Part shown: piece by piece, positions 1 through 64,000 of the stretch
Layout: each line of letters starts with the position of its first letter
How positions within the stretch are numbered: position 1 is the first letter of the stretch
Source of the DNA: Candidatus Omnitrophota bacterium
GTDB lineage: Bacteria; Omnitrophota; Gorgyraeia; Gorgyraeales; Gorgyraeaceae
Assembly (NCBI GenBank): GCA_043822665.1
Contig: JBDRBM010000024.1
Coordinates: forward strand, 2,056-66,055
Direction of reading: 5' to 3'
Length of the DNA stretch: 64,000 nucleotides
Program-made: the position numbers and the translations under genes
The notes under the pieces: model-generated
Databases searched by the model: none
Seen by the model: only the letters and a program-made list of their open reading frames with translations
What the model was told of the DNA's origin: nothing

Positions 1-1496
1 CAGGCTGTTTTGCTGCGTTTGATTCATATATGTACATCCTGTCCTTTGGGTTAGCAAGGAATGCGACGAATTGCCACATATCCTCTTTTTCCGGCTTAAC
101 GATATCGAATTTTGTGAATTTTGTATTCATATTCTTGGTAGGGGCCCAATCTACAGCCTCTGAGACAAAGGGTTTTATGTAAGGCATGGATACCTTGAGT
201 ATTTCTTCATGTTCGACATCATCCGGCATAAGGAATCCTTTTCTAGGGTTTTTGATCATCCATATCGCTGCCGAGACTACCGAGATAGCCACCTGCATGG
301 TTGTCGCATTCTGATGAGGAACCAATTTGCGCGCTTCATGTATGTCAAGTATACTGCCGCACCACCATGAGCTGAAATCATGACCCATGAGAAGCACTCC
401 GAGCTCATCTCTGCCGTCGATTATCTCATCACTCATTATCCTCTGTTTTTCCTGGAGCCTGAACTGCCTCATCTCTAATTCGTGCAGTGAGTTTATCGCA
501 GAGTCGCACGGGCAGTACGCGTAGTGGACAGTCGGCCTGTATACAGCCTTGCCGTTTTCCCATACCGTAAGCCTGTCAGAGATGCTGAATGCCTCTCCAT
601 GGCGGATCACCATTCCTGTAATCTCGCCGCACGGGACCCATGAACGCACCCATGTCTTCATTCCTATGGTGCTAAGGCAGATTTGGTTGCCCGGGCCAAT
701 CTTGTGGAAATAGGCATTCTTAGGGGTATAACGTTCGTGTGTGCCCCAACCGAGTTCGGCAGGCGCGACGCCTTCTTCAAAAAAACCTTCAATACTCCAT
801 GTATTTACAAATTCATTTACCTCTTTAGGTTTGTTCGTGATCTGCGTATCGCGTTCGCTTATGTGTATCACCTTAACCCCTTCAAGCTGGGCGAGTTTTG
901 GGAAGCTTGTATCCCTGAGGGCTTCTTCAAGCTGTTTTTTTCTCGGGTCCTTTGGTTTTTCTTTCAGGATTTTTTGCGCAATCCCGATAAGGGCGTGTTT
1001 TGTGAAGTGTGACACAAGGCCTGGATTTGCGCCATGATCCACGATAGCCGTAGAGGCCTTGTCATTATCGCCCCACTCGGCAAGTTTCCTGCGTATTTCC
1101 ATATGTCTCGCGTAAAGCGTATATCTTGTTGGGTCATTACGCTCAGCATCCTTGTAAGGATTCCACTCTTCAACAGAGGTATTGCAATATAAAACATTAT
1201 TATCTCTGCACCACTTGACAATAGCAATGCACTCTATGTTCCATGCAAGGTCAATGATCATATCGCCTGGGCCTGCATATTTAGCAAGGAGTTCTTTGTA
1301 ATTGTCAGGGGTCACTCTTTCCATGGTATAATTTACGCCTTTAGCAAGGGAATCCTTGATCTTATGGCGGTTATCTACAAAGTCCATTATGGTAATTTTT
1401 TTAGCCGGCATATCAATTAGCTTTAGGGCAAGCGGTATGGCGCACTGTGAGACAGATCCACACCCTATGATTAAAAGTTTCCCGTCAAATTTCATT
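1..1496 (-). CDS. hss: Homospermidine synthase (3' end runs off the window)
   Basis: Absent from the ORF track because it crosses the window edge. Manual minus-strand translation from ATG at 1496 (SD GGAGG, complement of 1503-1507) stays open to position 1: MKFDGKLLIIGCGSVSQCAIPL...NTWSIEGF...PAELGWGTHE...HYAYCPC...DELGVLLMGH...HQNATTMQV. These blocks match my memory of bacterial homospermidine synthase (Blastochloris/Legionella type). Confidence 0.85.
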
Positions 1497-1677
1497 ATAA
1501 GGCCTCCTTATGGATGTTATTGCAATGCGCGGAATCAATCTGATGAGATCCCTCGCTTCGTTCGGGATAAATTATTTTTCATTTAAATTAAGTATAACAT
1601 ATTTATTTATTTTTGGAAAGAAAAAGTGATAAAAAATAAAAAAATGATATAAATAAACACAATCTCTCGTAGACCTG

Positions 1678-1720
1678 CTTAACTTGACGAAACTTACAAT
1701 GCAAGCTTCGTCAAGTTAAG
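1678..1720. repeat. Family-A 43-nt TTAA-ended palindromic repeat, copy 1
   Basis: CTTAACTTGACGAAACTTACAATGCAAGCTTCGTCAAGTTAAG. Near-identical 43-nt copies lie at 4684, 34157 and 62370. Confidence 0.9.
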
Positions 1721-1732
1721 GTTCTGCAAGGA

Positions 1733-1770
1733 CACACTGTAGGTGACCCTTAAGGGTCACCTACAGTGTG
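1733..1770. repeat. Family-B GTAGG-headed perfect palindrome centred on CTTAAG, copy 1
   Basis: CACACTGTAGGTGACCCTTAAGGGTCACCTACAGTGTG, followed by GATAAGTTTTCATTTTTTT. Related copies lie at 20964, 55193 and 61496. Confidence 0.9.
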
Positions 1771-1801
1771 GATAAGTTTTCATTTTTTTAGTCACTATCT
1801 A

Positions 1802-1862
1802 TGTGGAAAGATTTTCCTGTGGAAAGATTTTCCTTGACAAAAACATATAAATGGGGTATATT
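1802..1862 (+). promoter_or_regulatory. Sigma70-type promoter of csp, preceded by a 16-nt tandem direct repeat
   Basis: TGTGGAAAGATTTTCC occurs twice (1802-1817, 1818-1833). It abuts TTGACA (1834-1839), a 17-nt spacer and TATATT (1857-1862). This leaves a leader of about 140 nt before the csp ATG. Confidence 0.6.
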
Positions 1863-2006
1863 TATTTAAGAATGTAGTAGAAAAAGTAAGTAGTAAATAA
1901 GGGAGTAGAAAGCTTGGACCGTAAGGTAGAAGAAGTACTCGCCTTGCGGTTTTTTTGTTTCTGTCATTATTTACTATGATATCTAGGGAAAGGAGGGTAG
2001 TGAGTA

Positions 2007-2207
2007 ATGGCAAAAGGCAAAGTAAAATGGTTCAGCAATCAAAAAGGTTATGGATTTATTGCTACTGAGTCAGGTGCTGATGTATTTGTGCATCACACAG
2101 CTATTCAGGGCGATGGCTATAAGACGCTTGAAGAAGGCCAAGAAGTAGAGTTTGAAGTAGAAAAAGGCCCAAAAGGCGATCAAGCCGTAAATGTAGTAAA
2201 GTTATAA
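2007..2207 (+). CDS. cspA: Cold-shock protein (CspA family)
   Basis: 66 aa. [16 protein letters not shown] (RNP1) and DVFVHHTAI (RNP2) motifs. SD GGAGGG lies upstream. Confidence 0.95.
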
Positions 2208-2220
2208 CCGCAGGAACAAT

Positions 2221-2254
2221 ATATAGGCCCGGGTTTACCCGGGCCTATATTTTT
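2221..2254 (+). terminator. Rho-independent terminator after csp
   Basis: ATATAGGCCCGGG-TTTA-CCCGGGCCTATAT followed by TTTT. Confidence 0.8.
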
Positions 2255-2319
2255 ATGTGCGCCCCAAATAAAATTTTACTTGGGGATTTTTATTTTAAAG
2301 GGTATAATTAGCAGTTAAT

Positions 2320-3414
2320 ATGAAACCCAAGGTCAAAACTTTTATAACAATGGGCATGGAGCTGGAGTCTTATTCTATCTTTGTCCCTGAAAATAGGATA
2401 TGCAGGGAACTGCATTTTCCGCGACGTTCCATAGTAGAAAAAGGCGAACGTTTTACAAGGGATTGGAGCATAGGCACAGAATACAATAGCAAGGTCTTTA
2501 CTTCTATACGGGAGGCATCTTTTCTTCTAAAAACAGGCCTGCGTAAATATGCGAAATTCAGGAAAAACGGTAACTCTTCTCATGAGTATGTCATTTTTCC
2601 TGTTGGCGGATGGATAGACAGGTTTGCGGGTAGTCATATACACCTTTCTCTCGCGAAAAAGGGTATTGATTATAATGAAGCAAAGCAAATATCAAATTAC
2701 CTGTATGACCATATACCTTTTCTTATTGCCCTGTCAGCCAATTCCCCTGTATGGCGCGCAAAGATTACGAAATATGCGTCTAACAGGTTATTGCATGGTT
2801 CCAATAAATACTGTAAAGTCGCGCGCCGGGGCATGCTTTATAAAAACCATTACCGCGAACTAACGTTCAACCCTAAAAGCAAGAAGAAATTAGCGACCCT
2901 GGAGCTACGGGTCTGCGACAGTTCCCTGCCTGAATACATGGTGGCGGTCTTGTGTGTGTGTCTGGCAGTAACCTTCAGGTGGATGAAAAAGAAAAAACCT
3001 TTTAACCAGTCTACTCACCAAAACTACCTGAAGGCCAGGGACCAGGCTGTCAGGTTTGGGACAAAGGCGCGTCTTGTATGGTCAAACCACTGGATAAGCG
3101 TTCCGCAGTACGTGGATCTATTTTTCAGAAAATACAAAGAAGAGCTGAGCCAGATGGATATCCCCGAAGATGTAATAAATATATTCAAATACCTGAAAAA
3201 AGGGTACAACCAGGCGGATATACTGAGAGAGGCATCCAGCAAATACCAGCGTAAGCATGCCCCTACGTGGCAGAGACGGTTTGCCAAACGCTACGCTGTT
3301 GCGATAGAAGAACTTCTGGACGGGAATTCATATAAACAGTTTGCGCTCCGCCTTGGTGTTAAACTGCCAACTATAGAACGTACATGGCTTGGCCGTAAAG
3401 AAGCTAACTGGTGA
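2320..3414 (+). CDS. GCS2 / glutamine-synthetase-like carboxylate-amine ligase (amidoligase) family protein
   Basis: 364 aa. GMELE near the N-terminus, GSHIHLSL, IALSANSPVW and LELRVCDS resemble YbdK/GCS2-type ligase motifs. Family-level call only. Confidence 0.5.
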   Translation: MKPKVKTFITMGMELESYSIFVPENRICRELHFPRRSIVEKGERFTRDWSIGTEYNSKVFTSIREASFLLKTGLRKYAKFRKNGNSSHEYVIFPVGGWIDRFAGSHIHLSLAKKGIDYNEAKQISNYLYDHIPFLIALSANSPVWRAKITKYASNRLLHGSNKYCKVARRGMLYKNHYRELTFNPKSKKKLATLELRVCDSSLPEYMVAVLCVCLAVTFRWMKKKKPFNQSTHQNYLKARDQAVRFGTKARLVWSNHWISVPQYVDLFFRKYKEELSQMDIPEDVINIFKYLKKGYNQADILREASSKYQRKHAPTWQRRFAKRYAVAIEELLDGNSYKQFALRLGVKLPTIERTWLGRKEANW

Positions 3415-3421
3415 AACAAAT

Positions 3422-4153
3422 ATGCGTAAAAAAATATTGCGTAACAAGCCTATAATAGGTATTACTTGCGAGGTGAACAAACTTAAACCGTATTTTTCAC
3501 AGTTTGAGCTTTCATGTGACTATCGTTATGTACGCGCTATTCTAAGGGCAGGCGGTATACCTGTACTCATACCAATAAATCCTTACCGTAAGGAAGTTAC
3601 GAAATTATTACAGCATTTGGATGGTCTTGTTATAATCGGAGGCGCTGATGTACACCCGAATTTCTACGGCGAAAAATCAACGGAAAAGGTCAGGTCTGTT
3701 TATAGAGGGCGTATCTATTTTGAGACATGGTTATACAAAATGGCACAGAAGAAGAAAATTCCTGTTCTTGCGATATGCTACGGCATGCAGCTTTTAAATG
3801 TTATTTATGGAGGCACGCTGTATCAGGATATACGTTCAAATATAAAAGATTCAGGAAATCACTGCTCCAAAAAGTACCCTCAGCATGTTGTTAGAATACA
3901 GCCGGGTTCGCTTTGTCATAAAATCTTTAAAAGAAGTTCGTTTTTTGTCCATAGCGACCACCATCAGGCTGTTAAAACCTTGGGTCGCTCCCTGAAGATA
4001 AGCGCATTTTCAGATGACGGTATAATAGAGGCTATTGAGGGCCCATCGCATACCATAGCTGTACAGTGGCACCCTGAAAGACAGGCCAAAGACCCTGTCC
4101 AGAAACAGCTCTTCCGCTATTTTATCCGTTTGGCTAGGGGACTAAAGCCCTAA
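3422..4153 (+). CDS. Class-I glutamine amidotransferase-like gamma-glutamyl hydrolase (peptidase C26, PuuD-like)
   Basis: IGGADVHPNFYGE, AICYGMQLLNVIYGGTLYQDI (nucleophile Cys), HHQAV, IEA...QWHPE. I prefer ATG 3422 (MRKKIL) to the track start at 3389, which overlaps the upstream gene. Confidence 0.75.
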   Translation: MRKKILRNKPIIGITCEVNKLKPYFSQFELSCDYRYVRAILRAGGIPVLIPINPYRKEVTKLLQHLDGLVIIGGADVHPNFYGEKSTEKVRSVYRGRIYFETWLYKMAQKKKIPVLAICYGMQLLNVIYGGTLYQDIRSNIKDSGNHCSKKYPQHVVRIQPGSLCHKIFKRSSFFVHSDHHQAVKTLGRSLKISAFSDDGIIEAIEGPSHTIAVQWHPERQAKDPVQKQLFRYFIRLARGLKP

Positions 4154-4303
4154 CATTGTAGTTTGTTATAAGGCGCAGCGAATAACAAGATTATAATAGC
4201 CTTATTCAGGGCATGGGTTAAATAATTTTATTGATTTGGCAATAAACCGGATATGTAGTATTATATTAAGTAGACAGAGCTTGATTGAGATATGGAGGGT
4301 GTT

Positions 4304-4669
4304 ATGTCAAAGAGAATACTTGTAGTTGATGATGAGCCTGAGTTGACCAAGATTGTTCAGGTAAGATTAGCGGCCAATGGTTATGAAGTCGTTTCCGCTA
4401 AAAATGGCATAGAAGCCCTGGAAAAGGCAAAAACAGAAAGACCAAATTTAATATTGCTGGACATGATGATGCCGCGTATGCACGGATTAGATACGCTTCG
4501 CAGATTAAAGGAGAAACCCGAGACAGAGCCTATCCCTGTAATCATGCTTACAGCAAAAGACGATAAAGAGTCTATTTTAGAAGCGAAATCTTTAGGCGCA
4601 AAAGATTATGTCACAAAACCGTTTAATTTAGAGGCGCTTTTAGACGCGGTCAGAAAACACCTGCCCTGA
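4304..4669 (+). CDS. Stand-alone response-regulator receiver protein (CheY-like)
   Basis: ILVVDDE, LILLDMMMPRMHG, MLTAKD, DYVTKPF. No output domain. The start at ATG 4304 follows GGAGGG. Confidence 0.9.
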   Translation: MSKRILVVDDEPELTKIVQVRLAANGYEVVSAKNGIEALEKAKTERPNLILLDMMMPRMHGLDTLRRLKEKPETEPIPVIMLTAKDDKESILEAKSLGAKDYVTKPFNLEALLDAVRKHLP

Positions 4670-4683
4670 CATAACTTTATCTC

Positions 4684-4726
4684 CTTAACTTGACGATTCT
4701 TACAATGTAAGTTTCGTCAAGTTAAG
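4684..4726. repeat. Family-A 43-nt palindromic repeat, copy 2
   Basis: CTTAACTTGACGATTCTTACAATGTAAGTTTCGTCAAGTTAAG, 15 nt after the receiver gene stop. Confidence 0.9.
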
Positions 4727-4814
4727 CAAGAAAATATAATTGCGTAACTGTTTATTTAGCAGTACAATATAAATCCAATACTTAATCGCGATAATCACAA
4801 AAGGGGAGGGCAAT

Positions 4815-5066
4815 ATGCCATATGACAGCAGTTTAGACGCAAACTTGTTTTCTAAGGCACATGAAACAGATTCAGGCCGCCTGACAGTGAGTGTATATTC
4901 GTACAATAACGGCCCGAAGAAATTACAGATTACAAGAGAAAACAGGAACATGGAAGGCGAGTTGAGGTTTACCAAGCTTGGAAGGCTGAACAAAGAAGAG
5001 GTCGAGGTTATTCTGCCTTTTATCCAGGAAGCTATAGGCAAGATGTCAAATGAGGACAAAAGTTAG
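4815..5066 (+). CDS. Small conserved hypothetical protein (possibly PC4/YdbC-like ssDNA-binding fold)
   Basis: 83 aa with a strong SD (GGGGAGGG) 5 nt upstream. The pattern LTVSVYSYNNGPKKLQITRE...RFTKLGRL recalls YdbC-like proteins. The functional call is weak. Confidence 0.35.
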   Translation: MPYDSSLDANLFSKAHETDSGRLTVSVYSYNNGPKKLQITRENRNMEGELRFTKLGRLNKEEVEVILPFIQEAIGKMSNEDKS

Positions 5067-5173
5067 AAAAATTCTAAAAAATTTACCTAACTTTTATGTT
5101 CACTCGCGGAGTTTACACTGAGCGAAGCGAATGCGCTTGTTCCATAAGTCACGCGCTTATTAAAGGGGGATAG

Positions 5174-6124
5174 ATGTATAGAGAAAAGATAAAGGTGTTG
5201 GACTGCACCATTCGTGACGGCGGCCTTATCAATAACCATGATTTTGATTTTCGCTTTGTACGAGAGGTGTATAAGGCTATATCAGAGTCCGGCGTGGATT
5301 ACATGGAAATTGGCTATAAGAATTCCAAAGAACTTTTTTCTCCGAAAGAATACGGGCAGTGGAAATTCTGTGACGATGATGAGATAAAAAAGATAATAGA
5401 GGGCATAGAATCCAGGACCAAGATTTCAGTCATGGTGGACGTGGGCCGTGTTAATATAGACGATGTTAAACCAAAGACGGAAAGCCCTGTGGACATGATA
5501 AGGACCGCTAGTTATGTCAAGGATATAGATAAAGCGATATTCATGGCAAACAATTTTGCAGACAAAGGCTACGAGACTACCATCAACATCATGGCGATTT
5601 CCAAAGACATGGGGCATGAACTGGATGAGGCCCTTCAGCAGATAGAAGAGGAAAGCAAAGTCAATGTTGTTTATATAGTGGATAGTTTTGGGGCATTGTA
5701 TCAGGAGCCTGTGGAATATCTTATAAAGCTCTGCAAAAGAATACTAAAGACAAAAGAAGTGGGTTTTCACGGACACAATAATCAACAGCTTGCTTTTAGC
5801 AACACAATCGAGGCTATTATACACGACGCCAATTATTTGGACGGGACCGTATATGGCATAGGCCGGGCAGCTGGAAATTGTCCGCTGGAATTATTGATAG
5901 GCTTCCTCAAAAATCCGAAATTTGATATCAGGCCCGTTCTAGACCTGATCTCAAAAGAATTTATTCCGCTTAGAGATAAGATAGAATGGGGTTATATAAT
6001 CCCTTACGCCATAGCAGGCATGATGAATGAACATCCTCGGGCAGCCATGGCCCTTCGCAAAGGCCATAAAAAAGAAGACTATAGAGATTTTTACGAGAGC
6101 ATCACAAACACAGGTTTGGATTAA
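5174..6124 (+). CDS. HMGL-like / DRE-TIM aldolase family protein
   Basis: N-terminal VLDCTIRDGG motif, then VDSFG and GFHGHNN, typical of the pyruvate-carboxyltransferase/HMGL-like TIM barrel. Confidence 0.65.
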   Translation: MYREKIKVLDCTIRDGGLINNHDFDFRFVREVYKAISESGVDYMEIGYKNSKELFSPKEYGQWKFCDDDEIKKIIEGIESRTKISVMVDVGRVNIDDVKPKTESPVDMIRTASYVKDIDKAIFMANNFADKGYETTINIMAISKDMGHELDEALQQIEEESKVNVVYIVDSFGALYQEPVEYLIKLCKRILKTKEVGFHGHNNQQLAFSNTIEAIIHDANYLDGTVYGIGRAAGNCPLELLIGFLKNPKFDIRPVLDLISKEFIPLRDKIEWGYIIPYAIAGMMNEHPRAAMALRKGHKKEDYRDFYESITNTGLD

Positions 6125-6132
6125 GCATCTAT

Positions 6133-6768
6133 ATGGATTTGCCCAGTTTTAATAAACTTCCCATAATGGGAATACTGAGGGGCGTAAATCCTAAAATAGT
6201 AGACCCCCTTATCGAGACGATCGTTTCGTCCGGACTCAAGACAATAGAATTCGCGTTAAATACGCCTGATGCAGTCCTGACTTTATCCCGCGCAGTAAAA
6301 ATATCTAAAAAACACCTTACAGTCGGAGCAGGTACTGTCCTTACAATGGATTCGCTTAAACTTGCGCTCGATAACGGGGCGAGGTTCATAGTTATGCCCA
6401 CTTTGGTCAAGGGCATTGTGGAACACTGTGTTAAAAAATCTATTCCTGTCTTTCCCGGGGCCTTGACACCGCAGGAGATACATAATGCATGGACCGCCGG
6501 GGCCGCAATGGTCAAGGTATTTCCTGCGAAATTTTTCGGGCCGGATTATTTTAAAGAGATAAAAGGCCCGTTCAGGGATATTAAACTCCTTGCCTGCGGA
6601 GGGGTTACTTCAGAAAATATTAAGTTATTTTTCAAATCAGGAGCGTCTGCAGTGGCATTTGGAGGGAGTATATTTAAAAAGGAATGGCTCGAGCGAAGAG
6701 AGTTTTCTCGCATAGAAGAGGCGATAAAAGAACTAATATCTAAAACCGGAGAGAAGAAAAATGGATAA
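6133..6768 (+). CDS. eda: KDPG / 4-hydroxy-2-oxoglutarate aldolase
   Basis: PIMGILRGV, VGAGTVL, PGALTPQEI, MVKVFPA (Schiff-base Lys region), LACGGV. Confidence 0.85.
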   Translation: MDLPSFNKLPIMGILRGVNPKIVDPLIETIVSSGLKTIEFALNTPDAVLTLSRAVKISKKHLTVGAGTVLTMDSLKLALDNGARFIVMPTLVKGIVEHCVKKSIPVFPGALTPQEIHNAWTAGAAMVKVFPAKFFGPDYFKEIKGPFRDIKLLACGGVTSENIKLFFKSGASAVAFGGSIFKKEWLERREFSRIEEAIKELISKTGEKKNG

Positions 6769-7571
6769 TCTTTTCCTTACCCCTTTTGAGATATCGAAAG
6801 ATATAAGCAGTATAGGCGAGAAAAAAGCCAATGAGACCATCTTTGAGTTATTCATCTTAAGGGGTCTTGGCCGGAATTTATATTGCCTTTGGAGCCAGTG
6901 TGGCCACTGCTGTTTTGAGCGGCGGCACGCTTGATGCTGGTTTTGCCAGATTTCTGGCAGGCAGTGTTTTTAGCGTAGGGCTGATGTTGGTCCTTATCCT
7001 GGGGTCGGAACTTTTTACCGGCAATATCCTTATGACCATAGGCCTTATTTACAAGAAATATTCTTTTACCAAGGTCCTGCGCAGCTGGCTGGTTGTATAT
7101 CTTGGAAATTTGTTGGGCGCCATTATTATAGCATGGCTTGTTTTTAAGTCAGGGTTGATGGGTAGCGCCAATAACCTTAGTCCAACAGGCGTTATAGCTG
7201 TAAATATCGCTGAATCAAAGATGCAGTTGACTTTTATAGAGGCTTTATGCCGTGGCATTCTCTGTAACATGCTGGTATGCCTGGCTGTTATCATGTCTAT
7301 CGCGGCAAGGACCGTAGAAGGCAAGATACTGGGGATATATTTTCCCATCATGGCCTTTGTGGCATCCGGCTATGAACATTCCGTAGCCAATATGTATTTT
7401 CTGCCAGCGGCCCTGATGGCTAAAGGCGGACTCACTACTGATTTTTTTAGTATTTTCAATAACCTGATACCCGTGACTATTGGCAATATAATAGGCGGGT
7501 TATTAATAGTCCTCCTTCATCCTAAAGTCGAAGAAAAGATCGCTCGCATCATTTTAAGGAAGAAAAAGTAG
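6761..7571 (+). pseudogene. Formate/nitrite transporter (FNT) family gene interrupted by a frameshift at a G4 run
   Basis: The body (TTG 6867..7571) has FNT motifs (LFTGN, GYEHSVANM). About 35 N-terminal codons (ATG 6761: MDNLFLTPFEISKDISSIGEKKANETIFELFILRG) sit in another frame. One extra G in GGGG 6861-6864 would join them as ...ILRGVLAGIYIAFG. Confidence 0.7.
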
Positions 7572-7611
7572 TGTTTTTGCAAATGTAATATTTTTAACAT
7601 TAGCTTATCTT

Positions 7612-7767
7612 TTTAACTTGATATAGTAGGAAATTCCTTTTTAACTCGTTGTAGGGGCGTCAGTTATGGCGCCCGTTGATGTGGGTCGGATGAATCCGAC
7701 CCCTACAAAGTTCGCCCGAAGGGCGTTAAATTTACGAAACTTACATTGTAATAATCGTCAAGTTAAG
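7612..7767. repeat. Composite family-A/C element (156 nt) with family-A-like termini and hairpin cargo
   Basis: Left end TTTAACTTGATATAGTAGGAAATTCCTTTTT. Internal GTAGGGG...CCCCTAC stem (7651-7706) encloses GGGTCGGAT-GAA-TCCGACCC. A CGCCC-GAA-GGGCG hairpin lies at 7713-7725. Right end ACGAAACTTACATTGTAATAATCGTCAAGTTAAG. Confidence 0.85.
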
Positions 7768-7777
7768 GTGTTTACTT

Positions 7778-9625
7778 ATGAATAAGGCCTTAAAAAAAGA
7801 ACTTTCGCTTTTGGATATATTTTGTGTTGCGACAGGCGCAATGATAAGTTCCGGGCTTTTTATCCTTCCCGGCCTTGCGTTTGCCAAGGCAGGACCTGCT
7901 GTTATTATTTCGTATATATTAGCCGGGGTATTCTGCATTCCAACGCTTTTGAGTATGTCAGAACTTATAACTGCCATGCCGAAGGCAGGCGGGGATTATT
8001 TCTATATAATGCGCGGATTTGGCCCTCTTCTCGGGACAATAGCAGGATTTAGCACATGGTTTTCTCTGAGTCTTAAAGGGGCATTTGCGCTAGTAGGCAT
8101 GGGCACATATCTGAGTCTTATAACAAACCTGCCTCTGAATATAATAGCTATTATCTGCTGTTTATTTTTTATAATACTGAATTTAGTGGGCATAAAAGAA
8201 GCTGTTAAGTTCCAGGTGCTTTTAGTGCTTGGGCTTTTGGGCATATTAATAGCTTACGTAGTTTTTGGTTTAAAGGCTATAAACCCTGTGCGTTTCCAGC
8301 CTTTTTTTTCTAATGGATTTGGGGCTGTATTTTCCACAGCGAGTTTTGTTTTTATATCTTACGGCGGCCTTACAAAAGTAGCTGCACTTGCAGAAGAGAC
8401 GAGAGATCCTGGCAAGAATTTGCCGCTTGGCATGATTCTTTCTCTCCTGACCACCTCTATTTTATACAGCTTGGTTATTATGGTAACTGTAGGCGTCTTG
8501 GAACCAGAATTCTTAAAAACTAGTCTTACGCCGATATCTGACGGCGCGTCTTCCTTTGGCGGGAATATCTTGACTATCGCGATAGGTATAGCGGCATTCC
8601 TGGCGTTTGTATCAACTGCAAATTCAGCCATAATGACTGCTTCCAGATATCCTCTTGGTATGAGCAGAGATAAATTGCTGCCCGGATATTTTCAGAGAAT
8701 AAGCGTTTATTCAAAGATGCCGTATGTAGCAATTCTGTGCACAGGTTCTTTTATGATAGTCGCCCTTTTATTTTTAAAGCTGGAGCTGCTTATAAAGGTT
8801 GCGTCAAGCATATTGATACTGCTCTTTTTATTCTCTAACCTTACAGTCATCCTGTTTAGAGAGAGCAGGATTTTGAGTTACAAGCCAAAGTTTCGTTCTC
8901 CTTTGTATCCATATATGCAGGTATTTGGCATAGTAGGAAGCATCTTTCTTCTTATAGAGATGGGCACATTTATCATATTCCTCACCATGCTTTTTCTTCT
9001 GTTGGGTTTTAGCTGGTATAAATTTTACGGGCAAAAACGTTCGAGTCACGACTCAGCGCTTATTTACGCTTTGGAGAAACTGATAGCAAAAGACAAAGAA
9101 CTTACTTCTGATAATCTTCTCATAGAGCTCAAAGACATAGTTATGCAGAGAGACATGATTACAGAAGACAGGTTCCATAAGATGGTTGAGGAAAGCCAGG
9201 TATTTGATATTGAGCAGCCTTTGAAATGGGAAGATTTCTTCAGGGATATGTCGAAGGGCCTGGCGGCTGAAACAAGGCAGGGCGCAGATAACCTTTTCGC
9301 AAAGTTTGTAGAAAGGGAAAAAGAATCAAGCACTGTCTTAAGAAAAGGACTTGCGATACCTCATATCGTGATCAGCGGGAAGAATATCTTTAAGATTGTG
9401 CTGGTAAGGGCCCGAGCGGGCGTAATCTTCCCCGATGATAAACTCGCCCATATCATATTTATGCTCGTAGGTTCTTCAGACGAGCGCAACCTTCACCTTA
9501 AGGTCCTCGCGGCCATTGCCCAGATTACAGAGGCGCCTGGTTTTGATGAGAAGTGGTTTGAAGCCAGAAACACGGATGAATTAAAAAATATAGTTCTCCT
9601 GGCAGAGAGAAGAAGAGTTGTTTAA
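7778..9625 (+). CDS. APC-family amino-acid permease fused to a C-terminal PTS EIIA(Ntr/Fru)-type domain
   Basis: About 430 aa of 12-TM permease (CVATGAMISSGLF, ELITAMPKAGGDY). The C-terminal roughly 150 aa carry LRKGLAIPHI (phosphorylatable His context) and HIIFMLVGS...HLKVLAAIAQ. Confidence 0.75.
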   Translation: MNKALKKELSLLDIFCVATGAMISSGLFILPGLAFAKAGPAVIISYILAGVFCIPTLLSMSELITAMPKAGGDYFYIMRGFGPLLGTIAGFSTWFSLSLKGAFALVGMGTYLSLITNLPLNIIAIICCLFFIILNLVGIKEAVKFQVLLVLGLLGILIAYVVFGLKAINPVRFQPFFSNGFGAVFSTASFVFISYGGLTKVAALAEETRDPGKNLPLGMILSLLTTSILYSLVIMVTVGVLEPEFLKTSLTPISDGASSFGGNILTIAIGIAAFLAFVSTANSAIMTASRYPLGMSRDKLLPGYFQRISVYSKMPYVAILCTGSFMIVALLFLKLELLIKVASSILILLFLFSNLTVILFRESRILSYKPKFRSPLYPYMQVFGIVGSIFLLIEMGTFIIFLTMLFLLLGFSWYKFYGQKRSSHDSALIYALEKLIAKDKELTSDNLLIELKDIVMQRDMITEDRFHKMVEESQVFDIEQPLKWEDFFRDMSKGLAAETRQGADNLFAKFVEREKESSTVLRKGLAIPHIVISGKNIFKIVLVRARAGVIFPDDKLAHIIFMLVGSSDERNLHLKVLAAIAQITEAPGFDEKWFEARNTDELKNIVLLAERRRVV

Positions 9626-9639
9626 GACCAGGTCTTGTT

Positions 9640-11535
9640 TTAGCCGCGCAGTTGTCTTTCCGCGTCAATTATATCCCGGTTTATAAGGTGGATGGTATTC
9701 CTAACCCTGTTTTTAAAATCTATCGACGCAGGCGTGTCAAGCATTTCACGCAGTATCTGGATAGCCATGCGAAAGGTCCTTATTATTTCTCCCTCATCAT
9801 CGTCTGTATATTGCAATAGCTTATCAAATTCTTCATTTCTTATCCAGGCCTCAATGCAAGTGGTAAGGTGGTAATAATAGACTTTGCTTAGGGCCTTTAC
9901 CCCGAACTTTTTTTCAATTTTATGTATACCGCTTAACATATTGTCAGTAATATCGTTTAATGACCTGGCAGGCCTGGAGAGTTTTGGCAATGTGCTGATC
10001 TTTCTGGGTTCAAAGACCAGCGCGGTTGAAAGTATTGCCAATTCTCTCTCAGAAAGTTTTTCAAGAAGGCCCTGTTCATAGAGCTCGGAGAGGGGAAGTT
10101 CATACCCATATATCTTTGCCGCGAAGCGCCCTTTTTCAGTAAGTTTATTTTTTCCGATGTAACCAAGTTCTTTCAGAAGTTTTACTTTATTATATAGAAG
10201 CTCAAGGGCCTTTTTTCTAAACTCTGCCCTTGCCTGAAAGTAGTGGAAGGAAAGAGGGTATATGTCATATAGTCTTTCATTGTATCTCTCGTAGAGGTTC
10301 AGTATGGTTGCGTAGGAGGCATTGAACCTGCTTTTTACCTTTTCAGGAGCGCCGTAAATGACCTTGTGGAGTTCAGGGAACGAAATCCAGCGAGGGTTGA
10401 CGCGGCTATACACGAAACCTTCTTTATCTATGCCGCGGCGGCCGGCCCTGCCAGCCATCTGAAAGAAGTCGCGTGTCTTGAGCGTGGCAAAGGATTTGCC
10501 GTAGAATTTCCTCAATTCGTCGAATATGACCGAACGCGCCGGCATATTTATGCCGAGGGCAAATGTCTCAGTGGTGAATATTATTTTTATGAGCCTGCTT
10601 GTGAATAGTCTCTCCACAACCTCTTTTAGAGTGGGGAGCATCCCCGCATGGTGATAGGCAACGCCTTTTTCGATTAAAGGCAGAATGAGCTGAGCGCTTT
10701 TATCGTTTACGAGTTCAAACCTCTCACAGAGTTCATTAAAGAGAGTTACTATCCTTGCCTTTTCCTGCTGGTTTAGAAAATCAAATCTCATCATTTCTCC
10801 TGCCAGATACTCAGATCTTTTTCTGCCAAAGACAAAATATATACAGGGAAGCTTGTCTGTTTCGGAAAGGTGCCTTATGAGCAAAGTGGGCTTGTTTGGT
10901 TTTCCGTAATAGCGGAAAGATTGTTTTTTATACGCTATTGAACAGACCTTCTGCAGGTTATCTATTATCTCACCATGGACTTGGTAAAAGAAATGTAGAG
11001 GCACAGGCCGCTTGTCCTCTTTTATAACTTTCAGGGGAAGCTTGTGTATTGACTGGAGCCATGAACATAGTTCGTCTATATTCGGTATCGTGGCGGAAAG
11101 GGCGAGCATTTTCATGTGGTGCGGCAGAAATATCAGAGACTCTTCCCATACACTGCCGCGCTCGTAGTCATCCAGGTAATGGATCTCGTCAAATATTATC
11201 CATGAATAGTTTTCAAGGTTTGACTTTTCTTCCAATACCTTATTGCGGAATATCTCCGTAGTCATTATTAAGACAGACGCGGAAGGATTTATGCTTACGT
11301 CACCGGTAAGTATGCCTATCCTGTCAGGGAATCCTTCCTGAAAATCGCGGAATTTCTGGTTTGAGAGCGCCTTTATGGGAGCGGTGTATATTACCTTTGT
11401 GCCTTTTTCCAGGCAGTCATTTATGACATATTCAGCTATCGCGGTCTTTCCCGCCCCGGTAGGCGCGGAAACCATTACAGAATATCCCGCGTTTATATAA
11501 TCGATAGCCTTTTTCTGAAATGCGTCATATATCAT
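9640..11535 (-). CDS. Superfamily-2 DEAD/DEAH-box helicase, Ski2/HelY-like
   Basis: SAPTGAGKT (motif I), FDEIHYLDD (motif II), LSATIPN (III), AYHHAGM, QMAGRAGRRG (VI). Confidence 0.85.
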   Translation of the reverse strand: MIYDAFQKKAIDYINAGYSVMVSAPTGAGKTAIAEYVINDCLEKGTKVIYTAPIKALSNQKFRDFQEGFPDRIGILTGDVSINPSASVLIMTTEIFRNKVLEEKSNLENYSWIIFDEIHYLDDYERGSVWEESLIFLPHHMKMLALSATIPNIDELCSWLQSIHKLPLKVIKEDKRPVPLHFFYQVHGEIIDNLQKVCSIAYKKQSFRYYGKPNKPTLLIRHLSETDKLPCIYFVFGRKRSEYLAGEMMRFDFLNQQEKARIVTLFNELCERFELVNDKSAQLILPLIEKGVAYHHAGMLPTLKEVVERLFTSRLIKIIFTTETFALGINMPARSVIFDELRKFYGKSFATLKTRDFFQMAGRAGRRGIDKEGFVYSRVNPRWISFPELHKVIYGAPEKVKSRFNASYATILNLYERYNERLYDIYPLSFHYFQARAEFRKKALELLYNKVKLLKELGYIGKNKLTEKGRFAAKIYGYELPLSELYEQGLLEKLSERELAILSTALVFEPRKISTLPKLSRPARSLNDITDNMLSGIHKIEKKFGVKALSKVYYYHLTTCIEAWIRNEEFDKLLQYTDDDEGEIIRTFRMAIQILREMLDTPASIDFKNRVRNTIHLINRDIIDAERQLRG

Positions 11536-11587
11536 ATATTTATTCTATAACAATTCCATTTTTTATGCTATAATTTTAATAAAAGAT

Positions 11588-12274
11588 ATGCCTAAAGAAA
11601 AAATTCTTATAATCGAAGATGATAAAAATATATCCAAGTTGATCAAGTACAACCTGGAAAAGGCTGGCTTTGGATGTGTTGTGGCCAGAACAGGTGAGGA
11701 CGCGCTGGATATTTTAGATAAAGAGGCCGTGGACTTGATGCTGCTCGACATAATGCTTCCAAAGATGGATGGCTTCCAGGTTTGCAGGCAGGTCAAGCAG
11801 GACAAAAAACTCTCCCTGATCCCGGTAATAATGCTGACTGCCAAAGGCGAAGAGGTTGACAGGGTTGTAGGCCTTGAATTAGGAGCGGACGACTATATCG
11901 TTAAACCCTTTAGTCCTAGGGAACTTATATTAAGGATCAAGGCTATTTTGAAACGTAACAAGCCTAAAGAGGATGATAGCAAGAATATCCTTGCCTTTGA
12001 GAAACTAAAGATTGATATCTCCAGGCACAAGGTAACGGTTGATAATAGGAAAGTGGATTTGACCCGCATGGAATTTGAACTGCTCGTTACGCTTATGCGA
12101 CGCAAAGGCCGCGTGCAATCCAGGGATATGCTGTTAAATAATGTCTGGGGCATAGACGCAGAGCTAAATACGCGTACGGTAGACGCCCATGTAAAAAGCC
12201 TTAGGAAAAAATTGGACAAGGCCGGCAGGTTGATTGAGACAGTACGAGGAATCGGGTATAGGTTCAAGGAATAG
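11588..12274 (+). CDS. phoB: OmpR/PhoB-family response regulator
   Basis: Receiver domain (ILIIEDD, LMLLDIMLPKMDG, MLTAKG) plus winged-helix domain (LTRMEFELLVTLM, RTVDAHVKSLRKKL, GIGYRF). It lies directly upstream of a PhoR-like kinase and the pst operon. Confidence 0.85.
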   Translation: MPKEKILIIEDDKNISKLIKYNLEKAGFGCVVARTGEDALDILDKEAVDLMLLDIMLPKMDGFQVCRQVKQDKKLSLIPVIMLTAKGEEVDRVVGLELGADDYIVKPFSPRELILRIKAILKRNKPKEDDSKNILAFEKLKIDISRHKVTVDNRKVDLTRMEFELLVTLMRRKGRVQSRDMLLNNVWGIDAELNTRTVDAHVKSLRKKLDKAGRLIETVRGIGYRFKE

Positions 12275-12283
12275 GAATAAATA

Positions 12284-14080
12284 TTGAAAATAAAGATTCA
12301 TTATAAGATTACTATAATCTTTGCGATAATCATAGCAGGCACTCTTCTAGGCATATATTTATATCTTAATAATACCCTTCGGGAATATACATACCAGAGA
12401 ATCAAGGCAAACCTTACCAGGGAAACGTCTTTTGCCAAATCTTTCATAGAAGAAAAATTCGTAGACACGGCCGATCTTAAATACTTGAATGGCATAGCAG
12501 ATAAGATCGGCAGGAGCCTGTCGTTGCGCGCTACTATTATAAGCCTTGACGGCAGGGTATTGGGAGATTCGGTGCTTAATGAGAAAGGAGTTGAAGAGGT
12601 TGAAAATCACTTGCATAGGCCTGAAATTCAAGAAGCCCTGGACTACGGGACAGGAGAGGCGAGAAGATTCTCTTCGACTGTGAAAAAAAACATGCTCTAT
12701 ATAGCGTCTACTTTCGGCAGTCCAGAGCCCCTGGGTATAATACGCTTATCTATGCCTCTTTCTGAGATAGAACTCCTGTCCGGCCATTTAAAGCGGATGC
12801 TTATAGCATTGCTTTTTCTCGCGTTTATCTTTGCCATGATAATCAGTTTTATAGCTTCGGCTATGATCTCAAGGCCGATAAAACAAATGTCCCTGATAGC
12901 GAATTCCGTAGCCAGCGGGGATTTCTCGAAGAGTATTTCTGTTTCAACCAATGACGAGATAGAGGACCTTGCGCATTCATTTAATTATATGTCACAAGAG
13001 ATATGCTCGAGAATTGAAGAGATTTCATCCAACAGGCTGAGATTGGAAACAGTTCTTTTGAGCATGTTTGAAGGCGTGATAGTGCTTGATGCTAAAGGAG
13101 CAATAGCCCTGATGAATCAGACCCTCAGGGATTTATTAGTTCTTGGAGGGGAACCAGTTGGGAAAAAGCCTATAGAGGTCATACGTAATGTTGAAGTCCA
13201 GGAGATCGCGGAAAAGACCTTGACGTTAGATAGGGGAGTAGAGACGAAAGAGGTCAAGGTCTTGTTTCCAAAGGAAAAGATTTTACTGGTGCATGGAACG
13301 CCTGTCAGGAGAGATGAAAGGGTGGACGGTGCTGTTTTGGTGTTCCATGATATTACTGAATTGAGGCGGTTCGAGATGATCCGCCAGGATTTTGTGGCAA
13401 ATGTTTCCCATGAACTGAGGACACCAGTTGCCAGTATCAAGGGTTACGCGGAGACCCTGTTGGAAGGGGCATTGGAAGATAAAAAGAATGCGCATGATTT
13501 TCTGGAGATAATCCATTCGGATTCTGAGCGCCTTGCCAAACTTATAGATGATATCCTGGAATTATCCAGGATAGAATCAGGCGCGCTTAAGATGATGCTA
13601 AAACCTTACCGCGTAGGACCTATTGTCAAAAGGGCGTTATCAAGCATTAAAAAACAGGTCAGCGCTAAATCTTTAAACATGGAAATGGATATCCCTGAGA
13701 CTTTGCCGGATATCCTGGCGGACGAGGAACAGCTTTTGCGAGTATTTTTAAATCTAATGGACAACGCGGTAAAATATAACAAAGATAAAGGAAAGATAGC
13801 TGTATCAGCATCGGAAAAAGGCGGTTTCATAGAGATACGTGTTTCTGATACAGGAATAGGTATCCCGGAAAAGGACCTGCCCAGGCTATTTGAGAGGTTC
13901 TACCGTGTTGATAAGGCGCGCTCACGGGAGTTAGGCGGCACAGGCCTTGGCCTTTCCATAGTCAAGCATATTGTCCTGTCTCACGGCGGCGAGGTCTCTG
14001 TCAAAAGCGCCCTTGACCAAGGCTCCACCTTCAGTTTTACCATCCCCAAGGCTCAGGAAAATTCCTCTACTGTAAAATAA
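12284..14080 (+). CDS. phoR: PhoR-like sensor histidine kinase (TM, HAMP, PAS, HisKA, HATPase)
   Basis: FVANVSHELRTP (H-box), NLMDNAVKY (N), DTGIGI (G1), GGTGLGLSIV (G2). TTG start. Confidence 0.85.
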   Translation: MKIKIHYKITIIFAIIIAGTLLGIYLYLNNTLREYTYQRIKANLTRETSFAKSFIEEKFVDTADLKYLNGIADKIGRSLSLRATIISLDGRVLGDSVLNEKGVEEVENHLHRPEIQEALDYGTGEARRFSSTVKKNMLYIASTFGSPEPLGIIRLSMPLSEIELLSGHLKRMLIALLFLAFIFAMIISFIASAMISRPIKQMSLIANSVASGDFSKSISVSTNDEIEDLAHSFNYMSQEICSRIEEISSNRLRLETVLLSMFEGVIVLDAKGAIALMNQTLRDLLVLGGEPVGKKPIEVIRNVEVQEIAEKTLTLDRGVETKEVKVLFPKEKILLVHGTPVRRDERVDGAVLVFHDITELRRFEMIRQDFVANVSHELRTPVASIKGYAETLLEGALEDKKNAHDFLEIIHSDSERLAKLIDDILELSRIESGALKMMLKPYRVGPIVKRALSSIKKQVSAKSLNMEMDIPETLPDILADEEQLLRVFLNLMDNAVKYNKDKGKIAVSASEKGGFIEIRVSDTGIGIPEKDLPRLFERFYRVDKARSRELGGTGLGLSIVKHIVLSHGGEVSVKSALDQGSTFSFTIPKAQENSSTVK

Positions 14081-14092
14081 CCCTCTTTAAAC

Positions 14093-14109
14093 TTTACAAA
14101 GATTTTACG
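14093..14109 (+). promoter_or_regulatory. Pho-box-like direct repeat upstream of the porin gene
   Basis: TTTACA-AAGAT-TTTACG, half-sites starting 11 bp apart (14093, 14104). The same TTTACAAAGATTTTAC string precedes pstS. Confidence 0.55.
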
Positions 14110-14177
14110 TTATCTTGAAAATCCCTTCACACGCATAGTCTATACTTTTAATTGAAAACAGAAAGGAGGCAAGAGAC

Positions 14178-15458
14178 ATGAACAGCAAGAGAAAGTTTTA
14201 TTTAGTGGTAAGTTTTTTGTTGGCAGTGTTCGTAGTGCCTGGTCTTTGTTTCGCAGGCGAGATCGATATATTGGTCGCTAAACTTGTAGAAAAAGGAATA
14301 TTGACTCAAGACGAGGCAGAAGAGATTGTTACGGAAACAAAAAAGGAACTCAAGGAGGAGACAGCAAAAGACGAGTCTGATATTATTCCTAAATGGGTCC
14401 AGAACATAAAAATGAAAGGGGACTTGAGGACGCGTTATCAGTGGGAGACACTGAAAGGCAGTGGTGAGAATGAAAGGGTCAGGGTCAGATTAAGGCTTGG
14501 TATGGATGCCAAGGTCAATGAAAAGGCCAATGCCCACGTTCAGCTGGCTACAGGCTCCAGGAACGATCTTCGCTCGACCAACCAGACTCTCGGAGGCAAT
14601 TCCAACGAAGCCTTTGGCCACTATGACATCTGGTTAGACCAGGCATACATGAATTACGCGGCAATGCCGTGGCTTACCATGATGGCCGGTAAGATGCCGT
14701 TAAAAGAAGTATTCTGGGAAACAGGGGACATGCTTTTTGATACTGACATAAATCCTGACGGCACAACGGTCAAATTTGACAAGCCATTGAATGACAATAT
14801 AGGCCTATTCGCCGACGCTGGATGGTGGGTCCTGCAGGATGGCGGTGCAGGCTCGGCAGATGTTACGATGGTCTATCTTCAACCGGGCATAGGCGTAAAC
14901 TTGAATGAAAAAACAAAGCTCAAGACAGCGGTAGGATACATGCAATACAACAACCTGAAGGGAAAAGACCTGGACGTAACAGTAAGTTCTAAATCCAGCG
15001 ACACAAATTCCACAGACGCAGGAGGAGGGTTGAAATACGACTTCAATTCATGGGTTGTTAACGCCGAGTTGGGTATAGATGAGCCGTTTTCTTTTCTCCC
15101 CGCTATTCCTTATATATCGCTATTCGGTGATTACGTGAATAATCCTGATCCGGACAGCGGTAATACCGGATATCTGGTCGGCTGTAAATTCGGCGCAAAA
15201 AAGGTTAAAGAAGGACAATGGCAGGGAAAATATATGTACAGGCATGTCGGAGAAGACGCGGTGCTTGATATATTTCCGGATTCTGACTGCCTTGGCGGTG
15301 CCACTGATGTAAAATCGCACGAACTTGTCTGGGAATATGGATTAGGCAAGAGTCTGATATTCGAGTTGGATTATTGCCTCAGTGAGCGCATAAAGGCCTC
15401 GGAAGATAATTACTCCAAGGAACATCTTTTGCAGGCGGATGTAGTGTATAGTTTTTGA
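14178..15458 (+). CDS. Outer-membrane beta-barrel porin (putatively phosphate/anion-selective, from Pho context)
   Basis: Signal peptide MNSKRKFYLVVSFLLAVFVVPGLCFA, alternating beta-strand-like pattern, C-terminal ...DVVYSF. It sits between phoBR and pstS behind a Pho-box-like repeat. Confidence 0.55.
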   Translation: MNSKRKFYLVVSFLLAVFVVPGLCFAGEIDILVAKLVEKGILTQDEAEEIVTETKKELKEETAKDESDIIPKWVQNIKMKGDLRTRYQWETLKGSGENERVRVRLRLGMDAKVNEKANAHVQLATGSRNDLRSTNQTLGGNSNEAFGHYDIWLDQAYMNYAAMPWLTMMAGKMPLKEVFWETGDMLFDTDINPDGTTVKFDKPLNDNIGLFADAGWWVLQDGGAGSADVTMVYLQPGIGVNLNEKTKLKTAVGYMQYNNLKGKDLDVTVSSKSSDTNSTDAGGGLKYDFNSWVVNAELGIDEPFSFLPAIPYISLFGDYVNNPDPDSGNTGYLVGCKFGAKKVKEGQWQGKYMYRHVGEDAVLDIFPDSDCLGGATDVKSHELVWEYGLGKSLIFELDYCLSERIKASEDNYSKEHLLQADVVYSF

Positions 15459-15484
15459 ATAAAAACTATACACTTTTTATTTTA
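15443..15484 (+). terminator. Rho-independent terminator after the porin gene
   Basis: AGTGTATAGTTTTT-GAAT-AAAAACTATACACT followed by TTTTTATTTT. The left arm overlaps the last codons. Confidence 0.8.
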
Positions 15485-15519
15485 CAAAGATTTTACATTG
15501 GCTTAACATAGGTATTACA
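15481..15519 (+). promoter_or_regulatory. Four phased Pho-box-like hexamers upstream of pstS
   Basis: TTTACA (15481), TTTACA (15492), TTAACA (15503) and ATTACA (15514). The start-to-start spacing is exactly 11 bp, the geometry of PhoB-type tandem boxes. Confidence 0.65.
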
Positions 15520-15555
15520 TTCATAGAATACAATATACTTAAAAAAGGAGGGAAT

Positions 15556-16410
15556 ATGCTTAAGAAATTGTTATTTGTTTTAGTTTTGTCAATGCTTGCT
15601 GTGCCTGTGTTTGCCGCCTCTGGGAAAAACATGATACAGGTCAAGGGGTCTGATACCATGGTCAACTTAGGCCAGGCATGGGCTGAGAGGTATATGGAAG
15701 AGAACCCCGGAGAATTTATTGCTGTAACAGGCGGTGGTTCCGGTACGGGATTTTCAAGCCTCATAAGCGGCACATGCGATATTGCCATGGCCTCAAGGAA
15801 TATCAAAGATAAAGAAATTGTCCTTGCGGAACAGAGAGGCATAAAACCTAATGAGATAAAGGCAGCCCTGGATGGCCTGGCAGTAGTGGTGAATCCTGCG
15901 AATCCAGTTTCCGAGCTTACCATAGACCAGCTTGCAGGTATCTTTACAGGAAGGATTTCAAATTGGAAAGACGTGGGCGGCAATGATGAGAAGATCGTGA
16001 TCCTTTCGCGCGAGGTGAATTCAGGGACGCACGTTTATTTTAAGGAACATGTGCTAAGGAAAGGCGATCCCAATTCCACAGAAGAATACGCGCCGCGCGC
16101 CCTTCTTCTCTCGTCCTCTCAGGCGATTGCCGATGAAGTGGCTGGGAATCCAGCCGCGATAGGTTACTATGGGATGGGGTATATCTATAAAAAACAAAAA
16201 TCCATAGCAGTCGCAAAAGATAAGGACTCAGAATACATAGAGCCCACAATAGAAAATGTAGTAAAGGGAAGATATTCCATATCAAGGCCGTTATTCTTGT
16301 ATACAAATGGTATGCCTCAGGACCTGGTAAAGAAATTCGTAGATTTTGTGCTGTCAAAAGAGGGGCAGGATATTGTTTTGGCTACTGATTTTGTCCCAAT
16401 TAAAAAATAA
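15556..16410 (+). CDS. pstS: Phosphate ABC transporter substrate-binding protein
   Basis: Signal peptide, then GSDTM, GGGSGTG, ASR, SREVNSGT motifs of PstS/PBP2. Confidence 0.9.
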   Translation: MLKKLLFVLVLSMLAVPVFAASGKNMIQVKGSDTMVNLGQAWAERYMEENPGEFIAVTGGGSGTGFSSLISGTCDIAMASRNIKDKEIVLAEQRGIKPNEIKAALDGLAVVVNPANPVSELTIDQLAGIFTGRISNWKDVGGNDEKIVILSREVNSGTHVYFKEHVLRKGDPNSTEEYAPRALLLSSSQAIADEVAGNPAAIGYYGMGYIYKKQKSIAVAKDKDSEYIEPTIENVVKGRYSISRPLFLYTNGMPQDLVKKFVDFVLSKEGQDIVLATDFVPIKK

Positions 16411-17276
16411 TGCGTAAGATCAAAGAATTTATCATTGAAAAGCTCATACTAATCTGCGGAGTTACTTCGATATTTTTTGTAGTATTGATATTCTTATTTC
16501 TCCTAAAAGAAGGCCTGGCGATATTCAAGACTGTAAGCCCTTTTAAATTTCTCTTCGGTGAAAAGTGGTATCCTATTTCAGAGCCAGGCCAATTCGGGAT
16601 ACTTCCTCTTATATTAGGCTCGCTCATGGTTACAATAGGCGCGGCAGTCATCTCTGTTCCTATAGGAGTAGCCTGTGCGGTTTATATCGCGGAGATAGCC
16701 CCTACTCAAATAAAGGAAATCCTCAAAGGCGGCATAGAGCTATTAGCTGCCATACCAAGCGTTGTCCTGGGTTTTATAGGTATGGTGACACTCGTGCCAT
16801 TGGTAAAAAATATTTTTCATTTGCCTACTGGTCTTACTGCTTTGTCAGGTTCAATAATGCTGGCGTTTATGGCCATGCCGACCATAGTCTCAATAGCCGA
16901 GGACGCGCTTTATTCAGTTCCAAAAAATTATAAAGAAGGTGCCTTTGCGCTGGGGGCAACGCACTGGCAGATGATATACAGGGTAATGCTACCTGCGGCC
17001 TCGAGCGGCATCTTCGCTGCTGTGATGCTTGGTATAGGGAGGGTAATCGGAGAGACAATGGCAGTAATGATGATCACAGGGAATGCCGCTGTTATACCTC
17101 ACAGCATCTTAGTGCCGGTCAGGACCCTTACTGCCACTATTGCGGCTGAAATGGGAGAGGCAGTGGTCGGGAGCGAGCATTACTTTGCCTTATTTGCTAT
17201 CGGCATAGTCCTGTTTCTAATCAGTTTCGCGGTAAATGTGACAGCAGACTTATTTTTACATAAGAGGCAGAGATGA
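16410..17276 (+). CDS. pstC: Phosphate ABC transporter permease PstC
   Basis: 6-TM permease with the EAA-type loop (EDALYSVPKNYKEGAFALGATHWQ). Operon position after pstS. Confidence 0.9.
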   Translation: MRKIKEFIIEKLILICGVTSIFFVVLIFLFLLKEGLAIFKTVSPFKFLFGEKWYPISEPGQFGILPLILGSLMVTIGAAVISVPIGVACAVYIAEIAPTQIKEILKGGIELLAAIPSVVLGFIGMVTLVPLVKNIFHLPTGLTALSGSIMLAFMAMPTIVSIAEDALYSVPKNYKEGAFALGATHWQMIYRVMLPAASSGIFAAVMLGIGRVIGETMAVMMITGNAAVIPHSILVPVRTLTATIAAEMGEAVVGSEHYFALFAIGIVLFLISFAVNVTADLFLHKRQR

Positions 17277-17350
17277 TGGTTCGACGCGCCCTTGATATCA
17301 AAAATGTCAAGGGCTTGCTCACCATTAAGAAGAGTTGAAAGAGTTGAAAA

Positions 17351-18199
17351 ATGAGAAACCCTTATAGGACACAGAGGATAGCGTTTTTCTTTTTATTTTT
17401 AGCGACCCTATTGATAGTGGTGCCGGTGGGTTTGATTATCGTAATTATTATTCAGAAGGGCCTGCCCGGCATAAGTTGGGAATTCCTTTCAGATATGCCG
17501 AGACAGGGCATGCGCGCGGGAGGGATATTCCCGGCAATAGTAGGGTCTATATATTTAGTGACAGGCGCTGTTGTATTTGCCCTACCCATAGGGCTCCTGG
17601 CAGCAATATATCTGAGTGAATACGCGAAAGAGAATTTTCTTACAAGGCTTATAAAGTTAGCTATCATTAATCTTTCAGGTGTGCCGTCGGTGGTCTACGG
17701 GCTTTTTGGTTTGGCTATTTTTGTGGTATTTTTCAAATTTGGCGCGTCAATACTTTCAGGTTCGCTTACGTTAAGCATTATGATACTCCCTATAATTATT
17801 ACTACTTCACGCGAAGCCCTGGAAAGTGTACCTTATTCATTCCGCGAGGTGAGCCTGTCTCTGGGCGCGAGTAAATGGCAGACAATAAGACATATTGTCC
17901 TACCCAATGCCATACCAGGCATATTGACAGGGACTATACTGGGCCTGGGTAGGGCTGCCGGCGAGACAGCGCCTATTTTGTTTACAGTGGCTGCTTTTTA
18001 CCTGCCGAAACTGCCGCATTCTATCTTTGATCAGGCAATGGCGCTCCCCTATCACCTATATGTTATTTCAACCCAGGTGCCGAATGTCGATGAAAAAATA
18101 AGGTACGGGACTGCTTTTGTGCTCCTGGCAATGGTTTTATTTATGAATCTCGTGGCAATCGTCATCCGTTATAAATTCAGAAAGAAGAAAAAATGGTGA
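17351..18199 (+). CDS. pstA: Phosphate ABC transporter permease PstA
   Basis: REALESVPYSFREVSLSLGASKWQTI, GRAAGETAP. Operon position. Confidence 0.9.
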   Translation: MRNPYRTQRIAFFFLFLATLLIVVPVGLIIVIIIQKGLPGISWEFLSDMPRQGMRAGGIFPAIVGSIYLVTGAVVFALPIGLLAAIYLSEYAKENFLTRLIKLAIINLSGVPSVVYGLFGLAIFVVFFKFGASILSGSLTLSIMILPIIITTSREALESVPYSFREVSLSLGASKWQTIRHIVLPNAIPGILTGTILGLGRAAGETAPILFTVAAFYLPKLPHSIFDQAMALPYHLYVISTQVPNVDEKIRYGTAFVLLAMVLFMNLVAIVIRYKFRKKKKW

Positions 18200-18939
18200 A
18201 ATTTGAGATAAAAAACCTGAATATCTGGTTTGGGCCTTTGCATGTATTGAAGGACGTAAATATAGATGTCCAGGCCAATGAGATACTAAGCGTGATCGGA
18301 CCCGCTAATAGCGGCAAGACAACTTTTTTAAGGATGTTGAACCGGATGAACGAGCTTGAACCGGATTTCAGAATGTCAGGAGAGGTAAATTTCGAAAAAG
18401 ATGATATCGGTAGGATGGATGTAGAATTATTGCGTCGGAAAGTGGGCATGGTATTTGCTTTGCCCCTGCCTCTCCCCCTGTCTATATTTGATAACGTGGC
18501 TTACGGGATGAGGATGCATGGCATAAAGAGCAAGAGTAAAGTAAAGGCTAAAGCAGAGGAAGCCTTGAGACAGGGATATTTATGGGATGAGGTAAAAGAT
18601 AGATTAAACGAATCAGCTTTTAAATTATCCGGCGGCCAACAGCAGCGTCTTTGTATCGCAAGGACGCTCGCGGTCGAACCGGACGTCATTTTATTTGACG
18701 AGCCATGTTCAGGGCTGGATCCTATTTCTACGGCAAAAGTAGAAGACGCAATGATAAAATTAAAACAGCAATATACCATTGTTTTGGTAACCAATAATGT
18801 AAAACAGGCAGCGAGGGTAGGGGACAGGACAGCCTTCTTTTTGAACGGAGAACTAATTGAGATGGATAAAACAGACAGGATATTTACCGCGCCGCGCGAT
18901 AAGCGGACAGACGGTTACATAAGAGGGAAATTTGGTTAA
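18193..18939 (+). CDS. pstB: Phosphate ABC transporter ATP-binding protein, divergent copy 1 (Q-loop and H-loop substituted)
   Basis: Walker A GPANSGKT, signature LSGGQQQRL and Walker B ILFDEP are intact. The Q-loop reads VGMVFALP (Q to A, codon 18457-18459). The H-loop reads LVTNN (H to N, codon 18793-18795). Confidence 0.85.
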
Positions 18940-19694
18940 TGGCAAAGATAGTCACTAAAAACTTAAATCTATGGTATGGAGATTTTCACGCCCTGAAGGA
19001 CATAAACTCTAATTTTGAAGCAAAGAGGATTACTGCTATAATAGGGCCTTCAGGGTGTGGTAAGTCGACATTGCTCAGGGTCTTTAACCGGATGAATGAT
19101 CTCATAGATGGCGTGCGTACCAGAGGTGAGGTTTCGCTCGAGGGAGCCAATATCTTAAATCCTCACACGGATCTCGTTAAGTTGCGCAGAAAAGTTGGCA
19201 TGGTTTTTCAAAGACCCAATCCATTCCCTTTATCCATTTATGAAAATATTGTATTCGGAGAAAAGATTCACGGGGATAATACAAAACGGGACAGATTGAA
19301 TGAGATTGCTGAAAAGAGCTTAAAGGGCGTTCTTTTGTGGGAGGAGTTAAAGGATAAGCTGAATCGCTCGGCTCTGTCATTATCGTTAGAGCAAAGACAG
19401 AGGCTCTGCATCGCAAGGCTTCTCGCTGTAACGCCTGATGTGTTATTGATGGATGAGCCTTGCTCTGCCTTAGATCCTCAGGCGACTGCCAGGATAGAAG
19501 AATTAATGCGTGAATTAAAAAATAATTATACTATAATAATAGTGACGCATAACATGCAGCAGGCTGCCCGTGTTTCAGATGATACGGGTTTTATGCTTCT
19601 GGGTGAATTGATAGAGTTCGGAAAGACGCAGGATATATTTACTGCGCCGACAGATAATCGTACGGAAGATTATATTACAGGAAGATATGGATAA
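18939..19694 (+). CDS. pstB: Phosphate ABC transporter ATP-binding protein, copy 2 (ABC signature degenerate)
   Basis: Walker [11 protein letters not shown]-loop VGMVFQRP, Walker B LLMDEP and H-loop IVTHNMQQA are canonical. The signature is LSLEQRQRL instead of LSGGQQQRL (19380-19394). Confidence 0.9.
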
Positions 19695-19704
19695 GGGGGC
19701 TTAT

Positions 19705-20370
19705 ATGGAACGGCATTTTGATGAGGAGCTGAAAGATCTTAAAACGGATATTTTAAAGATGGGGGCATATGCGGAGGAGGCTATTTACAAATCCATTGAA
19801 GCGCTGAAGGATCGCGATAGAAAGCTCGCCAAAAGTGTTATTGAGAATGACACCGTTGTCGATAAGCTGGAACTTGCTATAGATGAAAAATGTATAGATC
19901 TCATGGCGCGGTACCAGCCTATGGCCAAAGACCTGCGCTTTATCACAACCGGCATGAAGATAAACGCTGAGTTGGAAAGGATAACTGACATAGCCGTGGA
20001 TATAGCACAGCGTACATTGGAAATCGTGGATAAACCACATCTTAAACCTCTGGTTGATACGCCAAAACTGACAGCCATTGCCCAGGACATGGTAAAAATG
20101 GCAATTGACTCATTTGTAAAAGGCGATATTGAACTGGCAAAAAAAGTCCTGTTATCTGACGCTGAAGCTGATGAGCTGCGTAATTTGATACAAAAGGAAC
20201 TCATAGAAGATTATATGATGAAAGATGGCTCTACTGCTCCGAGGGCAGTCCAGCTTTTATTAATAGCGCGCTTCCTTGAACGGATATGCGATCACGCGAC
20301 CAATATTGCCGAGGATGTGATATACATGGTCCGGGCCGAGGTCGTAAAACATCACCCTGAGAAGCTCTAA
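19705..20370 (+). CDS. phoU: Phosphate signalling regulator PhoU
   Basis: Two PhoU repeats (A.DLERI.D.A.NIAE-type: ELERITDIAVDIAQ and FLERICDHATNIAEDV). I prefer ATG 19705 (SD AAGGGGG) to the track start at 19687. Confidence 0.9.
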   Translation: MERHFDEELKDLKTDILKMGAYAEEAIYKSIEALKDRDRKLAKSVIENDTVVDKLELAIDEKCIDLMARYQPMAKDLRFITTGMKINAELERITDIAVDIAQRTLEIVDKPHLKPLVDTPKLTAIAQDMVKMAIDSFVKGDIELAKKVLLSDAEADELRNLIQKELIEDYMMKDGSTAPRAVQLLLIARFLERICDHATNIAEDVIYMVRAEVVKHHPEKL

Positions 20371-20382
20371 AGCTAATAGATC

Positions 20383-20823
20383 ATGCCAGAAAAGAAAAAG
20401 GTTTTGTTTTTGTGCACTCATAATTCCTGCAGGTCGCAGATAGCAGAGGGCCTCCTGCGTTCGCTGTACGGTGATAGATATGAATCCCACAGCGCCGGTA
20501 CCAAGCCTGCTAAGATCAACCCCTACAGCATTAAAGTAATGTCTGAGATAGGCATAGATATCTCGGCTTACAAATCAAAATCTCTTGAAGAATTCAAAGG
20601 TGTTAAATTAGATTATGTTATTACTGTATGTGACAACGCAAAAAAGGCGTGTCCTGTGTTCCCCGGAGCTGCTAAAAACATTCACTGGGATTTAACGGAC
20701 CCTTCTGAAAGGCGGGGCAGTGAAGAAAAGATGTTGAATGAATTCAGAAACATAAGAGACAAGATAAAGAATAATATTGTAAGGGTATTTGGTAATAAAA
20801 AAGGGGGTGTAATATGGCAGTAG
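20383..20823 (+). CDS. arsC: Arsenate reductase, thioredoxin-coupled LMW-PTP type
   Basis: [17 protein letters not shown] (CX5R P-loop) and the [17 protein letters not shown] Cys pair, as in the S. aureus / B. subtilis ArsC class. Confidence 0.85.
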
Positions 20824-20936
20824 AGAAGATAGGCGAGAAATACAGATGCAATGTCTGTGGCAATGAGGTTACAGTGACAAAGGTCGGAGGGGGAGAACTG
20901 GTCTGCTGCGGTCAGCCAATGGAAAAACTCTCTTAA
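20814..20936 (+). CDS. Desulforedoxin-like small metal-binding protein (40 aa, below the ORF-track cutoff)
   Basis: [40 protein letters not shown]. The C-x2-C ... CC pattern and GGG-LVCCG closely follow D. gigas desulforedoxin as I recall it. It overlaps the arsC stop by 10 nt. Its TAA lies inside the repeat at 20932. Confidence 0.7.
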
Positions 20937-21020
20937 CTTGATATAGTAGGAAATTCCTTTTTGTAGGCACACATTAGTAGGGGACCCTTAAGGGTCCCCT
21001 ACTAATGTGTGCCTATTAAG
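20932..21020. repeat. Composite family-C/B element between convergent genes (includes the 51-nt palindrome 20964-21014)
   Basis: CTTAACTTGATATAGTAGGAAATTCCTTTTTG, then TAGGCACACATTAGTAGGGGACCCTTAAGGGTCCCCTACTAATGTGTGCCTA, then TTAAG. Likely a bidirectional terminator. Confidence 0.9.
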
Positions 21021-23448
21021 GGGCTAATAGGATATTTATGATATTGGCTGATGGTTTTGACGCGAGGTCCAAGAATAGCCTTCTTCTTATCGGCATTTCA
21101 ACAACAGGTTTTCCATTGATTGAGATTTCTCTGACAGTGTATTTTCCGTAATCGAGTTTATGGGGATTAATAAAGTTAAGTTTTATTTTCCTTCCGGCAA
21201 ACTGTGTCTCCAGAGATATAGTATCTGATTTAGTAAATTGTTCCTTTACGAGTCTCGGATCTATTACAAGATCTCCCATGTCGCCTCGTATGCCAAAGAC
21301 CTGTGTCAATATTGTCAACACAAGCCAGCTTGCTGAACCTGTGAGGTAATGATACATACCCCTGCCGTCAGAGTTAAAATATTCAGGCAGGCCGGGATAG
21401 ATCTTGCTTATTTTTGTATTCATGCACATATTATAGATAGAATCCAGGACTTCGTAGCCTTCCCTGACCAGGCCCCTTTTATAAAGGGCATTTGCGAACA
21501 TTACATTCATGTGGCTGAAGAATCCGCCATTCTCTTTTTCCCCGTACGCAAAACTGAATGCCCTTCCAAGTTCAGGATATAGCTCTTTAAAATCAGTGTT
21601 TAGTCTAAAACCGCGCAGATTTTTATCCCAAAGGTATTTTCTGGCGCTCCTATATGCTTCCCTGGCCTGTTCTTCAGTAGCTACGCCGCTCATGATAGGA
21701 AAGACCTGGCCTGTCAAGGTCATGCGCACGCCGTTTTTATGGTCACCCTCGACGCGTCCGCCGTTATTATCGTAATAGCCGTTAAAAAAACTGTAACCGG
21801 ATTTTACTTTGATCCACTCTTTTTCTCGTATACGCCGTGTTATGCTATGAGCTTTATTGAGAAGCTCTTTTACTACATCTTTTTTGTAGTTTATTTTTTC
21901 AAGCAATTCAGCCAGTTCTGTTAAATTGCCGGCATATGCCGCGGTAAAGGCTACGCTCTCGCCTTTTTCCTTTGCCATATCCAGGCCGTCATTCCAGTCA
22001 CCTTCTTCCAAAAGGAAATTACCATGCGTACCTCTTTTAATGAAAGGTCTTTTATGTTCAAGTAATATATGATCGAGGACTGTGCCTGTTTTTCCTGATT
22101 CAAAATACGGGGCCTTTTCGAAAAGTATATCAGAATCCCCAGTTTGATTTATATATAAGTTAACAGTCTTAAATGGCCATACGCCGTGGTCCATCCATAC
22201 ACGGGATATGTTATTTCTGTCAGGTATAAATTCCCCGGGATTTTTGCCTATTATCGTGGCGTTGGACCCGTCAGACCTTACGCCTCCAAAATTATTTACG
22301 AGGACTCCTTTTGCCTCCTGGGGATTTATCATTAAAAGCGTCAATAAATCCTGCCAGAGATCCCGCCATCCTCGTCCGCCGCGGCCGTAATCAAAATCGG
22401 GAAGAAAAGAACACCCGAATATTTTTCGCAATGTCGGTTGAAGAGTCACCCACCTCATCCACCTGTCAAAATCTTTGCCATAAGTAGAAAATGTTAGTGT
22501 ATTTATTTTTTCAGCCCAGAATTTTTTGTTAAGGGCAAGGGCTGTCTGTATCTTTTTCTGTGAATTAAAACGACTGAAAATTCTCAGGGGACTTTCTTTT
22601 TTTGTTATGCCCATTAACACTGAATATTTTACGGATTTACATGGCCGAAGCTTTACAGTTTTAAATCTCAGCGCGCCTATGGTTTCCTTGCCCTCTCTTG
22701 TGAATCCCGGAGTCTTTCCTGGCCGTATATCTTTCAATACAGATTCCGGTTTATCGAGGTTTCCGCCTTCGCCCGAATATTCCAGAAGCGTTGGAAAAGA
22801 GCCTAAAGGCGGCCTGCCCATGTTGTCATAGCCCAGCACAAAATAGGATGTCGAGTTTATCTTATGGCCTCGCTCGTCAAAGCTCATGGTAGGAATTACT
22901 ATGACCCCGTATTTATTGAGTTTTATCCGGTTAAGGAGAGAGCTTACATGCCTGTGGTCGCGTAAACGGTCAGCAGAACGGCCGTATATGGGTATTGCGG
23001 CAGTAGGCGTAATCGTTAACGCCTTACCAGAGATATTGGTTAACTCCACTGTCATTATTTCAACTGGTTCGTTTGTAACAGGAACAAAATTTGTGAACTC
23101 CGCTTTCAGCCCTATTTTTTTATTGACGCGTATTGATTTATGCCAGAGCATGCCTGCCTCTACGAGGGATTCATCTGCTTCGCCCGAGGCTGCTGACCAC
23201 GCGGTCTTACCGGTTATATATAACCAGAAGTTTCTGTTGTATCTTGAATCATGCAGGTCTTCGGTAGAGGCTGGTATGGTCAAAAACGTATGCTGGTCTA
23301 TCTTTATATCCCCGTGCAGCGTGGGGCTGATAGAGGAGAGGATGCCTTTTTCGTTTGCAAGCGGAAAACTTAACCGGCTCAGTTTATGCGGGTTTTTAGC
23401 GACAAATGTCCCGGTGTCGTCTAAAAATTTCCAGAGAGTATTAGTCAT
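21016..23448 (-). CDS. GH94-like glycoside phosphorylase (cellobiose/chitobiose-phosphorylase-like, COG3459)
   Basis: 810 aa. EEGDWNDGLDM (the catalytic-Asp DWND context of GH94) and an (alpha/alpha)6-like C-terminal half. Substrate unknown. Confidence 0.6.
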   Translation of the reverse strand: MTNTLWKFLDDTGTFVAKNPHKLSRLSFPLANEKGILSSISPTLHGDIKIDQHTFLTIPASTEDLHDSRYNRNFWLYITGKTAWSAASGEADESLVEAGMLWHKSIRVNKKIGLKAEFTNFVPVTNEPVEIMTVELTNISGKALTITPTAAIPIYGRSADRLRDHRHVSSLLNRIKLNKYGVIVIPTMSFDERGHKINSTSYFVLGYDNMGRPPLGSFPTLLEYSGEGGNLDKPESVLKDIRPGKTPGFTREGKETIGALRFKTVKLRPCKSVKYSVLMGITKKESPLRIFSRFNSQKKIQTALALNKKFWAEKINTLTFSTYGKDFDRWMRWVTLQPTLRKIFGCSFLPDFDYGRGGRGWRDLWQDLLTLLMINPQEAKGVLVNNFGGVRSDGSNATIIGKNPGEFIPDRNNISRVWMDHGVWPFKTVNLYINQTGDSDILFEKAPYFESGKTGTVLDHILLEHKRPFIKRGTHGNFLLEEGDWNDGLDMAKEKGESVAFTAAYAGNLTELAELLEKINYKKDVVKELLNKAHSITRRIREKEWIKVKSGYSFFNGYYDNNGGRVEGDHKNGVRMTLTGQVFPIMSGVATEEQAREAYRSARKYLWDKNLRGFRLNTDFKELYPELGRAFSFAYGEKENGGFFSHMNVMFANALYKRGLVREGYEVLDSIYNMCMNTKISKIYPGLPEYFNSDGRGMYHYLTGSASWLVLTILTQVFGIRGDMGDLVIDPRLVKEQFTKSDTISLETQFAGRKIKLNFINPHKLDYGKYTVREISINGKPVVEMPIRRRLFLDLASKPSANIINILLAP

Positions 23449-23452
23449 AGGT

Positions 23453-23947
23453 TCACCATTTCTCCCAATGAAGAACTTCTTTCAAGGGTCTTTTTGCCTT
23501 TGCCCCCTGCGGTTTTTTAGGATAACCCACAGCTATCATGCTCACTAATCTGTATCCTTGCGGGGCGTTGAAAATATTTCTGACAGTCTCGGCATAGTCT
23601 TTTTTATCGCCAGCCACCCAGCAACCTCCAAGGTCAAGCGCCTCAATGGCAAGAAGCATATTTTCAGTAGCCGCGGAGCAATCTTCCAGGTAATATTTCG
23701 TATCCCTGGAAAATACAGCCAATAGGTGCGAGGCGTCTTTGATAAAGGGCCCGTTCGGGCATATATCGCAGATTTTTTTCATAATGTCACTATCAGAGGT
23801 TGCTGTAAATTCCCAAGGCTGCTCATTTCTGGCAGTTGCTGCCACGCGGCCCGCGTCTATTATCTTCTCGATAATCGCATTATCGATTTTTTTATCAGAA
23901 TATTCCCTGACACTTTTTCTATGTTTTATTACGTCAAAAAATTCCAT
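23453..23947 (-). CDS. Nitroreductase-family flavoprotein
   Basis: EFFDVIKHRKSVREY, ARNEQPWEF. 164 aa. Confidence 0.8.
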   Translation of the reverse strand: MEFFDVIKHRKSVREYSDKKIDNAIIEKIIDAGRVAATARNEQPWEFTATSDSDIMKKICDICPNGPFIKDASHLLAVFSRDTKYYLEDCSAATENMLLAIEALDLGGCWVAGDKKDYAETVRNIFNAPQGYRLVSMIAVGYPKKPQGAKAKRPLKEVLHWEKW

Positions 23948-23959
23948 TGGCGCCCTCCG

Positions 23960-25231
23960 TTAATTGTGTTTATTCAAATTTGCTGTCATACGCCGTATCT
24001 TCTGTATATCCTCGTTGTATTCTGGTTTCAGGAGTTCCGGGAATATGGTCTTATTGTGCCATAAAGGGTCTATGTCTTTTTTCAGGATATTGTTTTTCAC
24101 CAGCATCTTATAATCTTTTGTGCCAGGTATGGGTGAATAGGAGGCGAGCATTGCCTTTGCGCCCAAGGAATTTACAAACAGGATATCCTTAAGGGTTTTC
24201 TCCGTATCGAGCCACATGGCGCCTATCAATATGTATACTCCAAGGTCCTGCTTGCTAAAGCCAGCTTCTTTAAGATTCCTCAGAGCCATTTTTAACTCAT
24301 TATTAGTTACTTTGCCTCCCGTGAATTCCTGCAGGTCCGCGTCTGATGTTTCGAGCGAAAGCCTGAGATCCCTGAAATTTGATTTTTTCAGCAGCTCCGC
24401 AAGCTCTTCGTCTATATATTTAGCATGCAGCCCGTTCGGCGTATGAAAGGTAAAATGCGCTCCAGAAGCGATCACCATTCTTAGAAATTTCTTTAACCCT
24501 TTTGCGCTGCAATAGGTTAGCGCGTCATCGTAGAATACAAAACTTCTCGTGCCGAAAACCTTTTCATAATACATGATTTCTTCGAACAGGCTGACAGGGT
24601 CTTTCATGGCAAAACCCGGGTTTAATATCCTGGATGCGCAATAACTGCACCTGAAAGGGCAGCCTCTTGTAAGCTGTATAGGGAGCATATCCTTATTTTT
24701 CAACAAATCATACGCAGGATAAAAACCATTTTCCAAAAAATAACTTTTCTTGGTATAGTTACCCTGCCACACGATATTGGCGCCGCTGGTGGCGCACGCG
24801 TGGGCATGGCAGAGTGTCGCGTATATTCCACCGAGTAATATAGGGGTGTCTTTGAAATGTTCCCTCAATAATTTTATTGCTGACCTGACCCCAGGATACC
24901 AATATGTCATACCAGAGGTCACAAGGATCTGGTGGACATCGCGTATTTCTTTTATCCTTGAAGTAAATTCCGTAACAGGGATGCCATATTTGAAATAAGG
25001 CCTGCCGATATTTTTTAATACGGCCGGTTTTTCTGTTTTTTCTTTTCTTATCTTTGAGAACCCGAATTCATCCCTGCTTCTTGAACAGCCGTCAATACAG
25101 TCCATAAGATAGACATTATGGCCATGCCTGCGCAGAAGTTCAGCAATGCGCAGGAGTCCGACAGGTTTTATGCCGAAGTCATGCGCCGCGAAATCATATA
25201 TCCACGGGTTGACCAGTAAGATATTTTTCAT
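23960..25231 (-). CDS. B12-binding-domain radical SAM protein
   Basis: N-terminal Rossmann-like B12-binding region. CxxxCxxC cluster in TRGCPFRCSYCAS. Confidence 0.75.
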   Translation of the reverse strand: MKNILLVNPWIYDFAAHDFGIKPVGLLRIAELLRRHGHNVYLMDCIDGCSRSRDEFGFSKIRKEKTEKPAVLKNIGRPYFKYGIPVTEFTSRIKEIRDVHQILVTSGMTYWYPGVRSAIKLLREHFKDTPILLGGIYATLCHAHACATSGANIVWQGNYTKKSYFLENGFYPAYDLLKNKDMLPIQLTRGCPFRCSYCASRILNPGFAMKDPVSLFEEIMYYEKVFGTRSFVFYDDALTYCSAKGLKKFLRMVIASGAHFTFHTPNGLHAKYIDEELAELLKKSNFRDLRLSLETSDADLQEFTGGKVTNNELKMALRNLKEAGFSKQDLGVYILIGAMWLDTEKTLKDILFVNSLGAKAMLASYSPIPGTKDYKMLVKNNILKKDIDPLWHNKTIFPELLKPEYNEDIQKIRRMTANLNKHN

Positions 25232-25797
25232 TAAAATTCCACTTTTGGCACTTCTTTTGCGCCTTCCGAAACTTCAAAATATATCCTGGGCTCGTTCAGG
25301 CCGCGAAGGTTGCAGAATAATCCACCAATGATAGTGCGGCGATATGAATTAAATATTTTTATGGCATCATTGTAGCGCATTCTTTCAACAGCGATTCTAT
25401 TTTCAGTGCCTTCCAATTGCGCTTGCAGGCTTAAGAAATTCTGATTTGCCTTTAAGTCCGGGTAATTCTCGGCAACAAGCAGGAGCCGCGACAAGGCGTT
25501 TGTCATCTGGTTGGCTGTTTCGATCTTTTGCTCTGTAGATGCCGCGCGTCCCCATTGGCTCCTGAGCTCTGTTATCTTTTCAAAGGTAGCTCTTTCATGC
25601 TCCATGTAACCCTTTACAGTGCTTACAAGGTTAGGTATCAGGTCATTTCTCCTCTGGAGCTGGTTTTCCACCTGGGCCCATGCGCTGTTCACCTGTTCAT
25701 CCAAAAGCACAGGCGTATTAAGACCCTTTATAAACCAGCCGCCGAATACAACCACTACACCTAGTATAACCAGTAAGACAATCCATATCCTTTTCAT
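25231..25797 (-). CDS. lemA: LemA family protein
   Basis: N-terminal TM segment, NQLQRRNDLIPNLV, AENYPDLKAN and NRIAVERMRYN motifs. Confidence 0.9.
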   Translation of the reverse strand: MKRIWIVLLVILGVVVVFGGWFIKGLNTPVLLDEQVNSAWAQVENQLQRRNDLIPNLVSTVKGYMEHERATFEKITELRSQWGRAASTEQKIETANQMTNALSRLLLVAENYPDLKANQNFLSLQAQLEGTENRIAVERMRYNDAIKIFNSYRRTIIGGLFCNLRGLNEPRIYFEVSEGAKEVPKVEF

Positions 25798-25815
25798 ATT
25801 TATTCCCCCTCATTT

Positions 25816-25915
25816 AATGACAAATGTCAAAGCACAAATCCAAATAGCAAAACTAAATGTTTTGAAATTTGAATTTTGGATTTATTTTGTGCTTTGAATT
25901 TTGTCATTTGTCATT
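25816..25915. repeat. AT-rich imperfect inverted repeat between the TPM and lemA genes
   Basis: The left arm AATGACAAATGTCAAAGCACAAATCCAAA (25816-25844) pairs with TTTGGATTTATTTTGTGCTTTGAATTTTGTCATTTGTCATT (25875-25915). It contains TGTCATT twice and the AAATCCA heptamer also arrayed in pyrK. Confidence 0.7.
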
Positions 25916-25922
25916 TTAAATT

Positions 25923-26714
25923 CTACCAGCTTCCCGATGCTCCGCCGCCTCCTGACATACCTCCGCCAAAACCGCCAAACCCTCCGCCAAAGCCTCCTGA
26001 ATTTCCCCTGTATCCTCCGCCATACCAGTAGCCCCCGCGCCTCCTGTAAGAACCCGGTATAAATAAGTACCACCAAAAAAATCCCATCCGCAGGCTGACA
26101 AAAAGTATTATAATAAAAAGCGTAAACAGGAAATTTAAAAGCAATTCTAATGGTGTCGGCTCTTTAGGCAGAGGCACGTTAATCGGCAATTTATCCAGTT
26201 CACTCAACTCTATATTATATTCCTTGGCAACTAATTTGGCAATGCCTACAGTACCTTTTATAACACCTGTATTAAAATCACCTTTTTTAAAAGAGGGGGT
26301 TATATAATCTTCTATTACTATCTTCGCGAGCGCGTCAGGTATCGCGCCTTCAAGGCCATAACCTACCTCTATGCGTATGGCCTTGTCTTTTATCGCGATA
26401 AGGAGAAGGACGCCGTTATCTTTTCCTTTCTGGCCGATGCCCCATTTTTCAAAAAGCTTCACGGCATACGTTTCTATATCAAGAGGCCTTGTTGTGTCGA
26501 TTGTTAGTATGGCTACTTGAGCAGTTGTCTTTTGCTCGAGTTCATTTATGAGAGTCGATAACCTTGCTTTAGTATCATAGGAGAGTATATTAGCATAGTC
26601 GTTTACGTAGCCGGTATAATCCGGAAAATTTTCCGCGCCAGAGACTTCCGGCCGGGAAAACAGGATAAGCAATGCGGTGATAAAGATGCTAAAACAAAGC
26701 GATTTATCCTTCAT
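25923..26714 (-). CDS. TPM-domain (YgcG-like) membrane protein with a Gly-rich tail
   Basis: Signal/TM segment, YVNDYANILS...QVAILTI (TPM domain), TM segment, C-terminal GGYWYGGGYRGNSGGFGGGFGGFGGG. A typical LemA partner. Confidence 0.8.
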   Translation of the reverse strand: MKDKSLCFSIFITALLILFSRPEVSGAENFPDYTGYVNDYANILSYDTKARLSTLINELEQKTTAQVAILTIDTTRPLDIETYAVKLFEKWGIGQKGKDNGVLLLIAIKDKAIRIEVGYGLEGAIPDALAKIVIEDYITPSFKKGDFNTGVIKGTVGIAKLVAKEYNIELSELDKLPINVPLPKEPTPLELLLNFLFTLFIIILFVSLRMGFFWWYLFIPGSYRRRGGYWYGGGYRGNSGGFGGGFGGFGGGMSGGGGASGSW

Positions 26715-27451
26715 AATTTATCAACTGTCATGGCAAGCTTTTTAATCTCGTCAAGGTATTTTTCAAAGAATAACTCAACTGCCTGGCCAGCTATTTTTTC
26801 ATCGTTCATCTTGTCTTTGAGGATAGCTGTAAAGATATGTTTATCCAGGCCGTACAGTTCGCTTACGGTATCGAGAATATTAAATTTATCTACGTCAGGC
26901 TGCCGGCCCTTGAGCCTTATAAGCGCCCTGAAAATCGGTATCAAAGAATTCAAGGATCCTTTTAAAAGGGCCTCTATGCCTTTTTTCCTGAGCCCAACCT
27001 CTAAGTATGCCTCGCGCAGCCTTATGAGTTTTCCCTTTATCTCGCGTTCACAGAATAACCGGATATATTTAAGATCTATATCTATGTCCTTGAAGAGGTC
27101 TTTGCCGTAGAGAAGCGCGTTATTTTCCTTTATCTCAAGGAACTCTATCGGGAAGACGTCCTTGGATGTTTCTATGTGGTATAGCGAAAGGAATAAAGGC
27201 GCGGTTATCTTTTTTCTGATGCCCTGGCTGACGAGTTTCAAAGATGAGCCCAGCTCTCCAAATCGTAGATCGTTGAACACTACCATAAGGTTTATATCGG
27301 ACTCTTTTGGCACGTAGAATCTGCCAGTGGCGCTCCCGTACAGCAATATTGATACTATATTGTCTTTATGGATTTTGAGCAGTTTCAATAAATAGGGTTC
27401 AAGGATTTTTTTAATGTCCTGTCTAACCGCATCTAATTTTAAATTTTCCAT
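26711..27451 (-). CDS. Nucleotidyltransferase-domain protein
   Basis: ILLYGSATGRF...SDINLMVV resembles the minimal NTase G-S...D-x-D motif, here with Asn at the last position. Helical C-terminal half. Confidence 0.5.
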   Translation of the reverse strand: MENLKLDAVRQDIKKILEPYLLKLLKIHKDNIVSILLYGSATGRFYVPKESDINLMVVFNDLRFGELGSSLKLVSQGIRKKITAPLFLSLYHIETSKDVFPIEFLEIKENNALLYGKDLFKDIDIDLKYIRLFCEREIKGKLIRLREAYLEVGLRKKGIEALLKGSLNSLIPIFRALIRLKGRQPDVDKFNILDTVSELYGLDKHIFTAILKDKMNDEKIAGQAVELFFEKYLDEIKKLAMTVDKL

Positions 27452-27712
27452 AACCAGCTCCTTTTTTTTGGCCTATCAACACTATGTTAACATGCGAAAA
27501 AACTAAACGCAAAGTAAAAAAACTTTGCAACCGGTGATTCAGCAGGGGGGATATGTCACCACTGCGTAATCAGGGCTATTCATCTGAGCTTTAGGCCTGC
27601 ACGGGTTTCTCATGCGCTAAGAGCACAACCTAACTATTTGAGTAATATGCCACGGCAAAACAAAAAACTCCCATTTTTCCAATCTTCGTGCTATCCTATT
27701 TATTGAGGTGTT

Positions 27713-27859
27713 ATGAAGACAGGGATCGCTACTCTACCATATCCTGTTGACAGGAAAGAATACGATTTGTCTATAAAGATATTGAGAGATTCGGTCAATA
27801 AGGCCAATATAGGAAGATCCGAGAAACTCAGCGCGCTGAAAAGACTCTATGACAAATAA
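27713..27859 (+). CDS. Hypothetical small protein (48 aa)
   Basis: MKTGIATLPYPVDRKEYDLSIKILRDSVNKANIGRSEKLSALKRLYDK. SD GAGGTG lies 3 nt upstream. It overlaps the next gene start by 11 nt. No recognisable motif. Confidence 0.3.
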   Translation: MKTGIATLPYPVDRKEYDLSIKILRDSVNKANIGRSEKLSALKRLYDK

Positions 27860-28589
27860 GATGTGTAATAAATATTATATATTAACTATATTGCTACTGA
27901 CTATTTTTGCCTCAGATGCAAGGTCGGATATTATTTACCTCAGGAATGGCCGCAGTATAGAGGGTATTATAGATAAGGAGAAGGAAGAAAATGTTTCTTT
28001 GGATGTCGGATTCGGCACTGTTAAATTTAGGCGCTCAGAAATAAAGGATATCTACAGGTCTACTCCGAAAGAGCTCGCCGCTATACGCAAAAAATGGGAG
28101 GAAGACAGGAAACTTGAACAGGAGAGATGGCAGAAAAAAGAAGAAGAGCACAAAGAGACAGAACGCAAGAAAGAACTTGCCCCGAAGAAAGCGGGTTTTA
28201 CCGAAGTAAACGACCACATAATGGTCAACGCGTTGTTGAACAAAAAGGTGCAGGCCACGCTTTTACTGGATACCGGCGCCACACTTGTCTTATTGTCAAA
28301 ATCTGTTGCTGACAAGATAAAGGATAAGACTAAGCTTATAGAAGGCGATATTATAGAGCTGCAGGTAGCTGACGGCAGAAAGGTAAAGGCAAGGCTTATA
28401 CTTCTGGACACGTTGAGCGTGGAGAATGCTGAGGCAGAAAGCGTCATAGGCGCGGTCCTGTTGGATTCAGAGGAGGAGATCGGGGACGGTGTCCTGGGCA
28501 TGTCCTTTTTGAGCAAGTTTAATTTTCAGATAGATAATTCTAAGAAAAAGATTATATTAGAGAAACTGGAAGACCAGCCTAAGCAGTAA
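27849..28589 (+). CDS. Secreted retropepsin-like (clan AA) aspartic protease
   Basis: Signal peptide, Lys/Glu-rich linker, and LLLDTGATLVLLS (D-T-G-A active site) as in the TIGR02281-type bacterial retropepsins. Confidence 0.7.
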   Translation: MTNKMCNKYYILTILLLTIFASDARSDIIYLRNGRSIEGIIDKEKEENVSLDVGFGTVKFRRSEIKDIYRSTPKELAAIRKKWEEDRKLEQERWQKKEEEHKETERKKELAPKKAGFTEVNDHIMVNALLNKKVQATLLLDTGATLVLLSKSVADKIKDKTKLIEGDIIELQVADGRKVKARLILLDTLSVENAEAESVIGAVLLDSEEEIGDGVLGMSFLSKFNFQIDNSKKKIILEKLEDQPKQ

Positions 28590-28598
28590 GGAGATATC

Positions 28599-29573
28599 GT
28601 GAGTGAAAGATCTATTTTCGAAAAACTATTCGCGAAAAAGATTTCCAGAAAGACATTTATAAAACTCTGTCTTGCGGGCGCTGGAAGTTTGGTTACCGGA
28701 GGCATATTTACTAAAAAGATATTCGGGGAAGAGTTTTCTATTGGCAGGGCAGCGAAAAATATCCCGGTAAAACATGACCTTGTGGCTGCGAATGGAGAGG
28801 ACCCGTATCTTATGACTGTGAAGGCGATAGAGGCTATTGGCGGGATGGACAGATTTGTAAAAAAGAATAGTATAGTTCTCATTAAACCTAATATGGCGTG
28901 GGATCGCAATCCTGAGCATGCCGGGAATACAAACTCGATGGTAGTGGCAGCCCTTGTAGAGCTTTCTTTTAATGCGGGCGCTAAGAGAGTAAATGTGTTT
29001 GACAGGAGCTGTAATGATGCCAGACGCTGTCATGAAAATAGCGGTATCTCGAAAGCGGCAAAGGAAAAAGGCGCCAATGTATATTTTGTAGACGAGTGGA
29101 ATTACATAAACGCGCATTTTTCTTATCCCAGCCCAATGGAAGGCTGGCCTATTTATAGAGACGCGCTTGAGTGTGACACATTTATAAATTGCCCCGTGCT
29201 TAAGCATCATGGACTTACAGGCCTTACCATATCAATGAAAAACCTCATGGGCGTGTGCGGCGGCGACAGAGGTTTGATACATGACAATATAGGCCTCAAA
29301 CTCGTCCATCTCACGGATTTTATAAAGCCTGACCTGACAGTGGTGGACGCATACAGGGTGCTGATGAGAAACGGGCCTAGCGGAGGCAATATAGAGGATG
29401 TGGAGGAGTATAAAACAGTAATGGTGGGCGTGGACTCTACGCTGTGTGACGCTTATGCAAGTGAATTAATAGGCAAAGACCCATTGTCAATAAGCAATAT
29501 ACGCGAGGCAAAAAATCACGGCTTTGGAAATTACGATACCGCAAAGGCAGATATTTTAAAAATTACAGTCTAA
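28599..29573 (+). CDS. DUF362-domain protein with a Tat-like signal peptide
   Basis: GTG start. SRKTFIKLCLAGAGSLV (an RK variant of the S-R-R-x-F-L-K twin-arginine motif). VLIKPNMAW and GAKRVNVFD are typical of DUF362. Confidence 0.65.
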   Translation: MSERSIFEKLFAKKISRKTFIKLCLAGAGSLVTGGIFTKKIFGEEFSIGRAAKNIPVKHDLVAANGEDPYLMTVKAIEAIGGMDRFVKKNSIVLIKPNMAWDRNPEHAGNTNSMVVAALVELSFNAGAKRVNVFDRSCNDARRCHENSGISKAAKEKGANVYFVDEWNYINAHFSYPSPMEGWPIYRDALECDTFINCPVLKHHGLTGLTISMKNLMGVCGGDRGLIHDNIGLKLVHLTDFIKPDLTVVDAYRVLMRNGPSGGNIEDVEEYKTVMVGVDSTLCDAYASELIGKDPLSISNIREAKNHGFGNYDTAKADILKITV

Positions 29574-31082
29574 ATGAAAAAATTAATATTTTTTCGAAGA
29601 TTGTCGCAGGTTTCTTTTCTTTCATTATTTATTTATATACTTTGGTCAACGACTTATCCCCTGAAGGGCCTCCTGCCGGCTGACACTTTTTTTAAGATAA
29701 ATCCACTTATAATATTTTTTACTTCTATAAGCGAGAGAATTATGCTTCCAGGAGCGCTATTTGCCGGCATGATGCTGATATTGACGCTAATTCTGGGAAG
29801 GTTTTTCTGCGGCTGGATCTGTCCGCTTGGTTCTATGATAGATGCATGCGGTTCTGTCGGACGAAAAAAAAGAAACATGGCGGATAAAACAAATAAAATT
29901 CCGAGCTCATTAAAATTTTATATACTCGGCATTACAGCTATTTTTTCCTTCTTGGGGATCCAGGTTGCATGGATATTTGACCCTATGGTGATTACAGCAA
30001 GGTTTGTTTCTTTAAACCTTATCCCGTCATTGACCTTTGGCATAGACAGTTTTTTTATTTTTATTATAAAAGGCCTGAATTTTTACAGCCCTATATATGA
30101 CTTTTACCGTGGGCTTAAGACATCATTTTTGGGTGTTGACGCGCGTTACTTTCCGAATTCAGGTATTATCCTTTTATTTTTCCTTGTCGTCTGTTTCTCG
30201 ACCCTTCTGACAAGAAGGTTATGGTGCCGATGGATCTGCCCCTTAGGAGCGCTGTATTCCCTTGTTGCCAGATTTTCTTTGTTAAGGCGCGTGGTCCATA
30301 AATGCGTGAATTGCATGAGATGTAAATCAGACTGCAGAATGGCCGCGATAAAAGACGACCTGAGTTATATAAAAGGCGAATGTATATTATGTATGGATTG
30401 CATATACGATTGTCAGACCAGAGATACGAGATTTACATGGCCTGTAGGTTTGACCCCCGATAAAAAAGGAGAGGGGATATCAAGGAGGCAATTTTTATTT
30501 TTATTAGTCACTTCTATTTTATCTCTGGGGTTTAAATCGAGGAGAAGACTTAGGATAGAAGAGACAGCAGGAAGCGTAATAAGACCGCCGGCGGCATTAA
30601 AGGAAAAAGAGTTTTTAAACAGGTGTGTGCGCTGTGGTAACTGCATGAAGGTTTGTATTACAAACGGACTCCAGCCTGTTATGTTCGAGTCGGGGATTCA
30701 GGGTATATGGACACCCAGGCTTGTGCCTGAGGTAGGATATTGCGAATATCAATGCACCCTGTGCGGTAATGTCTGTCCGACAGGGGCAATACCCAGGCTG
30801 TCCCTTAGTGAGAAGAAAAAGACAAGGCTTGGCCTGGCAGAGATAGATCGTTCTATATGTATTGCGTGGACTGAGGATAAGGAGTGCATTGTATGTGAAG
30901 AACATTGTCCTGTAGCCCAGAAGGCTATAAAATTGACAGAGTATAAAATGGGCGAAAGAACGGTTTTAAAGCCTTCTGTGGATAATAGGTTATGTATTGG
31001 CTGCGGCATCTGCCAGTATAAGTGTCCTGTAAGGCCTGTAAGGGCAATAAGGGTTTCACCCGGATATAGCGACAGGACGTAG
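29574..31082 (+). CDS. NapH/MauN-like membrane polyferredoxin (multi-TM plus several 4Fe-4S motifs)
   Basis: Two FCGWICPLG / WCRWICPLG membrane-proximal Cys motifs. C-terminal CxxCxxCxxxC(P) motifs: CVRCGNCMKVC, CTLCGNVCP, CIVCEEHCP, CIGCGICQYKCP. Confidence 0.75.
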   Translation: MKKLIFFRRLSQVSFLSLFIYILWSTTYPLKGLLPADTFFKINPLIIFFTSISERIMLPGALFAGMMLILTLILGRFFCGWICPLGSMIDACGSVGRKKRNMADKTNKIPSSLKFYILGITAIFSFLGIQVAWIFDPMVITARFVSLNLIPSLTFGIDSFFIFIIKGLNFYSPIYDFYRGLKTSFLGVDARYFPNSGIILLFFLVVCFSTLLTRRLWCRWICPLGALYSLVARFSLLRRVVHKCVNCMRCKSDCRMAAIKDDLSYIKGECILCMDCIYDCQTRDTRFTWPVGLTPDKKGEGISRRQFLFLLVTSILSLGFKSRRRLRIEETAGSVIRPPAALKEKEFLNRCVRCGNCMKVCITNGLQPVMFESGIQGIWTPRLVPEVGYCEYQCTLCGNVCPTGAIPRLSLSEKKKTRLGLAEIDRSICIAWTEDKECIVCEEHCPVAQKAIKLTEYKMGERTVLKPSVDNRLCIGCGICQYKCPVRPVRAIRVSPGYSDRT

Positions 31083-32420
31083 TTTTAATTCCCGCCACAT
31101 AAAAATATCTTCCATGCACAGGTAGACAGGAATTTTTTTGGAATACTTAGAGAGAAGAGAGAGCATGTGTTCGTAAATCTGACGTCTTATGCCGTAAGGA
31201 TATCTTAATTTATTATCAAAACCAGGGACGAGTTCTTCGTCCAGTATTTTATTAGCGGGAAATCGTGATTCTATGATTTGTTTTACTCTTGGGTTGAATC
31301 GCAGGGTGCCGATGCTTATCCAGGAAATATCTTTTGGTTTTATTGTTCCGAAAAGAAGTTCTGTGACTTTTTTGTATTCTTCCCGCCATCCGCAGAAATA
31401 CATGACAGGGTCAAAATGAAACGCGACTTTATAGCCGGCCTCAACGCATTGCCTTGCTGATCTTACGCGGTCATTTAAAGAGGCGGTAAAAAATTCATTT
31501 TCGTCTATTATCCTTTGCGGATTCAATGACCATGATATTACTATATTGCCGGAATGCCGTGCCTGCAGGAGGTTTTGTATATTTTTACTCTTTGTTTTAA
31601 ATTCGAAAGTAACATCCTTGTGTTTTTTGAAAAAATCCACTATTGGAAGGCAATATTCTGTGATATTGTCCAGCATAAGAGAGTCTGAAAATTCACCCGT
31701 GCCTATGCGCATCCCGGATCTTTTATACAAACCGAATTCATTAAAGAACCTGTCCAGGTTTGCGGGGAATATAAGGCCTGGACTGTTTGTGTATTCCTGC
31801 AGATAACAGTAAGTACAGTCAAAGATACAGCCAAAACTCAGATTAAAGATATTATACCCGCACCCGACAGCCTTTTTCGTGCAGGGGCACCTTTTAAAAA
31901 AATCGTAATTCTCATGGGCGATGAAGGCCGTATCACGCCTGTGGTTATAATCCTTTATTGTGAAATTCCTGTTAGTTTTTAAATAGTCTTTCAGCGTTTT
32001 TATCTCTAAATAATCTGCTCTGGGGAATGATCCCCTGAACTTATCAGCTAGGCGTGAACGCCATGCTGATTTTTCTATGAATATTTTTTTTGGGTAAAAC
32101 CCGTCTTTTTTAACATCCAGAATTAACTCTTCCTTGAGCGCCATTTTTGGTAGGTAAGGCCGTCCTATCTCGTTATGAAGGTAGGCATAGGGGTATCTTT
32201 TTTTCAAAAGGCGCTTTTTGAGGTTTTCGAAGCTGGATAAATCAATATCTTTTATAATGATCTCGGGAGAGACAGATTCTTTTTTTGATATTTCATAGAT
32301 AAGCCTTATTATCTCCTGTTTTTTATTTATGCCGAAACCCGGAAACTTAGAATTAACAAGGGATCTTGTTTTTTTTAAGAGGTCGGATTGTTTTTTATAA
32401 AGTCGCATATGGCGTGACAA
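31056..32420 (-). CDS. Spore-photoproduct-lyase-family radical SAM protein with a ~190-aa N-terminal extension
   Basis: SFGCIFDCTYCYLQ (CxxxCxxC followed by YLQ, as in SplB/COG1533). Confidence 0.65.
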   Translation of the reverse strand: MSRHMRLYKKQSDLLKKTRSLVNSKFPGFGINKKQEIIRLIYEISKKESVSPEIIIKDIDLSSFENLKKRLLKKRYPYAYLHNEIGRPYLPKMALKEELILDVKKDGFYPKKIFIEKSAWRSRLADKFRGSFPRADYLEIKTLKDYLKTNRNFTIKDYNHRRDTAFIAHENYDFFKRCPCTKKAVGCGYNIFNLSFGCIFDCTYCYLQEYTNSPGLIFPANLDRFFNEFGLYKRSGMRIGTGEFSDSLMLDNITEYCLPIVDFFKKHKDVTFEFKTKSKNIQNLLQARHSGNIVISWSLNPQRIIDENEFFTASLNDRVRSARQCVEAGYKVAFHFDPVMYFCGWREEYKKVTELLFGTIKPKDISWISIGTLRFNPRVKQIIESRFPANKILDEELVPGFDNKLRYPYGIRRQIYEHMLSLLSKYSKKIPVYLCMEDIFMWRELKLRPVAISG

Positions 32421-33085
32421 GAGGTTTTTATAGAAAGATAAAGCGCTGACTTGTCTCTGTCGCTTAGTTTAGAGTAGAAGGGTTTTTTATTTATTATATC
32501 AGTTACGTAAAAGAGCGCAGTCGCCTTTCTCTTTATGTATTTAGAGGCACTGAATACGCTGGAACACTCCATATCTACCGCATGTATGTCTTTTTTTCGT
32601 AATAGGCCTACAAGGTTTTCTTCCAATTTTAAAGACCCTAAGGTCGCGCAGTTTATACTTTGCGCCTCGATTGTATTTAAAAATTTTTCTCTGAGTTCTT
32701 CATCCGCGGAAAAGGCCTTCCAATCTTTTTCTTTATCCAGGAGTATGTCTGAAAAACTTTCAAGGGCATAACTTAGAAAAGGAGAGACAAGTGAGCCTAT
32801 CGCAAGGCCTTTTTTCCCCCATACAAGCCCGCAAGAGCCAAAGAGTATTATATTCTGGCACGCAGTGTCTTCCAGATACAATACAGCGTCACCCGCAAGT
32901 CCTGCCCCAATACCCGTGACTATTACAGTAAAACCTTGAGCCTGCCCAGAACTGTAAATCTTTCCTTTGAAAAGTCTTTTTATGCCAAGATGATTAAACA
33001 TATCCTTTGCCAGAAGCGGCAAGAGTACGCACGTGTTTTTAATCTCAGTTTCCTTTATCCCGAATAAGATTTCAAATTTTGTCAT
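32375..33085 (-). CDS. PNP_UDP_1 (nucleoside phosphorylase / nucleosidase) fold protein
   Basis: VIVTGIGAGLAG...IILFGSCGL and VDMECSSV resemble MTA/SAH-nucleosidase or futalosine-hydrolase-type proteins. Confidence 0.6.
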   Translation of the reverse strand: MTKFEILFGIKETEIKNTCVLLPLLAKDMFNHLGIKRLFKGKIYSSGQAQGFTVIVTGIGAGLAGDAVLYLEDTACQNIILFGSCGLVWGKKGLAIGSLVSPFLSYALESFSDILLDKEKDWKAFSADEELREKFLNTIEAQSINCATLGSLKLEENLVGLLRKKDIHAVDMECSSVFSASKYIKRKATALFYVTDIINKKPFYSKLSDRDKSALYLSIKTSCHAICDFIKNNPTS

Positions 33086-34143
33086 ATTAAGGAGATTAGG
33101 TTGTAGTTTATGCTGCCTAGGCCTTTTTTGCGCGCATAATCAAATAGTGTTTTATAGGAGTCCCGCACGCCTTCTTTGAACAGAACATCTTCGTCTTTAT
33201 TAATAAGGTCTACTGTCGCCTTATCAAGCGCTAGTATGTCTTTCGAGGCCAGTATGCCGATGTCATTACAGATTATTTTCTCATTTTTCGTTGATATGCA
33301 GTCGCACTCTCTCGTTATATCAAAGGCAAAATTTATAAAGAACTTGTTTTTAAATTTGGACAATATAAAACACGCGACTTCAGCCATTCTTTTTGAAAAG
33401 ACATGAGCGTCTTCACCCCAATTTATAAATATGGCATCAAACTTGCACGCGCAAAGGCATTCTCCGCAGCCAATGCATTTAGACTGGTCTATATTAGCTT
33501 TTTGAGAAACCGCGATCGCGTTAACCGGACATATTTTTATACAGCATCCGCAGGCAGTGCATTTCTCGGCTATTATATGAGGCCTTAATGAGGAATGCTG
33601 GACCTGTTTTGTGGGCTTAGAAGACATGCCCATGGCTACATTTTTGATAGAACCGGCATAACCGGACAATATATGACATGTGGCATGGGATAATACCAGC
33701 AGGTTATCCAGCATGCCGACAAAAGAAGGTACTTTTATCTTTTTGATATACTCCGAATCAATATCGTATTCTTTCCCATCTTGCCCTAGAACGCCGTCAG
33801 CTATTATAAAGGGCGCCCCTACCTTTGAATGGGAAAATCCCTTGGCCTGGGCAAGTGTCAGGTGATCTACCGCGTTAAGCCTGGAGCCTTTGTATATGAC
33901 ATTGGTATCAAAAAGAAAAGGTTTTGCTTTTTTATTTTTAATCTCATTAATGACAATCTTTACAAGTTCAGGAGAAAGGTTATAGACGCATTTGGTGTCG
34001 CCTATGGTTAACTTGACGGGGATGAATTCATCTTTTTTGGAACCCGGGAATAGTTCAATATTATTCAATAGCTTTAAGAGCGCGGCGCGCCTTGCCTCCA
34101 GGCCGCCGTCACCTATCTTTACAAAATAGACATCGCTTTTCAT
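33082..34143 (-). CDS. DUF362-domain protein fused to a 2x[4Fe-4S] ferredoxin domain
   Basis: The N-terminal VKLTIGD... and C-terminal halves are DUF362-like, with inserted CTACGCCIKICP and CIGCGECLCACK motifs. Confidence 0.65.
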   Translation of the reverse strand: MKSDVYFVKIGDGGLEARRAALLKLLNNIELFPGSKKDEFIPVKLTIGDTKCVYNLSPELVKIVINEIKNKKAKPFLFDTNVIYKGSRLNAVDHLTLAQAKGFSHSKVGAPFIIADGVLGQDGKEYDIDSEYIKKIKVPSFVGMLDNLLVLSHATCHILSGYAGSIKNVAMGMSSKPTKQVQHSSLRPHIIAEKCTACGCCIKICPVNAIAVSQKANIDQSKCIGCGECLCACKFDAIFINWGEDAHVFSKRMAEVACFILSKFKNKFFINFAFDITRECDCISTKNEKIICNDIGILASKDILALDKATVDLINKDEDVLFKEGVRDSYKTLFDYARKKGLGSINYNLISLI

Positions 34144-34156
34144 TTCTCCTCCTATG

Positions 34157-34199
34157 CTTAACTTGACGAAACTTACATTGTAAGTTTCGTCAAGTTAAG
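34157..34199. repeat. Family-A 43-nt palindromic repeat, copy 3 (perfect 21-1-21 palindrome)
   Basis: CTTAACTTGACGAAACTTACATTGTAAGTTTCGTCAAGTTAAG. It lies inside the minus-strand operon. Its right TTAA holds the stop codon of the 34195..35040 gene. Confidence 0.95.
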
Positions 34200-35040
34200 A
34201 AGAATAGGTGTTGGTAAAGTATGAGCCGAACGGATGTATATATATATTATAACCTTTTTTATCTTTATTTGCTTGCGCTGAAATATTTTTTTCAATTTCT
34301 TTCCAGAATCTATCGTAATAAAGCCTGTCTTTTGAAAGCCTTTCGTACATGTTCTTTAAGTCAGGATTTACAGATGCCACAGCTTTTATGATATCCTTGA
34401 CATTAATAACATTGAAATTGAGCCCCTCAAATTCCACAGAACCTGCTTTAGGAAATCTTGAGAATATGCCATCGGTTTTCGATATCCCGGGTAATACAGG
34501 CGAAAAATACGGGATAACGCTTATGCCCTGCTCCAGGAATTCGTTTATAACATTTATCCTTTTATCATAAGCGGGGCTTTTTGGCTCCAGCTTTTGCTTC
34601 AAGGCAGGTTCAATGTCATTTATCGTGAAATATATCTTTTTGCAGAACCCTTTTTTTAATAAGTCAGTGTATTCCCGGATATAGGTAGAGCGTGTCAGTA
34701 TGGTATAGTATATCCCGTAGCGGTTCAGGATATCCAGGATTTTTTTTGTAATCTTGTATTGTTCCTCAGCGCCCTGGAAACATTCAGTAGTAGATCCAAG
34801 GAGAACGCAACGCGGTTTTTTCAGGAGTATTTCTTTTTCCAGGAGCTTTGGCGCGTTTACCCTGATATCCACATAAGTCCCCCATGCCGCTTTCTTCTTG
34901 CTTATGACTTTATTAGACCTTACATAGCAATAAAGACAGGAGTATTCGCACCCCATGAAAGGATTTATTACGTATTCCCCTAGGTCGATAGAAGTAGGGT
35001 TGAGTATCCTGGATATCTTTACTGTGTTAAATTCTGTCAT
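34195..35040 (-). CDS. Radical SAM protein, COG1533 (DNA-photolyase/SplB-like) family
   Basis: NPFMGCEYSCLYCYVRSN (CxxxCxxC). 281 aa. Confidence 0.65.
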   Translation of the reverse strand: MTEFNTVKISRILNPTSIDLGEYVINPFMGCEYSCLYCYVRSNKVISKKKAAWGTYVDIRVNAPKLLEKEILLKKPRCVLLGSTTECFQGAEEQYKITKKILDILNRYGIYYTILTRSTYIREYTDLLKKGFCKKIYFTINDIEPALKQKLEPKSPAYDKRINVINEFLEQGISVIPYFSPVLPGISKTDGIFSRFPKAGSVEFEGLNFNVINVKDIIKAVASVNPDLKNMYERLSKDRLYYDRFWKEIEKNISAQANKDKKGYNIYIHPFGSYFTNTYSS

Positions 35041-36334
35041 TTTTTTCTATAAGGTTTCCCAGGAATGCCTTTGTATGCTTGATGCCGTGTCTTTTGATTT
35101 CATCTACGAAGACGCGGAGGCGCCTAAGCGAGTCACTATTCACATTATAGTCAAAATTTTTATCCGCGCCGGTGCCGTCATAATAAGTAAAAGGATTTAC
35201 CTGCTCTATCTTTGGTATGAGATCTTTATGCTCGATTATAAACTCAAGGGTTTTTCTAAAATCGTCTTCTGTCTCGTTGGGATATCCTATTATGATGCTT
35301 ACTCCGAAAGAAAGCCCGGCCAGGCGCAATTTTTCAAACAAGGAAACAGCGTCTTTACTCGTAAAACCCTTGTTCATGCTGTTCAATGTCCTGTCACAGC
35401 CTGATTCAAGGCCTATGAAAAGGTTATAACAGCCGCTCTTTTTCATTTTTTCAAAGAGCCCAACCCGCATGTCATCTCTTATATATAACTGAGCCTCCCA
35501 TTTTATAGAGCCGAAATTTTTAATTATGGCCTCGCACAATTCTTCTAATTTACCGAGATCGGCATTAATCAGTGAATCGTGGAAAATAAAATATTCTATC
35601 TTGTTTTGAGAGACATGATAGTCGATTTCCTCCAAGACATCTTTTACCGGCCTCGCCCTGAATTTTTTATAAAGCAGGCGTTCCGAGCAAAAATTACATT
35701 TTTTGACGCACCCTCTTGAAAATAAAAGGGGGATGGCGTTATTCCCGGGATAGAGTCTAAGGCCTAGATTTTTATATCTTGGAAAATCAAGCCTGTCCAG
35801 GTTTTCAAGCTCAGAGAAGCAGGATATCTTTTGGTCATTGGTCTTTGCTGAGATATAGTTAAACAAAGACAATTCACCTTCGCCCGCGACTATAAAATCA
35901 GCCATTTCTATATTAACTTTGCCAGCGTTCTTAAAAAATAGCCTTGTGATCTCGGGCCCGCCCATTATTATTTTAATATTATTTTTCCTGGCCTTTAGAA
36001 GCTTTGCTATCTTCATTGTGGCCTTAAGATTACTCTTAAAACAGGAAAACCCGACAATATCATAATCCAGCATTCTTTCCAGAACAGCGTTATATTTGAC
36101 AGGAAAATTTTCTTCTATGATAGAGAGTATGTTGTTTTCCAAAAAACAGTTGCAGCTTTTGAGCCATTCTTTTTGCAGTTCAGGAGAGGCTAGATTGTAG
36201 AACGCGTTGTTTATATCAAACACCCCGACATCGATATTTTTTGTTAATAGAAAGCTCTCCAGGTATGCCAGGCCTAACGGCGGCATCTTTGGCCAGAAAG
36301 GAGGAAGGATCGCAAGAAGGATTTTTTTATTCAT
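35027..36334 (-). CDS. B12-binding-domain radical SAM protein
   Basis: N-terminal B12-binding-like Rossmann region (IIMGGPEIT). SRGCVKKCNFCSE cluster motif. Confidence 0.75.
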   Translation of the reverse strand: MNKKILLAILPPFWPKMPPLGLAYLESFLLTKNIDVGVFDINNAFYNLASPELQKEWLKSCNCFLENNILSIIEENFPVKYNAVLERMLDYDIVGFSCFKSNLKATMKIAKLLKARKNNIKIIMGGPEITRLFFKNAGKVNIEMADFIVAGEGELSLFNYISAKTNDQKISCFSELENLDRLDFPRYKNLGLRLYPGNNAIPLLFSRGCVKKCNFCSERLLYKKFRARPVKDVLEEIDYHVSQNKIEYFIFHDSLINADLGKLEELCEAIIKNFGSIKWEAQLYIRDDMRVGLFEKMKKSGCYNLFIGLESGCDRTLNSMNKGFTSKDAVSLFEKLRLAGLSFGVSIIIGYPNETEDDFRKTLEFIIEHKDLIPKIEQVNPFTYYDGTGADKNFDYNVNSDSLRRLRVFVDEIKRHGIKHTKAFLGNLIEKNDRI

Positions 36335-37059
36335 CCTATTCCTTTTATGGGAAGGTAGCCTTTTCTGATGTTTGCCATGCTTTTAAATATATTTTCCTTA
36401 ACACGTGGATATTTTTTTCTTAAACCTTCTATTATACTTCTCATAGCGGCGCGGTTTGTCAATTTTCCGTAAGGGCATTCATAAGGCATTATCGGGATTT
36501 TCTTTAAAATAGCGTATTTTTCTATCTGGCGTTTCTCCAGATAACAAAACGGCCTTATAATGTGAAATCTTCCTTTAAACATCCTGAGCTTTGGCGGCAT
36601 GGTGCTTGTTTCTCCCTGGAAGAATATATTCATAAAAAGCGTTTCGAGTATGTCATCAAGGTGATGGGCCAAAACGATCTTATTGCATTTAACGCGGTTT
36701 GCCATCTTAAAGATAGCTTCACGCCGTTTCCATGAACACCAGAAACACTCTGTCTTGTGTATATCCTTTTTTTTGTTCTCATTTAGATTTATTTTAATAA
36801 TATGGTATTTTAAGCCGCTTTTTTTAAGATAATTTTCAATTGTCTTGGCGTTTTTTCTGTTTATGTCTATATGCACGGGGATGAGTTTGTATCTTACAGG
36901 CACATATCGTGACCGCTCGTTCAATATATTCAACAGAGAAAGGCTGTCCTGGCCCGACACGCCCACCAGGATCCTGTCCCCGTCGGAAATCATCTTATAA
37001 TCATGCAGGGCTTTTCCTGTGCGCCTGTTTAAAAAATATTCTATCCCGGAACGTTTCAT
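36331..37059 (-). CDS. PP-loop ATP pyrophosphatase, TtcA-like (tRNA thiolation family)
   Basis: VGVSGQDSLSLL (SGGxDS variant), CFWCSWKRR, LAHHLDDILET. Confidence 0.65.
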   Translation of the reverse strand: MKRSGIEYFLNRRTGKALHDYKMISDGDRILVGVSGQDSLSLLNILNERSRYVPVRYKLIPVHIDINRKNAKTIENYLKKSGLKYHIIKINLNENKKKDIHKTECFWCSWKRREAIFKMANRVKCNKIVLAHHLDDILETLFMNIFFQGETSTMPPKLRMFKGRFHIIRPFCYLEKRQIEKYAILKKIPIMPYECPYGKLTNRAAMRSIIEGLRKKYPRVKENIFKSMANIRKGYLPIKGIG

Positions 37060-37077
37060 TGTGATATATAAGGCAGG

Positions 37078-38514
37078 TTATAGCGCGGTCTCTTCTTCGT
37101 TATTTATCCAGAAGGCCTTGAAATTATTTTCGTTAATTATTTTTAAGATTACCCTTACCATATCCTGGTCATACTTTGGCCCGGCATTATCTTTCAATTC
37201 CTGCACAGCTTTTTTTATACCCAAGGCAGCCCTGTAAGGCCTGTGGAATGTCATGGCTTCGAGTACGTCGGCTATGGCGAGTATTCTTGCCTCGGGGATG
37301 ATTTTTTCACCTACGAGGCCGCGGGGATAACCTTTGCCGTCAAGTCTTTCGTGATGTTGGTATATAGTTTCTGGCAGGGGAAAAGGAAAAGAGTGATGTT
37401 TTAGCATGTCGTAGCATTTTTTGACATGCTCCTGTATAAGTTTGAACTCTAGCTCAGAAAGCGTTCCGGGTTTATTCAGTATCTCAAGGGGTATCAGTAT
37501 TTTTCCTATATCATGAAGCTCGGCCGACATCTTGAGCGCCAATATCTTATTTTCATCCCACCCTATTTCCTGAGCCATTTTTTCCGCTATTATAGATACG
37601 CGCCGTGTATGGCCAAAGGTGTAAGGGTCTCTTATCTCAAGAATCCTATCGAGCACCTTTAAGGAGTTCATAACCATATCAAGGCGATTTCTCTCCATCT
37701 GGTCATAGGCAGTTATGTCCCTTGTTATGCCCATCGTGCCTATTATCTCCCCGCGTTTATTCTTTATAGGTATCTTTGTGGTGGTGACGCAGTTATAGGT
37801 GCCGTTAGGAAGGAGCGTGCGCTCTATCTTTCCTATAATTGGATTTCCTGTTATCAGTATATACGTATCGTCATCGAACATCTTCTGGGCTTGTTCTCTC
37901 GGAAAGAAGTGGAAATCGGTCTTACCGGTTATTTCCTCAGGCTTCATCTTAAAACCATCCGCGTAGAACTTGTTTACCCTTACAAGCCTGTTTTCTTTAT
38001 CTTTGAAGTAAACCGCGTCAGGCAGATTATCCAGTAGATTCTGAAAGAGCTCTTGTTCAAGCGCGAATTTTTCTTCCAGTTCTTTATGTCTTGTAATATC
38101 TTCAAGCATGCCTTCTATATACAGACGCTTGCGGGGATTAAAAGGTTCTACCAAAGATGCTGTAATTGCCACACAGGCCTCTTTGTCATCCTTTGTCTTG
38201 AAGAGTGTTTCATAAAACCTGACTGTTTTTTCCTTTTTGAGAAGCTTGAAAAATTCTACCCCTTTCGCAGGGTCTTTGAAGAGGGATTTGAATTTTAGCT
38301 TATGTATTTCTTTTTCAGATGTATAACCCAGTATATTGGCAATGGCGGGATTGACAGCCAGAAATTTTTCATTAGGAGACAATTGGTACCTGAAAAGGCA
38401 TATACCAAGCCTGTTAGCCGCGGAGAACTCCAAATAAAACTTATCTTTTGTTTTGGCTTTTTTAGTTTTCATATTATAATATATATTAACATACAAGAAA
38501 CGGAAAAGAAACAA
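37078..38514 (-). CDS. PAS-domain HD-GYP phosphodiesterase (cyclic-di-GMP signalling)
   Basis: Two PAS-like regions, then HDIGK and HHERLDGKGYPRGL (HD-GYP signature). Confidence 0.85.
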   Translation of the reverse strand: MFLFRFLYVNIYYNMKTKKAKTKDKFYLEFSAANRLGICLFRYQLSPNEKFLAVNPAIANILGYTSEKEIHKLKFKSLFKDPAKGVEFFKLLKKEKTVRFYETLFKTKDDKEACVAITASLVEPFNPRKRLYIEGMLEDITRHKELEEKFALEQELFQNLLDNLPDAVYFKDKENRLVRVNKFYADGFKMKPEEITGKTDFHFFPREQAQKMFDDDTYILITGNPIIGKIERTLLPNGTYNCVTTTKIPIKNKRGEIIGTMGITRDITAYDQMERNRLDMVMNSLKVLDRILEIRDPYTFGHTRRVSIIAEKMAQEIGWDENKILALKMSAELHDIGKILIPLEILNKPGTLSELEFKLIQEHVKKCYDMLKHHSFPFPLPETIYQHHERLDGKGYPRGLVGEKIIPEARILAIADVLEAMTFHRPYRAALGIKKAVQELKDNAGPKYDQDMVRVILKIINENNFKAFWINNEEETAL

Positions 38515-39192
38515 AAAAATTGAAATACCATAATAAATGAAAAGATAGATAACACTTTTTGGTCAGGACCAGTGCCTTGAGAGATTTTGCCACAACGAAC
38601 CCCATATAGTGTCCTTTTGCCCTGGTAAGGCCTACAAAAAGACGCTCGGCCTAATAGATGCAAATGACTATAAAGCATTACGTAGAGTTAGGCCTCGCTC
38701 CATTTTCTTTTGACAGGCAATGTCTGTAATGATGCGGTAATCCTGGATTACGCAAAAGAAAAAGGCTTTTCTTAAGGCCTCACCAGGGCAAAAGGACCAG
38801 CGATAAAGTGCTCAGGGCTTACTCAAGCGCTGATGTGCTGAGAGTGTAACCCGACATCGAAAATATTACAAAAAAATGTAAATACTTTATAGAAGAACGC
38901 ATTGTCTGTTTAAGCGCATGACCAACCCTGTGAGCGAATTGAAAATTTAGCCTTTTATACTGTATTTTGGCGGTTTTTAAAAGGGCGAGAACTGTCCGAG
39001 CCCCACACCTTCTGCCGAAGGCAGTTGGTGTGGGGTGAGTTTTCTCGCCCCCGACAAAATGCTGTCTAAAAGACGGCCCCATGTAAACCTGACATAGATG
39101 AGGCAAATCTTCATTTGAGCGAGCAGGGCTGGCTATGCGCTTAAGAGTGTAGCATAACCATTCAAATATTACAGGCTCGATTAACAATATAC
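38515..39192. other. ORF-free, hairpin-rich region; candidate structured ncRNA(s), unclassified
   Basis: No credible ORF on either strand. A 22-nt stem (38611-38632 with 38776-38797, one mismatch) encloses nested hairpins. A three-tier hairpin spans 38983-39050. A 10-bp long-range pairing joins 38910-38919 with 39135-39144. Confidence 0.35.
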
Positions 39193-39231
39193 TTGATTAT
39201 TGGGCGTAAACTCACTATACTGAAAACTATT

Positions 39232-39855
39232 ATGGGGGAAAAATATGATGCTATACTCTGCGACCTCGGTAATGTCCTTATTAATTTTGACCACAGGATA
39301 GCTGTCAGGAAGATCCTCGAATATACGCCTAAAAATGAAGAGGATATCTATAATCTATTTTTTGATTCGTCTTTTACAGAACTATACGAAGAAGGGAAGA
39401 TAGAGCCTGCGGGATTTTTCAGGCGGGTAAAAGACACCCTTGAGCTTGACCTGGATTACAATGAATTTTTTCTCATCTGGAACAACATATTCTTTGATAC
39501 CCCCCTTAATATAAAGATGCGCGATTTCCTAAAGAAGGCAAAATCGGTTTATAAACTTGTCATGATCTCCAATCTCAATGTCACTCATTTTGAGTTTCTT
39601 AAAAAGAAAATGCCTATATTTAAAGAATTTGACAGGCTGATTCTTTCGTATGAGATAGGCTATAGGAAGCCCGCGCCCGAGATTTACAAAGCAGCGCTCG
39701 AGTCTATTAAGACATCAAATGATAAAGTCTTTTATGTTGATGACAGGCAAGATTTAATAGATGCGGCTTCCAGGCTTGGCATAAGAGGCATAGTTTTCGA
39801 CGGAGAAAAGGCGCTTGGAGATATCCAAAAGGAACTGAGAAATGATTTTAGTTAG
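39232..39855 (+). CDS. HAD-superfamily hydrolase (subfamily IA-like)
   Basis: AILCDLGNVL (motif I variant), MISNLN (motif II), FYVDDRQDLI (motif IV). I prefer ATG 39232 to the upstream non-ATG start in the track. Confidence 0.75.
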   Translation: MGEKYDAILCDLGNVLINFDHRIAVRKILEYTPKNEEDIYNLFFDSSFTELYEEGKIEPAGFFRRVKDTLELDLDYNEFFLIWNNIFFDTPLNIKMRDFLKKAKSVYKLVMISNLNVTHFEFLKKKMPIFKEFDRLILSYEIGYRKPAPEIYKAALESIKTSNDKVFYVDDRQDLIDAASRLGIRGIVFDGEKALGDIQKELRNDFS

Positions 39856-40276
39856 CGCGTGCCTGGCAGGCGTAAATTGTTCCTGGGACGGGAAAAACAG
39901 GCTCAATGAGAAGATAAGAAAGCTTGTAGCTCGAAAGCTTGCTTTGCCTGTGTGCCCCGAAGTGCTTGGCGGCAGGCCTGTACCAAGGACAAGGACAGAG
40001 ATAAAGGGCGGAAGCGGAAAAGACGTGTTGGAAGGCAGGGCCATGGTGTGTGACGAGAATAGTTCAGATGTTACAGGAGAGTTTCTGAAAGGCGCTCAGT
40101 CCGTGTTAGAGATTGTAAAGCGTTTTGAGATAAAAGAAGCCGTATTGAAAGCTAAAAGCCCTTCATGCGGCGTAGGCAGGATTTATGACGGCAGCTTTAA
40201 GGCCAGGCTTGTTTCGGGCGACGGGGTAACAACAGCTTTATTGAAGAAAGAAGGAATCAGGTGTCGCGCAATCTGA
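39842..40276 (+). CDS. DUF523 protein (TudS-type thiouracil desulfurase family)
   Basis: ILVSACLAGVNCSWDGK, CPEVLGGRPVPR, SPSCG. These are the Cys ligands typical of DUF523. Confidence 0.7.
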   Translation: MILVSACLAGVNCSWDGKNRLNEKIRKLVARKLALPVCPEVLGGRPVPRTRTEIKGGSGKDVLEGRAMVCDENSSDVTGEFLKGAQSVLEIVKRFEIKEAVLKAKSPSCGVGRIYDGSFKARLVSGDGVTTALLKKEGIRCRAI

Positions 40277-40758
40277 TTATAGACGGTTATAATGCCATGC
40301 ACAGGATAGGCCAGCTTGAGGCGAAGAAAGATATAAGCCTTGAAGCGGCCAGGCTGTATTTTCTTAAATTGCTGAACGATTTTATGCGCAGGAAAAAGAT
40401 CTTTGATAAGATATTCGTCGTATTTGACAGCAAAGAAGATACCTTGGGAGTAAGACGGCATTCCTGCGGCAGGATAGAGGTTCTATTTACCACTAAAGAC
40501 AAAGACGCTGATATGGTGATAGTTGATTTACTGAGAAAGGCCTCTTCCCGTGATGAAATAAGCGTATCCTCGGATGATAATTTTGTCAGAAACCATGCCA
40601 AAGTTTTTAGCAGAGACATCATCTCAATAAGCGAACTGAAAAATATAATTATATTGAAGAAAGAAGGCTTTAAGAGTAAAATAAAGGGAAAAGAACTTGA
40701 GAGTAGTGACGTAAATAATATTAATGAGGAATTAAAGAAGCACTGGGGGATAGAATAA
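40261..40758 (+). CDS. NYN-domain protein, YacP/Rae1-like ribonuclease
   Basis: LIIDGYNAMH, VVFDS, DADMVIVDL. 165 aa. Confidence 0.65.
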   Translation: MSRNLIIDGYNAMHRIGQLEAKKDISLEAARLYFLKLLNDFMRRKKIFDKIFVVFDSKEDTLGVRRHSCGRIEVLFTTKDKDADMVIVDLLRKASSRDEISVSSDDNFVRNHAKVFSRDIISISELKNIIILKKEGFKSKIKGKELESSDVNNINEELKKHWGIE

Positions 40759-41507
40759 TGGAGAAGAACGGGCTTAGGCCTGTTTATATTGAGGTATTTG
40801 ACCTGGATGACGCATGGTTTCAGTGCCTTTCTAAAATATTGGACCATGGCCATGTTTATACGATAACAAGAGGCAGCTACGAGGGGCAGAAGAGGCTCGA
40901 GTTTGATTTTGTAACTATAAGGATAAAAAATCCGGCCCATCAGATAATACCTATAATACCAGAGGGTTCAGGGATCCCTGCTCCGACCAGCATGGAATAT
41001 ATTCAGGGCTATTTAGCGTATTTATTGACAGGCCAGAAGACAGAGACAGAGGATTACACATACGGCGAACGACTGGTTGATGCCAAGATTAGGATCAAAG
41101 AAACAACCGGCGATAAGGAAATGATAAAAGAGATGCCTCTTAATGTAAATCAGGTTGAAGAGGTAATCAAGATCTATAAGACCCAGGGCTACGGCACTAA
41201 CCAGGCAGTTATGGAAATAGGCATGCCTTCAGACATAAAACTCAATGACCCACCGTGTTTACGCCTCATAGATACGCGAATCCGTTACGGTAAGCTGCAT
41301 TTTTTCCCGTATTTCAGGTCCTGGGATCTTTGGGGAGGCTTTCCGTCCAATCTCGGAGGCCTGGAGTTAGTAAAACAATACATGGCAGAAGAGATAGGCG
41401 TTGACAATGGAGAGATTATAGCCTCAAGCAAAGGACTCCATCTGTATGGCTATAGCTGGGACCTGGCCAAGCAAAGGACAGGTAAGTTAGATCTGGTTAT
41501 AAAGTAA
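40758..41507 (+). CDS. Thymidylate-synthase-family protein (short, archaeal-like ThyA type)
   Basis: LNDPPCLRLIDTRIRYGKLHFFPYFRSWDLWGGFPSNL parallels ThyA PPCH..FQFYV...YQRS.D..LG.PFNI, including the catalytic Cys context. The residue after the Cys is Leu, not His. Confidence 0.6.
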   Translation: MEKNGLRPVYIEVFDLDDAWFQCLSKILDHGHVYTITRGSYEGQKRLEFDFVTIRIKNPAHQIIPIIPEGSGIPAPTSMEYIQGYLAYLLTGQKTETEDYTYGERLVDAKIRIKETTGDKEMIKEMPLNVNQVEEVIKIYKTQGYGTNQAVMEIGMPSDIKLNDPPCLRLIDTRIRYGKLHFFPYFRSWDLWGGFPSNLGGLELVKQYMAEEIGVDNGEIIASSKGLHLYGYSWDLAKQRTGKLDLVIK

Positions 41508-41544
41508 TATGCCCGTGGCTTAATGCCGGGCATCCCATCTCGAT

Positions 41545-42309
41545 ATGCATCCTATAGTAGCTGAATTCGGCCCTTTTACAATATATAGCTATGGCATGAT
41601 GGTCGCCATTGCTTTTATTATCGGGATTTATTTTGCCAGATTAGAGGCGCTCAGAAGGAACATAAAATCCGAGCTTGTCTATGATCTGGTTTTTTTTCTT
41701 GCCATCGGTTCTTTGATAGGCGCCAGGCTTTATTACCTTGCTTTTTTTAATCCAGCAAGTTTTATAAAAGATCCTATATCTGTATTGAAGATATGGGAAG
41801 GGGGGTTGGCTATACACGGGGCTATCTTAGGCGGCATCCTATCAGGCATTTTATTTTCACGATTACGCAAGATGTCTTTTTGGAAGATTGCGGACATAAC
41901 GGCCCCATCATTAATATTGGGACAGGCAGTAGGAAGGATAGGCTGTTTTTTAAACGGATGTTGTTTTGGCACCCCTACTCAATCTATTTTTGGCATAAGG
42001 TTTCCAGGAGGCAGCCTTCCTGATATTGCCTATAGCGGATTGCCGGTACACCCGACCCAGCTTTATGAGTTTGCGCTGGACCTCGCGGGATTTTTTATGC
42101 TATGGTCTATAAGGCGGAGGTTAAAATTTGACGGCGGGCTTTTTCTTCTCTATCTGGTGATATATAGCGCAATAAGAATAATTGTTTCGGGCTTACGCGG
42201 GGACAGTCTTTATATATGGGGGTCTACTATAAAAATCGCACAGGCCGTAAGCGCTGTTATTTTTATAATAGCCGCGCTTATTTTTATAAAAAGACAGAAA
42301 AATGCATAA
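41545..42309 (+). CDS. lgt: Prolipoprotein diacylglyceryl transferase
   Basis: IYSYGMM, GARLYY, WEGGLAIHGA, GRIGCFLNGCCFG, HPTQLYE. Confidence 0.9.
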   Translation: MHPIVAEFGPFTIYSYGMMVAIAFIIGIYFARLEALRRNIKSELVYDLVFFLAIGSLIGARLYYLAFFNPASFIKDPISVLKIWEGGLAIHGAILGGILSGILFSRLRKMSFWKIADITAPSLILGQAVGRIGCFLNGCCFGTPTQSIFGIRFPGGSLPDIAYSGLPVHPTQLYEFALDLAGFFMLWSIRRRLKFDGGLFLLYLVIYSAIRIIVSGLRGDSLYIWGSTIKIAQAVSAVIFIIAALIFIKRQKNA

Positions 42310-42880
42310 AAGAAGTCTTTTCAAGTTAATCTTGTTAATTTTATTAATATGCGTCCCCGGCGTATATGGCGATGAAATCACTAAATCTATCATGCCAGAG
42401 GCAGAGTCCTTTAGGAAAGTTGAAACACCTTTTCAGTATTATGAGGCGTATGCCAAAGGTAAGTTAATAGGGTATTGTTTTAATACAAAAGACGCAGAGC
42501 CTGAAATGCGGGGATATTCAGGGCCTATGGAGATCTTAGTCAGCGTAGACAAGCAGTATAGAATAATCAATTTAAAAATCCTTCATCATAACGAAACTCC
42601 TGAATACGCCTCAGGTATTACAGAGCCTAAATTTTTAAATCAGTTTCAGGGAAAAGGAACGGACGCAGGCTTTAAAATCGGCGATGATATAGACGCGGTG
42701 ACGCATGCTACTATATCAAGCTCTGCGGTTTGTGATGTTCTCAAGGCCAGCCTTGGGAGGATAAAAGAGGTATTGGGAGCTGTGAAAACAGAGGGGCCTG
42801 AATCAAAAGGATTAGCCAGGTTGAAAACCCTGGGATTGGAACCCAGAGAAGCAAGGTATTATAAAACCATAGATGAGTAA
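42302..42880 (+). CDS. Exported FMN-binding-domain protein (NqrC/RnfG-like)
   Basis: Signal peptide MHKRSLFKLILLILLICVPGVYG. DAVTHATISSSAV resembles the flavinylation motif D-x-x-[ST]-G-A-T, with H in place of G. Confidence 0.6.
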   Translation: MHKRSLFKLILLILLICVPGVYGDEITKSIMPEAESFRKVETPFQYYEAYAKGKLIGYCFNTKDAEPEMRGYSGPMEILVSVDKQYRIINLKILHHNETPEYASGITEPKFLNQFQGKGTDAGFKIGDDIDAVTHATISSSAVCDVLKASLGRIKEVLGAVKTEGPESKGLARLKTLGLEPREARYYKTIDE

Positions 42881-43847
42881 AGTTAAATGTCTATTATGCC
42901 CGAGAGAATGTGAGTTGAAAGAGGGTCAGCGCGGAGATTGCAGGGCCAGGATGAATATAGGCGGTAAGCTACAAACCCTTGTCTACGGAAAGCCGTGTTC
43001 CGTGCATGTCGACCCAATAGAAAAGAAACCACTTTTTCATTACCTCCCAGGGACAGGTTCATTTTCTATAGCCACGGCAGGATGCAACCTGCACTGTATG
43101 TATTGCCAGAACTGGGAGATATCGCAGAGAGAGCCTGAGAATACCAGGAATATGGATCTTTCTCCAGAAGATGTGATAAAGGAGGCCCTGGCTGCGAAAT
43201 GCAGGACAATAGCCTGCACCTATTCTGATCCAGTTATATTTTTTGAGTATGCCGCTGATACAGGAAGGCTCGCTCATAAAAATGGCCTATTAAATATCTG
43301 GGTCACTGCAGGGTATATAAATCCAGAACCATTGAAAGAGGCAGTTACATTTATAGACGCCGCGAACATCGACTTAAAAGGCATAACAGAAGATTTTTAT
43401 AAGACCATGTCCAAGGCCAAGCTCCAGCCCGTGCAGGATTGCATAAAGACAATGAAAGACGCTGGTGTGTGGGTAGAGATCACAAATTTAGTGGTCCCGA
43501 CATATAATGACACGACAGAAGATTTTTCAAAATTGAGCGAGTGGATCGTAGATAATGTAGGAGTGGAAGTCCCATTGCACTTTTCTAAATTCTGGCCAAT
43601 GTATCAATTGAAAAACCTTCCTCCCACGCCTGAAGAGGTCCTTACGCGCGCCAGGGAGATTGCGATGTCAAAAGGTATTCACTATGTGTATGTGGGGAAT
43701 ATCCCAGGCCATGACGGCAATAATACCTATTGTCCAGCGTGTAAGAATATTGCGATCGCAAGGCGCGGTTATATGATTCTGGAGTATAATATTGTAAAGG
43801 GAAAGTGCGGATTTTGCAATCACGTGATACCCGGAAAGTGGGAATAA
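42873..43847 (+). CDS. AmmeMemoRadiSam system radical SAM enzyme
   Basis: KCLLCPRECEL, ATAGCNLHCMYCQNWEIS, and a C-terminal CPACK...CGFCN Cys cluster, typical of the TIGR04337-type family. Confidence 0.8.
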   Translation: MSKVKCLLCPRECELKEGQRGDCRARMNIGGKLQTLVYGKPCSVHVDPIEKKPLFHYLPGTGSFSIATAGCNLHCMYCQNWEISQREPENTRNMDLSPEDVIKEALAAKCRTIACTYSDPVIFFEYAADTGRLAHKNGLLNIWVTAGYINPEPLKEAVTFIDAANIDLKGITEDFYKTMSKAKLQPVQDCIKTMKDAGVWVEITNLVVPTYNDTTEDFSKLSEWIVDNVGVEVPLHFSKFWPMYQLKNLPPTPEEVLTRAREIAMSKGIHYVYVGNIPGHDGNNTYCPACKNIAIARRGYMILEYNIVKGKCGFCNHVIPGKWE

Positions 43848-43918
43848 TTCCTTGTTCCCTCTCCTTGAAGGGGAGAGGGTTAGGGTGAGGGGAGAAACCG
43901 CTTAAAAGAAAGGTTGCC

Positions 43919-44071
43919 ATGTTGGACAAAAAAATTACACGAAAAGAGTTTTTTAAGATTGGCCTTTTGGGTATATTTGCCGCATTGGCCGCGCCTTTTC
44001 TGAGATTGTTGAATTCAAGGCCCAACATCTCTTACAAAGATGCCAAGTACTACAAGAATCTAGCGGGCTAA
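43919..44071 (+). CDS. Small hypothetical protein with a Tat-signal-like N-terminus (50 aa)
   Basis: MLDKKITRKEFFKIGLLGIFAALAAPFLRLLNSRPNISYKDAKYYKNLAG. It sits between the radical SAM gene and the Memo/AMMECR1 gene, after the hairpin at 43857-43879. Below the ORF-track cutoff. Confidence 0.35.
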   Translation: MLDKKITRKEFFKIGLLGIFAALAAPFLRLLNSRPNISYKDAKYYKNLAG

Positions 44072-44074
44072 GCC

Positions 44075-45556
44075 ATGAAAAAGATATTTATAGCCGCAAT
44101 TTTAATATCTTTATTTTTCTGCGGGCCTTCGTTTTCCGAAGAGGTGCGCAAAAGTGCCGTGGCAGGCGCGTTCTACCCGGCGGATAAGAATGAGTTAGCC
44201 CAAACCGTGGACTCTTTTCTCGGGGCTGTAAAAAGGCCTGATATAAAAGGCAGGCTCCTGGCAATCATTGTTCCGCACGCGGGCTACGTGTATTCCGGGC
44301 AGGTGGCAGCTTATGGATTTAAACAGCTTGAGGATACTGGTTTTAAAAAAATAATAATAATCTCGCCGAGCCATTATGCGGCATTTGACGGTATGTCTGT
44401 GTATAATAGGGGTTTTTTTGAGACGCCGCTTGGCCTAGTCAGAGTGGACGAGGAACTCGCGGGCAGGATAATCAATAAAAGCGGCAGGTTTTTATTTTAT
44501 CCAGAGGCTCACGAAAAAGAGCATGCTATTGAAGTAGAACTTCCTTTTTTACAGAGGGTGTACAAGGGCAGGGATTTCAGTATTGTCCCTGTTGCCATGG
44601 GCTCACCTGTCATGGAAGATGCGCGCATATTGAGCGACGCGCTCTATGATGTTATTGACAAAGACACACTTTTAATAATAAGCGTGGACCTTTCTCATTA
44701 CCATTCCTATGATGAGGCGGTCAAGCTTGACACAGGCGGCATCTCAGCTGTAGAAAAATTAGACGCAGGCTGGCTCCTTGAACAGTTAAGGTCCGGCAAT
44801 ACAGAAATCGATGCGCCCATAGCTGTAATGGCTGCTATAATGTTTGTAAATAGGCACAACGCTAAGGCCAAGGTTTTAAAATACGCTAATTCCGGGGATG
44901 TAACAGGGGACAAGTCAAGAGTGGTCGGTTATTCAAGTATCGTTATATACATTCCCTCTCCTAAACCGGAAGAGGACAAGGGGGCGATGATCATGAAAGA
45001 CGAATACCTCAATAGAGAAGAAAAAGATAAACTTCTCCAGATTGCAAAGGCCTCTGTGATAGAGGCAGTTACCGGCAAAAAACAGGCTAAGATAGAAGTC
45101 ACAGAAGAACGCCTCAAGGAGAATTGCGGAGCGTTTGTAACATTGAAAAAACAAGGCCAACTGCGTGGCTGCATAGGTTATATAATTGCCGTAAAGCCGC
45201 TTTATGAGACTGTTAGGGATGTTGCTAAGTCAGCCGCTATAAATGACTACCGCTTTAACCCTGTCACAGAGGAAGAGCTGGATAAAATAGATATAGAGAT
45301 ATCAGCCCTTACGCCCTTAAAACGTATAAGCGATATAAACGAGATAGAAGTTGGTAAACACGGGCTTTACATGAAGCGAAGTTTTTCCTCAGGCCTTCTC
45401 CTGCCGCAGGTTGCTACAGAATACGGCTGGGATAAAGAAACCTTTTTGGAACATACGTGCCGTAAAGCAGGCCTGTCAACTGACGCCTGGAAAGATCCTG
45501 CCACAGAAATATATACCTTCTCAGCAGAAGTATTTGGCGAAAAGGAAGGGGAATAA
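44075..45556 (+). CDS. Fused Memo-like (AmmeMemoRadiSam protein B) and AMMECR1 (protein A), with an N-terminal signal/anchor
   Basis: MKKIFIAAILISLFFCGPSFS. AVAGAFYPADKNEL, IVPHAGYVYSG and DLSHYH (Memo). GAFVTLKKQGQLRGCIGY and GLLLPQV (AMMECR1). Confidence 0.8.
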   Translation: MKKIFIAAILISLFFCGPSFSEEVRKSAVAGAFYPADKNELAQTVDSFLGAVKRPDIKGRLLAIIVPHAGYVYSGQVAAYGFKQLEDTGFKKIIIISPSHYAAFDGMSVYNRGFFETPLGLVRVDEELAGRIINKSGRFLFYPEAHEKEHAIEVELPFLQRVYKGRDFSIVPVAMGSPVMEDARILSDALYDVIDKDTLLIISVDLSHYHSYDEAVKLDTGGISAVEKLDAGWLLEQLRSGNTEIDAPIAVMAAIMFVNRHNAKAKVLKYANSGDVTGDKSRVVGYSSIVIYIPSPKPEEDKGAMIMKDEYLNREEKDKLLQIAKASVIEAVTGKKQAKIEVTEERLKENCGAFVTLKKQGQLRGCIGYIIAVKPLYETVRDVAKSAAINDYRFNPVTEEELDKIDIEISALTPLKRISDINEIEVGKHGLYMKRSFSSGLLLPQVATEYGWDKETFLEHTCRKAGLSTDAWKDPATEIYTFSAEVFGEKEGE

Positions 45557-45585
45557 AAAAGCCCCTTTAAAAAGGGGCTTTTTTA
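45556..45585. terminator. Bidirectional rho-independent terminator between convergent genes
   Basis: AAAAAA-GCCCC-TTTAAAAA-GGGGC-TTTTTT. Confidence 0.8.
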
Positions 45586-45642
45586 TAGGCAATAAGCCTA
45601 GTTGCTCGCGCTATTTTTGTACCTCCTTGTTGTCTATAATAA

Positions 45643-47880
45643 CTATACCATATTTTTTTGGAAAAACAAGAGTGCTAGCGCGAGAAAATTGGTAAAAGCA
45701 ATAAAAAAGCATACCTGCGTAACACCTATTATAGGCACTAACAGAGTCCCTATAATAAGTGCCCCTAAGCAGGAGCCTAGAAGATCGATTCCATAGAGAA
45801 GGCCCGTTGTTTTACTTATATTCGCATCGTAGGCAAGGCATATTTTATTGGCAAGAGGGAACTGAAAACCGCCTATAAACCCCGCTATGACAGGAAGCAT
45901 GAGGAAACCTGACTCCAGGACGCGCGCCAGGGCCTCTCTCTCAGGCCCGGCCTTTGATATGTAGTGAAATATTAACGGCAGTATTAAAGGATATATGCAT
46001 ATGGCTGTCTGCGTCTTGAGATATAACGTTTTTTCATTCGTGATTTTTTTAAGAGCCCTATTTATACAAAAGCTTCCCAGCACAACTCCTATCATGAAAG
46101 AAGTCAAAATAAGCCCTATCTTGTAGTACACATAGCCGTACAAAAACTGGAAGGCCAGGATTACTATTATCTGAAAAGATATCTCGCTCATGCCAGTCGT
46201 GCCAATAGATATTATAACAGGCAGGCGCGGGCCTTTCAGTCCGAACCATTGTATTAAAAGGGCCGCGAAGAATAACGCGCAGGTTATCAGCGTAATGAAT
46301 TTTAGATTTATTTTTTCAAGATATCCCAGAAGGCCTTTCCCGGGATGGAACTGGGTCAGCCATAATGACATGTGGTAGAAATACCCTATAGGCCTGAAAT
46401 CTTTATTGATTTTCGCGCCGCCTGACTCAAAGATGGCTTTTTCCAGGTATTTTATCCTCATGGGATTTAATTTAAAAGGCAGGTAATATTCCCTGACAAA
46501 TTTGGTGTTGACCCCGCGCTCTTTTAGTCTTTTTATGAGTATACTAGGATCGTAGGTTAAAAGTTCCTTTGTTTCTGATGCCAGAAAGATAGCGGTATCT
46601 CCGGGCAGGACCTTTATATCACTAAATTCTTTTTTGAGGGTGTTATAGATGCTGGCAAGGTAATATGCCTGCTCATGGTTTATATAGTTTTCAGAAGATG
46701 TAAGCGAAAAAGAAAATACACCTCCCGGCGCCAGAACCCTTTTTATTTCTCTAAAGAACTCCATGGAATAAAACCTGTTCAGCATTGCTGTATGCGGGTC
46801 AGGGAGGTTCAAGATTATGACATCGTAGAGAGAATCGGTTTTTTTCACGAATAACCTGCCATCGCCATTGATTATACTTACTCTGTTGTCTTTCACTGGA
46901 GGCAGGTATTTTTGCGCCATTTTGACAATCAAAGGATCCAGCTCAACATAGTCCACCTTCTCAACAGGGTGCTTGAGGATTTGATCCAGAGAGCCGGCAT
47001 ATCCGCCGCCTATGAGGAGTATATTGCGGGGCCGCGGGTGTTCCAGCATGGCGTATTGCACTGATTCCTCGCTTGTCAAGAGGTCGCCGCTGGTGAATAC
47101 TAGAAGGCCGTTTTCATAAAAACTAAAATTAGGCCCTCTTTTTGTGACAGAGACATTACCGTATATGGAATCAGCGCTTTCGACCAGCTTAAACGGCTTG
47201 AACTGAGCTTGTCTTGTTTGTCTTTCCAGAGATAAGGGCCACTTAAGGGTGAAACCCAGGCATAGTGCTAATATATAGATTAAAGAGAGGGTATTTCTGT
47301 AAACCAGGATAGAGCCCAGTATGTTGATGCCTGAAAGCATAAACATATTCTCAAACGGGGAAAGTGATTTTATAAGAAAGAAACTATAGATAACCCCGCC
47401 TATAGATGCTCCTAATCCCTCCAAGAGATAGATCTTGCCTATCCCTAAAGAAGGGTCCAGGGCTTTTTTTGCGGAAAGCCTTGATATCACCACAAAGGTA
47501 AACCCCAGTATCGCGCAGATAAATGACAGCGAGACAAAGGAAGCGCCCAGCATTGGGACAAAGTCAATTATCTGGCCCGCCGGTATTTTTAATATGGATT
47601 TTATATTACGGATAAGGATCAGGTTTAATGGCAGGGCCAGGGCAGTGATGAGCTGTAGGTTAGCTATAAGGTTCTGCCTGGGTTTTAACTTGTCGGCCAG
47701 CCTGCCCACCGCGAAACTGCCAAACGCGACCCAGAAAAGCCAGCTTGCGAGGATCACGCCAAGCGATAGCTCATTACCGTAAAATACGATAATGAGTTCT
47801 CTTATAATAATTATCTGGCCCACCATTGAGGTAAGGCCTAAAATAAAGGCGCTGAGGTTTAGTTTTATCCTATTGTTCAT
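45643..47880 (-). CDS. Multi-TM membrane protein fused to a spermidine-synthase-like (aminopropyltransferase) domain
   Basis: About 200 aa of N-terminal TM segments. Central ILLIGGGYAGSLDQIL...VDYVELDP...DVIILNLPDP (SAM/dcSAM-fold spermidine synthase motifs). About 230 aa of C-terminal TM segments. Confidence 0.7.
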   Translation of the reverse strand: MNNRIKLNLSAFILGLTSMVGQIIIIRELIIVFYGNELSLGVILASWLFWVAFGSFAVGRLADKLKPRQNLIANLQLITALALPLNLILIRNIKSILKIPAGQIIDFVPMLGASFVSLSFICAILGFTFVVISRLSAKKALDPSLGIGKIYLLEGLGASIGGVIYSFFLIKSLSPFENMFMLSGINILGSILVYRNTLSLIYILALCLGFTLKWPLSLERQTRQAQFKPFKLVESADSIYGNVSVTKRGPNFSFYENGLLVFTSGDLLTSEESVQYAMLEHPRPRNILLIGGGYAGSLDQILKHPVEKVDYVELDPLIVKMAQKYLPPVKDNRVSIINGDGRLFVKKTDSLYDVIILNLPDPHTAMLNRFYSMEFFREIKRVLAPGGVFSFSLTSSENYINHEQAYYLASIYNTLKKEFSDIKVLPGDTAIFLASETKELLTYDPSILIKRLKERGVNTKFVREYYLPFKLNPMRIKYLEKAIFESGGAKINKDFRPIGYFYHMSLWLTQFHPGKGLLGYLEKINLKFITLITCALFFAALLIQWFGLKGPRLPVIISIGTTGMSEISFQIIVILAFQFLYGYVYYKIGLILTSFMIGVVLGSFCINRALKKITNEKTLYLKTQTAICIYPLILPLIFHYISKAGPEREALARVLESGFLMLPVIAGFIGGFQFPLANKICLAYDANISKTTGLLYGIDLLGSCLGALIIGTLLVPIIGVTQVCFFIAFTNFLALALLFFQKNMV

Positions 47881-47930
47881 TGCCTATAAGTGTAGCATAC
47901 AACTTCCAAAGGTTCAACCTAACCCGCGTG

Positions 47931-48114
47931 CTTAACTTGATAGTATAGGAATTTCCTTTTATTGTACAAACGCTTGTCATTGCGAGGCCGAAGGCCGAAG
48001 CAATCTCAAAAGATCCTTCAGCAGCTCCTGTTAGTAGCTGCTTCAGGATTAAATTCGCACTTATCTCTTACGCCCCTTTCAGGAGCGTAAGAGATGTGCT
48101 TAATTTAAGTTAAG
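47931..48114. repeat. Composite family-C element (184 nt) with multiple cargo hairpins
   Basis: The left end CTTAACTTGATAGTATAGGAATTTCCTTTTATTGTAC matches the left ends at 7612, 20932 and 55157. Cargo includes CATTGCGAGGCCGAAGGCCGAAGCAATC (GGCCGAA twice) and the ATCTCTTACGC...GCGTAAGAGAT stem. The right end AATTTAAGTTAAG is degenerate. Confidence 0.8.
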
Positions 48115-48157
48115 GAGATTGAACCTTGGGCATATAGGTGTTATAATATATAACACT

Positions 48158-48796
48158 ATGCAGGCAGTCAGTGCGCAGGAGATGCATGAGTTGGATCGCA
48201 GGACAATAGAGGATTTTGGCGTGCCGTCCATTGTCCTTATGGAAAATGCAGGTAGATGCGTAAGCGAGACAGGCATAGAGATGCTCAAGGCTTCTGCCAG
48301 TAATAATGCAGCAGTATTTTGCGGTACAGGTAATAATGGGGGCGATGGTTTTGTAGCTGCGAGATATCTTGCAAGACAAGGTATAGATGTGACAATATTT
48401 ATAGTCGGCGAGAACCATGGCCTGAAAAATGACCCGCTTACAAATTTACATATCCTGCGCAGAATGGGGGTTAGAGTAAAAGAAATCGCTACGCCGGTAA
48501 ACATAAATACAGGTTTAATAATAGACGCCATATTCGGGATAGGATTAGAAGGAGAGGTAAAAGACCCTGCCCGTAAAATCATTATTGACTTGAACCAAAA
48601 GAATGTACCTGTATTGGCAGTTGATGTTCCGTCGGGGCTAGACGCAGACACAGGAGAAATATTAGGCCAGGCCATAAAAGCAACAAAGACAGTGACCATG
48701 CAGTTTCCTAAAAAAGGTTTTTATATCAATAGAGGCCCTGAACATGCAGGCGAGATTGTGGTAGCGGATATAGGGATAATCGGAAAAGTTAGATAA
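48158..48796 (+). CDS. nnrE: NAD(P)H-hydrate epimerase (YjeF N-terminal domain)
   Basis: LMENAG, FCGTGNNGGDG, AVDVPSGLDADTG. I prefer ATG 48158 to the non-ATG track start at 48119. Confidence 0.85.
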   Translation: MQAVSAQEMHELDRRTIEDFGVPSIVLMENAGRCVSETGIEMLKASASNNAAVFCGTGNNGGDGFVAARYLARQGIDVTIFIVGENHGLKNDPLTNLHILRRMGVRVKEIATPVNINTGLIIDAIFGIGLEGEVKDPARKIIIDLNQKNVPVLAVDVPSGLDADTGEILGQAIKATKTVTMQFPKKGFYINRGPEHAGEIVVADIGIIGKVR

Positions 48797-48865
48797 GGCT
48801 GTGCGAAGTTGCTCCTCGGTTTCACTCGGGGCAAGCATGAAGTTAGAGGAGGTTACGAGAAATCT

Positions 48866-50698
48866 ATGTGCGGGATCGTGGGATATATAGGGAAAAGGGA
48901 CGTGTTGCCGATATTGCTCGAAGGCCTCAGACAGCTCGAGTATCGCGGTTATGATTCAGCAGGCGTATGTGTGCTTAAAGATGATAAGATACGCGTTGCC
49001 AAGCGTTCTGGAAAGATTGATGATCTTGAGTATTTGATAAAAAACAGGAAGGATTTAAGAGGTTCTGTTATTGGCATAGGCCACTCGCGCTGGGCAACTC
49101 ACGGCGCGCCTACAAATATAAACGCTCATCCGCATGTAGATTGTTCTGGTAATTTTGCAATCGTACACAATGGTATAATAGAGAATTTTAACGAGATAAA
49201 AAAGACTTTAATAAAAGAAGGGCACTGTTTCAGGTCAGAGACTGACACCGAGGTAGTCGCTCACCTTGTAGAAAAATATTACAGGGGAGATTTTGAAAAG
49301 GCTGTCTTGACAGCGATAAGAAGCCTTAAAGGCTCTTTTGCTCTCGGTATTTTATGCAGGAACCAGACGGATAAACTTATAGCTGTCAGAAAAGAAAGCC
49401 CTCTTATAGTCGGCATAGGAAAGTCCGAAAATTTCATTGCCTCTGATATCCCGGCCATACTCAATCATACTAAAAAGGTCTTGTATATAGAAGACGGCGA
49501 AATAGCAGTTCTTACCAAGGAAGGGGTGCGGGTCCTTGATTCAAATGGCAAAGAACAAAAGAAAAAAATAGATACAATAAAGTGGACCGTGGCCAGCGCT
49601 CAAAAAGGCGGATTCCCTCATTTTATGCTCAAGGAGATAAATGAACAGCCAAAGGTCTTGAAACAAATTCTCTCGTCGCGCATAAAAAACAGTTCTGGAA
49701 TTTCCATGGACGGTATAAGGCTTACCGATTACGAAATAAAGAATATCTCTAGCATTATTATACTCGCTTGTGGCACTGCCTATCACGCTGGCCTTGTAGG
49801 CAAATATCTCCTCGAAAGATTCTGCAATATTCCTGTAACAGTGGATGTCTCGAGTGAGTTTAGATATAGGGAGTCAATTGTCAATAGCCGCACCCTTACA
49901 ATAGCAATAAGCCAGTCAGGTGAAACAGCGGATACATTGGCCGCTGTCAGAGAGGCTAAGAGAAAAGGCGCTAAGATCGTCTCTATATGCAATGTTGTAG
50001 GTTCAAGCCTTACAAGGATTTCAGACGGCATCCTCTACACATACGCTGGTCCGGAGATAAGCGTTGCCTCTACAAAAGCATACACCGCGCAACTCGCCAT
50101 ACTTTATCTTTTATCTTTGTACATAGCTGACAGGAAAAAGTTTTTAAAGAAGGAATTCAAGCGGTATCTTTTAAAGGAATTCAAGCGAATACCAGGATTC
50201 CTGGACAAGGTATTAGAAAACAGGCATTCTATACAAAAACTCGCGGCAAGGCATCATAACTTTGGCTCATTTCTATATCTTGGCAGGAACCTTAATTTCC
50301 CAACAGCCCTTGAAGGCGCGTTAAAACTAAAAGAGATCTCTTATATACCGGCAGAGGGGTATGCCGCGGGCGAGATGAAACATGGCCCTATTGCATTGAT
50401 AGATGAGTACAGGGCTGTGGTATGTATAGCGCCGAGGTCCAGTATCTATGACAAAATAGTTTCCAATATCCAGGAGATATGCGCGAGAAGCGGCAGGGTT
50501 ATTATAGTCGCCACTGAGGGCGACTCAAGCGTTAAGAGATTTACAAAAGAGATCATATACATTCCAAAGACAGATGAGATCTTTTCACCCATCGTAGCTG
50601 TTGTACCATTACAGCTTTTGGCTTATTATATAGCTGTAATAAGAGGGTGCGATGTAGACCAGCCTAGGAATCTTGCCAAGAGCGTGACTGTAGAATAA
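48866..50698 (+). CDS. glmS: Glutamine--fructose-6-phosphate aminotransferase
   Basis: The true start is MCGIVGYIG (Cys2 nucleophile) at ATG 48866, after GAGGAGG. Two SIS domains. C-terminal ...NLAKSVTVE. It contains an in-frame near-duplicate KEFKRYLL/KEFKRIPG (50149-50190). Confidence 0.95.
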   Translation: MCGIVGYIGKRDVLPILLEGLRQLEYRGYDSAGVCVLKDDKIRVAKRSGKIDDLEYLIKNRKDLRGSVIGIGHSRWATHGAPTNINAHPHVDCSGNFAIVHNGIIENFNEIKKTLIKEGHCFRSETDTEVVAHLVEKYYRGDFEKAVLTAIRSLKGSFALGILCRNQTDKLIAVRKESPLIVGIGKSENFIASDIPAILNHTKKVLYIEDGEIAVLTKEGVRVLDSNGKEQKKKIDTIKWTVASAQKGGFPHFMLKEINEQPKVLKQILSSRIKNSSGISMDGIRLTDYEIKNISSIIILACGTAYHAGLVGKYLLERFCNIPVTVDVSSEFRYRESIVNSRTLTIAISQSGETADTLAAVREAKRKGAKIVSICNVVGSSLTRISDGILYTYAGPEISVASTKAYTAQLAILYLLSLYIADRKKFLKKEFKRYLLKEFKRIPGFLDKVLENRHSIQKLAARHHNFGSFLYLGRNLNFPTALEGALKLKEISYIPAEGYAAGEMKHGPIALIDEYRAVVCIAPRSSIYDKIVSNIQEICARSGRVIIVATEGDSSVKRFTKEIIYIPKTDEIFSPIVAVVPLQLLAYYIAVIRGCDVDQPRNLAKSVTVE

Positions 50699-50752
50699 CG
50701 TTTAGCGCCTGCCTACCGGCAGGCAGGGATAGCGTAGAGTGTATAGAAAAAT

Positions 50753-51424
50753 ATGTCAGGAAAACTTTTTATAGTATCCACCCCGATTGGGAATCTCAAA
50801 GACATAACATTAAGGGCTATTGAGACGCTTAAATCCGTAGACCTTGTTGCGTGCGAGGATACGCGCCATACAAAAAAGCTTCTTTCTCATTATGGTATAG
50901 TTACGCCGAGTACCAGCTATTTTGAACACAATAAGATTAAAAAAGGTGAATATCTGGCCCAACTCTTAAGAGAAGGCAGGCAAATCGCGCTTGTCTCTGA
51001 CAGCGGCACCCCTGGGATAAGCGACCCGGGGTATAATATTATAAACCTTGCAATAAAAAACAATATCCCTGTGACTGTGGTGCCAGGGCCTGCGGCATTT
51101 GTATCAGGTCTTGTAATATCCGGCATGCCTACAGATAGTTTTTTGTTTAAAGGATTTTTGTCTAACAAAAAGGCAAAGCGCCGCAGGCAATTAGGCCAGT
51201 TAAAAGAGGAGCACTGCACGATTATACTTTATGAATCGCCGCACAGGGTCTTAAAGACCTTGGCGGATATACTGGATATATTAGGTGACAGAGACATAGT
51301 AGTCGCGCGAGAAATGACCAAGATATTTGAGGAAACTATACGCTCAAATGTTTCAGGGGCCATTGAGCACTTTTTAAAACACCCCCCCAGAGGCGAGTTT
51401 ATTCTCCTGATAAGGGGCAAATGA
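50753..51424 (+). CDS. rsmI: 16S rRNA (cytidine1402-2'-O)-methyltransferase
   Basis: LFIVSTPIGNLKDIT, ACEDTRHT, SDSGTPGISDPG, YESPHR. Confidence 0.9.
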   Translation: MSGKLFIVSTPIGNLKDITLRAIETLKSVDLVACEDTRHTKKLLSHYGIVTPSTSYFEHNKIKKGEYLAQLLREGRQIALVSDSGTPGISDPGYNIINLAIKNNIPVTVVPGPAAFVSGLVISGMPTDSFLFKGFLSNKKAKRRRQLGQLKEEHCTIILYESPHRVLKTLADILDILGDRDIVVAREMTKIFEETIRSNVSGAIEHFLKHPPRGEFILLIRGK

Positions 51425-51475
51425 CTTAAAAGAGCCCTTGACAAAGAGCGGCAACTCGTTTAAACTAAGGATATT

Positions 51476-52534
51476 ATGAAAGATATCACGCTTTTTAACG
51501 TGACAATACCAGCTTTTATATATGCCCCAATTGTATATTTTATATGGGTCAGCATCTTGCTGGTTATTAAGAAGCTTGTTTTTGTCAGGGTGGAGCGTTT
51601 TGCTAATAGGACAAGCTCCAAACTAGATGACATACTGCTGTCCGCGCTTAATTTTCCGTTGGTTTTGCTGATATTTGTGAGCGGGGTAGCTATAGTGGAG
51701 CAAATATCTCCAATAGCAGCTGATTCAGGCATATTGCGATATTTAGTGATAGGGCTAAGGGCAACAACAGTAATTGCCATGATCTTGTTTCTGGATAAGC
51801 TCTTTATAAACCTTATACAGGTATATTCTTACAAGGTGGATATCTTAAAGGCATCGGGGGGTGTCATAAGAACCTTTGTAAGGATAATAGTAATAAGCCT
51901 GGGTCTTTTAATATTGCTGGATAATTTCGGGGTGTCAATAACCCCTATACTTGCTTCTTTGGGCATAGGTTCACTTGCGGTAGCCTTGGCGCTTCAGCCA
52001 ACACTTGAAAATTTTTTTTCAGGCATACAGATAATGATGGATAAACCAATACAACTTGGCCAGTTTATAAAGCTTGATTCAGGAGAAGAGGGGTATGTAG
52101 AAAAACTTGGGTGGCGCTCGACTTGGGTCAGGATGCTGCCCAATAACGTCGTAGTTATACCCAATAAAGTGCTGGCAGGCTCGAAGATCTTGAATTATTA
52201 CTATCCGCAGAAAGAGATGGCTGTCCTGGTGCAGGTGGGTGTGCATTATGATTCTGATTTGAAGCATGTTGAAAAGGTTACATGTGAGGTTGCAAAAGAG
52301 GTTATGAAAGATGTAACAGGAGGTATTCCGGAATTTGATCCTTTTATCAGATATCATACATTTAATAATTTCAGCATAGATTTTACAGTCATCCTTAGGG
52401 CCAAAGAGTTCGTAGATAATTATTTAATCAAGCACGAGTTTATAAAGAGGCTTCACGAGCGTTACGCCAAAGAGGGCATCGTGATACCTTACCCCATAAG
52501 AGCCATAAATTACGACCAGGAGAAGGCAAGATAA
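51476..52534 (+). CDS. MscS-family mechanosensitive channel
   Basis: N-terminal TM helices, pore helix GIGSLAVALALQ, and a beta-domain GEEGYVEKLGWRSTWVR. Confidence 0.85.
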   Translation: MKDITLFNVTIPAFIYAPIVYFIWVSILLVIKKLVFVRVERFANRTSSKLDDILLSALNFPLVLLIFVSGVAIVEQISPIAADSGILRYLVIGLRATTVIAMILFLDKLFINLIQVYSYKVDILKASGGVIRTFVRIIVISLGLLILLDNFGVSITPILASLGIGSLAVALALQPTLENFFSGIQIMMDKPIQLGQFIKLDSGEEGYVEKLGWRSTWVRMLPNNVVVIPNKVLAGSKILNYYYPQKEMAVLVQVGVHYDSDLKHVEKVTCEVAKEVMKDVTGGIPEFDPFIRYHTFNNFSIDFTVILRAKEFVDNYLIKHEFIKRLHERYAKEGIVIPYPIRAINYDQEKAR

Positions 52535-52836
52535 TGTTTATATTTTCAAATCTATTAGCGGCTATAGCGAGTTTATCAAACGTGATCCTTACAATATTGT
52601 ACTGGCTTATATTGATAAGGGCCTTAATAAGCTGGGTAAACCCTGATCCATATAATCCTATAGTGCAGTTTTTATACAAGGCCACAGAACCGATTTTATA
52701 TCCCATCAGAAGGATGCTGCCTCTCAACGCAGGCATTGGTATAGATATTTCACCGATCATAGCCTTTCTAATGCTCATTTTTTTAAAAAGTTTTTTAGTG
52801 AAAACCCTCCTGGATATAAGTTTCAGGTTGAGATAA
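52534..52836 (+). CDS. yggT: YggT family membrane protein
   Basis: 100 aa. LILIRALISWVNPDPYNP, TEPILYPIRRMLP, GIDISPI. Confidence 0.85.
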   Translation: MFIFSNLLAAIASLSNVILTILYWLILIRALISWVNPDPYNPIVQFLYKATEPILYPIRRMLPLNAGIGIDISPIIAFLMLIFLKSFLVKTLLDISFRLR

Positions 52837-52860
52837 GCAAAATTTAAAAAGAAGGACGAT

Positions 52861-54339
52861 ATGTGGACCAAAGAGAGCCTTAAAAAGGTTATTGAAGAGA
52901 GCCTTGGCGATTATTTATTAATAATCGCTTCCAATAGAGAGCCTTATATACACATGCACAAGAAATCAAATATTATATGCCAGCGTTCAGCCGGAGGAGT
53001 GGTCACGGCCCTTGATCCTGTAATGAAGGCTTGTAGTGGTTTGTGGGTTGCGCATGGCTCTGGAGACGCTGACAGAGAGACAGTGGATAAAAACGACAAA
53101 TTGCAAGTCCCGCCCGATGACCCTGAGTACACCCTGCGTCGAGTCTGGCTTACAAAGGAAGAGGAAGACGGATATTATTACGGTTTTGCGAATGAGGCCC
53201 TATGGCCGTTGTCGCATATAACCTACACCAGGCCACAGTTCGAGGAATTAGACTGGCGCATGTATGAAAAGGTCAACAGGAAATTCGCAGACGCTATTTT
53301 AAAAGAGGTCGGCCACAAAAAGGCGTTTGTATGGATACAGGATTACCATATGGCACTTCTCCCGAAGTTTTTAAAGGAAGATGCCGGCAGCAATATAATC
53401 ACAGCGCATTTCTGGCATATACCGTGGCCAAACCCAGAGGTATTCAGGATCTGCCCTAAGAGAAAAGAGATACTGGAGGGCCTCTTGGCAAATGACCTTC
53501 TGGGTTTTCATATAAGATATCACTGCGAAAATTTTATTGCTACAGTGGAAAAAGAGATTGAAACAAGGATTGATCGCGAGAGGTTTTCAGTTGTGAAAGG
53601 CGGGCATGAAACTCTTATCAGGCCTTTTCCTATAGGTGTGGATTATGAATATATAGAGCGCCTATCAAATTCGAAGGAGATAAAAGAATACATGCAAAGC
53701 CTGAAAGAGGAATTTCTCCTCAATTATGATTTCATAATGCTTGGCCTCGATAGGATTGATTATACAAAAGGCATCCCTGAAAGGCTGCGTGCCATAGACA
53801 GGTTCCTGGAAAAATATCCGGAGTATAAAGGGAGGTTTGTCTTTATTCAGATGGGCAGGCTATCAAGGCTTCATATACCTGCATACAAGAATTTGAATGA
53901 TGAGATAAACGCGCTTGTCGAAGAGATAAACTGGAAACATTCACATGAAGGCTGGCAGCCTATACTCTTTGTCAGGCGGCATCTAAATTATCCAGAGGTA
54001 ATGGCTTTCTGCAGGCTTGCTGATATATGCATAGTGAGTCCATTGCACGACGGAATGAATCTTGTGGCAAAGGAATATGTATCCACTCGCGCTGACGCGT
54101 CAGGGGTGCTGGTTCTGAGCCAGTTCACAGGTTCTGCCAGGGAACTGGACGGCGCGGTCATGATAAATCCGTATGATATAGAGGAATTCGCGGATAAGAT
54201 AAAAGAAGCAGTGTCAATGGATAGAGATGAAGCAAAGAGCCGCATGATCAAAATGAGAGAGCAAGTGTCAAGGAACAATATATACCGCTGGGCCGGCAAA
54301 GTCCTATCAGAACTTCTTAGGTTCGAATTCAAAGAATAA
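52861..54339 (+). CDS. otsA: Trehalose-6-phosphate synthase (GT20)
   Basis: SNREPY, GGVVTAL, GFANEALWPLSH, WIQDYH, GLDRIDYTKGI, SPLHDGMNLVAKEY, LSQFTG. Confidence 0.9.
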   Translation: MWTKESLKKVIEESLGDYLLIIASNREPYIHMHKKSNIICQRSAGGVVTALDPVMKACSGLWVAHGSGDADRETVDKNDKLQVPPDDPEYTLRRVWLTKEEEDGYYYGFANEALWPLSHITYTRPQFEELDWRMYEKVNRKFADAILKEVGHKKAFVWIQDYHMALLPKFLKEDAGSNIITAHFWHIPWPNPEVFRICPKRKEILEGLLANDLLGFHIRYHCENFIATVEKEIETRIDRERFSVVKGGHETLIRPFPIGVDYEYIERLSNSKEIKEYMQSLKEEFLLNYDFIMLGLDRIDYTKGIPERLRAIDRFLEKYPEYKGRFVFIQMGRLSRLHIPAYKNLNDEINALVEEINWKHSHEGWQPILFVRRHLNYPEVMAFCRLADICIVSPLHDGMNLVAKEYVSTRADASGVLVLSQFTGSARELDGAVMINPYDIEEFADKIKEAVSMDRDEAKSRMIKMREQVSRNNIYRWAGKVLSELLRFEFKE

Positions 54340-54340
54340 T

Positions 54341-55138
54341 ATGAAATATCTTTTCAGCCATGCGGAAGAGCTTTTCTCAAAAATAAAAAATTCCCGCCAA
54401 GTATTTTTATTCTTAGATTATGACGGCACGCTTACACCTATTGTCTCAAGGCCGCAGCTGGCAAGGCTTTCACCCTCTCTAAAAAAAATAATCAAAAACC
54501 TGAACACTCATCCAAGGCTCAACATCGCTATTATCAGCGGACGGTCTTTACAAGACGTGAAAAAGATGGTTGGAATAAGGGGTCTTGTGTATGCTGGAAA
54601 TCATGGGCTGGAGATAGAGCAAGGGAGTCGAAGGATTAAAAAATCAACAGGACCTTCCTCAAGATCTTTGATTAAAAATATAACATTATATCTTAAGGCT
54701 GTGCTCGGAGGCATAAAAGGCGTAATAGTAGAAGACAAAGGCCCTACACTTAGTGTTCATTTCAGGATGGCAAAGCCTGAACACAGAGCCAAGATAAAGG
54801 CCATCTTCAATAAAATATTAAAACCGTATATAACGTCGCAAAGAATCAGGGTGACATCAGGCAAGATGGTCCTTGAAGCGAGGCCAGCTGTTGAATGGCA
54901 CAAGGGCAGGGCGGTCATGGCTATCCTGGGCAGGAATAAGGCCCTGCCTATTTATATAGGTGATGATTTAACAGACATTGACGCATTCCGCGCCATTAAA
55001 GGAAAAGGCGTATCAATATTTGTAGGAATGCCAAAGAAGAACATAAAGGCGGATTATTATCTGAAAGACACAAAAGAAGTAAAACTATTCCTAAAACAGC
55101 TCCTTTTTACAAGCAGCGCAAGGCGCTGCAAGATGTAG
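54341..55138 (+). CDS. otsB: Trehalose-6-phosphate phosphatase (HAD)
   Basis: LFLDYDGTLTPI, IISGRS, and IYIGDDLTDIDAF near the C-terminus. Confidence 0.85.
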   Translation: MKYLFSHAEELFSKIKNSRQVFLFLDYDGTLTPIVSRPQLARLSPSLKKIIKNLNTHPRLNIAIISGRSLQDVKKMVGIRGLVYAGNHGLEIEQGSRRIKKSTGPSSRSLIKNITLYLKAVLGGIKGVIVEDKGPTLSVHFRMAKPEHRAKIKAIFNKILKPYITSQRIRVTSGKMVLEARPAVEWHKGRAVMAILGRNKALPIYIGDDLTDIDAFRAIKGKGVSIFVGMPKKNIKADYYLKDTKEVKLFLKQLLFTSSARRCKM

Positions 55139-55156
55139 TCGCAGCATCTTATGCTG

Positions 55157-55244
55157 CTTAACTTGCAGTATAGGATTTTCCTTTTTGTAGGCCCACATTA
55201 GTAGGGGACCCTTAAGAGTCCCCTACTAATGTGGATAACTTGAC
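55157..55244. repeat. Composite family-C/B element after otsB (includes the palindrome 55193-55233)
   Basis: CTTAACTTGCAGTATAGGATTTTCCTTTTTGTAGG, then CCACATTAGTAGGGGACCCTTAAGAGTCCCCTACTAATGTGG, then ATAACTTGAC. It is preceded by the small hairpin GCAGCAT-CTT-ATGCTGC. Confidence 0.9.
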
Positions 55245-55277
55245 TTATTTCCGGATACATAATATTATATAGAAGTC

Positions 55278-55949
55278 ATGGAAGATACTGCTATAAGAAA
55301 TAATGAAAAGACATTCAGGTTTTGCACAAGGCTGCATCTCAGGGTGCTTACAGGCCTGAAGGCCTCTAATATAAGAGAACTCCTGAGGCTGATAAAAAAG
55401 GTGCCTGGCTCATCTATCTATTATCATACCCACAGATCTCTTCAGCAACACAGGTATCTATCTCCTGAGCCGCCAAATGATTTTGCTCACTGGATAAAAA
55501 ATGCCCTGAACGAAGAGGTGCTTGCGGAAAAGATCGCCTCAATAGATACGATACGGCACTCTTCTATCCGTTCTCTTAGAAATGAAATAGCAAGTACAAT
55601 AAGAAACTATATAAAGAAAAACCCGAAGGTAAAGCTCAGGTTTACAACAGGCAATAAGGTTTTTCATTTTATTAAAAGCGTAAGCCTAATAATGCCCCTG
55701 CCTTACGTGGCAGGGAATCTGAAGGAATTTGTAGACATATTGAAAAAGATTACCCCAGATTCAATATATTTTCACATGTTTGAGGCAAGGCTGAGGCTGG
55801 ACAGGGAGACTAATGACTTTTCTCATTGGCTTGAGACATCTTTATTAGAGGGTGAACTTGCCAAAAAGATAAAATCCTTGGATCCCTACACCTATACTAT
55901 GGAAGACTTGAAGAAAAAGGTTATTAAGATAGCGGAAGAAAGACTCTAG
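55278..55949 (+). CDS. Uncharacterised protein built from two ~100-aa tandem repeats (possibly DUF5752-type)
   Basis: The internal duplication is visible by eye: ...SSIYYHTH...PPNDFAHWIKNALNEEVLAEKIASID... versus ...DSIYFHMF...ETNDFSHWLETSLLEGELAKKIKSLD.... The family name is from memory and unverified. Confidence 0.45.
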   Translation: MEDTAIRNNEKTFRFCTRLHLRVLTGLKASNIRELLRLIKKVPGSSIYYHTHRSLQQHRYLSPEPPNDFAHWIKNALNEEVLAEKIASIDTIRHSSIRSLRNEIASTIRNYIKKNPKVKLRFTTGNKVFHFIKSVSLIMPLPYVAGNLKEFVDILKKITPDSIYFHMFEARLRLDRETNDFSHWLETSLLEGELAKKIKSLDPYTYTMEDLKKKVIKIAEERL

Positions 55950-55951
55950 AT

Positions 55952-57199
55952 ATGTCAACAATTAATAGATACGAAGAGATAGTAGGCAAGAATACCATTG
56001 ATGAATTGCGCATGCTCTCAGGATACCTGGAAGGCAAGGTGATTCAGCATATAAATTCCACTGCCATGGGGGGAGGCGTAGCTGAGATACTCCAGAGGAT
56101 CGTTCCCTTGATGCAGGAATTGGGCGTGAACGCGCAGTGGGATGTCATAAAAGGAAATAAGGAATTTTTTGAAGTCACAAAGGCTATGCATAATGCTCTT
56201 CACGGGAAAAAGGTAAGGATAACAGGTCGGATGTGGGAGATCTTTAGTGAGGTAAGCCAGGAGAATATAAAGAACATGAATCTCTACGGCGACATAATGT
56301 TTATCCATGACCCGCAGCCTATAGCGTTAATAAGGCTTAAAAATAGGATAAAAGGCTGCAAGTGGATATGGCGCTGTCATGTGGACGTGTCTAATCCGGA
56401 TAAAAATGTCTGGAATTTTCTTAAAGGTTTTGCAGATAGGTATGATGCCGCTATATTTTCAAGTCCACATTTTGCGCACAAGATGAAAACACGTCAAATC
56501 TTGATCGCACCATCCATAGACCCTTTCAGTGATAAAAATAGGGAACTGTCGCAAAAAGAGATAGATGCTGTATTGAATAAGTATAAGATAGACCCACAAG
56601 CTAAGCCAATAGTATGCCAGATATCAAGATATGACGCGTTAAAAGACCCTGTGGGCGTAATAAAGGCATATAAGCTTGTAAAGAAATACGTGGACTGCCA
56701 GCTTCTTCTTGTAGGAAACAGGGCCTCAGACGATCCTGAAACAGACAAGGTTTATAAAGAGGTCCTGGACACTGCAGGAGGGGACCCTGATATACACGCA
56801 TTACTCGTGGAGAACATCCCATGTGAGATCAATGCGTTTCAGCGGGTTTCAAGCGTAATAGTCCAGAAGTCGATAAGAGAAGGTTTTGCCCTTACTGTAT
56901 CAGAGGCGTTATGGAAAGGAAAGCCAGTTGTGGCATCTAGTGTAGGAGGGATACCTTTACAGATTACGCATAAACATAGCGGGCTTTTATGCCATAGCAT
57001 AGAGGGAGCGGCGTTTTATATAAAACAACTCCTGAACGCGCCCGAATACGCCCGTAAACTCGGCGAAAATGGCCGCGAACACATAAAACAGAATTTTCTC
57101 CTAACCCGCCATTTAAAAGAATACATGCTTTTATTTCTTTCGCTCTATCATAAAGGCAACGTGATTACGTTCGGCCCGCTTGACCCCGCACCTTTATGA
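55952..57199 (+). CDS. treT: GT4 glycosyltransferase, TreT-like trehalose synthase
   Basis: HINSTAMGGGVAEILQRIVPLMQELGVNAQWDVIKGNKEFFEVTKAMHNALHG closely follows the N-terminus of archaeal TreT as I recall it. C-terminal REGFALTVSEALWKGKPV (E-x7-E GT4 motif). Confidence 0.65.
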   Translation: MSTINRYEEIVGKNTIDELRMLSGYLEGKVIQHINSTAMGGGVAEILQRIVPLMQELGVNAQWDVIKGNKEFFEVTKAMHNALHGKKVRITGRMWEIFSEVSQENIKNMNLYGDIMFIHDPQPIALIRLKNRIKGCKWIWRCHVDVSNPDKNVWNFLKGFADRYDAAIFSSPHFAHKMKTRQILIAPSIDPFSDKNRELSQKEIDAVLNKYKIDPQAKPIVCQISRYDALKDPVGVIKAYKLVKKYVDCQLLLVGNRASDDPETDKVYKEVLDTAGGDPDIHALLVENIPCEINAFQRVSSVIVQKSIREGFALTVSEALWKGKPVVASSVGGIPLQITHKHSGLLCHSIEGAAFYIKQLLNAPEYARKLGENGREHIKQNFLLTRHLKEYMLLFLSLYHKGNVITFGPLDPAPL

Positions 57200-57250
57200 T
57201 TCTAAGGACTTCTTCGCGATAAAAAGGTGCGGGGTTGAATTAGATAGACC

Positions 57251-57279
57251 TTGACAGGGTGAATAAAAAGTCGTATAAT
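57251..57279 (+). promoter_or_regulatory. Consensus sigma70 promoter of the pyr operon
   Basis: TTGACA (57251-57256), a 17-nt spacer, TATAAT (57274-57279). Confidence 0.75.
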
Positions 57280-57302
57280 ATATACAGAAAATAGAACCTT
57301 TA

Positions 57303-57447
57303 AACCAGCCCTGAGAGGCTGGTAAGGGAGCATAAAGTGGAAACTATAAAGCTAAAAGTTGTCCCGAACCTTTTGTTCAATTCGATTGGTAAGAAATCAT
57401 CATTTCTTAAACATATTGAATATCAAAAAGGTGCGGGATTTTTTTTA
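57303..57447 (+). promoter_or_regulatory. PyrR-binding hairpin plus attenuator terminator (pyr leader)
   Basis: ACCAGCCCUGAGAGGCUGGUAAGGGAG (57303-57329) matches the PyrR binding-loop core ..GAGAGGCUG.(A/U)AAGG. Downstream, the stem TCCCGAACCTTTTG (57362-57375) pairs with CAAAAAGGTGCGGGA (57424-57438), followed by T8. Confidence 0.7.
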
Positions 57448-57467
57448 TCTAGCGCCAGGAGGTTAAG

Positions 57468-58013
57468 GTGTCAGTCAGAAGAGCTACTATATTAACAAAA
57501 GAAGAGATAAGCCGGGCGGTCACGAGGATAAGCCATGAAATACTCGAAAATAACAAAGGCGCCGGAGGCCTCGCTATAATTGGCATAAGGAGCCGGGGTT
57601 ATTTTCTTGCCGAGAGGATCGCGGCATTGATTAATCAAATAGACGGCGTAGAATTACCGGTAGGCGCGCTTGATATAACTTTATACAGGGATGATTTAAG
57701 CGTTATCTCCAAACAGCCAGTAGTACACAAAACAGACATAGATTTTGATATAGAGGATAAAAATGTAATCCTTGTGGATGATGTCTTGTGCACCGGAAGG
57801 ACTATACGCTGTGCCTTGGACGCGCTTATAGATTTTGGAAGGCCCAGGACAATACAGCTCGCTGTGCTTATAGACAGGGGCCACCGCGAACTTCCCATAA
57901 GGGCTGATTATGTGGGTAAAAACCTGCCTACATCTAAAATAGAGGCAGTGCAGGTTAGACTTGAAGAGATAGATGGTGAGGACAGCGTTTTTATAGAGAC
58001 AGAAAATGGTTAA
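57468..58013 (+). CDS. pyrR: Bifunctional pyr operon regulator / uracil phosphoribosyltransferase
   Basis: GTG start after [27 protein letters not shown] (PRPP motif), [20 protein letters not shown]. Confidence 0.9.
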
Positions 58014-58959
58014 ACCCGCCAAGAAAAAACCAAGATGGTTTCATAAGGATTTATTAGGCTTAGAGTATCTCTCCAAAGAAGATATAGAGCTGTTGCTTGA
58101 TACAGCAGATTCATTCATAGAGATATTAGAGAGGACCATCAAAAAAGTCCCTGCCCTGCGCGGTAAAACAGTAGTGAATCTATTCTACGAACCTTCCACA
58201 AGGACAAGGGTATCTTTTGAGATAGCCGCCAAGAGGCTGTCCGCGGATGTAATCAATATCGCGACCGAGACATCGAGCGTTAGGAAAGGCGAGACGCTCA
58301 ATGATACTGGCAAAAACATAGAGGCGCTGAAGGCAGATATTATAATAGTCAGGCACAATTGTTCTGGCGCCGCAACAATGCTTGCCAGGAATGTAAATAT
58401 CAGCGTTGTTAACGCGGGCGACGGGTGGCACGAACATCCTACGCAAGGCCTGCTGGACATCTTCACCTTAAAAAAGAAATTTGGACACATAGAAGGCCTT
58501 AATGTCACTATAGTAGGCGACATTGCGCATTCGAGGGTGGCGCGTTCCAATATATGGGGCCTGACTAAACTTGGAGCAAATATTACACTGTGCGCGCCTG
58601 GTATATTAATACCGCCAGGCATAGAAAAAACAGGCGTAAGCGTGACAAGTGATATAGATTCCGCGCTCTATGACGCTGACGCGGTAAATGTATTAAGGAT
58701 GCAGTTTGAACGCGACGAAAAAACAGCCTTCCCCAAACAGTTAGAATACTTTAAGAAATTCGGCATAACCGAAGAGCGGCTCAAAAAAGCCAGGAAGAAT
58801 ATTATAGTAATGCACCCTGGGCCTATAAATAGAGGCATTGAGATATCAAGCGCGGTAGCGGATGGCGCAAATTCTGTAATTTTGGAACAAGTTACAAATG
58901 GCATTGCGGTCAGGATGGCGGTTCTTTTCTGGCTGTCTCAAGTAAGGACGCGGTTATGA
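58006..58959 (+). CDS. pyrB: Aspartate carbamoyltransferase catalytic subunit
   Basis: [33 protein letters not shown]. Confidence 0.95.
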
Positions 58960-60248
58960 AGATATTAATTAAAAACGGAATTGTAGTGGACCCTTCTAAT
59001 AATATAAATGGCGTAAGAGATATTCTTGTAGCCGGCGGAAAGATTTCCAAGGTGGAGAAAGAGATTAAAGTAGACGCGGATACAGTAATAGACGCCAAAG
59101 ACAAAATAATAATGCCTGGTATTGTGGACATGCATGTGCATTTAAGAGAACCAGGAAGAGAGGATAAGGAAACAGTTGCGAGCGGCACAATAGCCGCGGC
59201 AAAAGGCGGGGTTACCACAGTCCTTGCCATGCCCAACACCATACCCGCGATCGATTGCGCTAAAAACGCGCGCATCCTCAGGGATATTATAAAAAGGACG
59301 GCAAATATAGATGTTTTGATTAACGGTACGATTACCATAGACAGGCTCGGCAAAGAATTATGTGACATAGAATCATTAAAGGAACAAGGTATAATTGCCA
59401 TTACTGATGACGGGTCTTCTGTAGAAGATAAAGGATTAATGCTCAAAGCGCTCGGAAACGCAAAGAAACATAAGGTCCTTGTAATATGCCACTGCGAAGA
59501 TAAGAACCTTTCTAATAATGGAGTAGTAAATCTTGGTTTTACCTCTACGAGGCTCGGCTTAAGAGGGGTTTCTAATGAATCAGAATATAAAAGGGTTGAG
59601 CGTGATATACAATTGGCGGAACGTTCAGGCGCGGCTATCCATATTGCCCATGTAAGTTGTAAAGAATCAGTAGAGATAATCAGAAAGGCAAAAAAAATCG
59701 GCATAAAAGTAACGGCAGAGACAGCCCCCCATTATTTTATTTTGGACGAAGAAGCAGTGCTTGATTATAACACCAACATGAAGATAAACCCGCCTTTAAG
59801 GCACAGAGAAGATGTTGAGGCCATAAAACAAGGGCTCAAGGATGGCACCATAGACGCGATAGCCTCTGACCACGCGCCTCATACAGAAAATGAAAAAGAG
59901 ATAGAGTTTGAATATGCGGAATCAGGTACTATTGGTTTGGAGACAGGGCTTTCAGCAGGCATTACAGAGTTGATAGATACAGGGTTATTGACATGGAGCG
60001 AGTTGGCAGAGAAGATGTGTCTTAACCCTGCTAAGATTCTCGGCGTAGATAAAGGCGCTTTAGGGGAAGGCCGGGAAGCGGATATTATTATTATCTCGCC
60101 GGAAAAGGAATGGGTAGTAAAAAAGAAAGATTTTGTGTCCAGATCAAAGAATTCCGTATTTCTGGGCAGGAAGCTTAAGGGCGCGGTAGAGCATACCATT
60201 TACAAGGGCCGTGTAATCTATAGCGCGCAAAAAGGAGTCACTGAGTGA
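58956..60248 (+). CDS. pyrC: Dihydroorotase
   Basis: PGIVDMHVHLREPG, GGVTT, IAHVS, SDHAPH. Confidence 0.95.
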   Translation: MKILIKNGIVVDPSNNINGVRDILVAGGKISKVEKEIKVDADTVIDAKDKIIMPGIVDMHVHLREPGREDKETVASGTIAAAKGGVTTVLAMPNTIPAIDCAKNARILRDIIKRTANIDVLINGTITIDRLGKELCDIESLKEQGIIAITDDGSSVEDKGLMLKALGNAKKHKVLVICHCEDKNLSNNGVVNLGFTSTRLGLRGVSNESEYKRVERDIQLAERSGAAIHIAHVSCKESVEIIRKAKKIGIKVTAETAPHYFILDEEAVLDYNTNMKINPPLRHREDVEAIKQGLKDGTIDAIASDHAPHTENEKEIEFEYAESGTIGLETGLSAGITELIDTGLLTWSELAEKMCLNPAKILGVDKGALGEGREADIIIISPEKEWVVKKKDFVSRSKNSVFLGRKLKGAVEHTIYKGRVIYSAQKGVTE

Positions 60249-61477
60249 GGTTCGTCGCTGATTTTCACATTCATTCTAAATACAGCCGCGCCACAAGTCC
60301 GCAAATGGAAGTCAAAACCTTATCCGAGTTCGCGAAATTAAAAGGGATATCGCTTCTTGGCACAGGAGATTTTACCCACCACCTCTGGCTTGAGGAATTA
60401 AAAGACGCGCTGAAAGACTCGGGCAGCGGCTTCTTCGAGTATAATAATGTAAATTTTATACTTACCGGAGAAATATCGAGTATTTATTCCAAGGCAGGCA
60501 AGGTCAGGAAGATTCACAATATAGTATTTGCCCCGAGCTTTGACATTGTCGATAAAATAAATTCCGCGCTTTCAGGGTATGGAAACCTCGCGTCTGACGG
60601 AAGGCCTATTATCGGCATAGACGCGAAAGACCTGGCAGAGGTCTTATTCGGAATCAGTAAGGAGATATTTCTGGTGCCTGGCCATATCTGGACACCGTGG
60701 TTTTCTCTCTTTGGTTCCAAATCAGGTTTTGATTCAATAGAGGAGTGTTTTGAAGAATACGCCAAAGACATCTATGCCCTGGAAACAGGGCTTTCATCAG
60801 ACCCTGGCATGAACTGGCGCTGGAGCAAGCTTGACAGGTTCAGCCTGATATCTAATTCAGATTCACACAGTCCGCAGAAAATAGGCAGAGAAGCGAATAT
60901 ATTTGATACAGAAATGAGTTATAAAGCCGTAATAGACGCCCTTAAGTCAAAAGACAATAAGCAATTTCTCTCTACAATTGAATTTTTTCCGGAAGAGGGT
61001 AAGTATCATTTTGACGGACACAGGAACTGTAAACTACGTTTAAGTCCGGTTGAGACAAAAAAGAATAAAAATATCTGTCCTGTCTGCGGAAAACCCATTA
61101 CAGTAGGCGTAATGAACAGGGTCAATGAACTTGCTGACAGGCCTGAGGGGTTTGAGCCTGAGAACAGGATCCCGTACCAGAGGATGATACCTCTGGCAGA
61201 GATAATCGCGGGTGTCCTGGGCGTGGGATATAGCTCCAAGGCAGTAGGGAGTGAGTATCGCGCTATAATACCTCGGTTCGGGACAGAACTTGAGGTCCTG
61301 ACAAAGATAAAAGACGAAGAACTTCTCAGTAAGGTACCGCGGAAGATAGCAAAGGCTATAATAAACGTGAGAAAAGGAAATGTAAATATATTACCCGGGT
61401 ATGATGGCGAATATGGTAAGATAGAGATATTAAAAAAAGAAGAAGCTGTTGGCGAAAAACAGATGGATCTATTTTGA
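60245..61477 (+). CDS. Endonuclease Q-like PHP-domain nuclease with a zinc ribbon
   Basis: ADFHIHSKYSRA, LLGTGDFTH, SNSDSHSP, GKYHFDGH, CPVCGKPITVGVMNRV, PLAEIIAGVLG, PGYDGEYGKI. These parallel Pyrococcus/Bacillus EndoQ blocks as I recall them. Confidence 0.75.
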   Translation: MRFVADFHIHSKYSRATSPQMEVKTLSEFAKLKGISLLGTGDFTHHLWLEELKDALKDSGSGFFEYNNVNFILTGEISSIYSKAGKVRKIHNIVFAPSFDIVDKINSALSGYGNLASDGRPIIGIDAKDLAEVLFGISKEIFLVPGHIWTPWFSLFGSKSGFDSIEECFEEYAKDIYALETGLSSDPGMNWRWSKLDRFSLISNSDSHSPQKIGREANIFDTEMSYKAVIDALKSKDNKQFLSTIEFFPEEGKYHFDGHRNCKLRLSPVETKKNKNICPVCGKPITVGVMNRVNELADRPEGFEPENRIPYQRMIPLAEIIAGVLGVGYSSKAVGSEYRAIIPRFGTELEVLTKIKDEELLSKVPRKIAKAIINVRKGNVNILPGYDGEYGKIEILKKEEAVGEKQMDLF

Positions 61478-61495
61478 GCCTTCAGCCGTCACAAT

Positions 61496-61535
61496 CCACA
61501 ATGTAGGTGACCCTTAAGGGTCACCTACATTGTGG
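61496..61535. repeat. Family-B palindrome, copy 4 (inside the pyr operon)
   Basis: CCACAATGTAGGTGACCCTTAAGGGTCACCTACATTGTGG, followed by ATAACTTTTGG and preceded by CACAATC-CACAATG. Confidence 0.9.
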
Positions 61536-61552
61536 ATAACTTTTGGACAAAA

Positions 61553-62374
61553 ATGAAAGATATTAAAGCAAATATATTATCCAATAAAGAAATTGCCCCG
61601 GGATATTTTAAGATGGCCCTGGACGCGCCCTATATAGCCAAAAACGCAAAGCCCGGGCAGTTTGTCCAGGTGAGATGCAGTGATGGATTTGACCCGCTTT
61701 TAAGGCGGCCGCTTAGTATACATCGGGTATCGGGTATCGGGGATCGGGTATCGGGTATCGATATTCTATACGAGGTGATTGGCAAGGGGACAGAAGTCTT
61801 GTCTAGAAAAAAAGCCGGCGAGACCATAGATATTTTAGGTCCATTAGGCAATGGATTTACTTTATCACCATCCACCATCCACCATCCACCATCCACCATA
61901 ATAATTGCCGGCGGCATTGGAGTCGCGCCGCTAATTTTTCTTGCAGAAAAATTAGCGGAAATCCAAAATCCAAAATCCAAAATCCAAAATATAGTTCTAT
62001 TAGGCGCCAGGACAAAGAGCCTGATTTTATGCGAAAAAGATTTCAAGAAAACAGGAGCCAAAGTTTATATTGCCACTGATGATGGAAGTAAAGGATATAA
62101 GGGCTTAGTAACGAAGTTATTTGAAAAAGTTTTACGATCCACGATCCACGATCCACGATCCACGGTATGCGCATGCGGGCCGCGGCCAATGCTCGAATCT
62201 ATTGCCAGGATGTGCAATGAAAAAGGTGTAGAATGTGAGATTTTGCTCGAAGAAAAAATGGCGTGTGGTGTCGGCGCATGTCTTGGATGCGCTGTAAAGG
62301 TCAGGGATAATGGGTATAAATTAGCCTGTAAAGACGGCCCAGTATTCAAGGCAAACACCATAATATGGCCTTAA
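61553..62374 (+). CDS. pyrK: Dihydroorotate dehydrogenase (class 1B) electron-transfer subunit
   Basis: GQFVQV, RRPLSI (FAD motif), GPLGNGF, AGGIGVAPL, ACGPRPM, C-terminal CGVGACLGCAV [2Fe-2S] motif. I prefer ATG 61553. The track GTG at 61532 lies inside the palindrome. Confidence 0.9.
   Translation: MKDIKANILSNKEIAPGYFKMALDAPYIAKNAKPGQFVQVRCSDGFDPLLRRPLSIHRVSGIGDRVSGIDILYEVIGKGTEVLSRKKAGETIDILGPLGNGFTLSPSTIHHPPSTIIIAGGIGVAPLIFLAEKLAEIQNPKSKIQNIVLLGARTKSLILCEKDFKKTGAKVYIATDDGSKGYKGLVTKLFEKVLRSTIHDPRSTVCACGPRPMLESIARMCNEKGVECEILLEEKMACGVGACLGCAVKVRDNGYKLACKDGPVFKANTIIWP
61722..61760 (+). repeat. Heptanucleotide tandem array ATCGGGT x5.5 inside pyrK
   Basis: atcgggt atcgggt atcgggg atcgggt atcgggt atcg. 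It encodes ...HRVSGIGDRVSGID..., directly after RRPLSI. Confidence 0.95.
61866..61900 (+). repeat. Heptanucleotide tandem array CACCATC x5 inside pyrK
   Basis: caccatc x4 plus caccata. It encodes SPSTIHHPPSTI, between GPLGNGF and AGGIGVAPL. Confidence 0.95.
61959..61990 (+). repeat. Heptanucleotide tandem array AAATCCA x4.5 inside pyrK
   Basis: aaatcca x4 plus aaat. It encodes EIQNPKSKIQNI. Confidence 0.95.
62134..62165 (+). repeat. Heptanucleotide tandem array ACGATCC x4.5 inside pyrK
   Basis: acgatcc x4 plus acgg. It encodes LRSTIHDPRSTV, directly before CACGPRPM. Confidence 0.95.
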
Positions 62375-62412
62375 CTTGACAATTCTTACATGCCACATTT
62401 AGTCAAGTTAAG
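62370..62412. repeat. Family-A 43-nt palindromic repeat, copy 4
   Basis: CTTAACTTGACAATTCTTACATGCCACATTTAGTCAAGTTAAG. The pyrK stop TAA (62372-62374) lies in its left TTAA. Confidence 0.9.
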
Positions 62413-62432
62413 GTGAAAGGAGCGCGAACAGA

Positions 62433-63314
62433 TTGGCAGTTCTTATAGGTAAGATTAAATTAAAAAACCCAGTGATGGTTGCTTCAGGTACCTTTGGATA
62501 CGCAAAAGAATTTGAAGGCCTGGTTGACCTGAAGAAACTCGGGGCGATTATTACAAAGACCATTACTTTAAACCCAAGAGAAGGCAATCCAATGCCCAGG
62601 ATATGCGAGACAGCATCCGGTATGCTCAATGCAATAGGCCTGCAAAACGAGGGCATAGATAATTTTATTAAAGAAAAGATGCCCTATCTTTCAAAGATAG
62701 GAGTACCTCTTATAGTAAGTATATCAGGAGATAGTATTAAGGAGTTTTGCGAACTATCAAAACGGCTTGATAAAGAAAAAGATGTGGCAGGGATAGAGCT
62801 GAATATATCGTGCCCTAATATCAGAAGACAGAAGACAGAGGACAGAAGACAGAGGTTGATTTCTCAAGATAAAGATGCAACGTATGAAGTGACAAAGAGT
62901 GTTAGAAAAGCAACGGATAAGATGCTCATTACAAAACTCTCGCCAAATGTAACTGATATTGTGGAGATTGCAAAATCCGCATGCAATGGAGGCGCAGACG
63001 CAGTGAGTTTGGTAAACACCTTTTTGGGTATGGCAATAGATATTGAGACTGGAAGGCCAAAGCTCGGCAATATTACGGGTGGTTTGAGCGGCCCTTGCAT
63101 TAAGCCGATAGCATTGCGCATGGTCTGGGAGGTTGCAAGAAATATTAAAAGGCCTATAATAGGAATAGGCGGTATAATGACAGCAGAAGATGCCATTGAA
63201 TTTTTGCTTGCAGGCGCACAGGCAGTGCAGGTAGGCACAGCGAATTTTATCGAACCCGGAACCTGCGAGAAAATAATAAAAGGGATAGAGCTATGGAAAA
63301 AGAAAAGATCATAG
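62433..63314 (+). CDS. pyrD: Dihydroorotate dehydrogenase (class 1B) catalytic subunit
   Basis: TTG start. NPVMVASGTFG, ITKTIT, NAIGLQN, GIELNISCPN (catalytic Cys), KLSPNVTDI, NTF, GGLSGP, GIGGI. Confidence 0.9.
   Translation: MAVLIGKIKLKNPVMVASGTFGYAKEFEGLVDLKKLGAIITKTITLNPREGNPMPRICETASGMLNAIGLQNEGIDNFIKEKMPYLSKIGVPLIVSISGDSIKEFCELSKRLDKEKDVAGIELNISCPNIRRQKTEDRRQRLISQDKDATYEVTKSVRKATDKMLITKLSPNVTDIVEIAKSACNGGADAVSLVNTFLGMAIDIETGRPKLGNITGGLSGPCIKPIALRMVWEVARNIKRPIIGIGGIMTAEDAIEFLLAGAQAVQVGTANFIEPGTCEKIIKGIELWKKKRS
62822..62856 (+). repeat. Heptanucleotide tandem array CAGAAGA x5 inside pyrD
   Basis: cagaaga cagaaga cagagga cagaaga cagaggt. It encodes RRQKTEDRRQR, immediately after NISCPNI. 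Confidence 0.95.
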
Positions 63315-63988
63315 TAGCCCTGGATGTTCACACTATCAAAGAGGAAGAACGCCTTCTTGATATCTTGAGCCCTCATGTAAGGATTTTTAAGGTCGGGATG
63401 GAACTTTTTTATTCCTGTGGGCCAAAGGCAATAGATATTGTTAAAAAATACGACAGAGAGATCTTTCTTGATCTAAAGTTTCACGATATACCTAATACGG
63501 TTCGCGCATCTGGCAGGATAGCTGCGCGATTAGGCGTCTTGATGTTCAATGTCCATGCATCTGGTGGAAGCGATATGATGCGCTCTGCCCTGGAAGGCGC
63601 GGAAGAAGAAAGCAGGATATTGGGGATAGATAGGCCTAGGATCTTAGGCGTGACAGTGCTTACGAGCATAGATACTGACGGCCTGAAGCAAATCGGAATA
63701 GATAGATCTTCAGAGGCTCAAGTGCTGAACCTGGCTTTACTGGCTAAAAAATCAGGCCTGGATGGTGTTGTGTCCTCTCCGCAGGAAATAGAGATGCTTA
63801 GGAATAAAATGGGCAGGGATTTTTTGATAGTTACGCCAGGCATAAGGCCTGAAGCGGATGACAAAGGAGACCAGAAAAGGATAGCTACTCCAAAACAGGC
63901 TATTGAATCAGGCGCGGATTATATTGTGATAGGCCGGCCAATTATAAAGGCAAAGGATCCGGTCAAGGCTATAAAGAGTATAATATGA
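63293..63988 (+). CDS. pyrF: Orotidine-5'-phosphate decarboxylase
   Basis: IVALDV, FKVG, FLDLKFHDIPNT, VTVLTS, PGIR, VIGRPI. Confidence 0.95.
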   Translation: MEKEKIIVALDVHTIKEEERLLDILSPHVRIFKVGMELFYSCGPKAIDIVKKYDREIFLDLKFHDIPNTVRASGRIAARLGVLMFNVHASGGSDMMRSALEGAEEESRILGIDRPRILGVTVLTSIDTDGLKQIGIDRSSEAQVLNLALLAKKSGLDGVVSSPQEIEMLRNKMGRDFLIVTPGIRPEADDKGDQKRIATPKQAIESGADYIVIGRPIIKAKDPVKAIKSII

Positions 63989-64000
63989 ATAAAGAAGAGG

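Follow-up and report, generated by a model that had tools for sequence, protein, structure and literature searches.

For vertically inherited, domesticated transposases that maintain a population of tiny repeats, REP / RAYT systems are the best-documented example. They are reportedly also treated by Nunvar in 2010, and to our knowledge nearly everything learned about them comes from Proteobacteria and from GTAG-tagged REPs. Such systems, also discussed as 'REPtrons' and REPINs, have been described in Escherichia coli and Pseudomonas (Bertels & Rainey 2011, PMC3116915). Classical REP hairpins have as their hallmark a GTAG (or CGTC) tag that is conserved and stays unpaired at one of the two ends (PMC3733652), and the RAYTs themselves are single-copy, vertically inherited and housekeeping-like (PMC5581495). 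A related group has been described three times, as TIRYT or 'TIRtron' (Di Nocera 2013, PMC3733652), as TnpA-Y1 subclass 2.1 (Quentin 2018, PMC6006769) and as RAYT Group 1 (Bertels 2017, PMC5581495). The subclass 2.1 motifs are a HuH motif of the form NHVH/NH[YF]H, a Y motif of the form YIELNP/Y[IV]HLNP, an SS motif and a C-terminal HTH (PMC6006769, Table 1), and the subclass is listed as 'REP: no' (PMC6006769). The repeats that flank TIRYT genes share GGGGWSAS (PMC3733652), and the 16-mers that flank RAYT Group 1 genes average only about 12 copies (PMC5581495).

The palindromes described here were found in a 64-kb window, by which we mean the whole 64,000-nucleotide stretch of Candidatus Omnitrophota DNA that was analysed. 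Most likely they belong to a system of an already known type; the phylum is unstudied and the sequence signature unusual.

Results

When up to one mismatch is allowed, the arm CTTAACTTGAC has 12 matches in the window against 1.22 expected, a number reached in none of 100 shuffles. The repeat loci number eight, four 43-nt palindromes and four long forms, rather than the nine counted in an earlier note on this DNA; the ninth match, at 34007-34017, is a lone 11-mer within a coding region. All eight are intergenic or have an overlap with genes that is limited to stop codons. The four 43-nt palindromes lie exactly where the earlier note had placed them, and the one at 34157 is, as it stated, perfect around a central T. 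The short palindromes, with the complete copy that lies in the first long form, are listed here.

1678..1720, unstranded: short REP-like palindrome (CTTAACTTGAC...GTCAAGTTAAG); DNA hairpin -13.4 kcal/mol, z -7.1
4684..4726, unstranded: short palindrome, asymmetric master form (GATTC arm / GAAAC arm)
7725..7767, unstranded: short palindrome, degenerate but complete; ends 10 nt upstream of the ATG of the 7778 gene
34157..34199, unstranded: short palindrome, perfect; the radical-SAM gene 34195-35040 (minus strand) takes its TAA stop from it, and 13 nt separate the palindrome from the start of gene 33082-34143 (minus strand)
62370..62412, unstranded: short palindrome, right inner arm damaged; between pyrK and pyrD, the pyrK stop being its TAA

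As single-stranded DNA the 43-mers have predicted folds of -7 to -20 kcal/mol (z -4.8 to -10.2), and their stem is imperfect, with a fixed internal mismatch that is conserved. The termini read C-TTAA-C...G-TTAA-G in every window copy and in every copy of JAHIYJ01, the metagenome-assembled genome (MAG) closest to the window genome. GTAG is absent from the CTTAACTTGAC family, and its GACG/CGTC is paired within the stem and is replaced by GACA/TGTC in relatives. The stop codon of the upstream gene lies within about half of the copies, and in most the distance from the end of the copy to the next start is 7-14 nt. The copies lie mostly between co-directional or convergent genes, and some between divergent genes. 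One GATTC-type arm and one (G/A/T)AAAC-type arm are found in 21 of 27 copies, four being symmetric and two not classifiable. The orientation of the copies shows no correlation with gene strand (7 vs 10) or with the GC skew around them. In sequence, the arm is similar to the -35 context of promoter-like sites in the region.

The long forms start at 7613, 20932, 47931 and 55157, and each has an arm fragment followed by a TATAGTAGGAAATTCCTTTTT-like module; at 7622 and 20942 the module is an exact copy, and those at 47941 and 55166 are variants. This shared plan had been recognised in the earlier note, which began the first long form with a C at 7612; that base is a T. Its claim that 7612-7767 ends with the canonical right terminus holds in that a complete palindrome is present at 7725-7767, but the copy is degenerate. 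The parts of the long forms and the GTAGG-headed hairpins are as follows.

1733..1775, unstranded: GTAGG-headed hairpin, tail TGTGGATAA (perfect DnaA-box 9-mer)
7613..7621, plus strand: left arm fragment TTAACTTGA, ahead of the module; holds the first copy of the 8-bp repeat TAACTTGA, with a second, degenerate copy, TAAATTTA, at 7727-7734
7622..7642, plus strand: 21-nt module TATAGTAGGAAATTCCTTTTT, with a TGnTATAGT extended -10-like motif and a GGAAATTCC palindrome
7643..7724, plus strand: cargo, a branched TTGTAGGGG...CCCCTACAA hairpin, then GCCCGAAGGGC
20932..20941, plus strand: left arm fragment CTTAACTTGA, in which TAA serves as stop codon for the small upstream ORF
20942..20962, plus strand: module, exact copy of TATAGTAGGAAATTCCTTTTT
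20964..21015, unstranded: GTAGG-headed family, perfect palindrome of 52 nt, TAGGCACACATTAGTAGGGGACCC|GGGTCCCC...; in JAHIYJ a plain 43-mer stands at the orthologous site instead
47931..47940, plus strand: left arm fragment CTTAACTTGA
47941..47961, plus strand: module variant TAGTATAGGAATTTCCTTTTA
47962..48104, plus strand: cargo, several unrelated hairpins including a GTCATTGCGAG...GCAATC type also found in relatives
48105..48115, plus strand: right-arm remnant TTTAAGTTAAG
55157..55165, plus strand: left arm fragment CTTAACTTG
55166..55186, plus strand: module variant CAGTATAGGATTTTCCTTTTT
55193..55238, unstranded: GTAGG-headed hairpin, tail TGTGGATAA; the orthologous JAHIYJ site is a plain 43-mer
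55235..55245, plus strand: arm-like ATAACTTGACT, with the TTGACT that forms the -35 in a promoter-like site (TTGACT-17-TATTAT)
61494..61539, unstranded: GTAGG-headed hairpin, solitary, with DnaA-box tail, directly ahead of pyrK

What had been called variable hairpin cargo is modular, as proposed, but mostly belongs to a second repeat family, whose hairpins carry GTAGG at 1733, 20964, 55193 and 61494 and also stand alone at 1733-1775 and 61494-61539. Between two related loci that are 97.7% identical (L054 and L055), L054 has one extra module-led insert of 119 nt, placed in a REP arm between 8-bp TAACTTGA repeats, and it is by analogy with this polymorphism that we read the TAACTTGA repeat at 7613. 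Each long form is a secondary composite that combines a REP arm, the 21-nt module and hairpins, most of them GTAG-headed. The second unit lies inside or beside the REP arm, and the earlier picture of cargo between the terminal inverted repeats of one element is not borne out.

The motif is not confined to the window, and several Candidatus Omnitrophota MAGs carry it. JAHIYJ01 has the exact two-arm pattern in 18 stretches (23 copies) and JAHIEN01 in 10, and the pattern is also present in JAHIPS01, JBHHYQ01 and others. Relatives carry multi-copy variants of their own, such as AAGTTGACACTCTGACAATGTCAGAGTGTCAACTT and CTAACTTTACA...TGTAAAGTTAG, and within each genome the consensus is homogeneous, conserved mismatch included. 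The foot of the hairpin, TAACTT(G/T)ACA, is usually conserved across genomes and the apex varies; the foot is less conserved at two of eight RAYT loci (L120, AAAGTAGACA; L121, AAAACTACACA). Within the same operon, JAHIYJ and JAHIEN have the element at different junctions, and at orthologous junctions the occupant differs between genomes that are 88-98% identical, close relatives having other element types or nothing. The earlier note had suggested a search for empty sites in related genomes; junction occupancy does differ between them, but the TTAA duplication is not supported. The presence/absence pairs are diverged genomes with junctions that are also remodelled. A clean, recent 43-mer insertion that was exact at its junctions was not found, and the sole clean polymorphism is the 119-nt insert.

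As the earlier note had claimed, no transposase was found in the window, either in a Pfam scan of about 50 ORFs or by tblastn with the RAYT. The IS200/IS605-type TnpA (RAYT) that it had named among the transposases to look for is present in the sister genome JAHIYJ, where it is flanked by the window's own repeats. The gene (locus L025, 1310-2221, minus strand) encodes a 303-aa Y1/HUH transposase-like protein that matches Pfam Y1_Tnp at E 2e-8, and its top NCBIfam match is REP_Tyr_transpos at E 4e-14, with 53-60 bits, below the equivalog cut-off of 80. Across 34 homologues neither the NHLH (HUH) motif nor the Tyr of YIHLNP varies, and the protein also has a WSS motif and a C-terminal HTH_23/HTH_7 domain, so that among the subclass 2.1 motifs NHLH is a near fit, YIHLNP an exact fit, and the SS motif and C-terminal HTH are present. 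Its AF2 model (pLDDT 85) has as top PDB fold match 4ER8 (E 1.7e-6, target TM 0.75 over 150 columns, for a predicted model), ranked above the IS608, ISDra2 and IS200 TnpA structures; 4ER8 is E. coli TnpA-REP bound to a REP hairpin (PMC3479197). Sequence searches of PDB with the protein gave nothing significant.

Three copies of the window's 43-mer bracket the JAHIYJ gene, at 1294-1336 (over its stop), 2241-2283 and 2347-2389, and these flanking copies are asymmetric. In all eight genomes examined, which include WOR-3 and 'Elusimicrobia'-labelled MAGs with 42-46% protein identity, the genome's own palindrome flanks the orthologue, and 30 of the 33 arm matches in 98 kb fall within -320 to +120 nt of the gene. 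In five genomes the gene order is homoserine dehydrogenase, PALP enzyme, RAYT, HTH_3 and Tricorn_N, and most RAYT homologue clusters are seen on few contigs.

Discussion

Our results suggest that the palindromes are probably REP-type elements served by a RAYT-like Y1/HUH enzyme that is encoded outside the window. The flanking Y1/HUH gene, the fold match to 4ER8 and the presence of the genome's own palindrome at eight of eight orthologues therefore favour a REP/RAYT-type reading over a DDE-type MITE. The earlier note had left the choice between MITE and REP-like open; a dispersed, non-autonomous, REP-like palindromic family stands, and the MITE is not supported.

A single-stranded 43-mer could fold into a hairpin of roughly 20 bp, of which the foot (C)TTAACTTGAC(A/G) is usually kept clade-wide and the apex drifts between genomes. 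The RAYT-like enzyme, with its C-terminal helix-turn-helix, may recognise the folded foot and would then cut and rejoin single-stranded DNA, copying hairpins into intergenic junctions; we infer this catalysis, the single-stranded intermediate and the spread of the repeats by the enzyme from the observations above. Copying by each genome's own enzyme would yield the homogeneous, genome-specific variant, and if insertions survive only where there is room for them after a stop codon and ahead of the following ribosome-binding site, this would account for elements that often supply the upstream stop and end 7-14 nt before the next start. The asymmetric arms of the RAYT-flanking copies and of most others fit descent from master copies. 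Module-led units (TATAGTAGGAAATTCCTTTTT) with other hairpins, mostly GTAG-headed REPs, sit in or beside the REP arm at TAACTTGA. The missing orientation correlation counts against this scheme, since a replication-coupled single-strand mechanism might leave one. Other points against it are the position of the RAYT gene outside the window, the lack of the GTAG or CGTC tag, the NCBIfam score under the cut-off with no significant PDB sequence match, the lack of a clean recent 43-mer insertion, the weaker foot at two of the eight RAYT loci, and the pyrK-pyrD palindrome in most relatives, which could also reflect selection for a host function.

An alternative that we consider improbable, and that is only partly a rival, is that the family is a host-selected intercistronic hairpin, acting either in mRNA processing or stability (as an RNase III-type stem of roughly 20 bp might) or as a DNA site for a host protein and kept at operon junctions by selection, with the RAYT association being secondary. 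At the junction between the pyrK stop and the pyrD start, most relatives (72-80% PyrD identity) have an orthologous palindrome of the same design in which the arms co-vary, and the stop codons, the spacing to the next start and the -35-like arm are likewise what such a signal could show. However, close relatives have other elements or nothing at the same junctions, the consensus is homogeneous per genome down to the mismatch, orientation is unbiased relative to transcription, and copies also occur between convergent and divergent genes. Host selection is moreover compatible with exaptation of a mobile family.

It is less likely still that the element is a MITE with two 21-bp terminal inverted repeats, moved in trans by an IS630-, IS5- or piggyBac-like DDE transposase into a CTTAAG target with duplication of TTAA, as the earlier note had inferred. 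The uniform C-TTAA-C...G-TTAA-G termini of the window and JAHIYJ copies, the arm-like ends and variable interiors of the long forms, and the 8-bp direct repeat around the module-led insert of L054 all agree with it, and TTAA is self-complementary, so that the window alone cannot tell a stem from a duplication. In relatives, however, the outer bases are inverted complements and not direct repeats (TAAAC...GTTTA in L125, TAAC...GTTA in L126, AAAG...CTTT in L120), which identifies them as hairpin stem and contradicts the duplication. The C and G outside TTAA are conserved too, no DDE transposase or IS with these ends was seen in the window or noticed in the loci examined from relatives, and the consistent partner is a Y1 transposase. 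We know of no target duplications made by Y1 transposases of the IS200/IS605 family.

Integron-type attC sites, suggested by the likeness of CTTAAC/GTTAAG to the inverse core RYYYAAC and core GTTRRRY and by an imperfect hairpin with a fixed internal mismatch, can practically be dismissed, because no attC site as short as 43 nt is known to us, the Pfam scan of about 50 window ORFs found no integron integrase, promoterless cassettes in a co-oriented array are absent, irregularly spaced housekeeping operons on both strands, pyrK|pyrD included, would have to count as 'cassettes', and the associated enzyme is a Y1/HUH protein.

The REP/RAYT reading places the same logic in an uncultivated, deep-branching phylum with a different hairpin signature, and with an HTH-bearing RAYT, a type described as being without REPs. 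As a concrete candidate pair of enzyme and substrate it offers the 303-aa protein and the 43-mer. For annotation of Omnitrophota MAGs it matters that the hairpins overlap stop codons and sit at ribosome-binding sites, and they probably also break the assemblies. A bolder proposal, which we hold to be possible but doubtful, is that TAACTT(G/T)ACA hairpins are a third REP superfamily beside GTAG and CGTC, served by the HTH-bearing RAYT subclass (2.1, Group 1 or TIRYT) and actively rewiring Omnitrophota operon junctions. With a foot that resembles the local -35 context and would be a landing site for other small elements, the family would alter junctions by way of stop codons, -35 boxes and insertion sites, in Omnitrophota and in neighbouring candidate phyla.

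Compared with known systems, the family is like REP/RAYT in that its palindromes are short, imperfect and extragenic, are present in many copies, follow a consensus specific to each genome and lie mainly where the neighbouring genes are co-directional or convergent. It also shares with them a Y1/HUH gene that is apparently one per genome, has conserved synteny, is flanked by the same palindromes and has a predicted fold nearest to TnpA-REP. In contrast, there is no GTAG head and the conserved part is the paired foot, the hairpin, at about 20 bp, is longer than theirs and close to perfect, the protein has about 300 aa with a C-terminal HTH where the 4ER8 chain has 165 aa, it scores under the NCBIfam equivalog cut-off, and the hosts are Omnitrophota, WOR-3 and 'Elusimicrobia'-labelled MAGs instead of Proteobacteria. 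TIRYT or subclass 2.1 genes likewise have flanking non-GTAG repeats that can be self-complementary and are moderately abundant, but the TAACTT(G/T)ACA-footed flanks found here are true hairpin repeats with a foot other than GGGGWSAS, are also dispersed in the genome, are dense (eight loci in 64 kb) and co-diversify with the protein in eight of eight genomes.

IS200/IS605 elements and their miniature derivatives (PATEs) have the same Y1/HUH enzyme family, hairpin recognition of single-stranded ends, and insertion beside a short specific sequence without true duplication, which would also explain the TAACTTGA repeats; here, however, the transposase gene seems to be a syntenic single copy and not part of a multi-copy IS, and neither distinct left-end and right-end hairpins nor a TnpB was seen. 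The Correia elements of Neisseria are small, intergenic and palindromic, are transcribed with their neighbours and can supply stop codons and promoter boxes. The present family resembles them in size, position, palindromic form and the supply of stop codons and promoter boxes, whereas the DDE-type terminal inverted repeats and TA target duplication of Correia-type MITEs have no supported counterpart here.

Palindromes in the window

Our results are best read as a REP/RAYT-type system, the rival readings being a DDE-type MITE, a host hairpin and integron attC sites; the last was rejected, the window being without an integron integrase. Within the window the arm 11-mer CTTAACTTGAC is matched 12 times with at most one mismatch against 1.22 expected, and none of 100 shuffles reached 12. 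The earlier note had listed nine loci; we count the eight that head the following list, because the match at 34007 is a solitary 11-mer within a gene.

Features in the window
1678-1720, complete 43-nt palindrome
4684-4726, complete 43-nt palindrome
34157-34199, complete 43-nt palindrome, perfect
62370-62412, complete 43-nt palindrome
7613, start of long form (left-arm fragment, then 21-nt module)
20932, start of long form (same design)
47931, start of long form (same design)
55157, start of long form (same design)
1733-1775, solitary GTAGG-headed hairpin
61494-61539, solitary GTAGG-headed hairpin
1767-1775, 55230-55238 and 61531-61539, DnaA boxes at hairpin feet

The four short forms, including the perfect palindrome at 34157, were confirmed where they had been placed, and the 43-mers, taken as single-stranded DNA, have folding energies between -7 and -20 kcal/mol and z-scores between -4.8 and -10.2. 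The reported absence of a transposase also held, as the approximately 50 ORFs scanned are ordinary housekeeping genes with no transposase among them. Neither Rfam families (gathering threshold, whole window) nor tRNAs were found in the window.

Among the copies in the window and in JAHIYJ01, the closest Candidatus Omnitrophota MAG, 21 of 27 are asymmetric, combining a GATTC-type arm with a (G/A/T)AAAC-type arm, while four are symmetric and two unclassifiable. In the asymmetric form a mismatch is fixed, as T.T/T.T on the one strand and as A.A on the other; the orientation of this form showed no bias with respect to gene strand (7 versus 10) and no correlation with local GC skew. About half of the copies hold the upstream stop codon, either TAA at element positions 3-5 or TGA at 8-10, and the next start codon usually lies 7-14 nt past the right end of the element. 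A fixed-spacing FNR/CRP-type site (TTGAC...GTCAA) was rejected, the arm spacing being 10-25 bp across lineages.

The earlier proposal of a MITE- or REP-like family that duplicates TTAA on insertion into CTTAAG is unsupported as to the duplication. TTAA is self-complementary, so the window alone cannot separate duplication from stem. In relatives the outer bases read TAAAC...GTTTA, TAAC...GTTA and AAAG...CTTT; these are inverted complements and thus belong to the stem.

Long forms and GTAGG hairpins

A shared left end followed by a module, TATAGTAGGAAATTCCTTTTT or a near variant, is indeed present at all four long forms, the first of which starts at 7613 rather than 7612. The canonical right terminus claimed for this form exists as a full palindrome at 7725-7767, the sequence of which is degenerate. 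What had been described as variable hairpin cargo does consist of hairpins, mostly belonging to a second, GTAGG-headed family. Two of the long-form sites, 20932 and 55157, could be compared with their orthologues in JAHIYJ01, which has a plain 43-mer at both.

The pair of relatives' loci L054 and L055, which are 97.7% identical and both carry a short palindrome at pyrK/pyrD, differ by 119 nt that are extra in L054 and read on the other strand TAACTTGA, TATAATAGGAAATTCCTTTTTGCGCGGAGC...GCTCCGCGC, TAACTTGA. This extra stretch is a module-led unit within the REP arm, bounded by 8-bp direct repeats, and a homologous unit lies at another place in L060. Window 7613-7767 (TAACTTGA...TAAATTTA) agrees with this reading, which for 55157 is ambiguous because the second repeat overlaps sequence that also trails other GTAGG hairpins. 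A true duplication would account for the 8-bp repeats, and so, equally, would a pair of sites cleaved in an IS200-like 'peel and paste' reaction. The TGnTATAGT of the module resembles, as sequence, an extended -10 promoter.

The GTAGG-headed hairpins end in TGTGGATAA, a perfect match to the DnaA-box 9-mer TTATCCACA. The feet of these hairpins hold three of the window's four perfect DnaA boxes, with 0.53 expected overall, which is intriguing since a DnaA-C-like domain has been found in some RAYT-like proteins (PMC6006769).

Other tiny junction elements accompany the palindrome family in relatives (L054, L057 and L060), for example CCGTTCGCCGAACGG-AAAATTTT-CCGTTCGGCGAACGG, and one of the GTCATTGCGAG...GCAATC type is also part of the 47931 long form (window 47975-48005). 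A 1.6-kb island beside a GTAGG-type hairpin (L055 3226-4817), missing from L054, holds one ORF of 305 aa that matches no Pfam family and one of 71 aa that is zinc-ribbon-like.

Distribution and turnover

The pattern CTTAACTTGAC-N15-27-GTCAAGTTAAG, searched in one scan over 185,579 species-representative genomes (596 Gb), gave 39 stretches. JAHIYJ01, which is syntenic with the window at approximately 75-80% nucleotide identity, holds 18 of them with the inner sequence of the window, and JAHIEN01 holds 10 in which the ends are those of the window and the inner stem differs. Others are in JAHIPS01, JBHHYQ01 and MAGs labelled Elusimicrobia and Planctomycetia. The motif is therefore not confined to the window, the family being present in several Candidatus Omnitrophota MAGs. 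Matches in Prevotellaceae, Chlamydiales, Saprospiraceae and Reyranellaceae MAGs are probably unrelated long hairpins with a chance 11-mer in 596 Gb. A full-text literature search on palindromic repeats in Omnitrophota returned nothing relevant.

In an operon common to JAHIYJ01 and JAHIEN01 the element occupies different gene junctions, and empty junctions are gaps of 1-5 nt. The exact CTTAACTTGAC arm is nearly missing from 80 metagenomic loci fetched around PyrD relatives. At the junction of the pyrK stop and pyrD start most relatives (72-80% PyrD identity) have a palindrome of the same design in which both arms change together (AAGTTGACAAAGTGACATTGTCACTTTGTCAACTT, CCTTGACACTTTAAAGTGTCAAGG and CAACTTTACATTTTGACATTGTTAATTTGTAAAGTTG), each relative carrying several copies of its own variant; in some the junction has a GTAGG hairpin instead or is empty. 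Even between genomes 88-92% identical, the small element at a given junction often differs. The evolution of the family is concerted and genome-specific, with rapid replacement. Among the compared relatives no 43-mer was found as a clean recent insertion, and the junctions were too remodelled for target duplications to be read from empty sites across species.

The phosphate regulon block at window 11588-20370 (phoB-like regulator, phoR-like kinase, porin, pst-type ABC transporter and phoU) is missing between the same flanking genes in JAHIYJ01 locus L029. Two large inverted repeats lie within a 680-nt divergent spacer. The one at 38909-39145 is a rod-like imperfect repeat of about 235 nt, bounded by TTAAGCGCAT...ATGCGCTTAAG, with an RNA MFE of about -109 kcal/mol (z about -9.8, both strands), 87% identity to JAHIYJ01 L008 1021-1235 and no Rfam match; the other, just upstream at 38611-38797, matches JAHIEN01 L007. 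Possible identities are an unknown ncRNA and a large palindromic element.

Promoter-like sites and possible host roles

The palindrome itself was rejected as a sigma-70/ECF promoter, as on our reading of the sequence no -10 lies at a usable distance from the TTGAC of the arm, and the GAAAC...CGTC spacing is unconserved in relatives. Promoter-like sites do adjoin elements. Strong sigma-70-like matches are TTGACT-17-TATTAT at 55240-55280 and TTGAAC-17-TATAAT with TG at 48119-48160; both finish just 9-10 nt ahead of ATG codons, which suggests that the first genes after them may be leaderless. The ORF list has a TTG start at 48119 instead. In the host, the hairpins might serve as mRNA stems, donate stop codons or, as at 55240, provide a -35-like box.

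A RAYT-like protein flanked by the palindromes

All-against-all ORF comparison across the repeat-bearing loci picked out L025 1310-2221(-) in JAHIYJ01, a 303-aa protein with Pfam Y1_Tnp (E 2e-8) and a C-terminal HTH. The NCBIfam model that scores best is the REP-associated tyrosine transposase, with E 4e-14 and 53 bits, short of the cut-off of 80 bits. The protein carries the motifs NHLH and YIHLNPVKAGIV..YRWSS, of which both histidines and the tyrosine are unchanged across 34 homologues. Phmmer and profile searches against PDB sequences were not significant; for the PDB comparison the fold search alone, made with an AlphaFold model (pLDDT 85), was decisive. The best match was 4ER8, a structure of E. 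coli TnpA-REP in complex with a REP hairpin (150 aligned columns, target TM 0.75, E 1.7e-6), with the IS608, ISDra2 and IS200 transposases ranking lower.

The gene is bracketed by three 43-mers of the window type, one over the stop codon, one ending 19 nt before the start and one beyond a promoter-like sequence, TTGAAAGAAAA...TATAT. The palindrome at L025 1294-1336 codes the last eight RAYT-like residues (NLTKLTM, then stop).

At E <= 1e-5, 483 homologues of the L025 protein were found; source-named RAYT homologues are mostly from Omnitrophota, each cluster being on few contigs. Five genomes share the gene order homoserine dehydrogenase, PALP enzyme, RAYT, HTH_3, Tricorn_N, giant protein. In 8 of 8 genomes examined, including an 'Elusimicrobia'-labelled MAG, a WOR-3 MAG and a distant Omnitrophota MAG (42-46% protein identity), the RAYT gene is flanked by the genome's own palindrome. 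Of the 33 arm matches in seven of these 8 loci (98 kb in all), 30 fall between -320 and +120 nt relative to the gene. The copy upstream of the gene and the one downstream are in inverted orientation in L123 and L124. The hairpin foot TAACTT(G/T)ACA is common to most of the 8 genomes, being less conserved in L120 (AAAGTAGACA) and L121 (AAAACTACACA), and the apex varies. We infer that a RAYT-like enzyme, which would be encoded in the window's own genome, cuts the palindrome hairpins, and that transposition would proceed via single-stranded DNA.

JBHHYQ01 has a paralogous RAYT-like gene (291 aa, 33% identical) that lies between another pair of inverted hairpins, AACGCAATACGCAACATTTT...AAAATGTTGCGTATTGCGTT (L013 252-314 and 1206-1337), which suggests several RAYT/REP pairs per lineage.

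Comparison with known systems

The GTAG or CGTC tag, a defining trait of classical REPs (PMC3733652), is missing from the Omnitrophota palindromes. In motifs and HTH tail, the L025 protein fits TnpA-Y1 subclass 2.1, also called RAYT Group 1 or TIRYT, members of which are described as having no REPs, or flanking repeats of GGGGWSAS consensus (PMC6006769, PMC3733652). The Omnitrophota system appears to work like the REP/RAYT systems already described (PMC3116915, PMC3479197, PMC5581495).

Follow-up and report, generated by a model that had tools for sequence, protein, structure and literature searches.

Pst is the textbook system for high-affinity phosphate import and provides the input of the Pho regulon, and its motor is modelled as a symmetric PstB2. 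The stretch of DNA analysed here (64,000 nucleotides; the window), from a Candidatus Omnitrophota genome, contains a pst locus in which two different pstB genes stand side by side, raising the question of what kind of motor their products form. Motif comparison, mapping onto a solved PstB and a survey of orthologues argue that the ATPase module of this importer is probably an obligate heterodimer of PstB proteins, in which one ATP site is consensus and the other degenerate.

The genes are arranged in the order phoB-phoR-porin-pstS-pstC-pstA-pstB(copy 1)-pstB(copy 2)-phoU-arsC-like (Table 1). Both pstB copies sit directly after pstS-pstC-pstA and before phoU, an order that is identical in related loci, many of which also carry a phoB-type gene upstream of the pst genes. 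The stop codon of pstA overlaps the start of copy 1 (ATGGTGA), the stop of copy 1 overlaps the start of copy 2 (TAATG), and the end of copy 2 overlaps phoU by 8 nt. These overlaps would fit stoichiometric co-expression. Scanning the operon for promoters and terminators gave signals at background level, the sole exception being the hairpin 3' of the porin gene. Among NCBIfam models the arsC-like gene matches TIGR02691 best, but its 138 bits stay below the cut-off of that family (174).

Table 1. Genes of the Pho/pst cluster and nucleotide-binding motifs of the two PstB copies, in window coordinates.
Feature	Position	Strand	Evidence or remark
phoB-type response regulator	11588..12274	+	Response_reg and Trans_reg_C
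phoR-type histidine kinase	12284..14080	+	sCache-like, HAMP, PAS, HisKA and HATPase domains (Pfam)
Outer-membrane porin (Porin_5), within the cluster	14178..15458	+	PF16930, E 5e-50
Hairpin and T-run at porin stop	15443-15474
pstS, phosphate-binding protein	15556..16410	+	PBP_like_2, E 5e-48
pstC permease	16410..17276	+	BPD_transp_1; position kept in related loci
pstA permease	17351..18199	+	BPD_transp_1
pstB copy 1 (N-type)	18193..18939	+	248 aa; TIGR00972, 9k3x alignment, orthologue motif counts
Copy 1 Walker A, GPANSGKT, aa 36-43	18298..18321	+	Lys and Thr kept
Copy 1 Ala89 codon, replacing Q-loop Gln (VGMVFALP)	18457..18459	+	Gln in E. coli
Copy 1 signature, LSGGQQQRL, aa 145-153	18625..18651	+	Canonical
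Copy 1 Walker B, VILFDEP	18685..18705	+	Asp169-Glu170 kept
Copy 1 Asn201 codon, replacing H-loop His (LVTNN)	18793..18795	+	His in E. coli
pstB copy 2 (E-type)	18939..19694	+	251 aa; TIGR00972, 9k3x alignment, junction sequence
Copy 2 Q-loop Gln91 (VGMVFQRP)	19209..19211	+	Canonical
Copy 2 Leu150-Glu151 codons (LSLEQRQRL)	19386..19391	+	Replace Gly-Gly of LSGGQ
Copy 2 H-loop His204 (IVTHN)	19548..19550	+	Canonical
phoU	19687..20370	+	TIGR02135, 198 bits, above cut-off; PhoU Pfam domains
LMW-phosphatase-fold, thioredoxin-type arsenate reductase-like gene, cluster end	20383..20823	+	PF01451

The two copies are 53% identical to each other. The NCBIfam equivalog for PstB is TIGR00972, with a curated cut-off of 343.2 bits. 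Copy 2 scores above it (376.7 bits), while copy 1, at 342.6 bits, falls 0.6 bits under it, its next-best family being far lower (247.8 bits). With copy 1 just below the curated cut-off, a class of this kind would have consequences for annotation. Each copy aligns end to end with the solved E. coli PstB (PDB 9k3x; E 4e-81 for copy 1 and 3e-93 for copy 2), and the motif regions of both are free of gaps. The initial annotation had named a shifted residue alignment as something that could undo its reading; the gapless alignment reveals no such shift, and the residue numbers given there (A89/N201 in copy 1, L150/E151 in copy 2) are all correct.

The canonical Walker A Lys-Ser/Thr and Walker B Asp-Glu are present in both copies, the Walker B of copy 2 reading VLLMDEP. 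Copy 1 departs from the canonical Q-loop and H-loop with Ala89 and Asn201 and has an intact signature. Copy 2 deviates at the signature only, where LSLEQ takes the place of LSGGQ. The alignment to 9k3x thus bears out what had been read from the letters alone: copy 1 has lost the Q-loop Gln and the switch His and kept Walker A/B and LSGGQQQRL, and copy 2 keeps Walker A/B, the Q-loop and the H-loop but has an altered signature.

Each ATP site of an ABC dimer is shared between the two subunits (PMC7756269; PMC12976172), and in E. coli PstB the ATP lies between the Walker A/B motifs of one subunit and the LSGGQ of its partner (PMC12976172). Either homodimer would therefore have two defective sites, and only the heterodimer would have one intact site. 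Site I would combine Walker A/B, Ala89 and Asn201 of copy 1 with the facing LSLEQ of copy 2, and would be degenerate. Site II would combine Walker A/B, Gln91 and His204 of copy 2 with the facing LSGGQ of copy 1, and would be fully consensus. We propose that site II hydrolyses ATP and so drives the conformational cycle of PstC/PstA. Site I probably still binds nucleotide, since the Walker A Lys, the Walker B Asp-Glu and the A-loop aromatic residue are kept, with hydrolysis predicted to be slow or absent; it may serve as structural or regulatory 'glue', much as the degenerate sites of heterodimeric ABC exporters do. The Glu at the second signature Gly might instead impede closure around ATP and not permit its stable occlusion, so that the pocket could hold ATP, ADP or neither. 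From these motifs we infer that the two copies would associate physically, that hydrolysis at site I would be lost, and that about one ATP would be hydrolysed per cycle.

Conservation among relatives was surveyed in 80 species-level genomes. Copy-1 orthologues have the Q-loop Ala, the Asn of VTNN and LSGGQQQR in 80/80 cases each, together with Walker A GK[ST] (80/80) and Walker B DEP (80/80), and the A-loop residue of copy-1-type proteins is aromatic in nearly all. Copy-2 orthologues, counted on readable sequences only, have L[ST]LEQ in 77/77, Gln in 78/78 and His in 76/76. VTNN and LSGGQQQR also occur in 120/120 database relatives of copy 1, and among further, more divergent copy-1-type proteins Ala is found in 119/119 and Asn in 117/119. 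As an internal control, 14 canonical PstB paralogues from adjacent pst operons of the surveyed genomes keep the Q-loop Gln, the Gly-Gly and the H-loop His. The earlier suggestion that all the changes lie in one composite site, the other being fully consensus, is upheld both by mapping onto 9k3x and by these counts. Nucleotide binding at site I appears, on the same motif conservation, to be under selection.

N-type and E-type genes always occur together, the N-type first and after pstA, wherever the contig permits this to be seen. Lesion-bearing loci span 36-70% GC and many phylum labels, and the pair turns up again in high-GC lineages that are divergent from these, Sorangium among them. Divergent pairs combine LVFATP/VTNN with LPLEQ (L081), VTNN with LSAEQ (L084), and MVFATP/VTNN with LTSEQ (L087, from the complete genome of Sorangium sp. 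So ce260). In E. coli numbering, the class-specific fixed substitutions are G46N, C47S, Q98A, K99L, F103L, H210N and Q213K in copy 1 and G156L and G157E in copy 2, and those of both copies all cluster at site I. The motif states thus map to one composite site and are strictly conserved, and the two genes co-occur and are translationally coupled. Three features of heterodimeric ABC ATPases with one degenerate site are present: two non-identical NBDs are encoded together, their deviations fall in one site with the other fully consensus, and these deviations are conserved. The chance of three or four lesions falling in one composite site of a single genome is only about 1-in-4 to 1-in-8; the significance of the pattern rests on its conservation across orthologues and not on single-genome odds.

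Pairwise identity averages 0.693 among copy 1 sequences and 0.707 among copy 2 sequences; pstC and pstA stand at 0.76 and phoU at 0.55. Distances in one copy track those in the other (r = 0.88). Both copies are under purifying selection and evolve at an equal rate. After the motif columns had been masked, neighbour joining placed the N-type sequences in one clade (85, joined by a single related odd sequence) and those of the E-type in a near-clade, with weak bootstrap values for the exact sets (14/100 and 45/100, respectively); jointly, the two types are not a clade in this unrooted tree. A single origin of the N/E pair is plausible from these groupings.

The E. coli PstSCAB transporter (PDB 9k3x/9k3s; PMC12976172) shares with the window the pstSCAB-phoU operon logic, the fold and full-length homology at about 50-57% identity. 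It is built, however, on a PstB homodimer with two consensus sites, whereas the window encodes two different subunits and only one consensus site; the initial annotation was right to set the pair apart from the textbook system. Tandem pstB1/pstB2 genes between pstA and phoU are also found in Bacillota (E. faecalis, Listeria, Niallia, and B. subtilis PstBA/PstBB). In the Listeria and Niallia pairs, drawn from a plasmid collection, both copies have canonical Walker A, Q-loop Gln, signature Gly-Gly, Walker B Asp-Glu and H-loop His, and a published alignment shows the E. faecalis copies to be canonical as well (PMC12096839). The complementary degeneracy of the window pair is absent from these three, and the window pair therefore represents a separate class of Pst operon; tandem pstB genes do not in general show this pattern. 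For Bacillota, this settles in favour of specificity to a distinct class the earlier question of whether the pattern is confined to particular lineages. A mycobacterial review is silent on motifs.

One-sided degeneracy is well known from heterodimeric exporters, as the initial annotation noted and a review describes (PMC7756269). In TM287/288, TAP1/2, CFTR, MRP1 and Pdr5, too, lesions of the Walker-side loops fall in one NBD and those of the signature in the other (PMC7756269). The natural degenerate site of Pdr5 has the signature LNVEQ and an altered H-loop (PMC7756269), its Glu occupying the same signature position as that of LSLEQ in copy 2. These exporters are, however, fused TMD-NBD chains, whereas the window encodes a type I importer that depends on a binding protein and whose NBDs are free subunits. 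Loss of the Walker B catalytic Glu is given as a hallmark of degenerate sites in exporters, which usually lack it (PMC7544095); copy 1 instead retains this residue (Glu170) and has lost the Q-loop Gln. Since the Glu is retained, site I is possibly slow, not inert. RbsA and NupO of B. subtilis are importers that also have one of two ATP sites off consensus (PMC11466899). Unlike the window pair, they carry both NBDs in one polypeptide. Their degenerate site is further without a Walker A Lys, and NupO is missing the Walker B Asp and Glu there too (PMC11466899). They differ from the window Pst in substrate class and TMD fold as well.

A more specialised role for the degenerate site was considered, in which it would be, beyond a cheaper motor run on one ATP, a dedicated regulatory pocket that senses the cytoplasmic adenylate state or free phosphate and signals asymmetrically to PhoU/PhoR or trans-inhibits uptake. 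The conserved Glu would then lie at the gamma-phosphate location, and Asn and Ala would stand where the catalytic His and Gln normally do. We regard such a pocket as unlikely; were it to exist, the locus would offer an asymmetric, potentially tractable system for Pst phosphate-status signalling.

It is also conceivable that both composite sites are competent, Ala89, Asn201 and LSLEQ being tolerated lineage-specific variants and two ATP being hydrolysed as by E. coli PstB2. Copy 1 indeed never varies in its Walker B Asp-Glu or its Walker A Lys, and an H-loop Asn in place of His is tolerated in the active site of MRP1, NBS2 (PMC7756269), so Asn201 alone need not abolish catalysis. But three different catalytic elements are changed, all in one site, while the other site is intact in more than 80 genomes, and the canonical paralogues of the same genomes never show these changes. 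Moreover, Glu151 of copy 2 places a carboxylate at the second signature Gly, which is the position of CFTR G551D and at which Pdr5 also has Glu. Two competent sites are accordingly very improbable in our judgement.

Alternatively, the copies may not belong to one transporter, either forming alternative homodimers according to condition or dividing the work, copy 1 being a PstB-like regulator outside transport that acts through PhoU/PhoR and copy 2 powering transport. The E. faecalis precedent bears on this: its tandem PstBs have non-overlapping roles, and over-expressed PstB2 suffices in place of PstB1 (PMC12096839), so tandem PstBs are not always obligate partners, both copies being canonical there. 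In the window, however, pairing copy 2 with itself would put LSLEQ into each site, and pairing copy 1 with itself would leave neither site with Gln or His. That LSGGQ is invariant in copy 1, and the catalytic set in copy 2, makes sense only if the two face each other. The genes are also translationally coupled and always co-occur in complete related loci. Exploratory mirror-tree partial correlations link both copies to phoU (0.23 and 0.36), but the strongest is that between the copies themselves (0.40). Those with the permeases are 0.20 for copy 1 with pstA, 0.10 for copy 1 with pstC, 0.05 for copy 2 with pstC and -0.03 for copy 2 with pstA; these values, too weak and not independent, assign neither copy to PstA or PstC. 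Taken together, we judge it very improbable that the copies do not share one transporter. That one copy is decaying after duplication, as an incipient pseudogene with an accidental pattern, might be read from the small shortfall of copy 1 below the PstB cut-off, but is effectively refuted by two intact copies evolving at equal rates, substitutions invariant across the GC range and phylum labels given above, and the grouping of each type with the motifs masked; the conservation of Ala and Asn (80/80) and L[ST]LEQ (77/77) likewise answers the earlier worry about random decay.

The heterodimer with one consensus and one degenerate site thus remains our preferred reading. A literature search that took in few subscription journals found no description of a degenerate site in PstB; a lopsided ATP-site design known from drug exporters and kept here in bacteria of many phyla was likewise not found described for phosphate importers. 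If the heterodimer is real, the 'degenerate site' principle would hold not only for exporters but also for a classical binding-protein-dependent importer whose NBDs are separate subunits, and transport would run at roughly one ATP per cycle. It would also provide a natural asymmetric system in which to sort which PstB contacts PstA or PstC, and PhoU. Since a Sorangium strain that can be cultivated carries the pair, it is open to experiment.

The window holds a compact Pho/pst cluster on the forward strand (11.6-20.8 kb), in which two PstB-like ATPase genes, here copy 1 and copy 2, lie between pstA and phoU. From pstA to phoU, adjacent genes overlap: ATGGTGA contains both the stop of pstA and the start of copy 1, TAATG the stop of copy 1 and the start of copy 2, and copy 2 runs 8 nt into phoU. 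No further match to either copy was found among the proteins of the 64 kb window (E <= 1e-5). Copy 1 matches a protein from a Candidatus Omnitrophota MAG at 100% identity.

Genes of the Pho/pst cluster in the window
Feature	Position	Strand
phoB-type response regulator	11588-12274	+
phoR-type kinase	12284-14080	+
Porin_5 outer-membrane porin	14178-15458	+
pstS	15556-16410	+
pstC	16410-17276	+
pstA	17351-18199	+
PstB-like ABC ATPase, copy 1	18193-18939	+
PstB-like ABC ATPase, copy 2	18939-19694	+
phoU	19687-20370	+
thioredoxin-type arsenate-reductase-like gene	20383-20823	+

Copies 1 and 2 are 53% identical, and each aligns over its full length with the solved E. coli PstB (PDB 9k3x; E 4e-81 and 3e-93, respectively). 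Every motif region is gap-free in both alignments, which answers the concern about misalignment raised in the initial annotation and bears out its residues and coordinates. Copy 1 has Walker A GPANSGKT, Walker B VILFDEP and the signature LSGGQQQRL, with Ala89 replacing Gln in the Q-loop (VGMVFALP) and Asn201 replacing His in the H-loop (LVTNN). Copy 2 has the Q-loop VGMVFQRP (Gln91), Walker B VLLMDEP and the H-loop IVTHN (His204), with Leu150-Glu151 in place of the signature Gly-Gly (LSLEQRQRL). Both subunits of an ABC dimer contribute to each ATP site, one with its Walker A/B motifs and A-, Q- and H-loops, the other with its signature (PMC7756269), and ATP sandwiched between the motifs of two subunits has also been shown for PstB (PMC12976172). 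Because each ATP is held by two subunits, every deviation maps to one site of a copy 1/copy 2 heterodimer (site I, copy 1 catalytic residues with the copy 2 signature), leaving the other (site II) fully consensus, as originally observed. Copy 1 scores 342.6 bits against a curated PstB cut-off of 343.2, and this may explain why some copy 1-like (N-type) proteins are named PstB and others phosphate ABC transporter ATP-binding protein.

From one genome alone the pattern does not convincingly exceed chance, the odds of three or four lesions sharing one of two sites being 1-in-4 to 1-in-8, so conservation is the test. One genome per species was scanned, giving 80 loci with a copy 1 relative (62-81% identity), directly followed by a copy 2 relative (E-type) wherever the contig permits. 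Both copy 1 substitutions are conserved throughout (Ala 80/80, Asn 80/80), as are LSGGQQQR, Walker A GK[ST] and Walker B DEP (each 80/80), while the copy 2 relatives have L[ST]LEQ in 77/77 readable cases, Gln in 78/78 and His in 76/76 readable cases. VTNN and LSGGQQQR also occur in all 120 further database clusters related to copy 1, at least 115 of which have the Ala. Fourteen of the 80 loci (L004, L009, L011, L016, L017, L020, L021, L027, L040, L060, L073, L074, L079 and, in part, L062) carry a canonical set directly upstream of the N/E-type operon, reading pstS-C-A-B where the contig reaches, with phoU or an arsC-like gene next in most cases. These genomes thus have two kinds of Pst system next to each other, and the single PstB of the canonical set, an internal control, retains Q, GG and H.

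Searching the 50%-identity representatives exhaustively turned up more N-type proteins, which have an intact LSGGQ, Asn in the H-loop and Ala, Ser or Val in the Q-loop, as well as the E-type signatures LSAEQ, LTEEQ and LTLEQ. Their genomic contexts repeat the pairing: a 69% GC locus (L081) reads pstS-C-A, LVFATP/VTNN, LPLEQ, and another (L084) has a VTNN fragment followed by LSAEQ and phoU. Among 119 relatives of the L081 N-type protein, Ala is present in 119, Asn in 117 and LSGGQQQR in 117. The complete Sorangium sp. So ce260 genome is among the sources of these relatives, and its operon comprises pstS, fused pstCA (594 aa; L087:5220-7004, CP150320.1), N-type (MVFATP/VTNN), E-type (LTSEQ) and phoU. 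Across close and divergent pairs, the invariant core is thus two changes in the upstream copy, Gln to Ala (Ser or Val in rare cases) and His to Asn, and one in the downstream copy, Glu for the second signature Gly; the copy 1 Walker A change GPANSGKT is lineage-specific, the Sorangium-like group having GPAGSGKT. The loci carry labels from Omnitrophota, Planctomycetota, Elusimicrobia, Aminicenantes/Acidobacteria, Nitrospira, Ignavibacteriae, Verrucomicrobiota, Krumholzibacteriota, Myxococcota and Gemmatimonadota; MAG labels call for caution, though the GC range (36-70%) and the Sorangium genome indicate that the breadth is real. The interpretation in the initial annotation is supported at each point that sequence can test, and the pair marks a conserved, widespread class of Pst importer with a predicted asymmetric ATPase pair, previously unremarked in the literature searched.

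Degenerate-site ABC heterodimers are known, but a type I importer with free nucleotide-binding domains (NBDs) is an unexpected setting. According to reviews, degenerate sites are found mainly in exporters (PMC3971661; PMC7756269), and the importers that we found described with one, RbsA and NupO, have fused NBDs (PMC11466899), unlike the Pst importer here. The literature searched yielded no account of a PstB with a degenerate site. The E. coli cryo-EM study took PstB as a homodimer (PMC12976172), whereas the window encodes two different PstB proteins. Tandem pstB genes of Bacillota are of another kind: in Listeria monocytogenes and Niallia taxi, Walker A, the Q-loop Gln, the signature Gly-Gly, Walker B Asp-Glu and the H-loop His are all present in each copy, in contrast to the complementary degeneracy seen here. 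The published E. faecalis pair likewise has canonical motifs in its two copies (PMC12096839). In E. faecalis, PstB1 is replaceable by excess PstB2, in a study whose authors report no earlier work on tandem pstB paralogues (PMC12096839).

We propose that the transporter would run on an obligate PstB-N/PstB-E heterodimer, since either homodimer would have two impaired sites. ATP would be hydrolysed at site II, by copy 2 catalytic residues with the copy 1 LSGGQ. Site I would lack the Gln and His responsible for placing the gamma-phosphate and attacking water, and would face a signature with Glu in place of the second Gly, the position altered in CFTR G551D. In Pdr5, the signature of the naturally degenerate site, LNVEQ, also has Glu there (PMC7756269). 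Nucleotide probably still binds at site I, given the conserved copy 1 Walker A Lys-Thr, Walker B Asp-Glu and A-loop aromatic residue. Site I may not be completely dead: copy 1 retains the Walker B Glu, whose loss is given as the hallmark of exporter degenerate sites (PMC7544095), and His to Asn is reportedly tolerated in MRP1 (PMC7756269); the signature Glu could, for its part, disfavour ATP occlusion there. We infer that the heterodimer forms, that site I has lost hydrolysis and that each cycle costs about one ATP.

Decay of one copy is rejected on the similar identity of both copies (mean pairwise 0.693 for copy 1 and 0.707 for copy 2 in 55 genomes, between phoU at 0.55 and pstC and pstA at 0.76) and on the clustering at site I of all class-specific fixed substitutions: G46N, C47S, Q98A, K99L, F103L, H210N and Q213K in copy 1 and G156L and G157E in copy 2 (E. 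coli numbering). Distances for the two copies correlate across the 55 genomes (r = 0.88). Mirror-tree partial correlations of either copy with pstA or pstC were weak (at most 0.20) and favoured no assignment of one PstB to PstA and the other to PstC. With motif columns masked, neighbour-joining places the N-type in a clade and the E-type in a near-clade, with weak bootstrap support.

A phoB-phoR-pstC-pstA-pstB-phoU cluster on a JGI metagenome 3300009868 contig (L083:4284-7533), with pstS absent among the called genes shown, has a single PstB (P0261) with signature LTADERQR, Q-loop MVFDRP and H-loop VTHS. A P0261 homodimer would have two degenerate sites, so the cluster may encode a signalling-only or otherwise unusual Pst complex. 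At L085:180-2783 the sole pstB (P0159), after pstC-pstA, encodes signature LSIGQQQR and Q-loop LLAQKP, and in several other representatives the first Gly alone is replaced (LS[LV]GQ); these could be intermediate or independent cases of partial degeneracy.

The PhoR-type kinase of the window has an N-terminal, presumably extracytoplasmic, sCache-like domain (aa 38-157) before HAMP and PAS, whereas E. coli PhoR is described as without a periplasmic sensor domain (PMC12976172). The Porin_5 gene lies between phoR and pstS here and in several related loci. Exactly at its stop, before pstS, lies a hairpin with a 14-bp stem and then a T-run (15443-15474), which could be a terminator or attenuator dividing the cluster. 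The gene 3' of phoU encodes an LMW-phosphatase fold with a best match below cut-off to TIGR02691 (thioredoxin-type arsenate reductase; 138 bits), and a housekeeping role against arsenate entering via Pst is plausible; similar genes adjoin pst operons in L004, L016, L017, L021 and L060.

Follow-up and report, generated by a model that had tools for sequence, protein, structure and literature searches.

Palindromic and structured sequences between bacterial genes have been described under several names. In the Proteobacteria, the BIME/REP, ERIC and Correia elements are co-transcribed with their neighbours, and their hairpins affect mRNA processing and stability. The typical REP/BIME unit is a palindrome of 20-45 bp that is repeated many times, while a MITE is present in several near-identical copies per genome and ends in conserved inverted repeats, with a duplication of the target site on either side. 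At the level of RNA, GOLLD, ROOL, OLE, HEARO and raiA are several hundred nucleotides long, organised into multiple domains, restricted to particular lineages, marked by covariation and found in variable gene contexts, and the function of each was unknown at the time of its discovery. 6S RNA, which is near-universal and single-copy, has a closing stem, an internal bubble and a terminal hairpin within about 200 nt, and is non-syntenic between lineages. Finally, in the retron msr-msd, a multi-hairpin part held in a long-range helix lies beside a long and rapidly varying hairpin.

The locus described here belongs to a bacterium of the Candidatus Omnitrophota, a phylum of widespread, uncultivated and very small bacteria, and a literature search retrieved nothing relevant on Omnitrophota non-coding RNAs. 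It lies in a stretch of 64,000 nucleotides that was analysed as a whole (hereafter the window) and consists of two modules, a three-way junction (module A) and an interrupted hairpin or "rod" (module B). Like BIME/REP, ERIC and Correia elements, the modules are non-coding, palindromic, combined in different arrangements, located in spacers and patchily distributed between relatives. Unlike them, they are present in one copy in 64 kb, are larger and include a branched three-way junction; in addition, no conserved termini or target duplication are seen, the interior is better conserved than the ends, and one loop is asymmetric. They are long, branched and single-copy in the window where REP/BIME units are short and many times repeated, and inspection revealed neither the conserved terminal inverted repeats nor the target-site duplications that distinguish a MITE.

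The modules share with GOLLD, ROOL, OLE, HEARO and raiA a total length of several hundred nucleotides, a multi-domain organisation, restriction to a lineage, covariation, variable context and a function unknown at discovery. They differ from them in having no match to a covariance model, far fewer conserved unpaired nucleotides, domains that are separable, a rod that is mostly plain duplex, and only a handful of representatives. The rod resembles 6S RNA in its size, closing stem, internal bubble, terminal hairpin and lack of synteny, but unlike 6S RNA it is absent or swapped between close relatives and undergoes decay. As in retrons, a multi-hairpin part within a long-range helix lies next to a long, rapidly varying hairpin; unlike retrons, the modules also occur apart, and there is no reverse transcriptase among those of their neighbours that were characterised with Pfam (an open reading frame downstream in one locus, L018, is cut by the contig end). 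The kind of element is therefore a familiar one, either a structured intergenic RNA or a mosaic palindromic element; its members are new, and the combination of a branched junction with an invariant core and a rod with a conserved loop, at low copy number and in portable form, is unusual.

A structured gap between divergent genes

The gap between the two start codons covers 38473-39231 (759 bp). On its left lies a minus-strand gene for a PAS-PAS-HD-GYP protein of 464 aa (37078-38472; Pfam HD_5 with E = 2.7e-42, plus PAS domains), and on its right a plus-strand gene for a HAD-family hydrolase of 207 aa (39232-39855; Pfam Hydrolase and HAD_2). A first-pass annotation had singled out 38515-39192, a span that lies inside the gap, as the longest non-coding stretch of the window and as highly self-complementary, and both statements are borne out. 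The next longest non-coding stretches measure about 510 bp (1497-2006) and 367 bp, and the fold of the whole gap has a z-score of -10.4 on the plus strand and -9.2 on the minus strand, with none of 20 dinucleotide shuffles equally stable.

The pairing of the gap is held by two separately folding modules. Module A (38611-38797) has a fold z-score of -8.7 and module B (38910-39144) one of -9.75, a stability that none of 200 shuffles equalled. The 112-nt spacer between them (38798-38909; z = -1.7) is neither structured nor conserved; in L004 and L018 it is absent or replaced, and the inter-module spacers are about 50 and 15 nt long, respectively. The stretch from module A to the HD-GYP start codon (38473-38610) is likewise unstructured (z = +1.4), and only its part 38473-38525 is shared by relatives. 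On the other side, the stretch from the rod to the HAD start codon (39145-39231) carries a promoter-like site on the plus strand.

The predicted three-way junction (module A)

Module A is predicted to fold as a three-way junction of 187 nt, an assignment that draws on the predicted fold, homologues and covariation. It is tentatively placed on the minus strand, on which its helices are read here. P1 pairs 38775-38797 with 38611-38633 and continues, past a small internal loop, by pairing 38766-38771 with 38636-38641, which gives 23 + 6 pairs. This stem had initially been seen as 22 nt long (38611-38632 with 38776-38797), and the inverted repeat of the P1 region extends to 30 nt with 87% complementarity (38611-38640 with 38768-38797). 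P2 (CCUUUUUCUUUUG / CAAAAGAAAAYGG; 38754-38765 with 38700-38711) is rich in A and U and bears two apical hairpins, one at 38734-38753, which had been recognised before, and one at 38712-38724. P3 (GC-GA-GGCC / GGCC-GA-GC; 38691-38698 with 38644-38651) contains a tandem G.A (38695-38696 / 38646-38647) and ends in a variable apical hairpin; the complementarity of GGCCTAA (38648-38654) to TTAGGCC (38688-38694) reported at first is present as well.

Four copies of module A were found: that of the window, L019:1391-1576, L018:1315-1500 and L004:7383-7542. A covariance model, R1, was built on the three-way-junction fold and scores 130-217 bits on these copies. In the R1 alignment, 94% of the cells are paired, versus 38-53% when the partners are slid. 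In 15 of the 53 pairs, 14 belonging to P1, both partners have changed, and none of 500 shuffles reaches these values; in the outer stem, 14 of the 23 pairs are doubly changed with pairing retained. The alignment is fitted to the model and thereby favours structure, but the raw pairing of the window and L019 agrees with it, with 51 of the 53 pairs being Watson-Crick and the remaining two G.U. Two weak R1 matches elsewhere in the window (20965-21014 and 34152-34204) are unrelated hairpins fitted to P1 only and were discarded.

In their minimum free energy folds, the copies of the window, L019 and L018 agree in junction layout, while in L004 the P2 arm is drawn differently. The junction sequences are nearly invariant among the four copies. 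Since P2 and P3 show no variation and covariation in the module is limited to P1, the junction fold rests on energy prediction and on the fact that in L004 another hairpin takes the place of P2a. The core hardly varies between genomes whose HD-GYP proteins are only 70% identical and whose nearby spacers have no detectable similarity, a degree of conservation that matches coding sequence. Such an invariant core amid dissimilar spacers points either to purifying selection or to recent transfer.

The rod (module B)

Module B is an interrupted hairpin of 235 nt (38910-39144), delimited by its fold z-score, inverted repeats and homologues and also tentatively assigned to the minus strand. The rod comprises about 85 base pairs and is mostly plain duplex. 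Its closing helix, reported at first as pairing 38910-38919 with 39135-39144, extends in an inverted repeat search to 21 nt (38910-38930 with 39124-39144, minus strand). Complete rods were found in the window, L004, L030, L018 and L029, and a fragment in L020. They are of two types, a window type (window, L004:7106-7330 and L030:1-125) and a second type (L018:1100-1300, L029:1745-1940 and L020:1-65).

As the rods aligned too poorly with MAFFT for pair counting, the apical hairpin (38983-39050, minus strand) was parsed by hand in the five complete rods. The three-tier hairpin that had been described at this position resolves into helices 38983-38991 / 39042-39050, at 100% complementarity, and 39001-39016 / 39020-39035. 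Read on the minus strand, it has an outer stem GGGCGAGAA / UUCUCGCCC, an inner stem CCCCACACC / GGUGUGGGG, a 5' loop AACUCA and a conserved 3' loop CUCGGACAG (38992-39000). Both rod types follow this one apical design, in which an outer stem (7-9 pairs) leads through a 5' loop (5-8 nt) into an inner stem whose length varies, and the 9-nt 3' loop NUCGRWCAG leads back to the returning strand of the outer stem. All apical stem positions are paired in all five complete rods, and of the nine outer-stem pairs, six have changed both partners between the window and L004 while none has changed just one. The loop NUCGRWCAG is also present in all five, on one arm only, which argues for a single-stranded functional form as against a symmetric DNA repeat.

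The most conserved block of the rod, UUAAAAACCGCCAAAAUACAGUAUAAAAGGCUAAAUUUUCAAUUCGCUCACA (38929-38979, minus strand), forms the 3' strand of the lower rod helices; it is 88% identical over 52 nt to L004:7266-7317 and is still recognisable in L030:89-135. Inspected by eye, the conserved strands did not fit a kink-turn, T-loop, hammerhead or -35/-10 pair. Conservation and covariation in relatives had been named beforehand as the check on a structured RNA, and both were found, at other Omnitrophota loci. Compensatory pair changes, the generic criterion for structured RNA, appear at the sequence level in P1 and the rod stems only.

Homologous loci and gene context

Orthologues of the HD-GYP protein with 70-89% identity are encoded in Candidatus Omnitrophota MAGs. 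In four of them (L001, L003, L004 and L006), the HD-GYP gene is located about 25-60 bp from a divergent pair of genes for pyruvate kinase and class II aldolase; the modules are missing from this equivalent site, which has only short spacers. Nucleotide similarity to L001, L003 and L006 ends at window positions 38511-38525, and the pyruvate kinase and class II aldolase genes are absent from the whole window. The stop in similarity together with the missing glycolytic genes indicates that the region is positioned at a rearrangement breakpoint and was not inherited at the window site. In L004, a related element of about 430 nt lies 3 kb away, between radical-SAM and DUF362/ferredoxin genes, and the window orthologues of these radical-SAM and DUF362 genes are adjacent to each other with a 51-nt spacer.

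Metagenome contigs were then scanned with an invariant 21-mer of the module A core, AAAAGAAAAYGGAGCGAGGCC. The exact scan of the collection gave two true matches, L018 and L019; a third match, L017, falls in coding sequence, is not recognised by R1 and was set aside as chance. Further loci were found through Omnitrophota orthologues of the radical-SAM gene adjacent to the module in L019. Scans of viral contigs with five conserved motifs returned nothing, or matches limited to the pattern itself.

The arrangement of the modules varies among these loci. In the window, the rod is followed by the junction in the divergent HD-GYP / HAD spacer, and the same order and direction are found in two tandem spacers, between the radical-SAM and DUF362 genes of L004 and after the HycI gene of L018. 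The junction stands alone in the divergent radical-SAM / rpmB spacer of L019, and the rod stands alone in a divergent spacer of L029 and in L030, whose contig ends inside the palindrome. In the decayed locus L020, the rod is followed by a stump, a 33-nt hairpin derived from the outer part of P1. Altogether, three spacers are divergent (window, L019 and L029), two are tandem and none is convergent, and those genes beside the modules that could be characterised encode HD-GYP, HAD, radical-SAM, DUF362 and HycI proteins, ribosomal protein L28 and an Asp/Asn-type tRNA synthetase. This distribution shows the modules to be separable and portable: they occur as a pair, one at a time or in decayed form, at different loci and synteny breakpoints, in spacers that bear a promoter or lie between cistrons.

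Comparison with known RNA families

Searches for known classes agreed with the first-pass annotation, which had found no hallmarks of RNase P, tmRNA, SRP, 6S RNA or group II introns: none of these was recovered with Rfam 15, at either gathering or permissive scores, or with ARAGORN, which detected no tRNA or tmRNA. Rfam 15 at the gathering score gave no match in the whole window, and at E <= 10 the gap yielded chance matches only, far below gathering scores. Even at this threshold, no 6S RNA match was obtained in the gap. On the homologous loci, Rfam returned miRNA-hairpin noise only. Over all these searches, the chance matches comprised a ctRNA_p42d fragment, a snoRNA and miRNA hairpins. A type I toxin-antitoxin system was also considered and rejected, as no small open reading frame is conserved across the copies.

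A modular structured RNA as the preferred reading

The gap combines structure potential, non-syntenic homologues, compensatory changes, modularity and a lack of coding capacity. The reading that we prefer, to which we give a probability of roughly one half, is that it is a new, Omnitrophota-restricted, modular and portable structured RNA locus acting at the RNA level. The first-pass annotation had suggested a large unclassified non-coding RNA. This suggestion agrees with the lack of an Rfam family, the non-syntenic conservation and the compensatory changes; that the whole forms one large domain-organised RNA is less well supported, as the modules also occur alone in L019, L029 and L030 and the spacer between them is neither structured nor conserved.

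We infer transcription, strand, partner and effect on neighbouring genes along the following lines. The modules would be transcribed along with adjacent genes, most likely leftward on the minus strand with the rod first, and would be part of, or processed from, a transcript that runs into the downstream gene. The long P1 varies freely while staying paired, and holds the near-invariant junction. The latter, together with the rod loop, would offer surfaces recognised by a conserved partner, whether protein or RNA, while the long duplexes would serve as scaffolds and as likely targets of a double-strand RNase. With such recognition surfaces and duplex scaffolds, the modules are proposed to exert their effect on RNA: they would promote the processing, stability or insulation of the neighbouring mRNA, or else give rise to a stable RNA.

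A functional single strand fits the covarying stem around a conserved junction, the asymmetric loop, the non-coding character and the non-syntenic conservation of the modules. If they are RNA, they would form a new family beyond the 4,227 curated ones, with a clear fold and probably a dedicated binding partner. The family is small: the junction is known in four copies, the rod in five complete copies and a single fragment. The bolder version of this idea, in which rod and junction would represent a genuinely new RNA class, namely a stand-alone RNP scaffold or a guide/partner RNA of an unrecognised system, with a junction and rod loop that would bind a dedicated partner and a gene that would move as a cassette between promoter-proximal sites, appears unlikely.

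Palindromic DNA repeats as an alternative

That the modules may be portable or repeat-like has to be considered seriously; the first-pass annotation did not mention it. Against the RNA reading, the modules look dispensable: they are missing at each locus in most relatives, are decaying in L020 and have been swapped between L029 and L030. Dispensability, swapping and the association with breakpoints are behaviour typical of repeats or mobile DNA. The main rival reading, conceivable although on balance unlikely, is a mosaic of intergenic palindromic DNA repeats at low copy number, of BIME-, ERIC-, Correia- or MITE-like type, spread or shuffled by recombination. The covariation would then be only apparent, a product of copying or homogenising both arms of an inverted repeat at once, and effects on RNA would be a by-product.

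Several observations are in line with this alternative, as patchy presence, decay, swapping, breakpoint association and a palindrome-rich genome all fit a dispersed repeat. The modules occupy different loci in different genomes, and the rpmB/radical-SAM spacer, which is filled in L019, is empty (60 nt) in L025-L028, L031 and L032 and holds unrelated hairpin inserts in L022/L023, L036 and L037. Relative to the radical-SAM gene, the module of L019 points one way and that of L020 the other, and different rod types lie upstream of an identical radical-SAM protein in L029 and L030. In the window and in L029 the modules coincide with breaks in synteny, and the L029 rod has a perfect outer stem of about 30 bp. 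A REP-like palindrome family of 43 bp is present in the window in five copies where none is expected by chance, and a hairpin related to this family abuts the modules in L019, L029 and L030. The wobble pairs, moreover, favour neither strand clearly. Four contigs (L020, L021, L024 and L030) end inside module palindromes; this is weak evidence, because assemblers based on De Bruijn graphs stop at a long palindrome even when it is present only once.

On the other hand, the window has one copy, no second one having been detected with blastn, R1 or the loop motif, and large collections gave very few matches. No target-site duplication or flanking direct repeat was seen by inspection at any module boundary. 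The outer stems are entirely different from copy to copy, in contrast to the interior, so that conservation is lowest at the termini and highest at the interior junction, the reverse of what characterises a transposase-recognised element. The conservation of the rod loop on one arm is likewise unexpected of a symmetric repeat. Should the modules be DNA repeats after all, they would be phylum-specific, long, branched, low-copy mosaic elements that mark rearrangement breakpoints and that have remodelled the leaders of core genes, e.g., that of the radical-SAM gene. Under either reading, model R1 and the motifs offer a handle for a phylum-wide survey.

A possible leader of the downstream gene

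An improbable, although not negligible, alternative is that the modules work as a cis-regulatory leader: in the manner of a riboswitch, or by binding a protein, they would respond to a signal and set the expression of the next gene downstream. In the four junction loci, module A ends 25-140 nt upstream of a co-directional (candidate) start with no terminator-like site after the modules in the scans, and in L004 it ends about 20 nt before the DUF362 ribosome-binding site; the invariant junction also resembles a ligand- or protein-binding pocket. However, the downstream genes are mutually unrelated (HD-GYP, DUF362/ferredoxin, L28 and radical-SAM protein), and the loci number only four to seven. 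Orientation is uninformative in the divergent spacers of the window, L019 and L029, so that only L004 and L018 count in this respect. Furthermore, there is no expression platform and no match to a riboswitch family in Rfam, rod and junction occur separately, and in L019 a promoter-like site of rpmB itself, conserved as judged by inspection, lies downstream of the module. The lack of relation among the downstream genes counts against the structured RNA reading as well.

Improbable readings: coding remnants and chromosomal sites

The first-pass annotation had also proposed a decayed element. A remnant of a decayed protein gene or insertion sequence, in which the self-complementarity would be incidental, is very improbable. 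Its attraction lies in the location of the region at a rearrangement breakpoint and in the minus-strand reading frame noted at the outset (38819-39187), which exists, encodes 122 aa from a TTG start and overlaps the rod. This frame has no Pfam match, and neither does any of the six frames of the gap, each of which contains 10-18 stop codons. No plasmid or phage similarity of the region was found, and a six-frame concatenate of module A compared with 5.8 billion proteins had no match among the best 8,000 candidates, a weak negative. The substitutions between homologues are compensatory in the stems and not codon-like, and the positions at which reading frames are interrupted vary from copy to copy. 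Least probable of all is a replication origin or another DNA-level chromosomal site between divergent gene blocks: the genes are divergent and both GC and AT skew switch sign locally near 38400, but at the 2-kb scale the skew follows the gene strand, the cumulative curve climbs to the left and right alike and dips similarly at other blocks of minus-strand genes, no DnaA box with at most one mismatch is present within 38473-39231, and relatives are without the region at the equivalent site.

Strand and promoter-like sites

The indicators of strand conflict, and the minus strand is mildly favoured for the modules. In its support, the invariant tandem G.A of P3 would become U.C / C.U on the plus strand, and the rod-to-junction direction runs with the genes in both tandem spacers (L004 and L018). 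G.U cells outnumber A.C cells by 8:4 in the module A helices and by 14:9 in the rods, which is weak support for the same strand. In favour of the plus strand, P3 gains four pairs that are kept through U-A / U.G changes on that strand only, and the junction module of L018 and four of the five complete rods fold better on it, the rod of L030 folding better on the minus strand. Strong promoter-like sites that point into the modules, with 11 of 12 matches in L019 and 10 of 12 in the window, also speak for the plus strand, in promoter and terminator scans whose site counts are close to shuffle expectation. RNAalifold gives -32.8 for the minus and -32.6 for the plus strand, equal within 0.3 kcal/mol.

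The promoter scan marks two plus-strand sites at the edges of the gap. One, TTGATT-17-TATACT (39193-39221), lies between the rod and the HAD gene. The other, TTGGCT-16-TATAAT (38453-38480), may be the former promoter of the pyruvate kinase gene. In genomes without an insert, the radical-SAM gene seems to be leaderless, judging from a promoter-like site recognised by inspection.

Synteny break beside the HD-GYP gene

At ~38526, synteny between the window and L001, a contig of a relative with an orthologous HD-GYP gene, is broken (compared with L001:2893-3912 and L001:1872-2846). In four relatives, the genes for pyruvate kinase and class II fructose-bisphosphate aldolase are divergent from the HD-GYP gene; neither is present anywhere in the 64-kb window, where HAD, DUF523, YacP-NYN, thymidylate-synthase-like, Lgt and other genes occupy their place, the DUF523 gene of this replacement block belonging to the 2-thiouracil desulfurase family. 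The HD-GYP gene contains, within its 5′ end, a promoter-like site on the plus strand (38453-38480; TTGGCT-16-TATAAT, 10/12 matches), which is directed into the non-coding region. As the relatives in which the pyruvate kinase gene starts there conserve the sequence to 38525, we infer that this site represents the former pyruvate-kinase promoter.

In another of these relatives, L006, the HD-GYP gene is followed by a short remnant of a radical-SAM gene, derived from its 3′ end (TCATACTTTACCAA; L006:5012-5136); in the window, this radical-SAM gene is intact. The persistence of this remnant beside an adjoining perfect palindrome provides evidence of a deletion in this genome.

The rpmB/radical-SAM spacer

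The spacer between rpmB and a conserved radical-SAM gene constitutes a hot spot (L019:1319-1674, L022:507-771, L025:2439-2500, L036:321-446 and L037:~300-424, all in other Omnitrophota contigs). In most Omnitrophota it spans ~60 nt and carries a -10-like element a few bases 5′ of the ATG, and therefore the corresponding mRNA is probably leaderless. Other spacers contain differing hairpin-rich inserts of 50-330 nt, all of them placed after the same ...ATGCAAGG boundary.

The contigs L029 and L030, from sister samples, encode an identical radical-SAM protein (P0003), and the same hairpin lies immediately 5′ of its gene in both, whereas their rods (L029:1745-1940 versus L030:1-125) are of two different sequence types. 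This difference would reflect cassette exchange at the strain level or, alternatively, an assembly chimera at a repeat.

Palindromes in intergenic spacers

A REP-like family of 43-bp palindromes of the form CTTAACTTGACGAAACTTACA..GTAAGTTTCGTCAAGTTAAG is represented by five copies in the 64-kb window, where none is expected by chance (1678-1720, 4684-4726, 7725-7767, 34157-34199 and 62370-62410), and all five are located in intergenic spacers. A related hairpin, ATCTTGACAC..GTGTCAAGAT, directly adjoins the folded modules in L019, L029 and L030.

Long perfect palindromes with arms of 24, 19 and 17 bp (20965-21014, 1733-1770 and 2218-2253, respectively) are also intergenic, adjoin gene ends and lack a T-run, and similar ones occur at L019:1905-1958 and L020:3186-3250. 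Such palindromes may function as terminators in this lineage.
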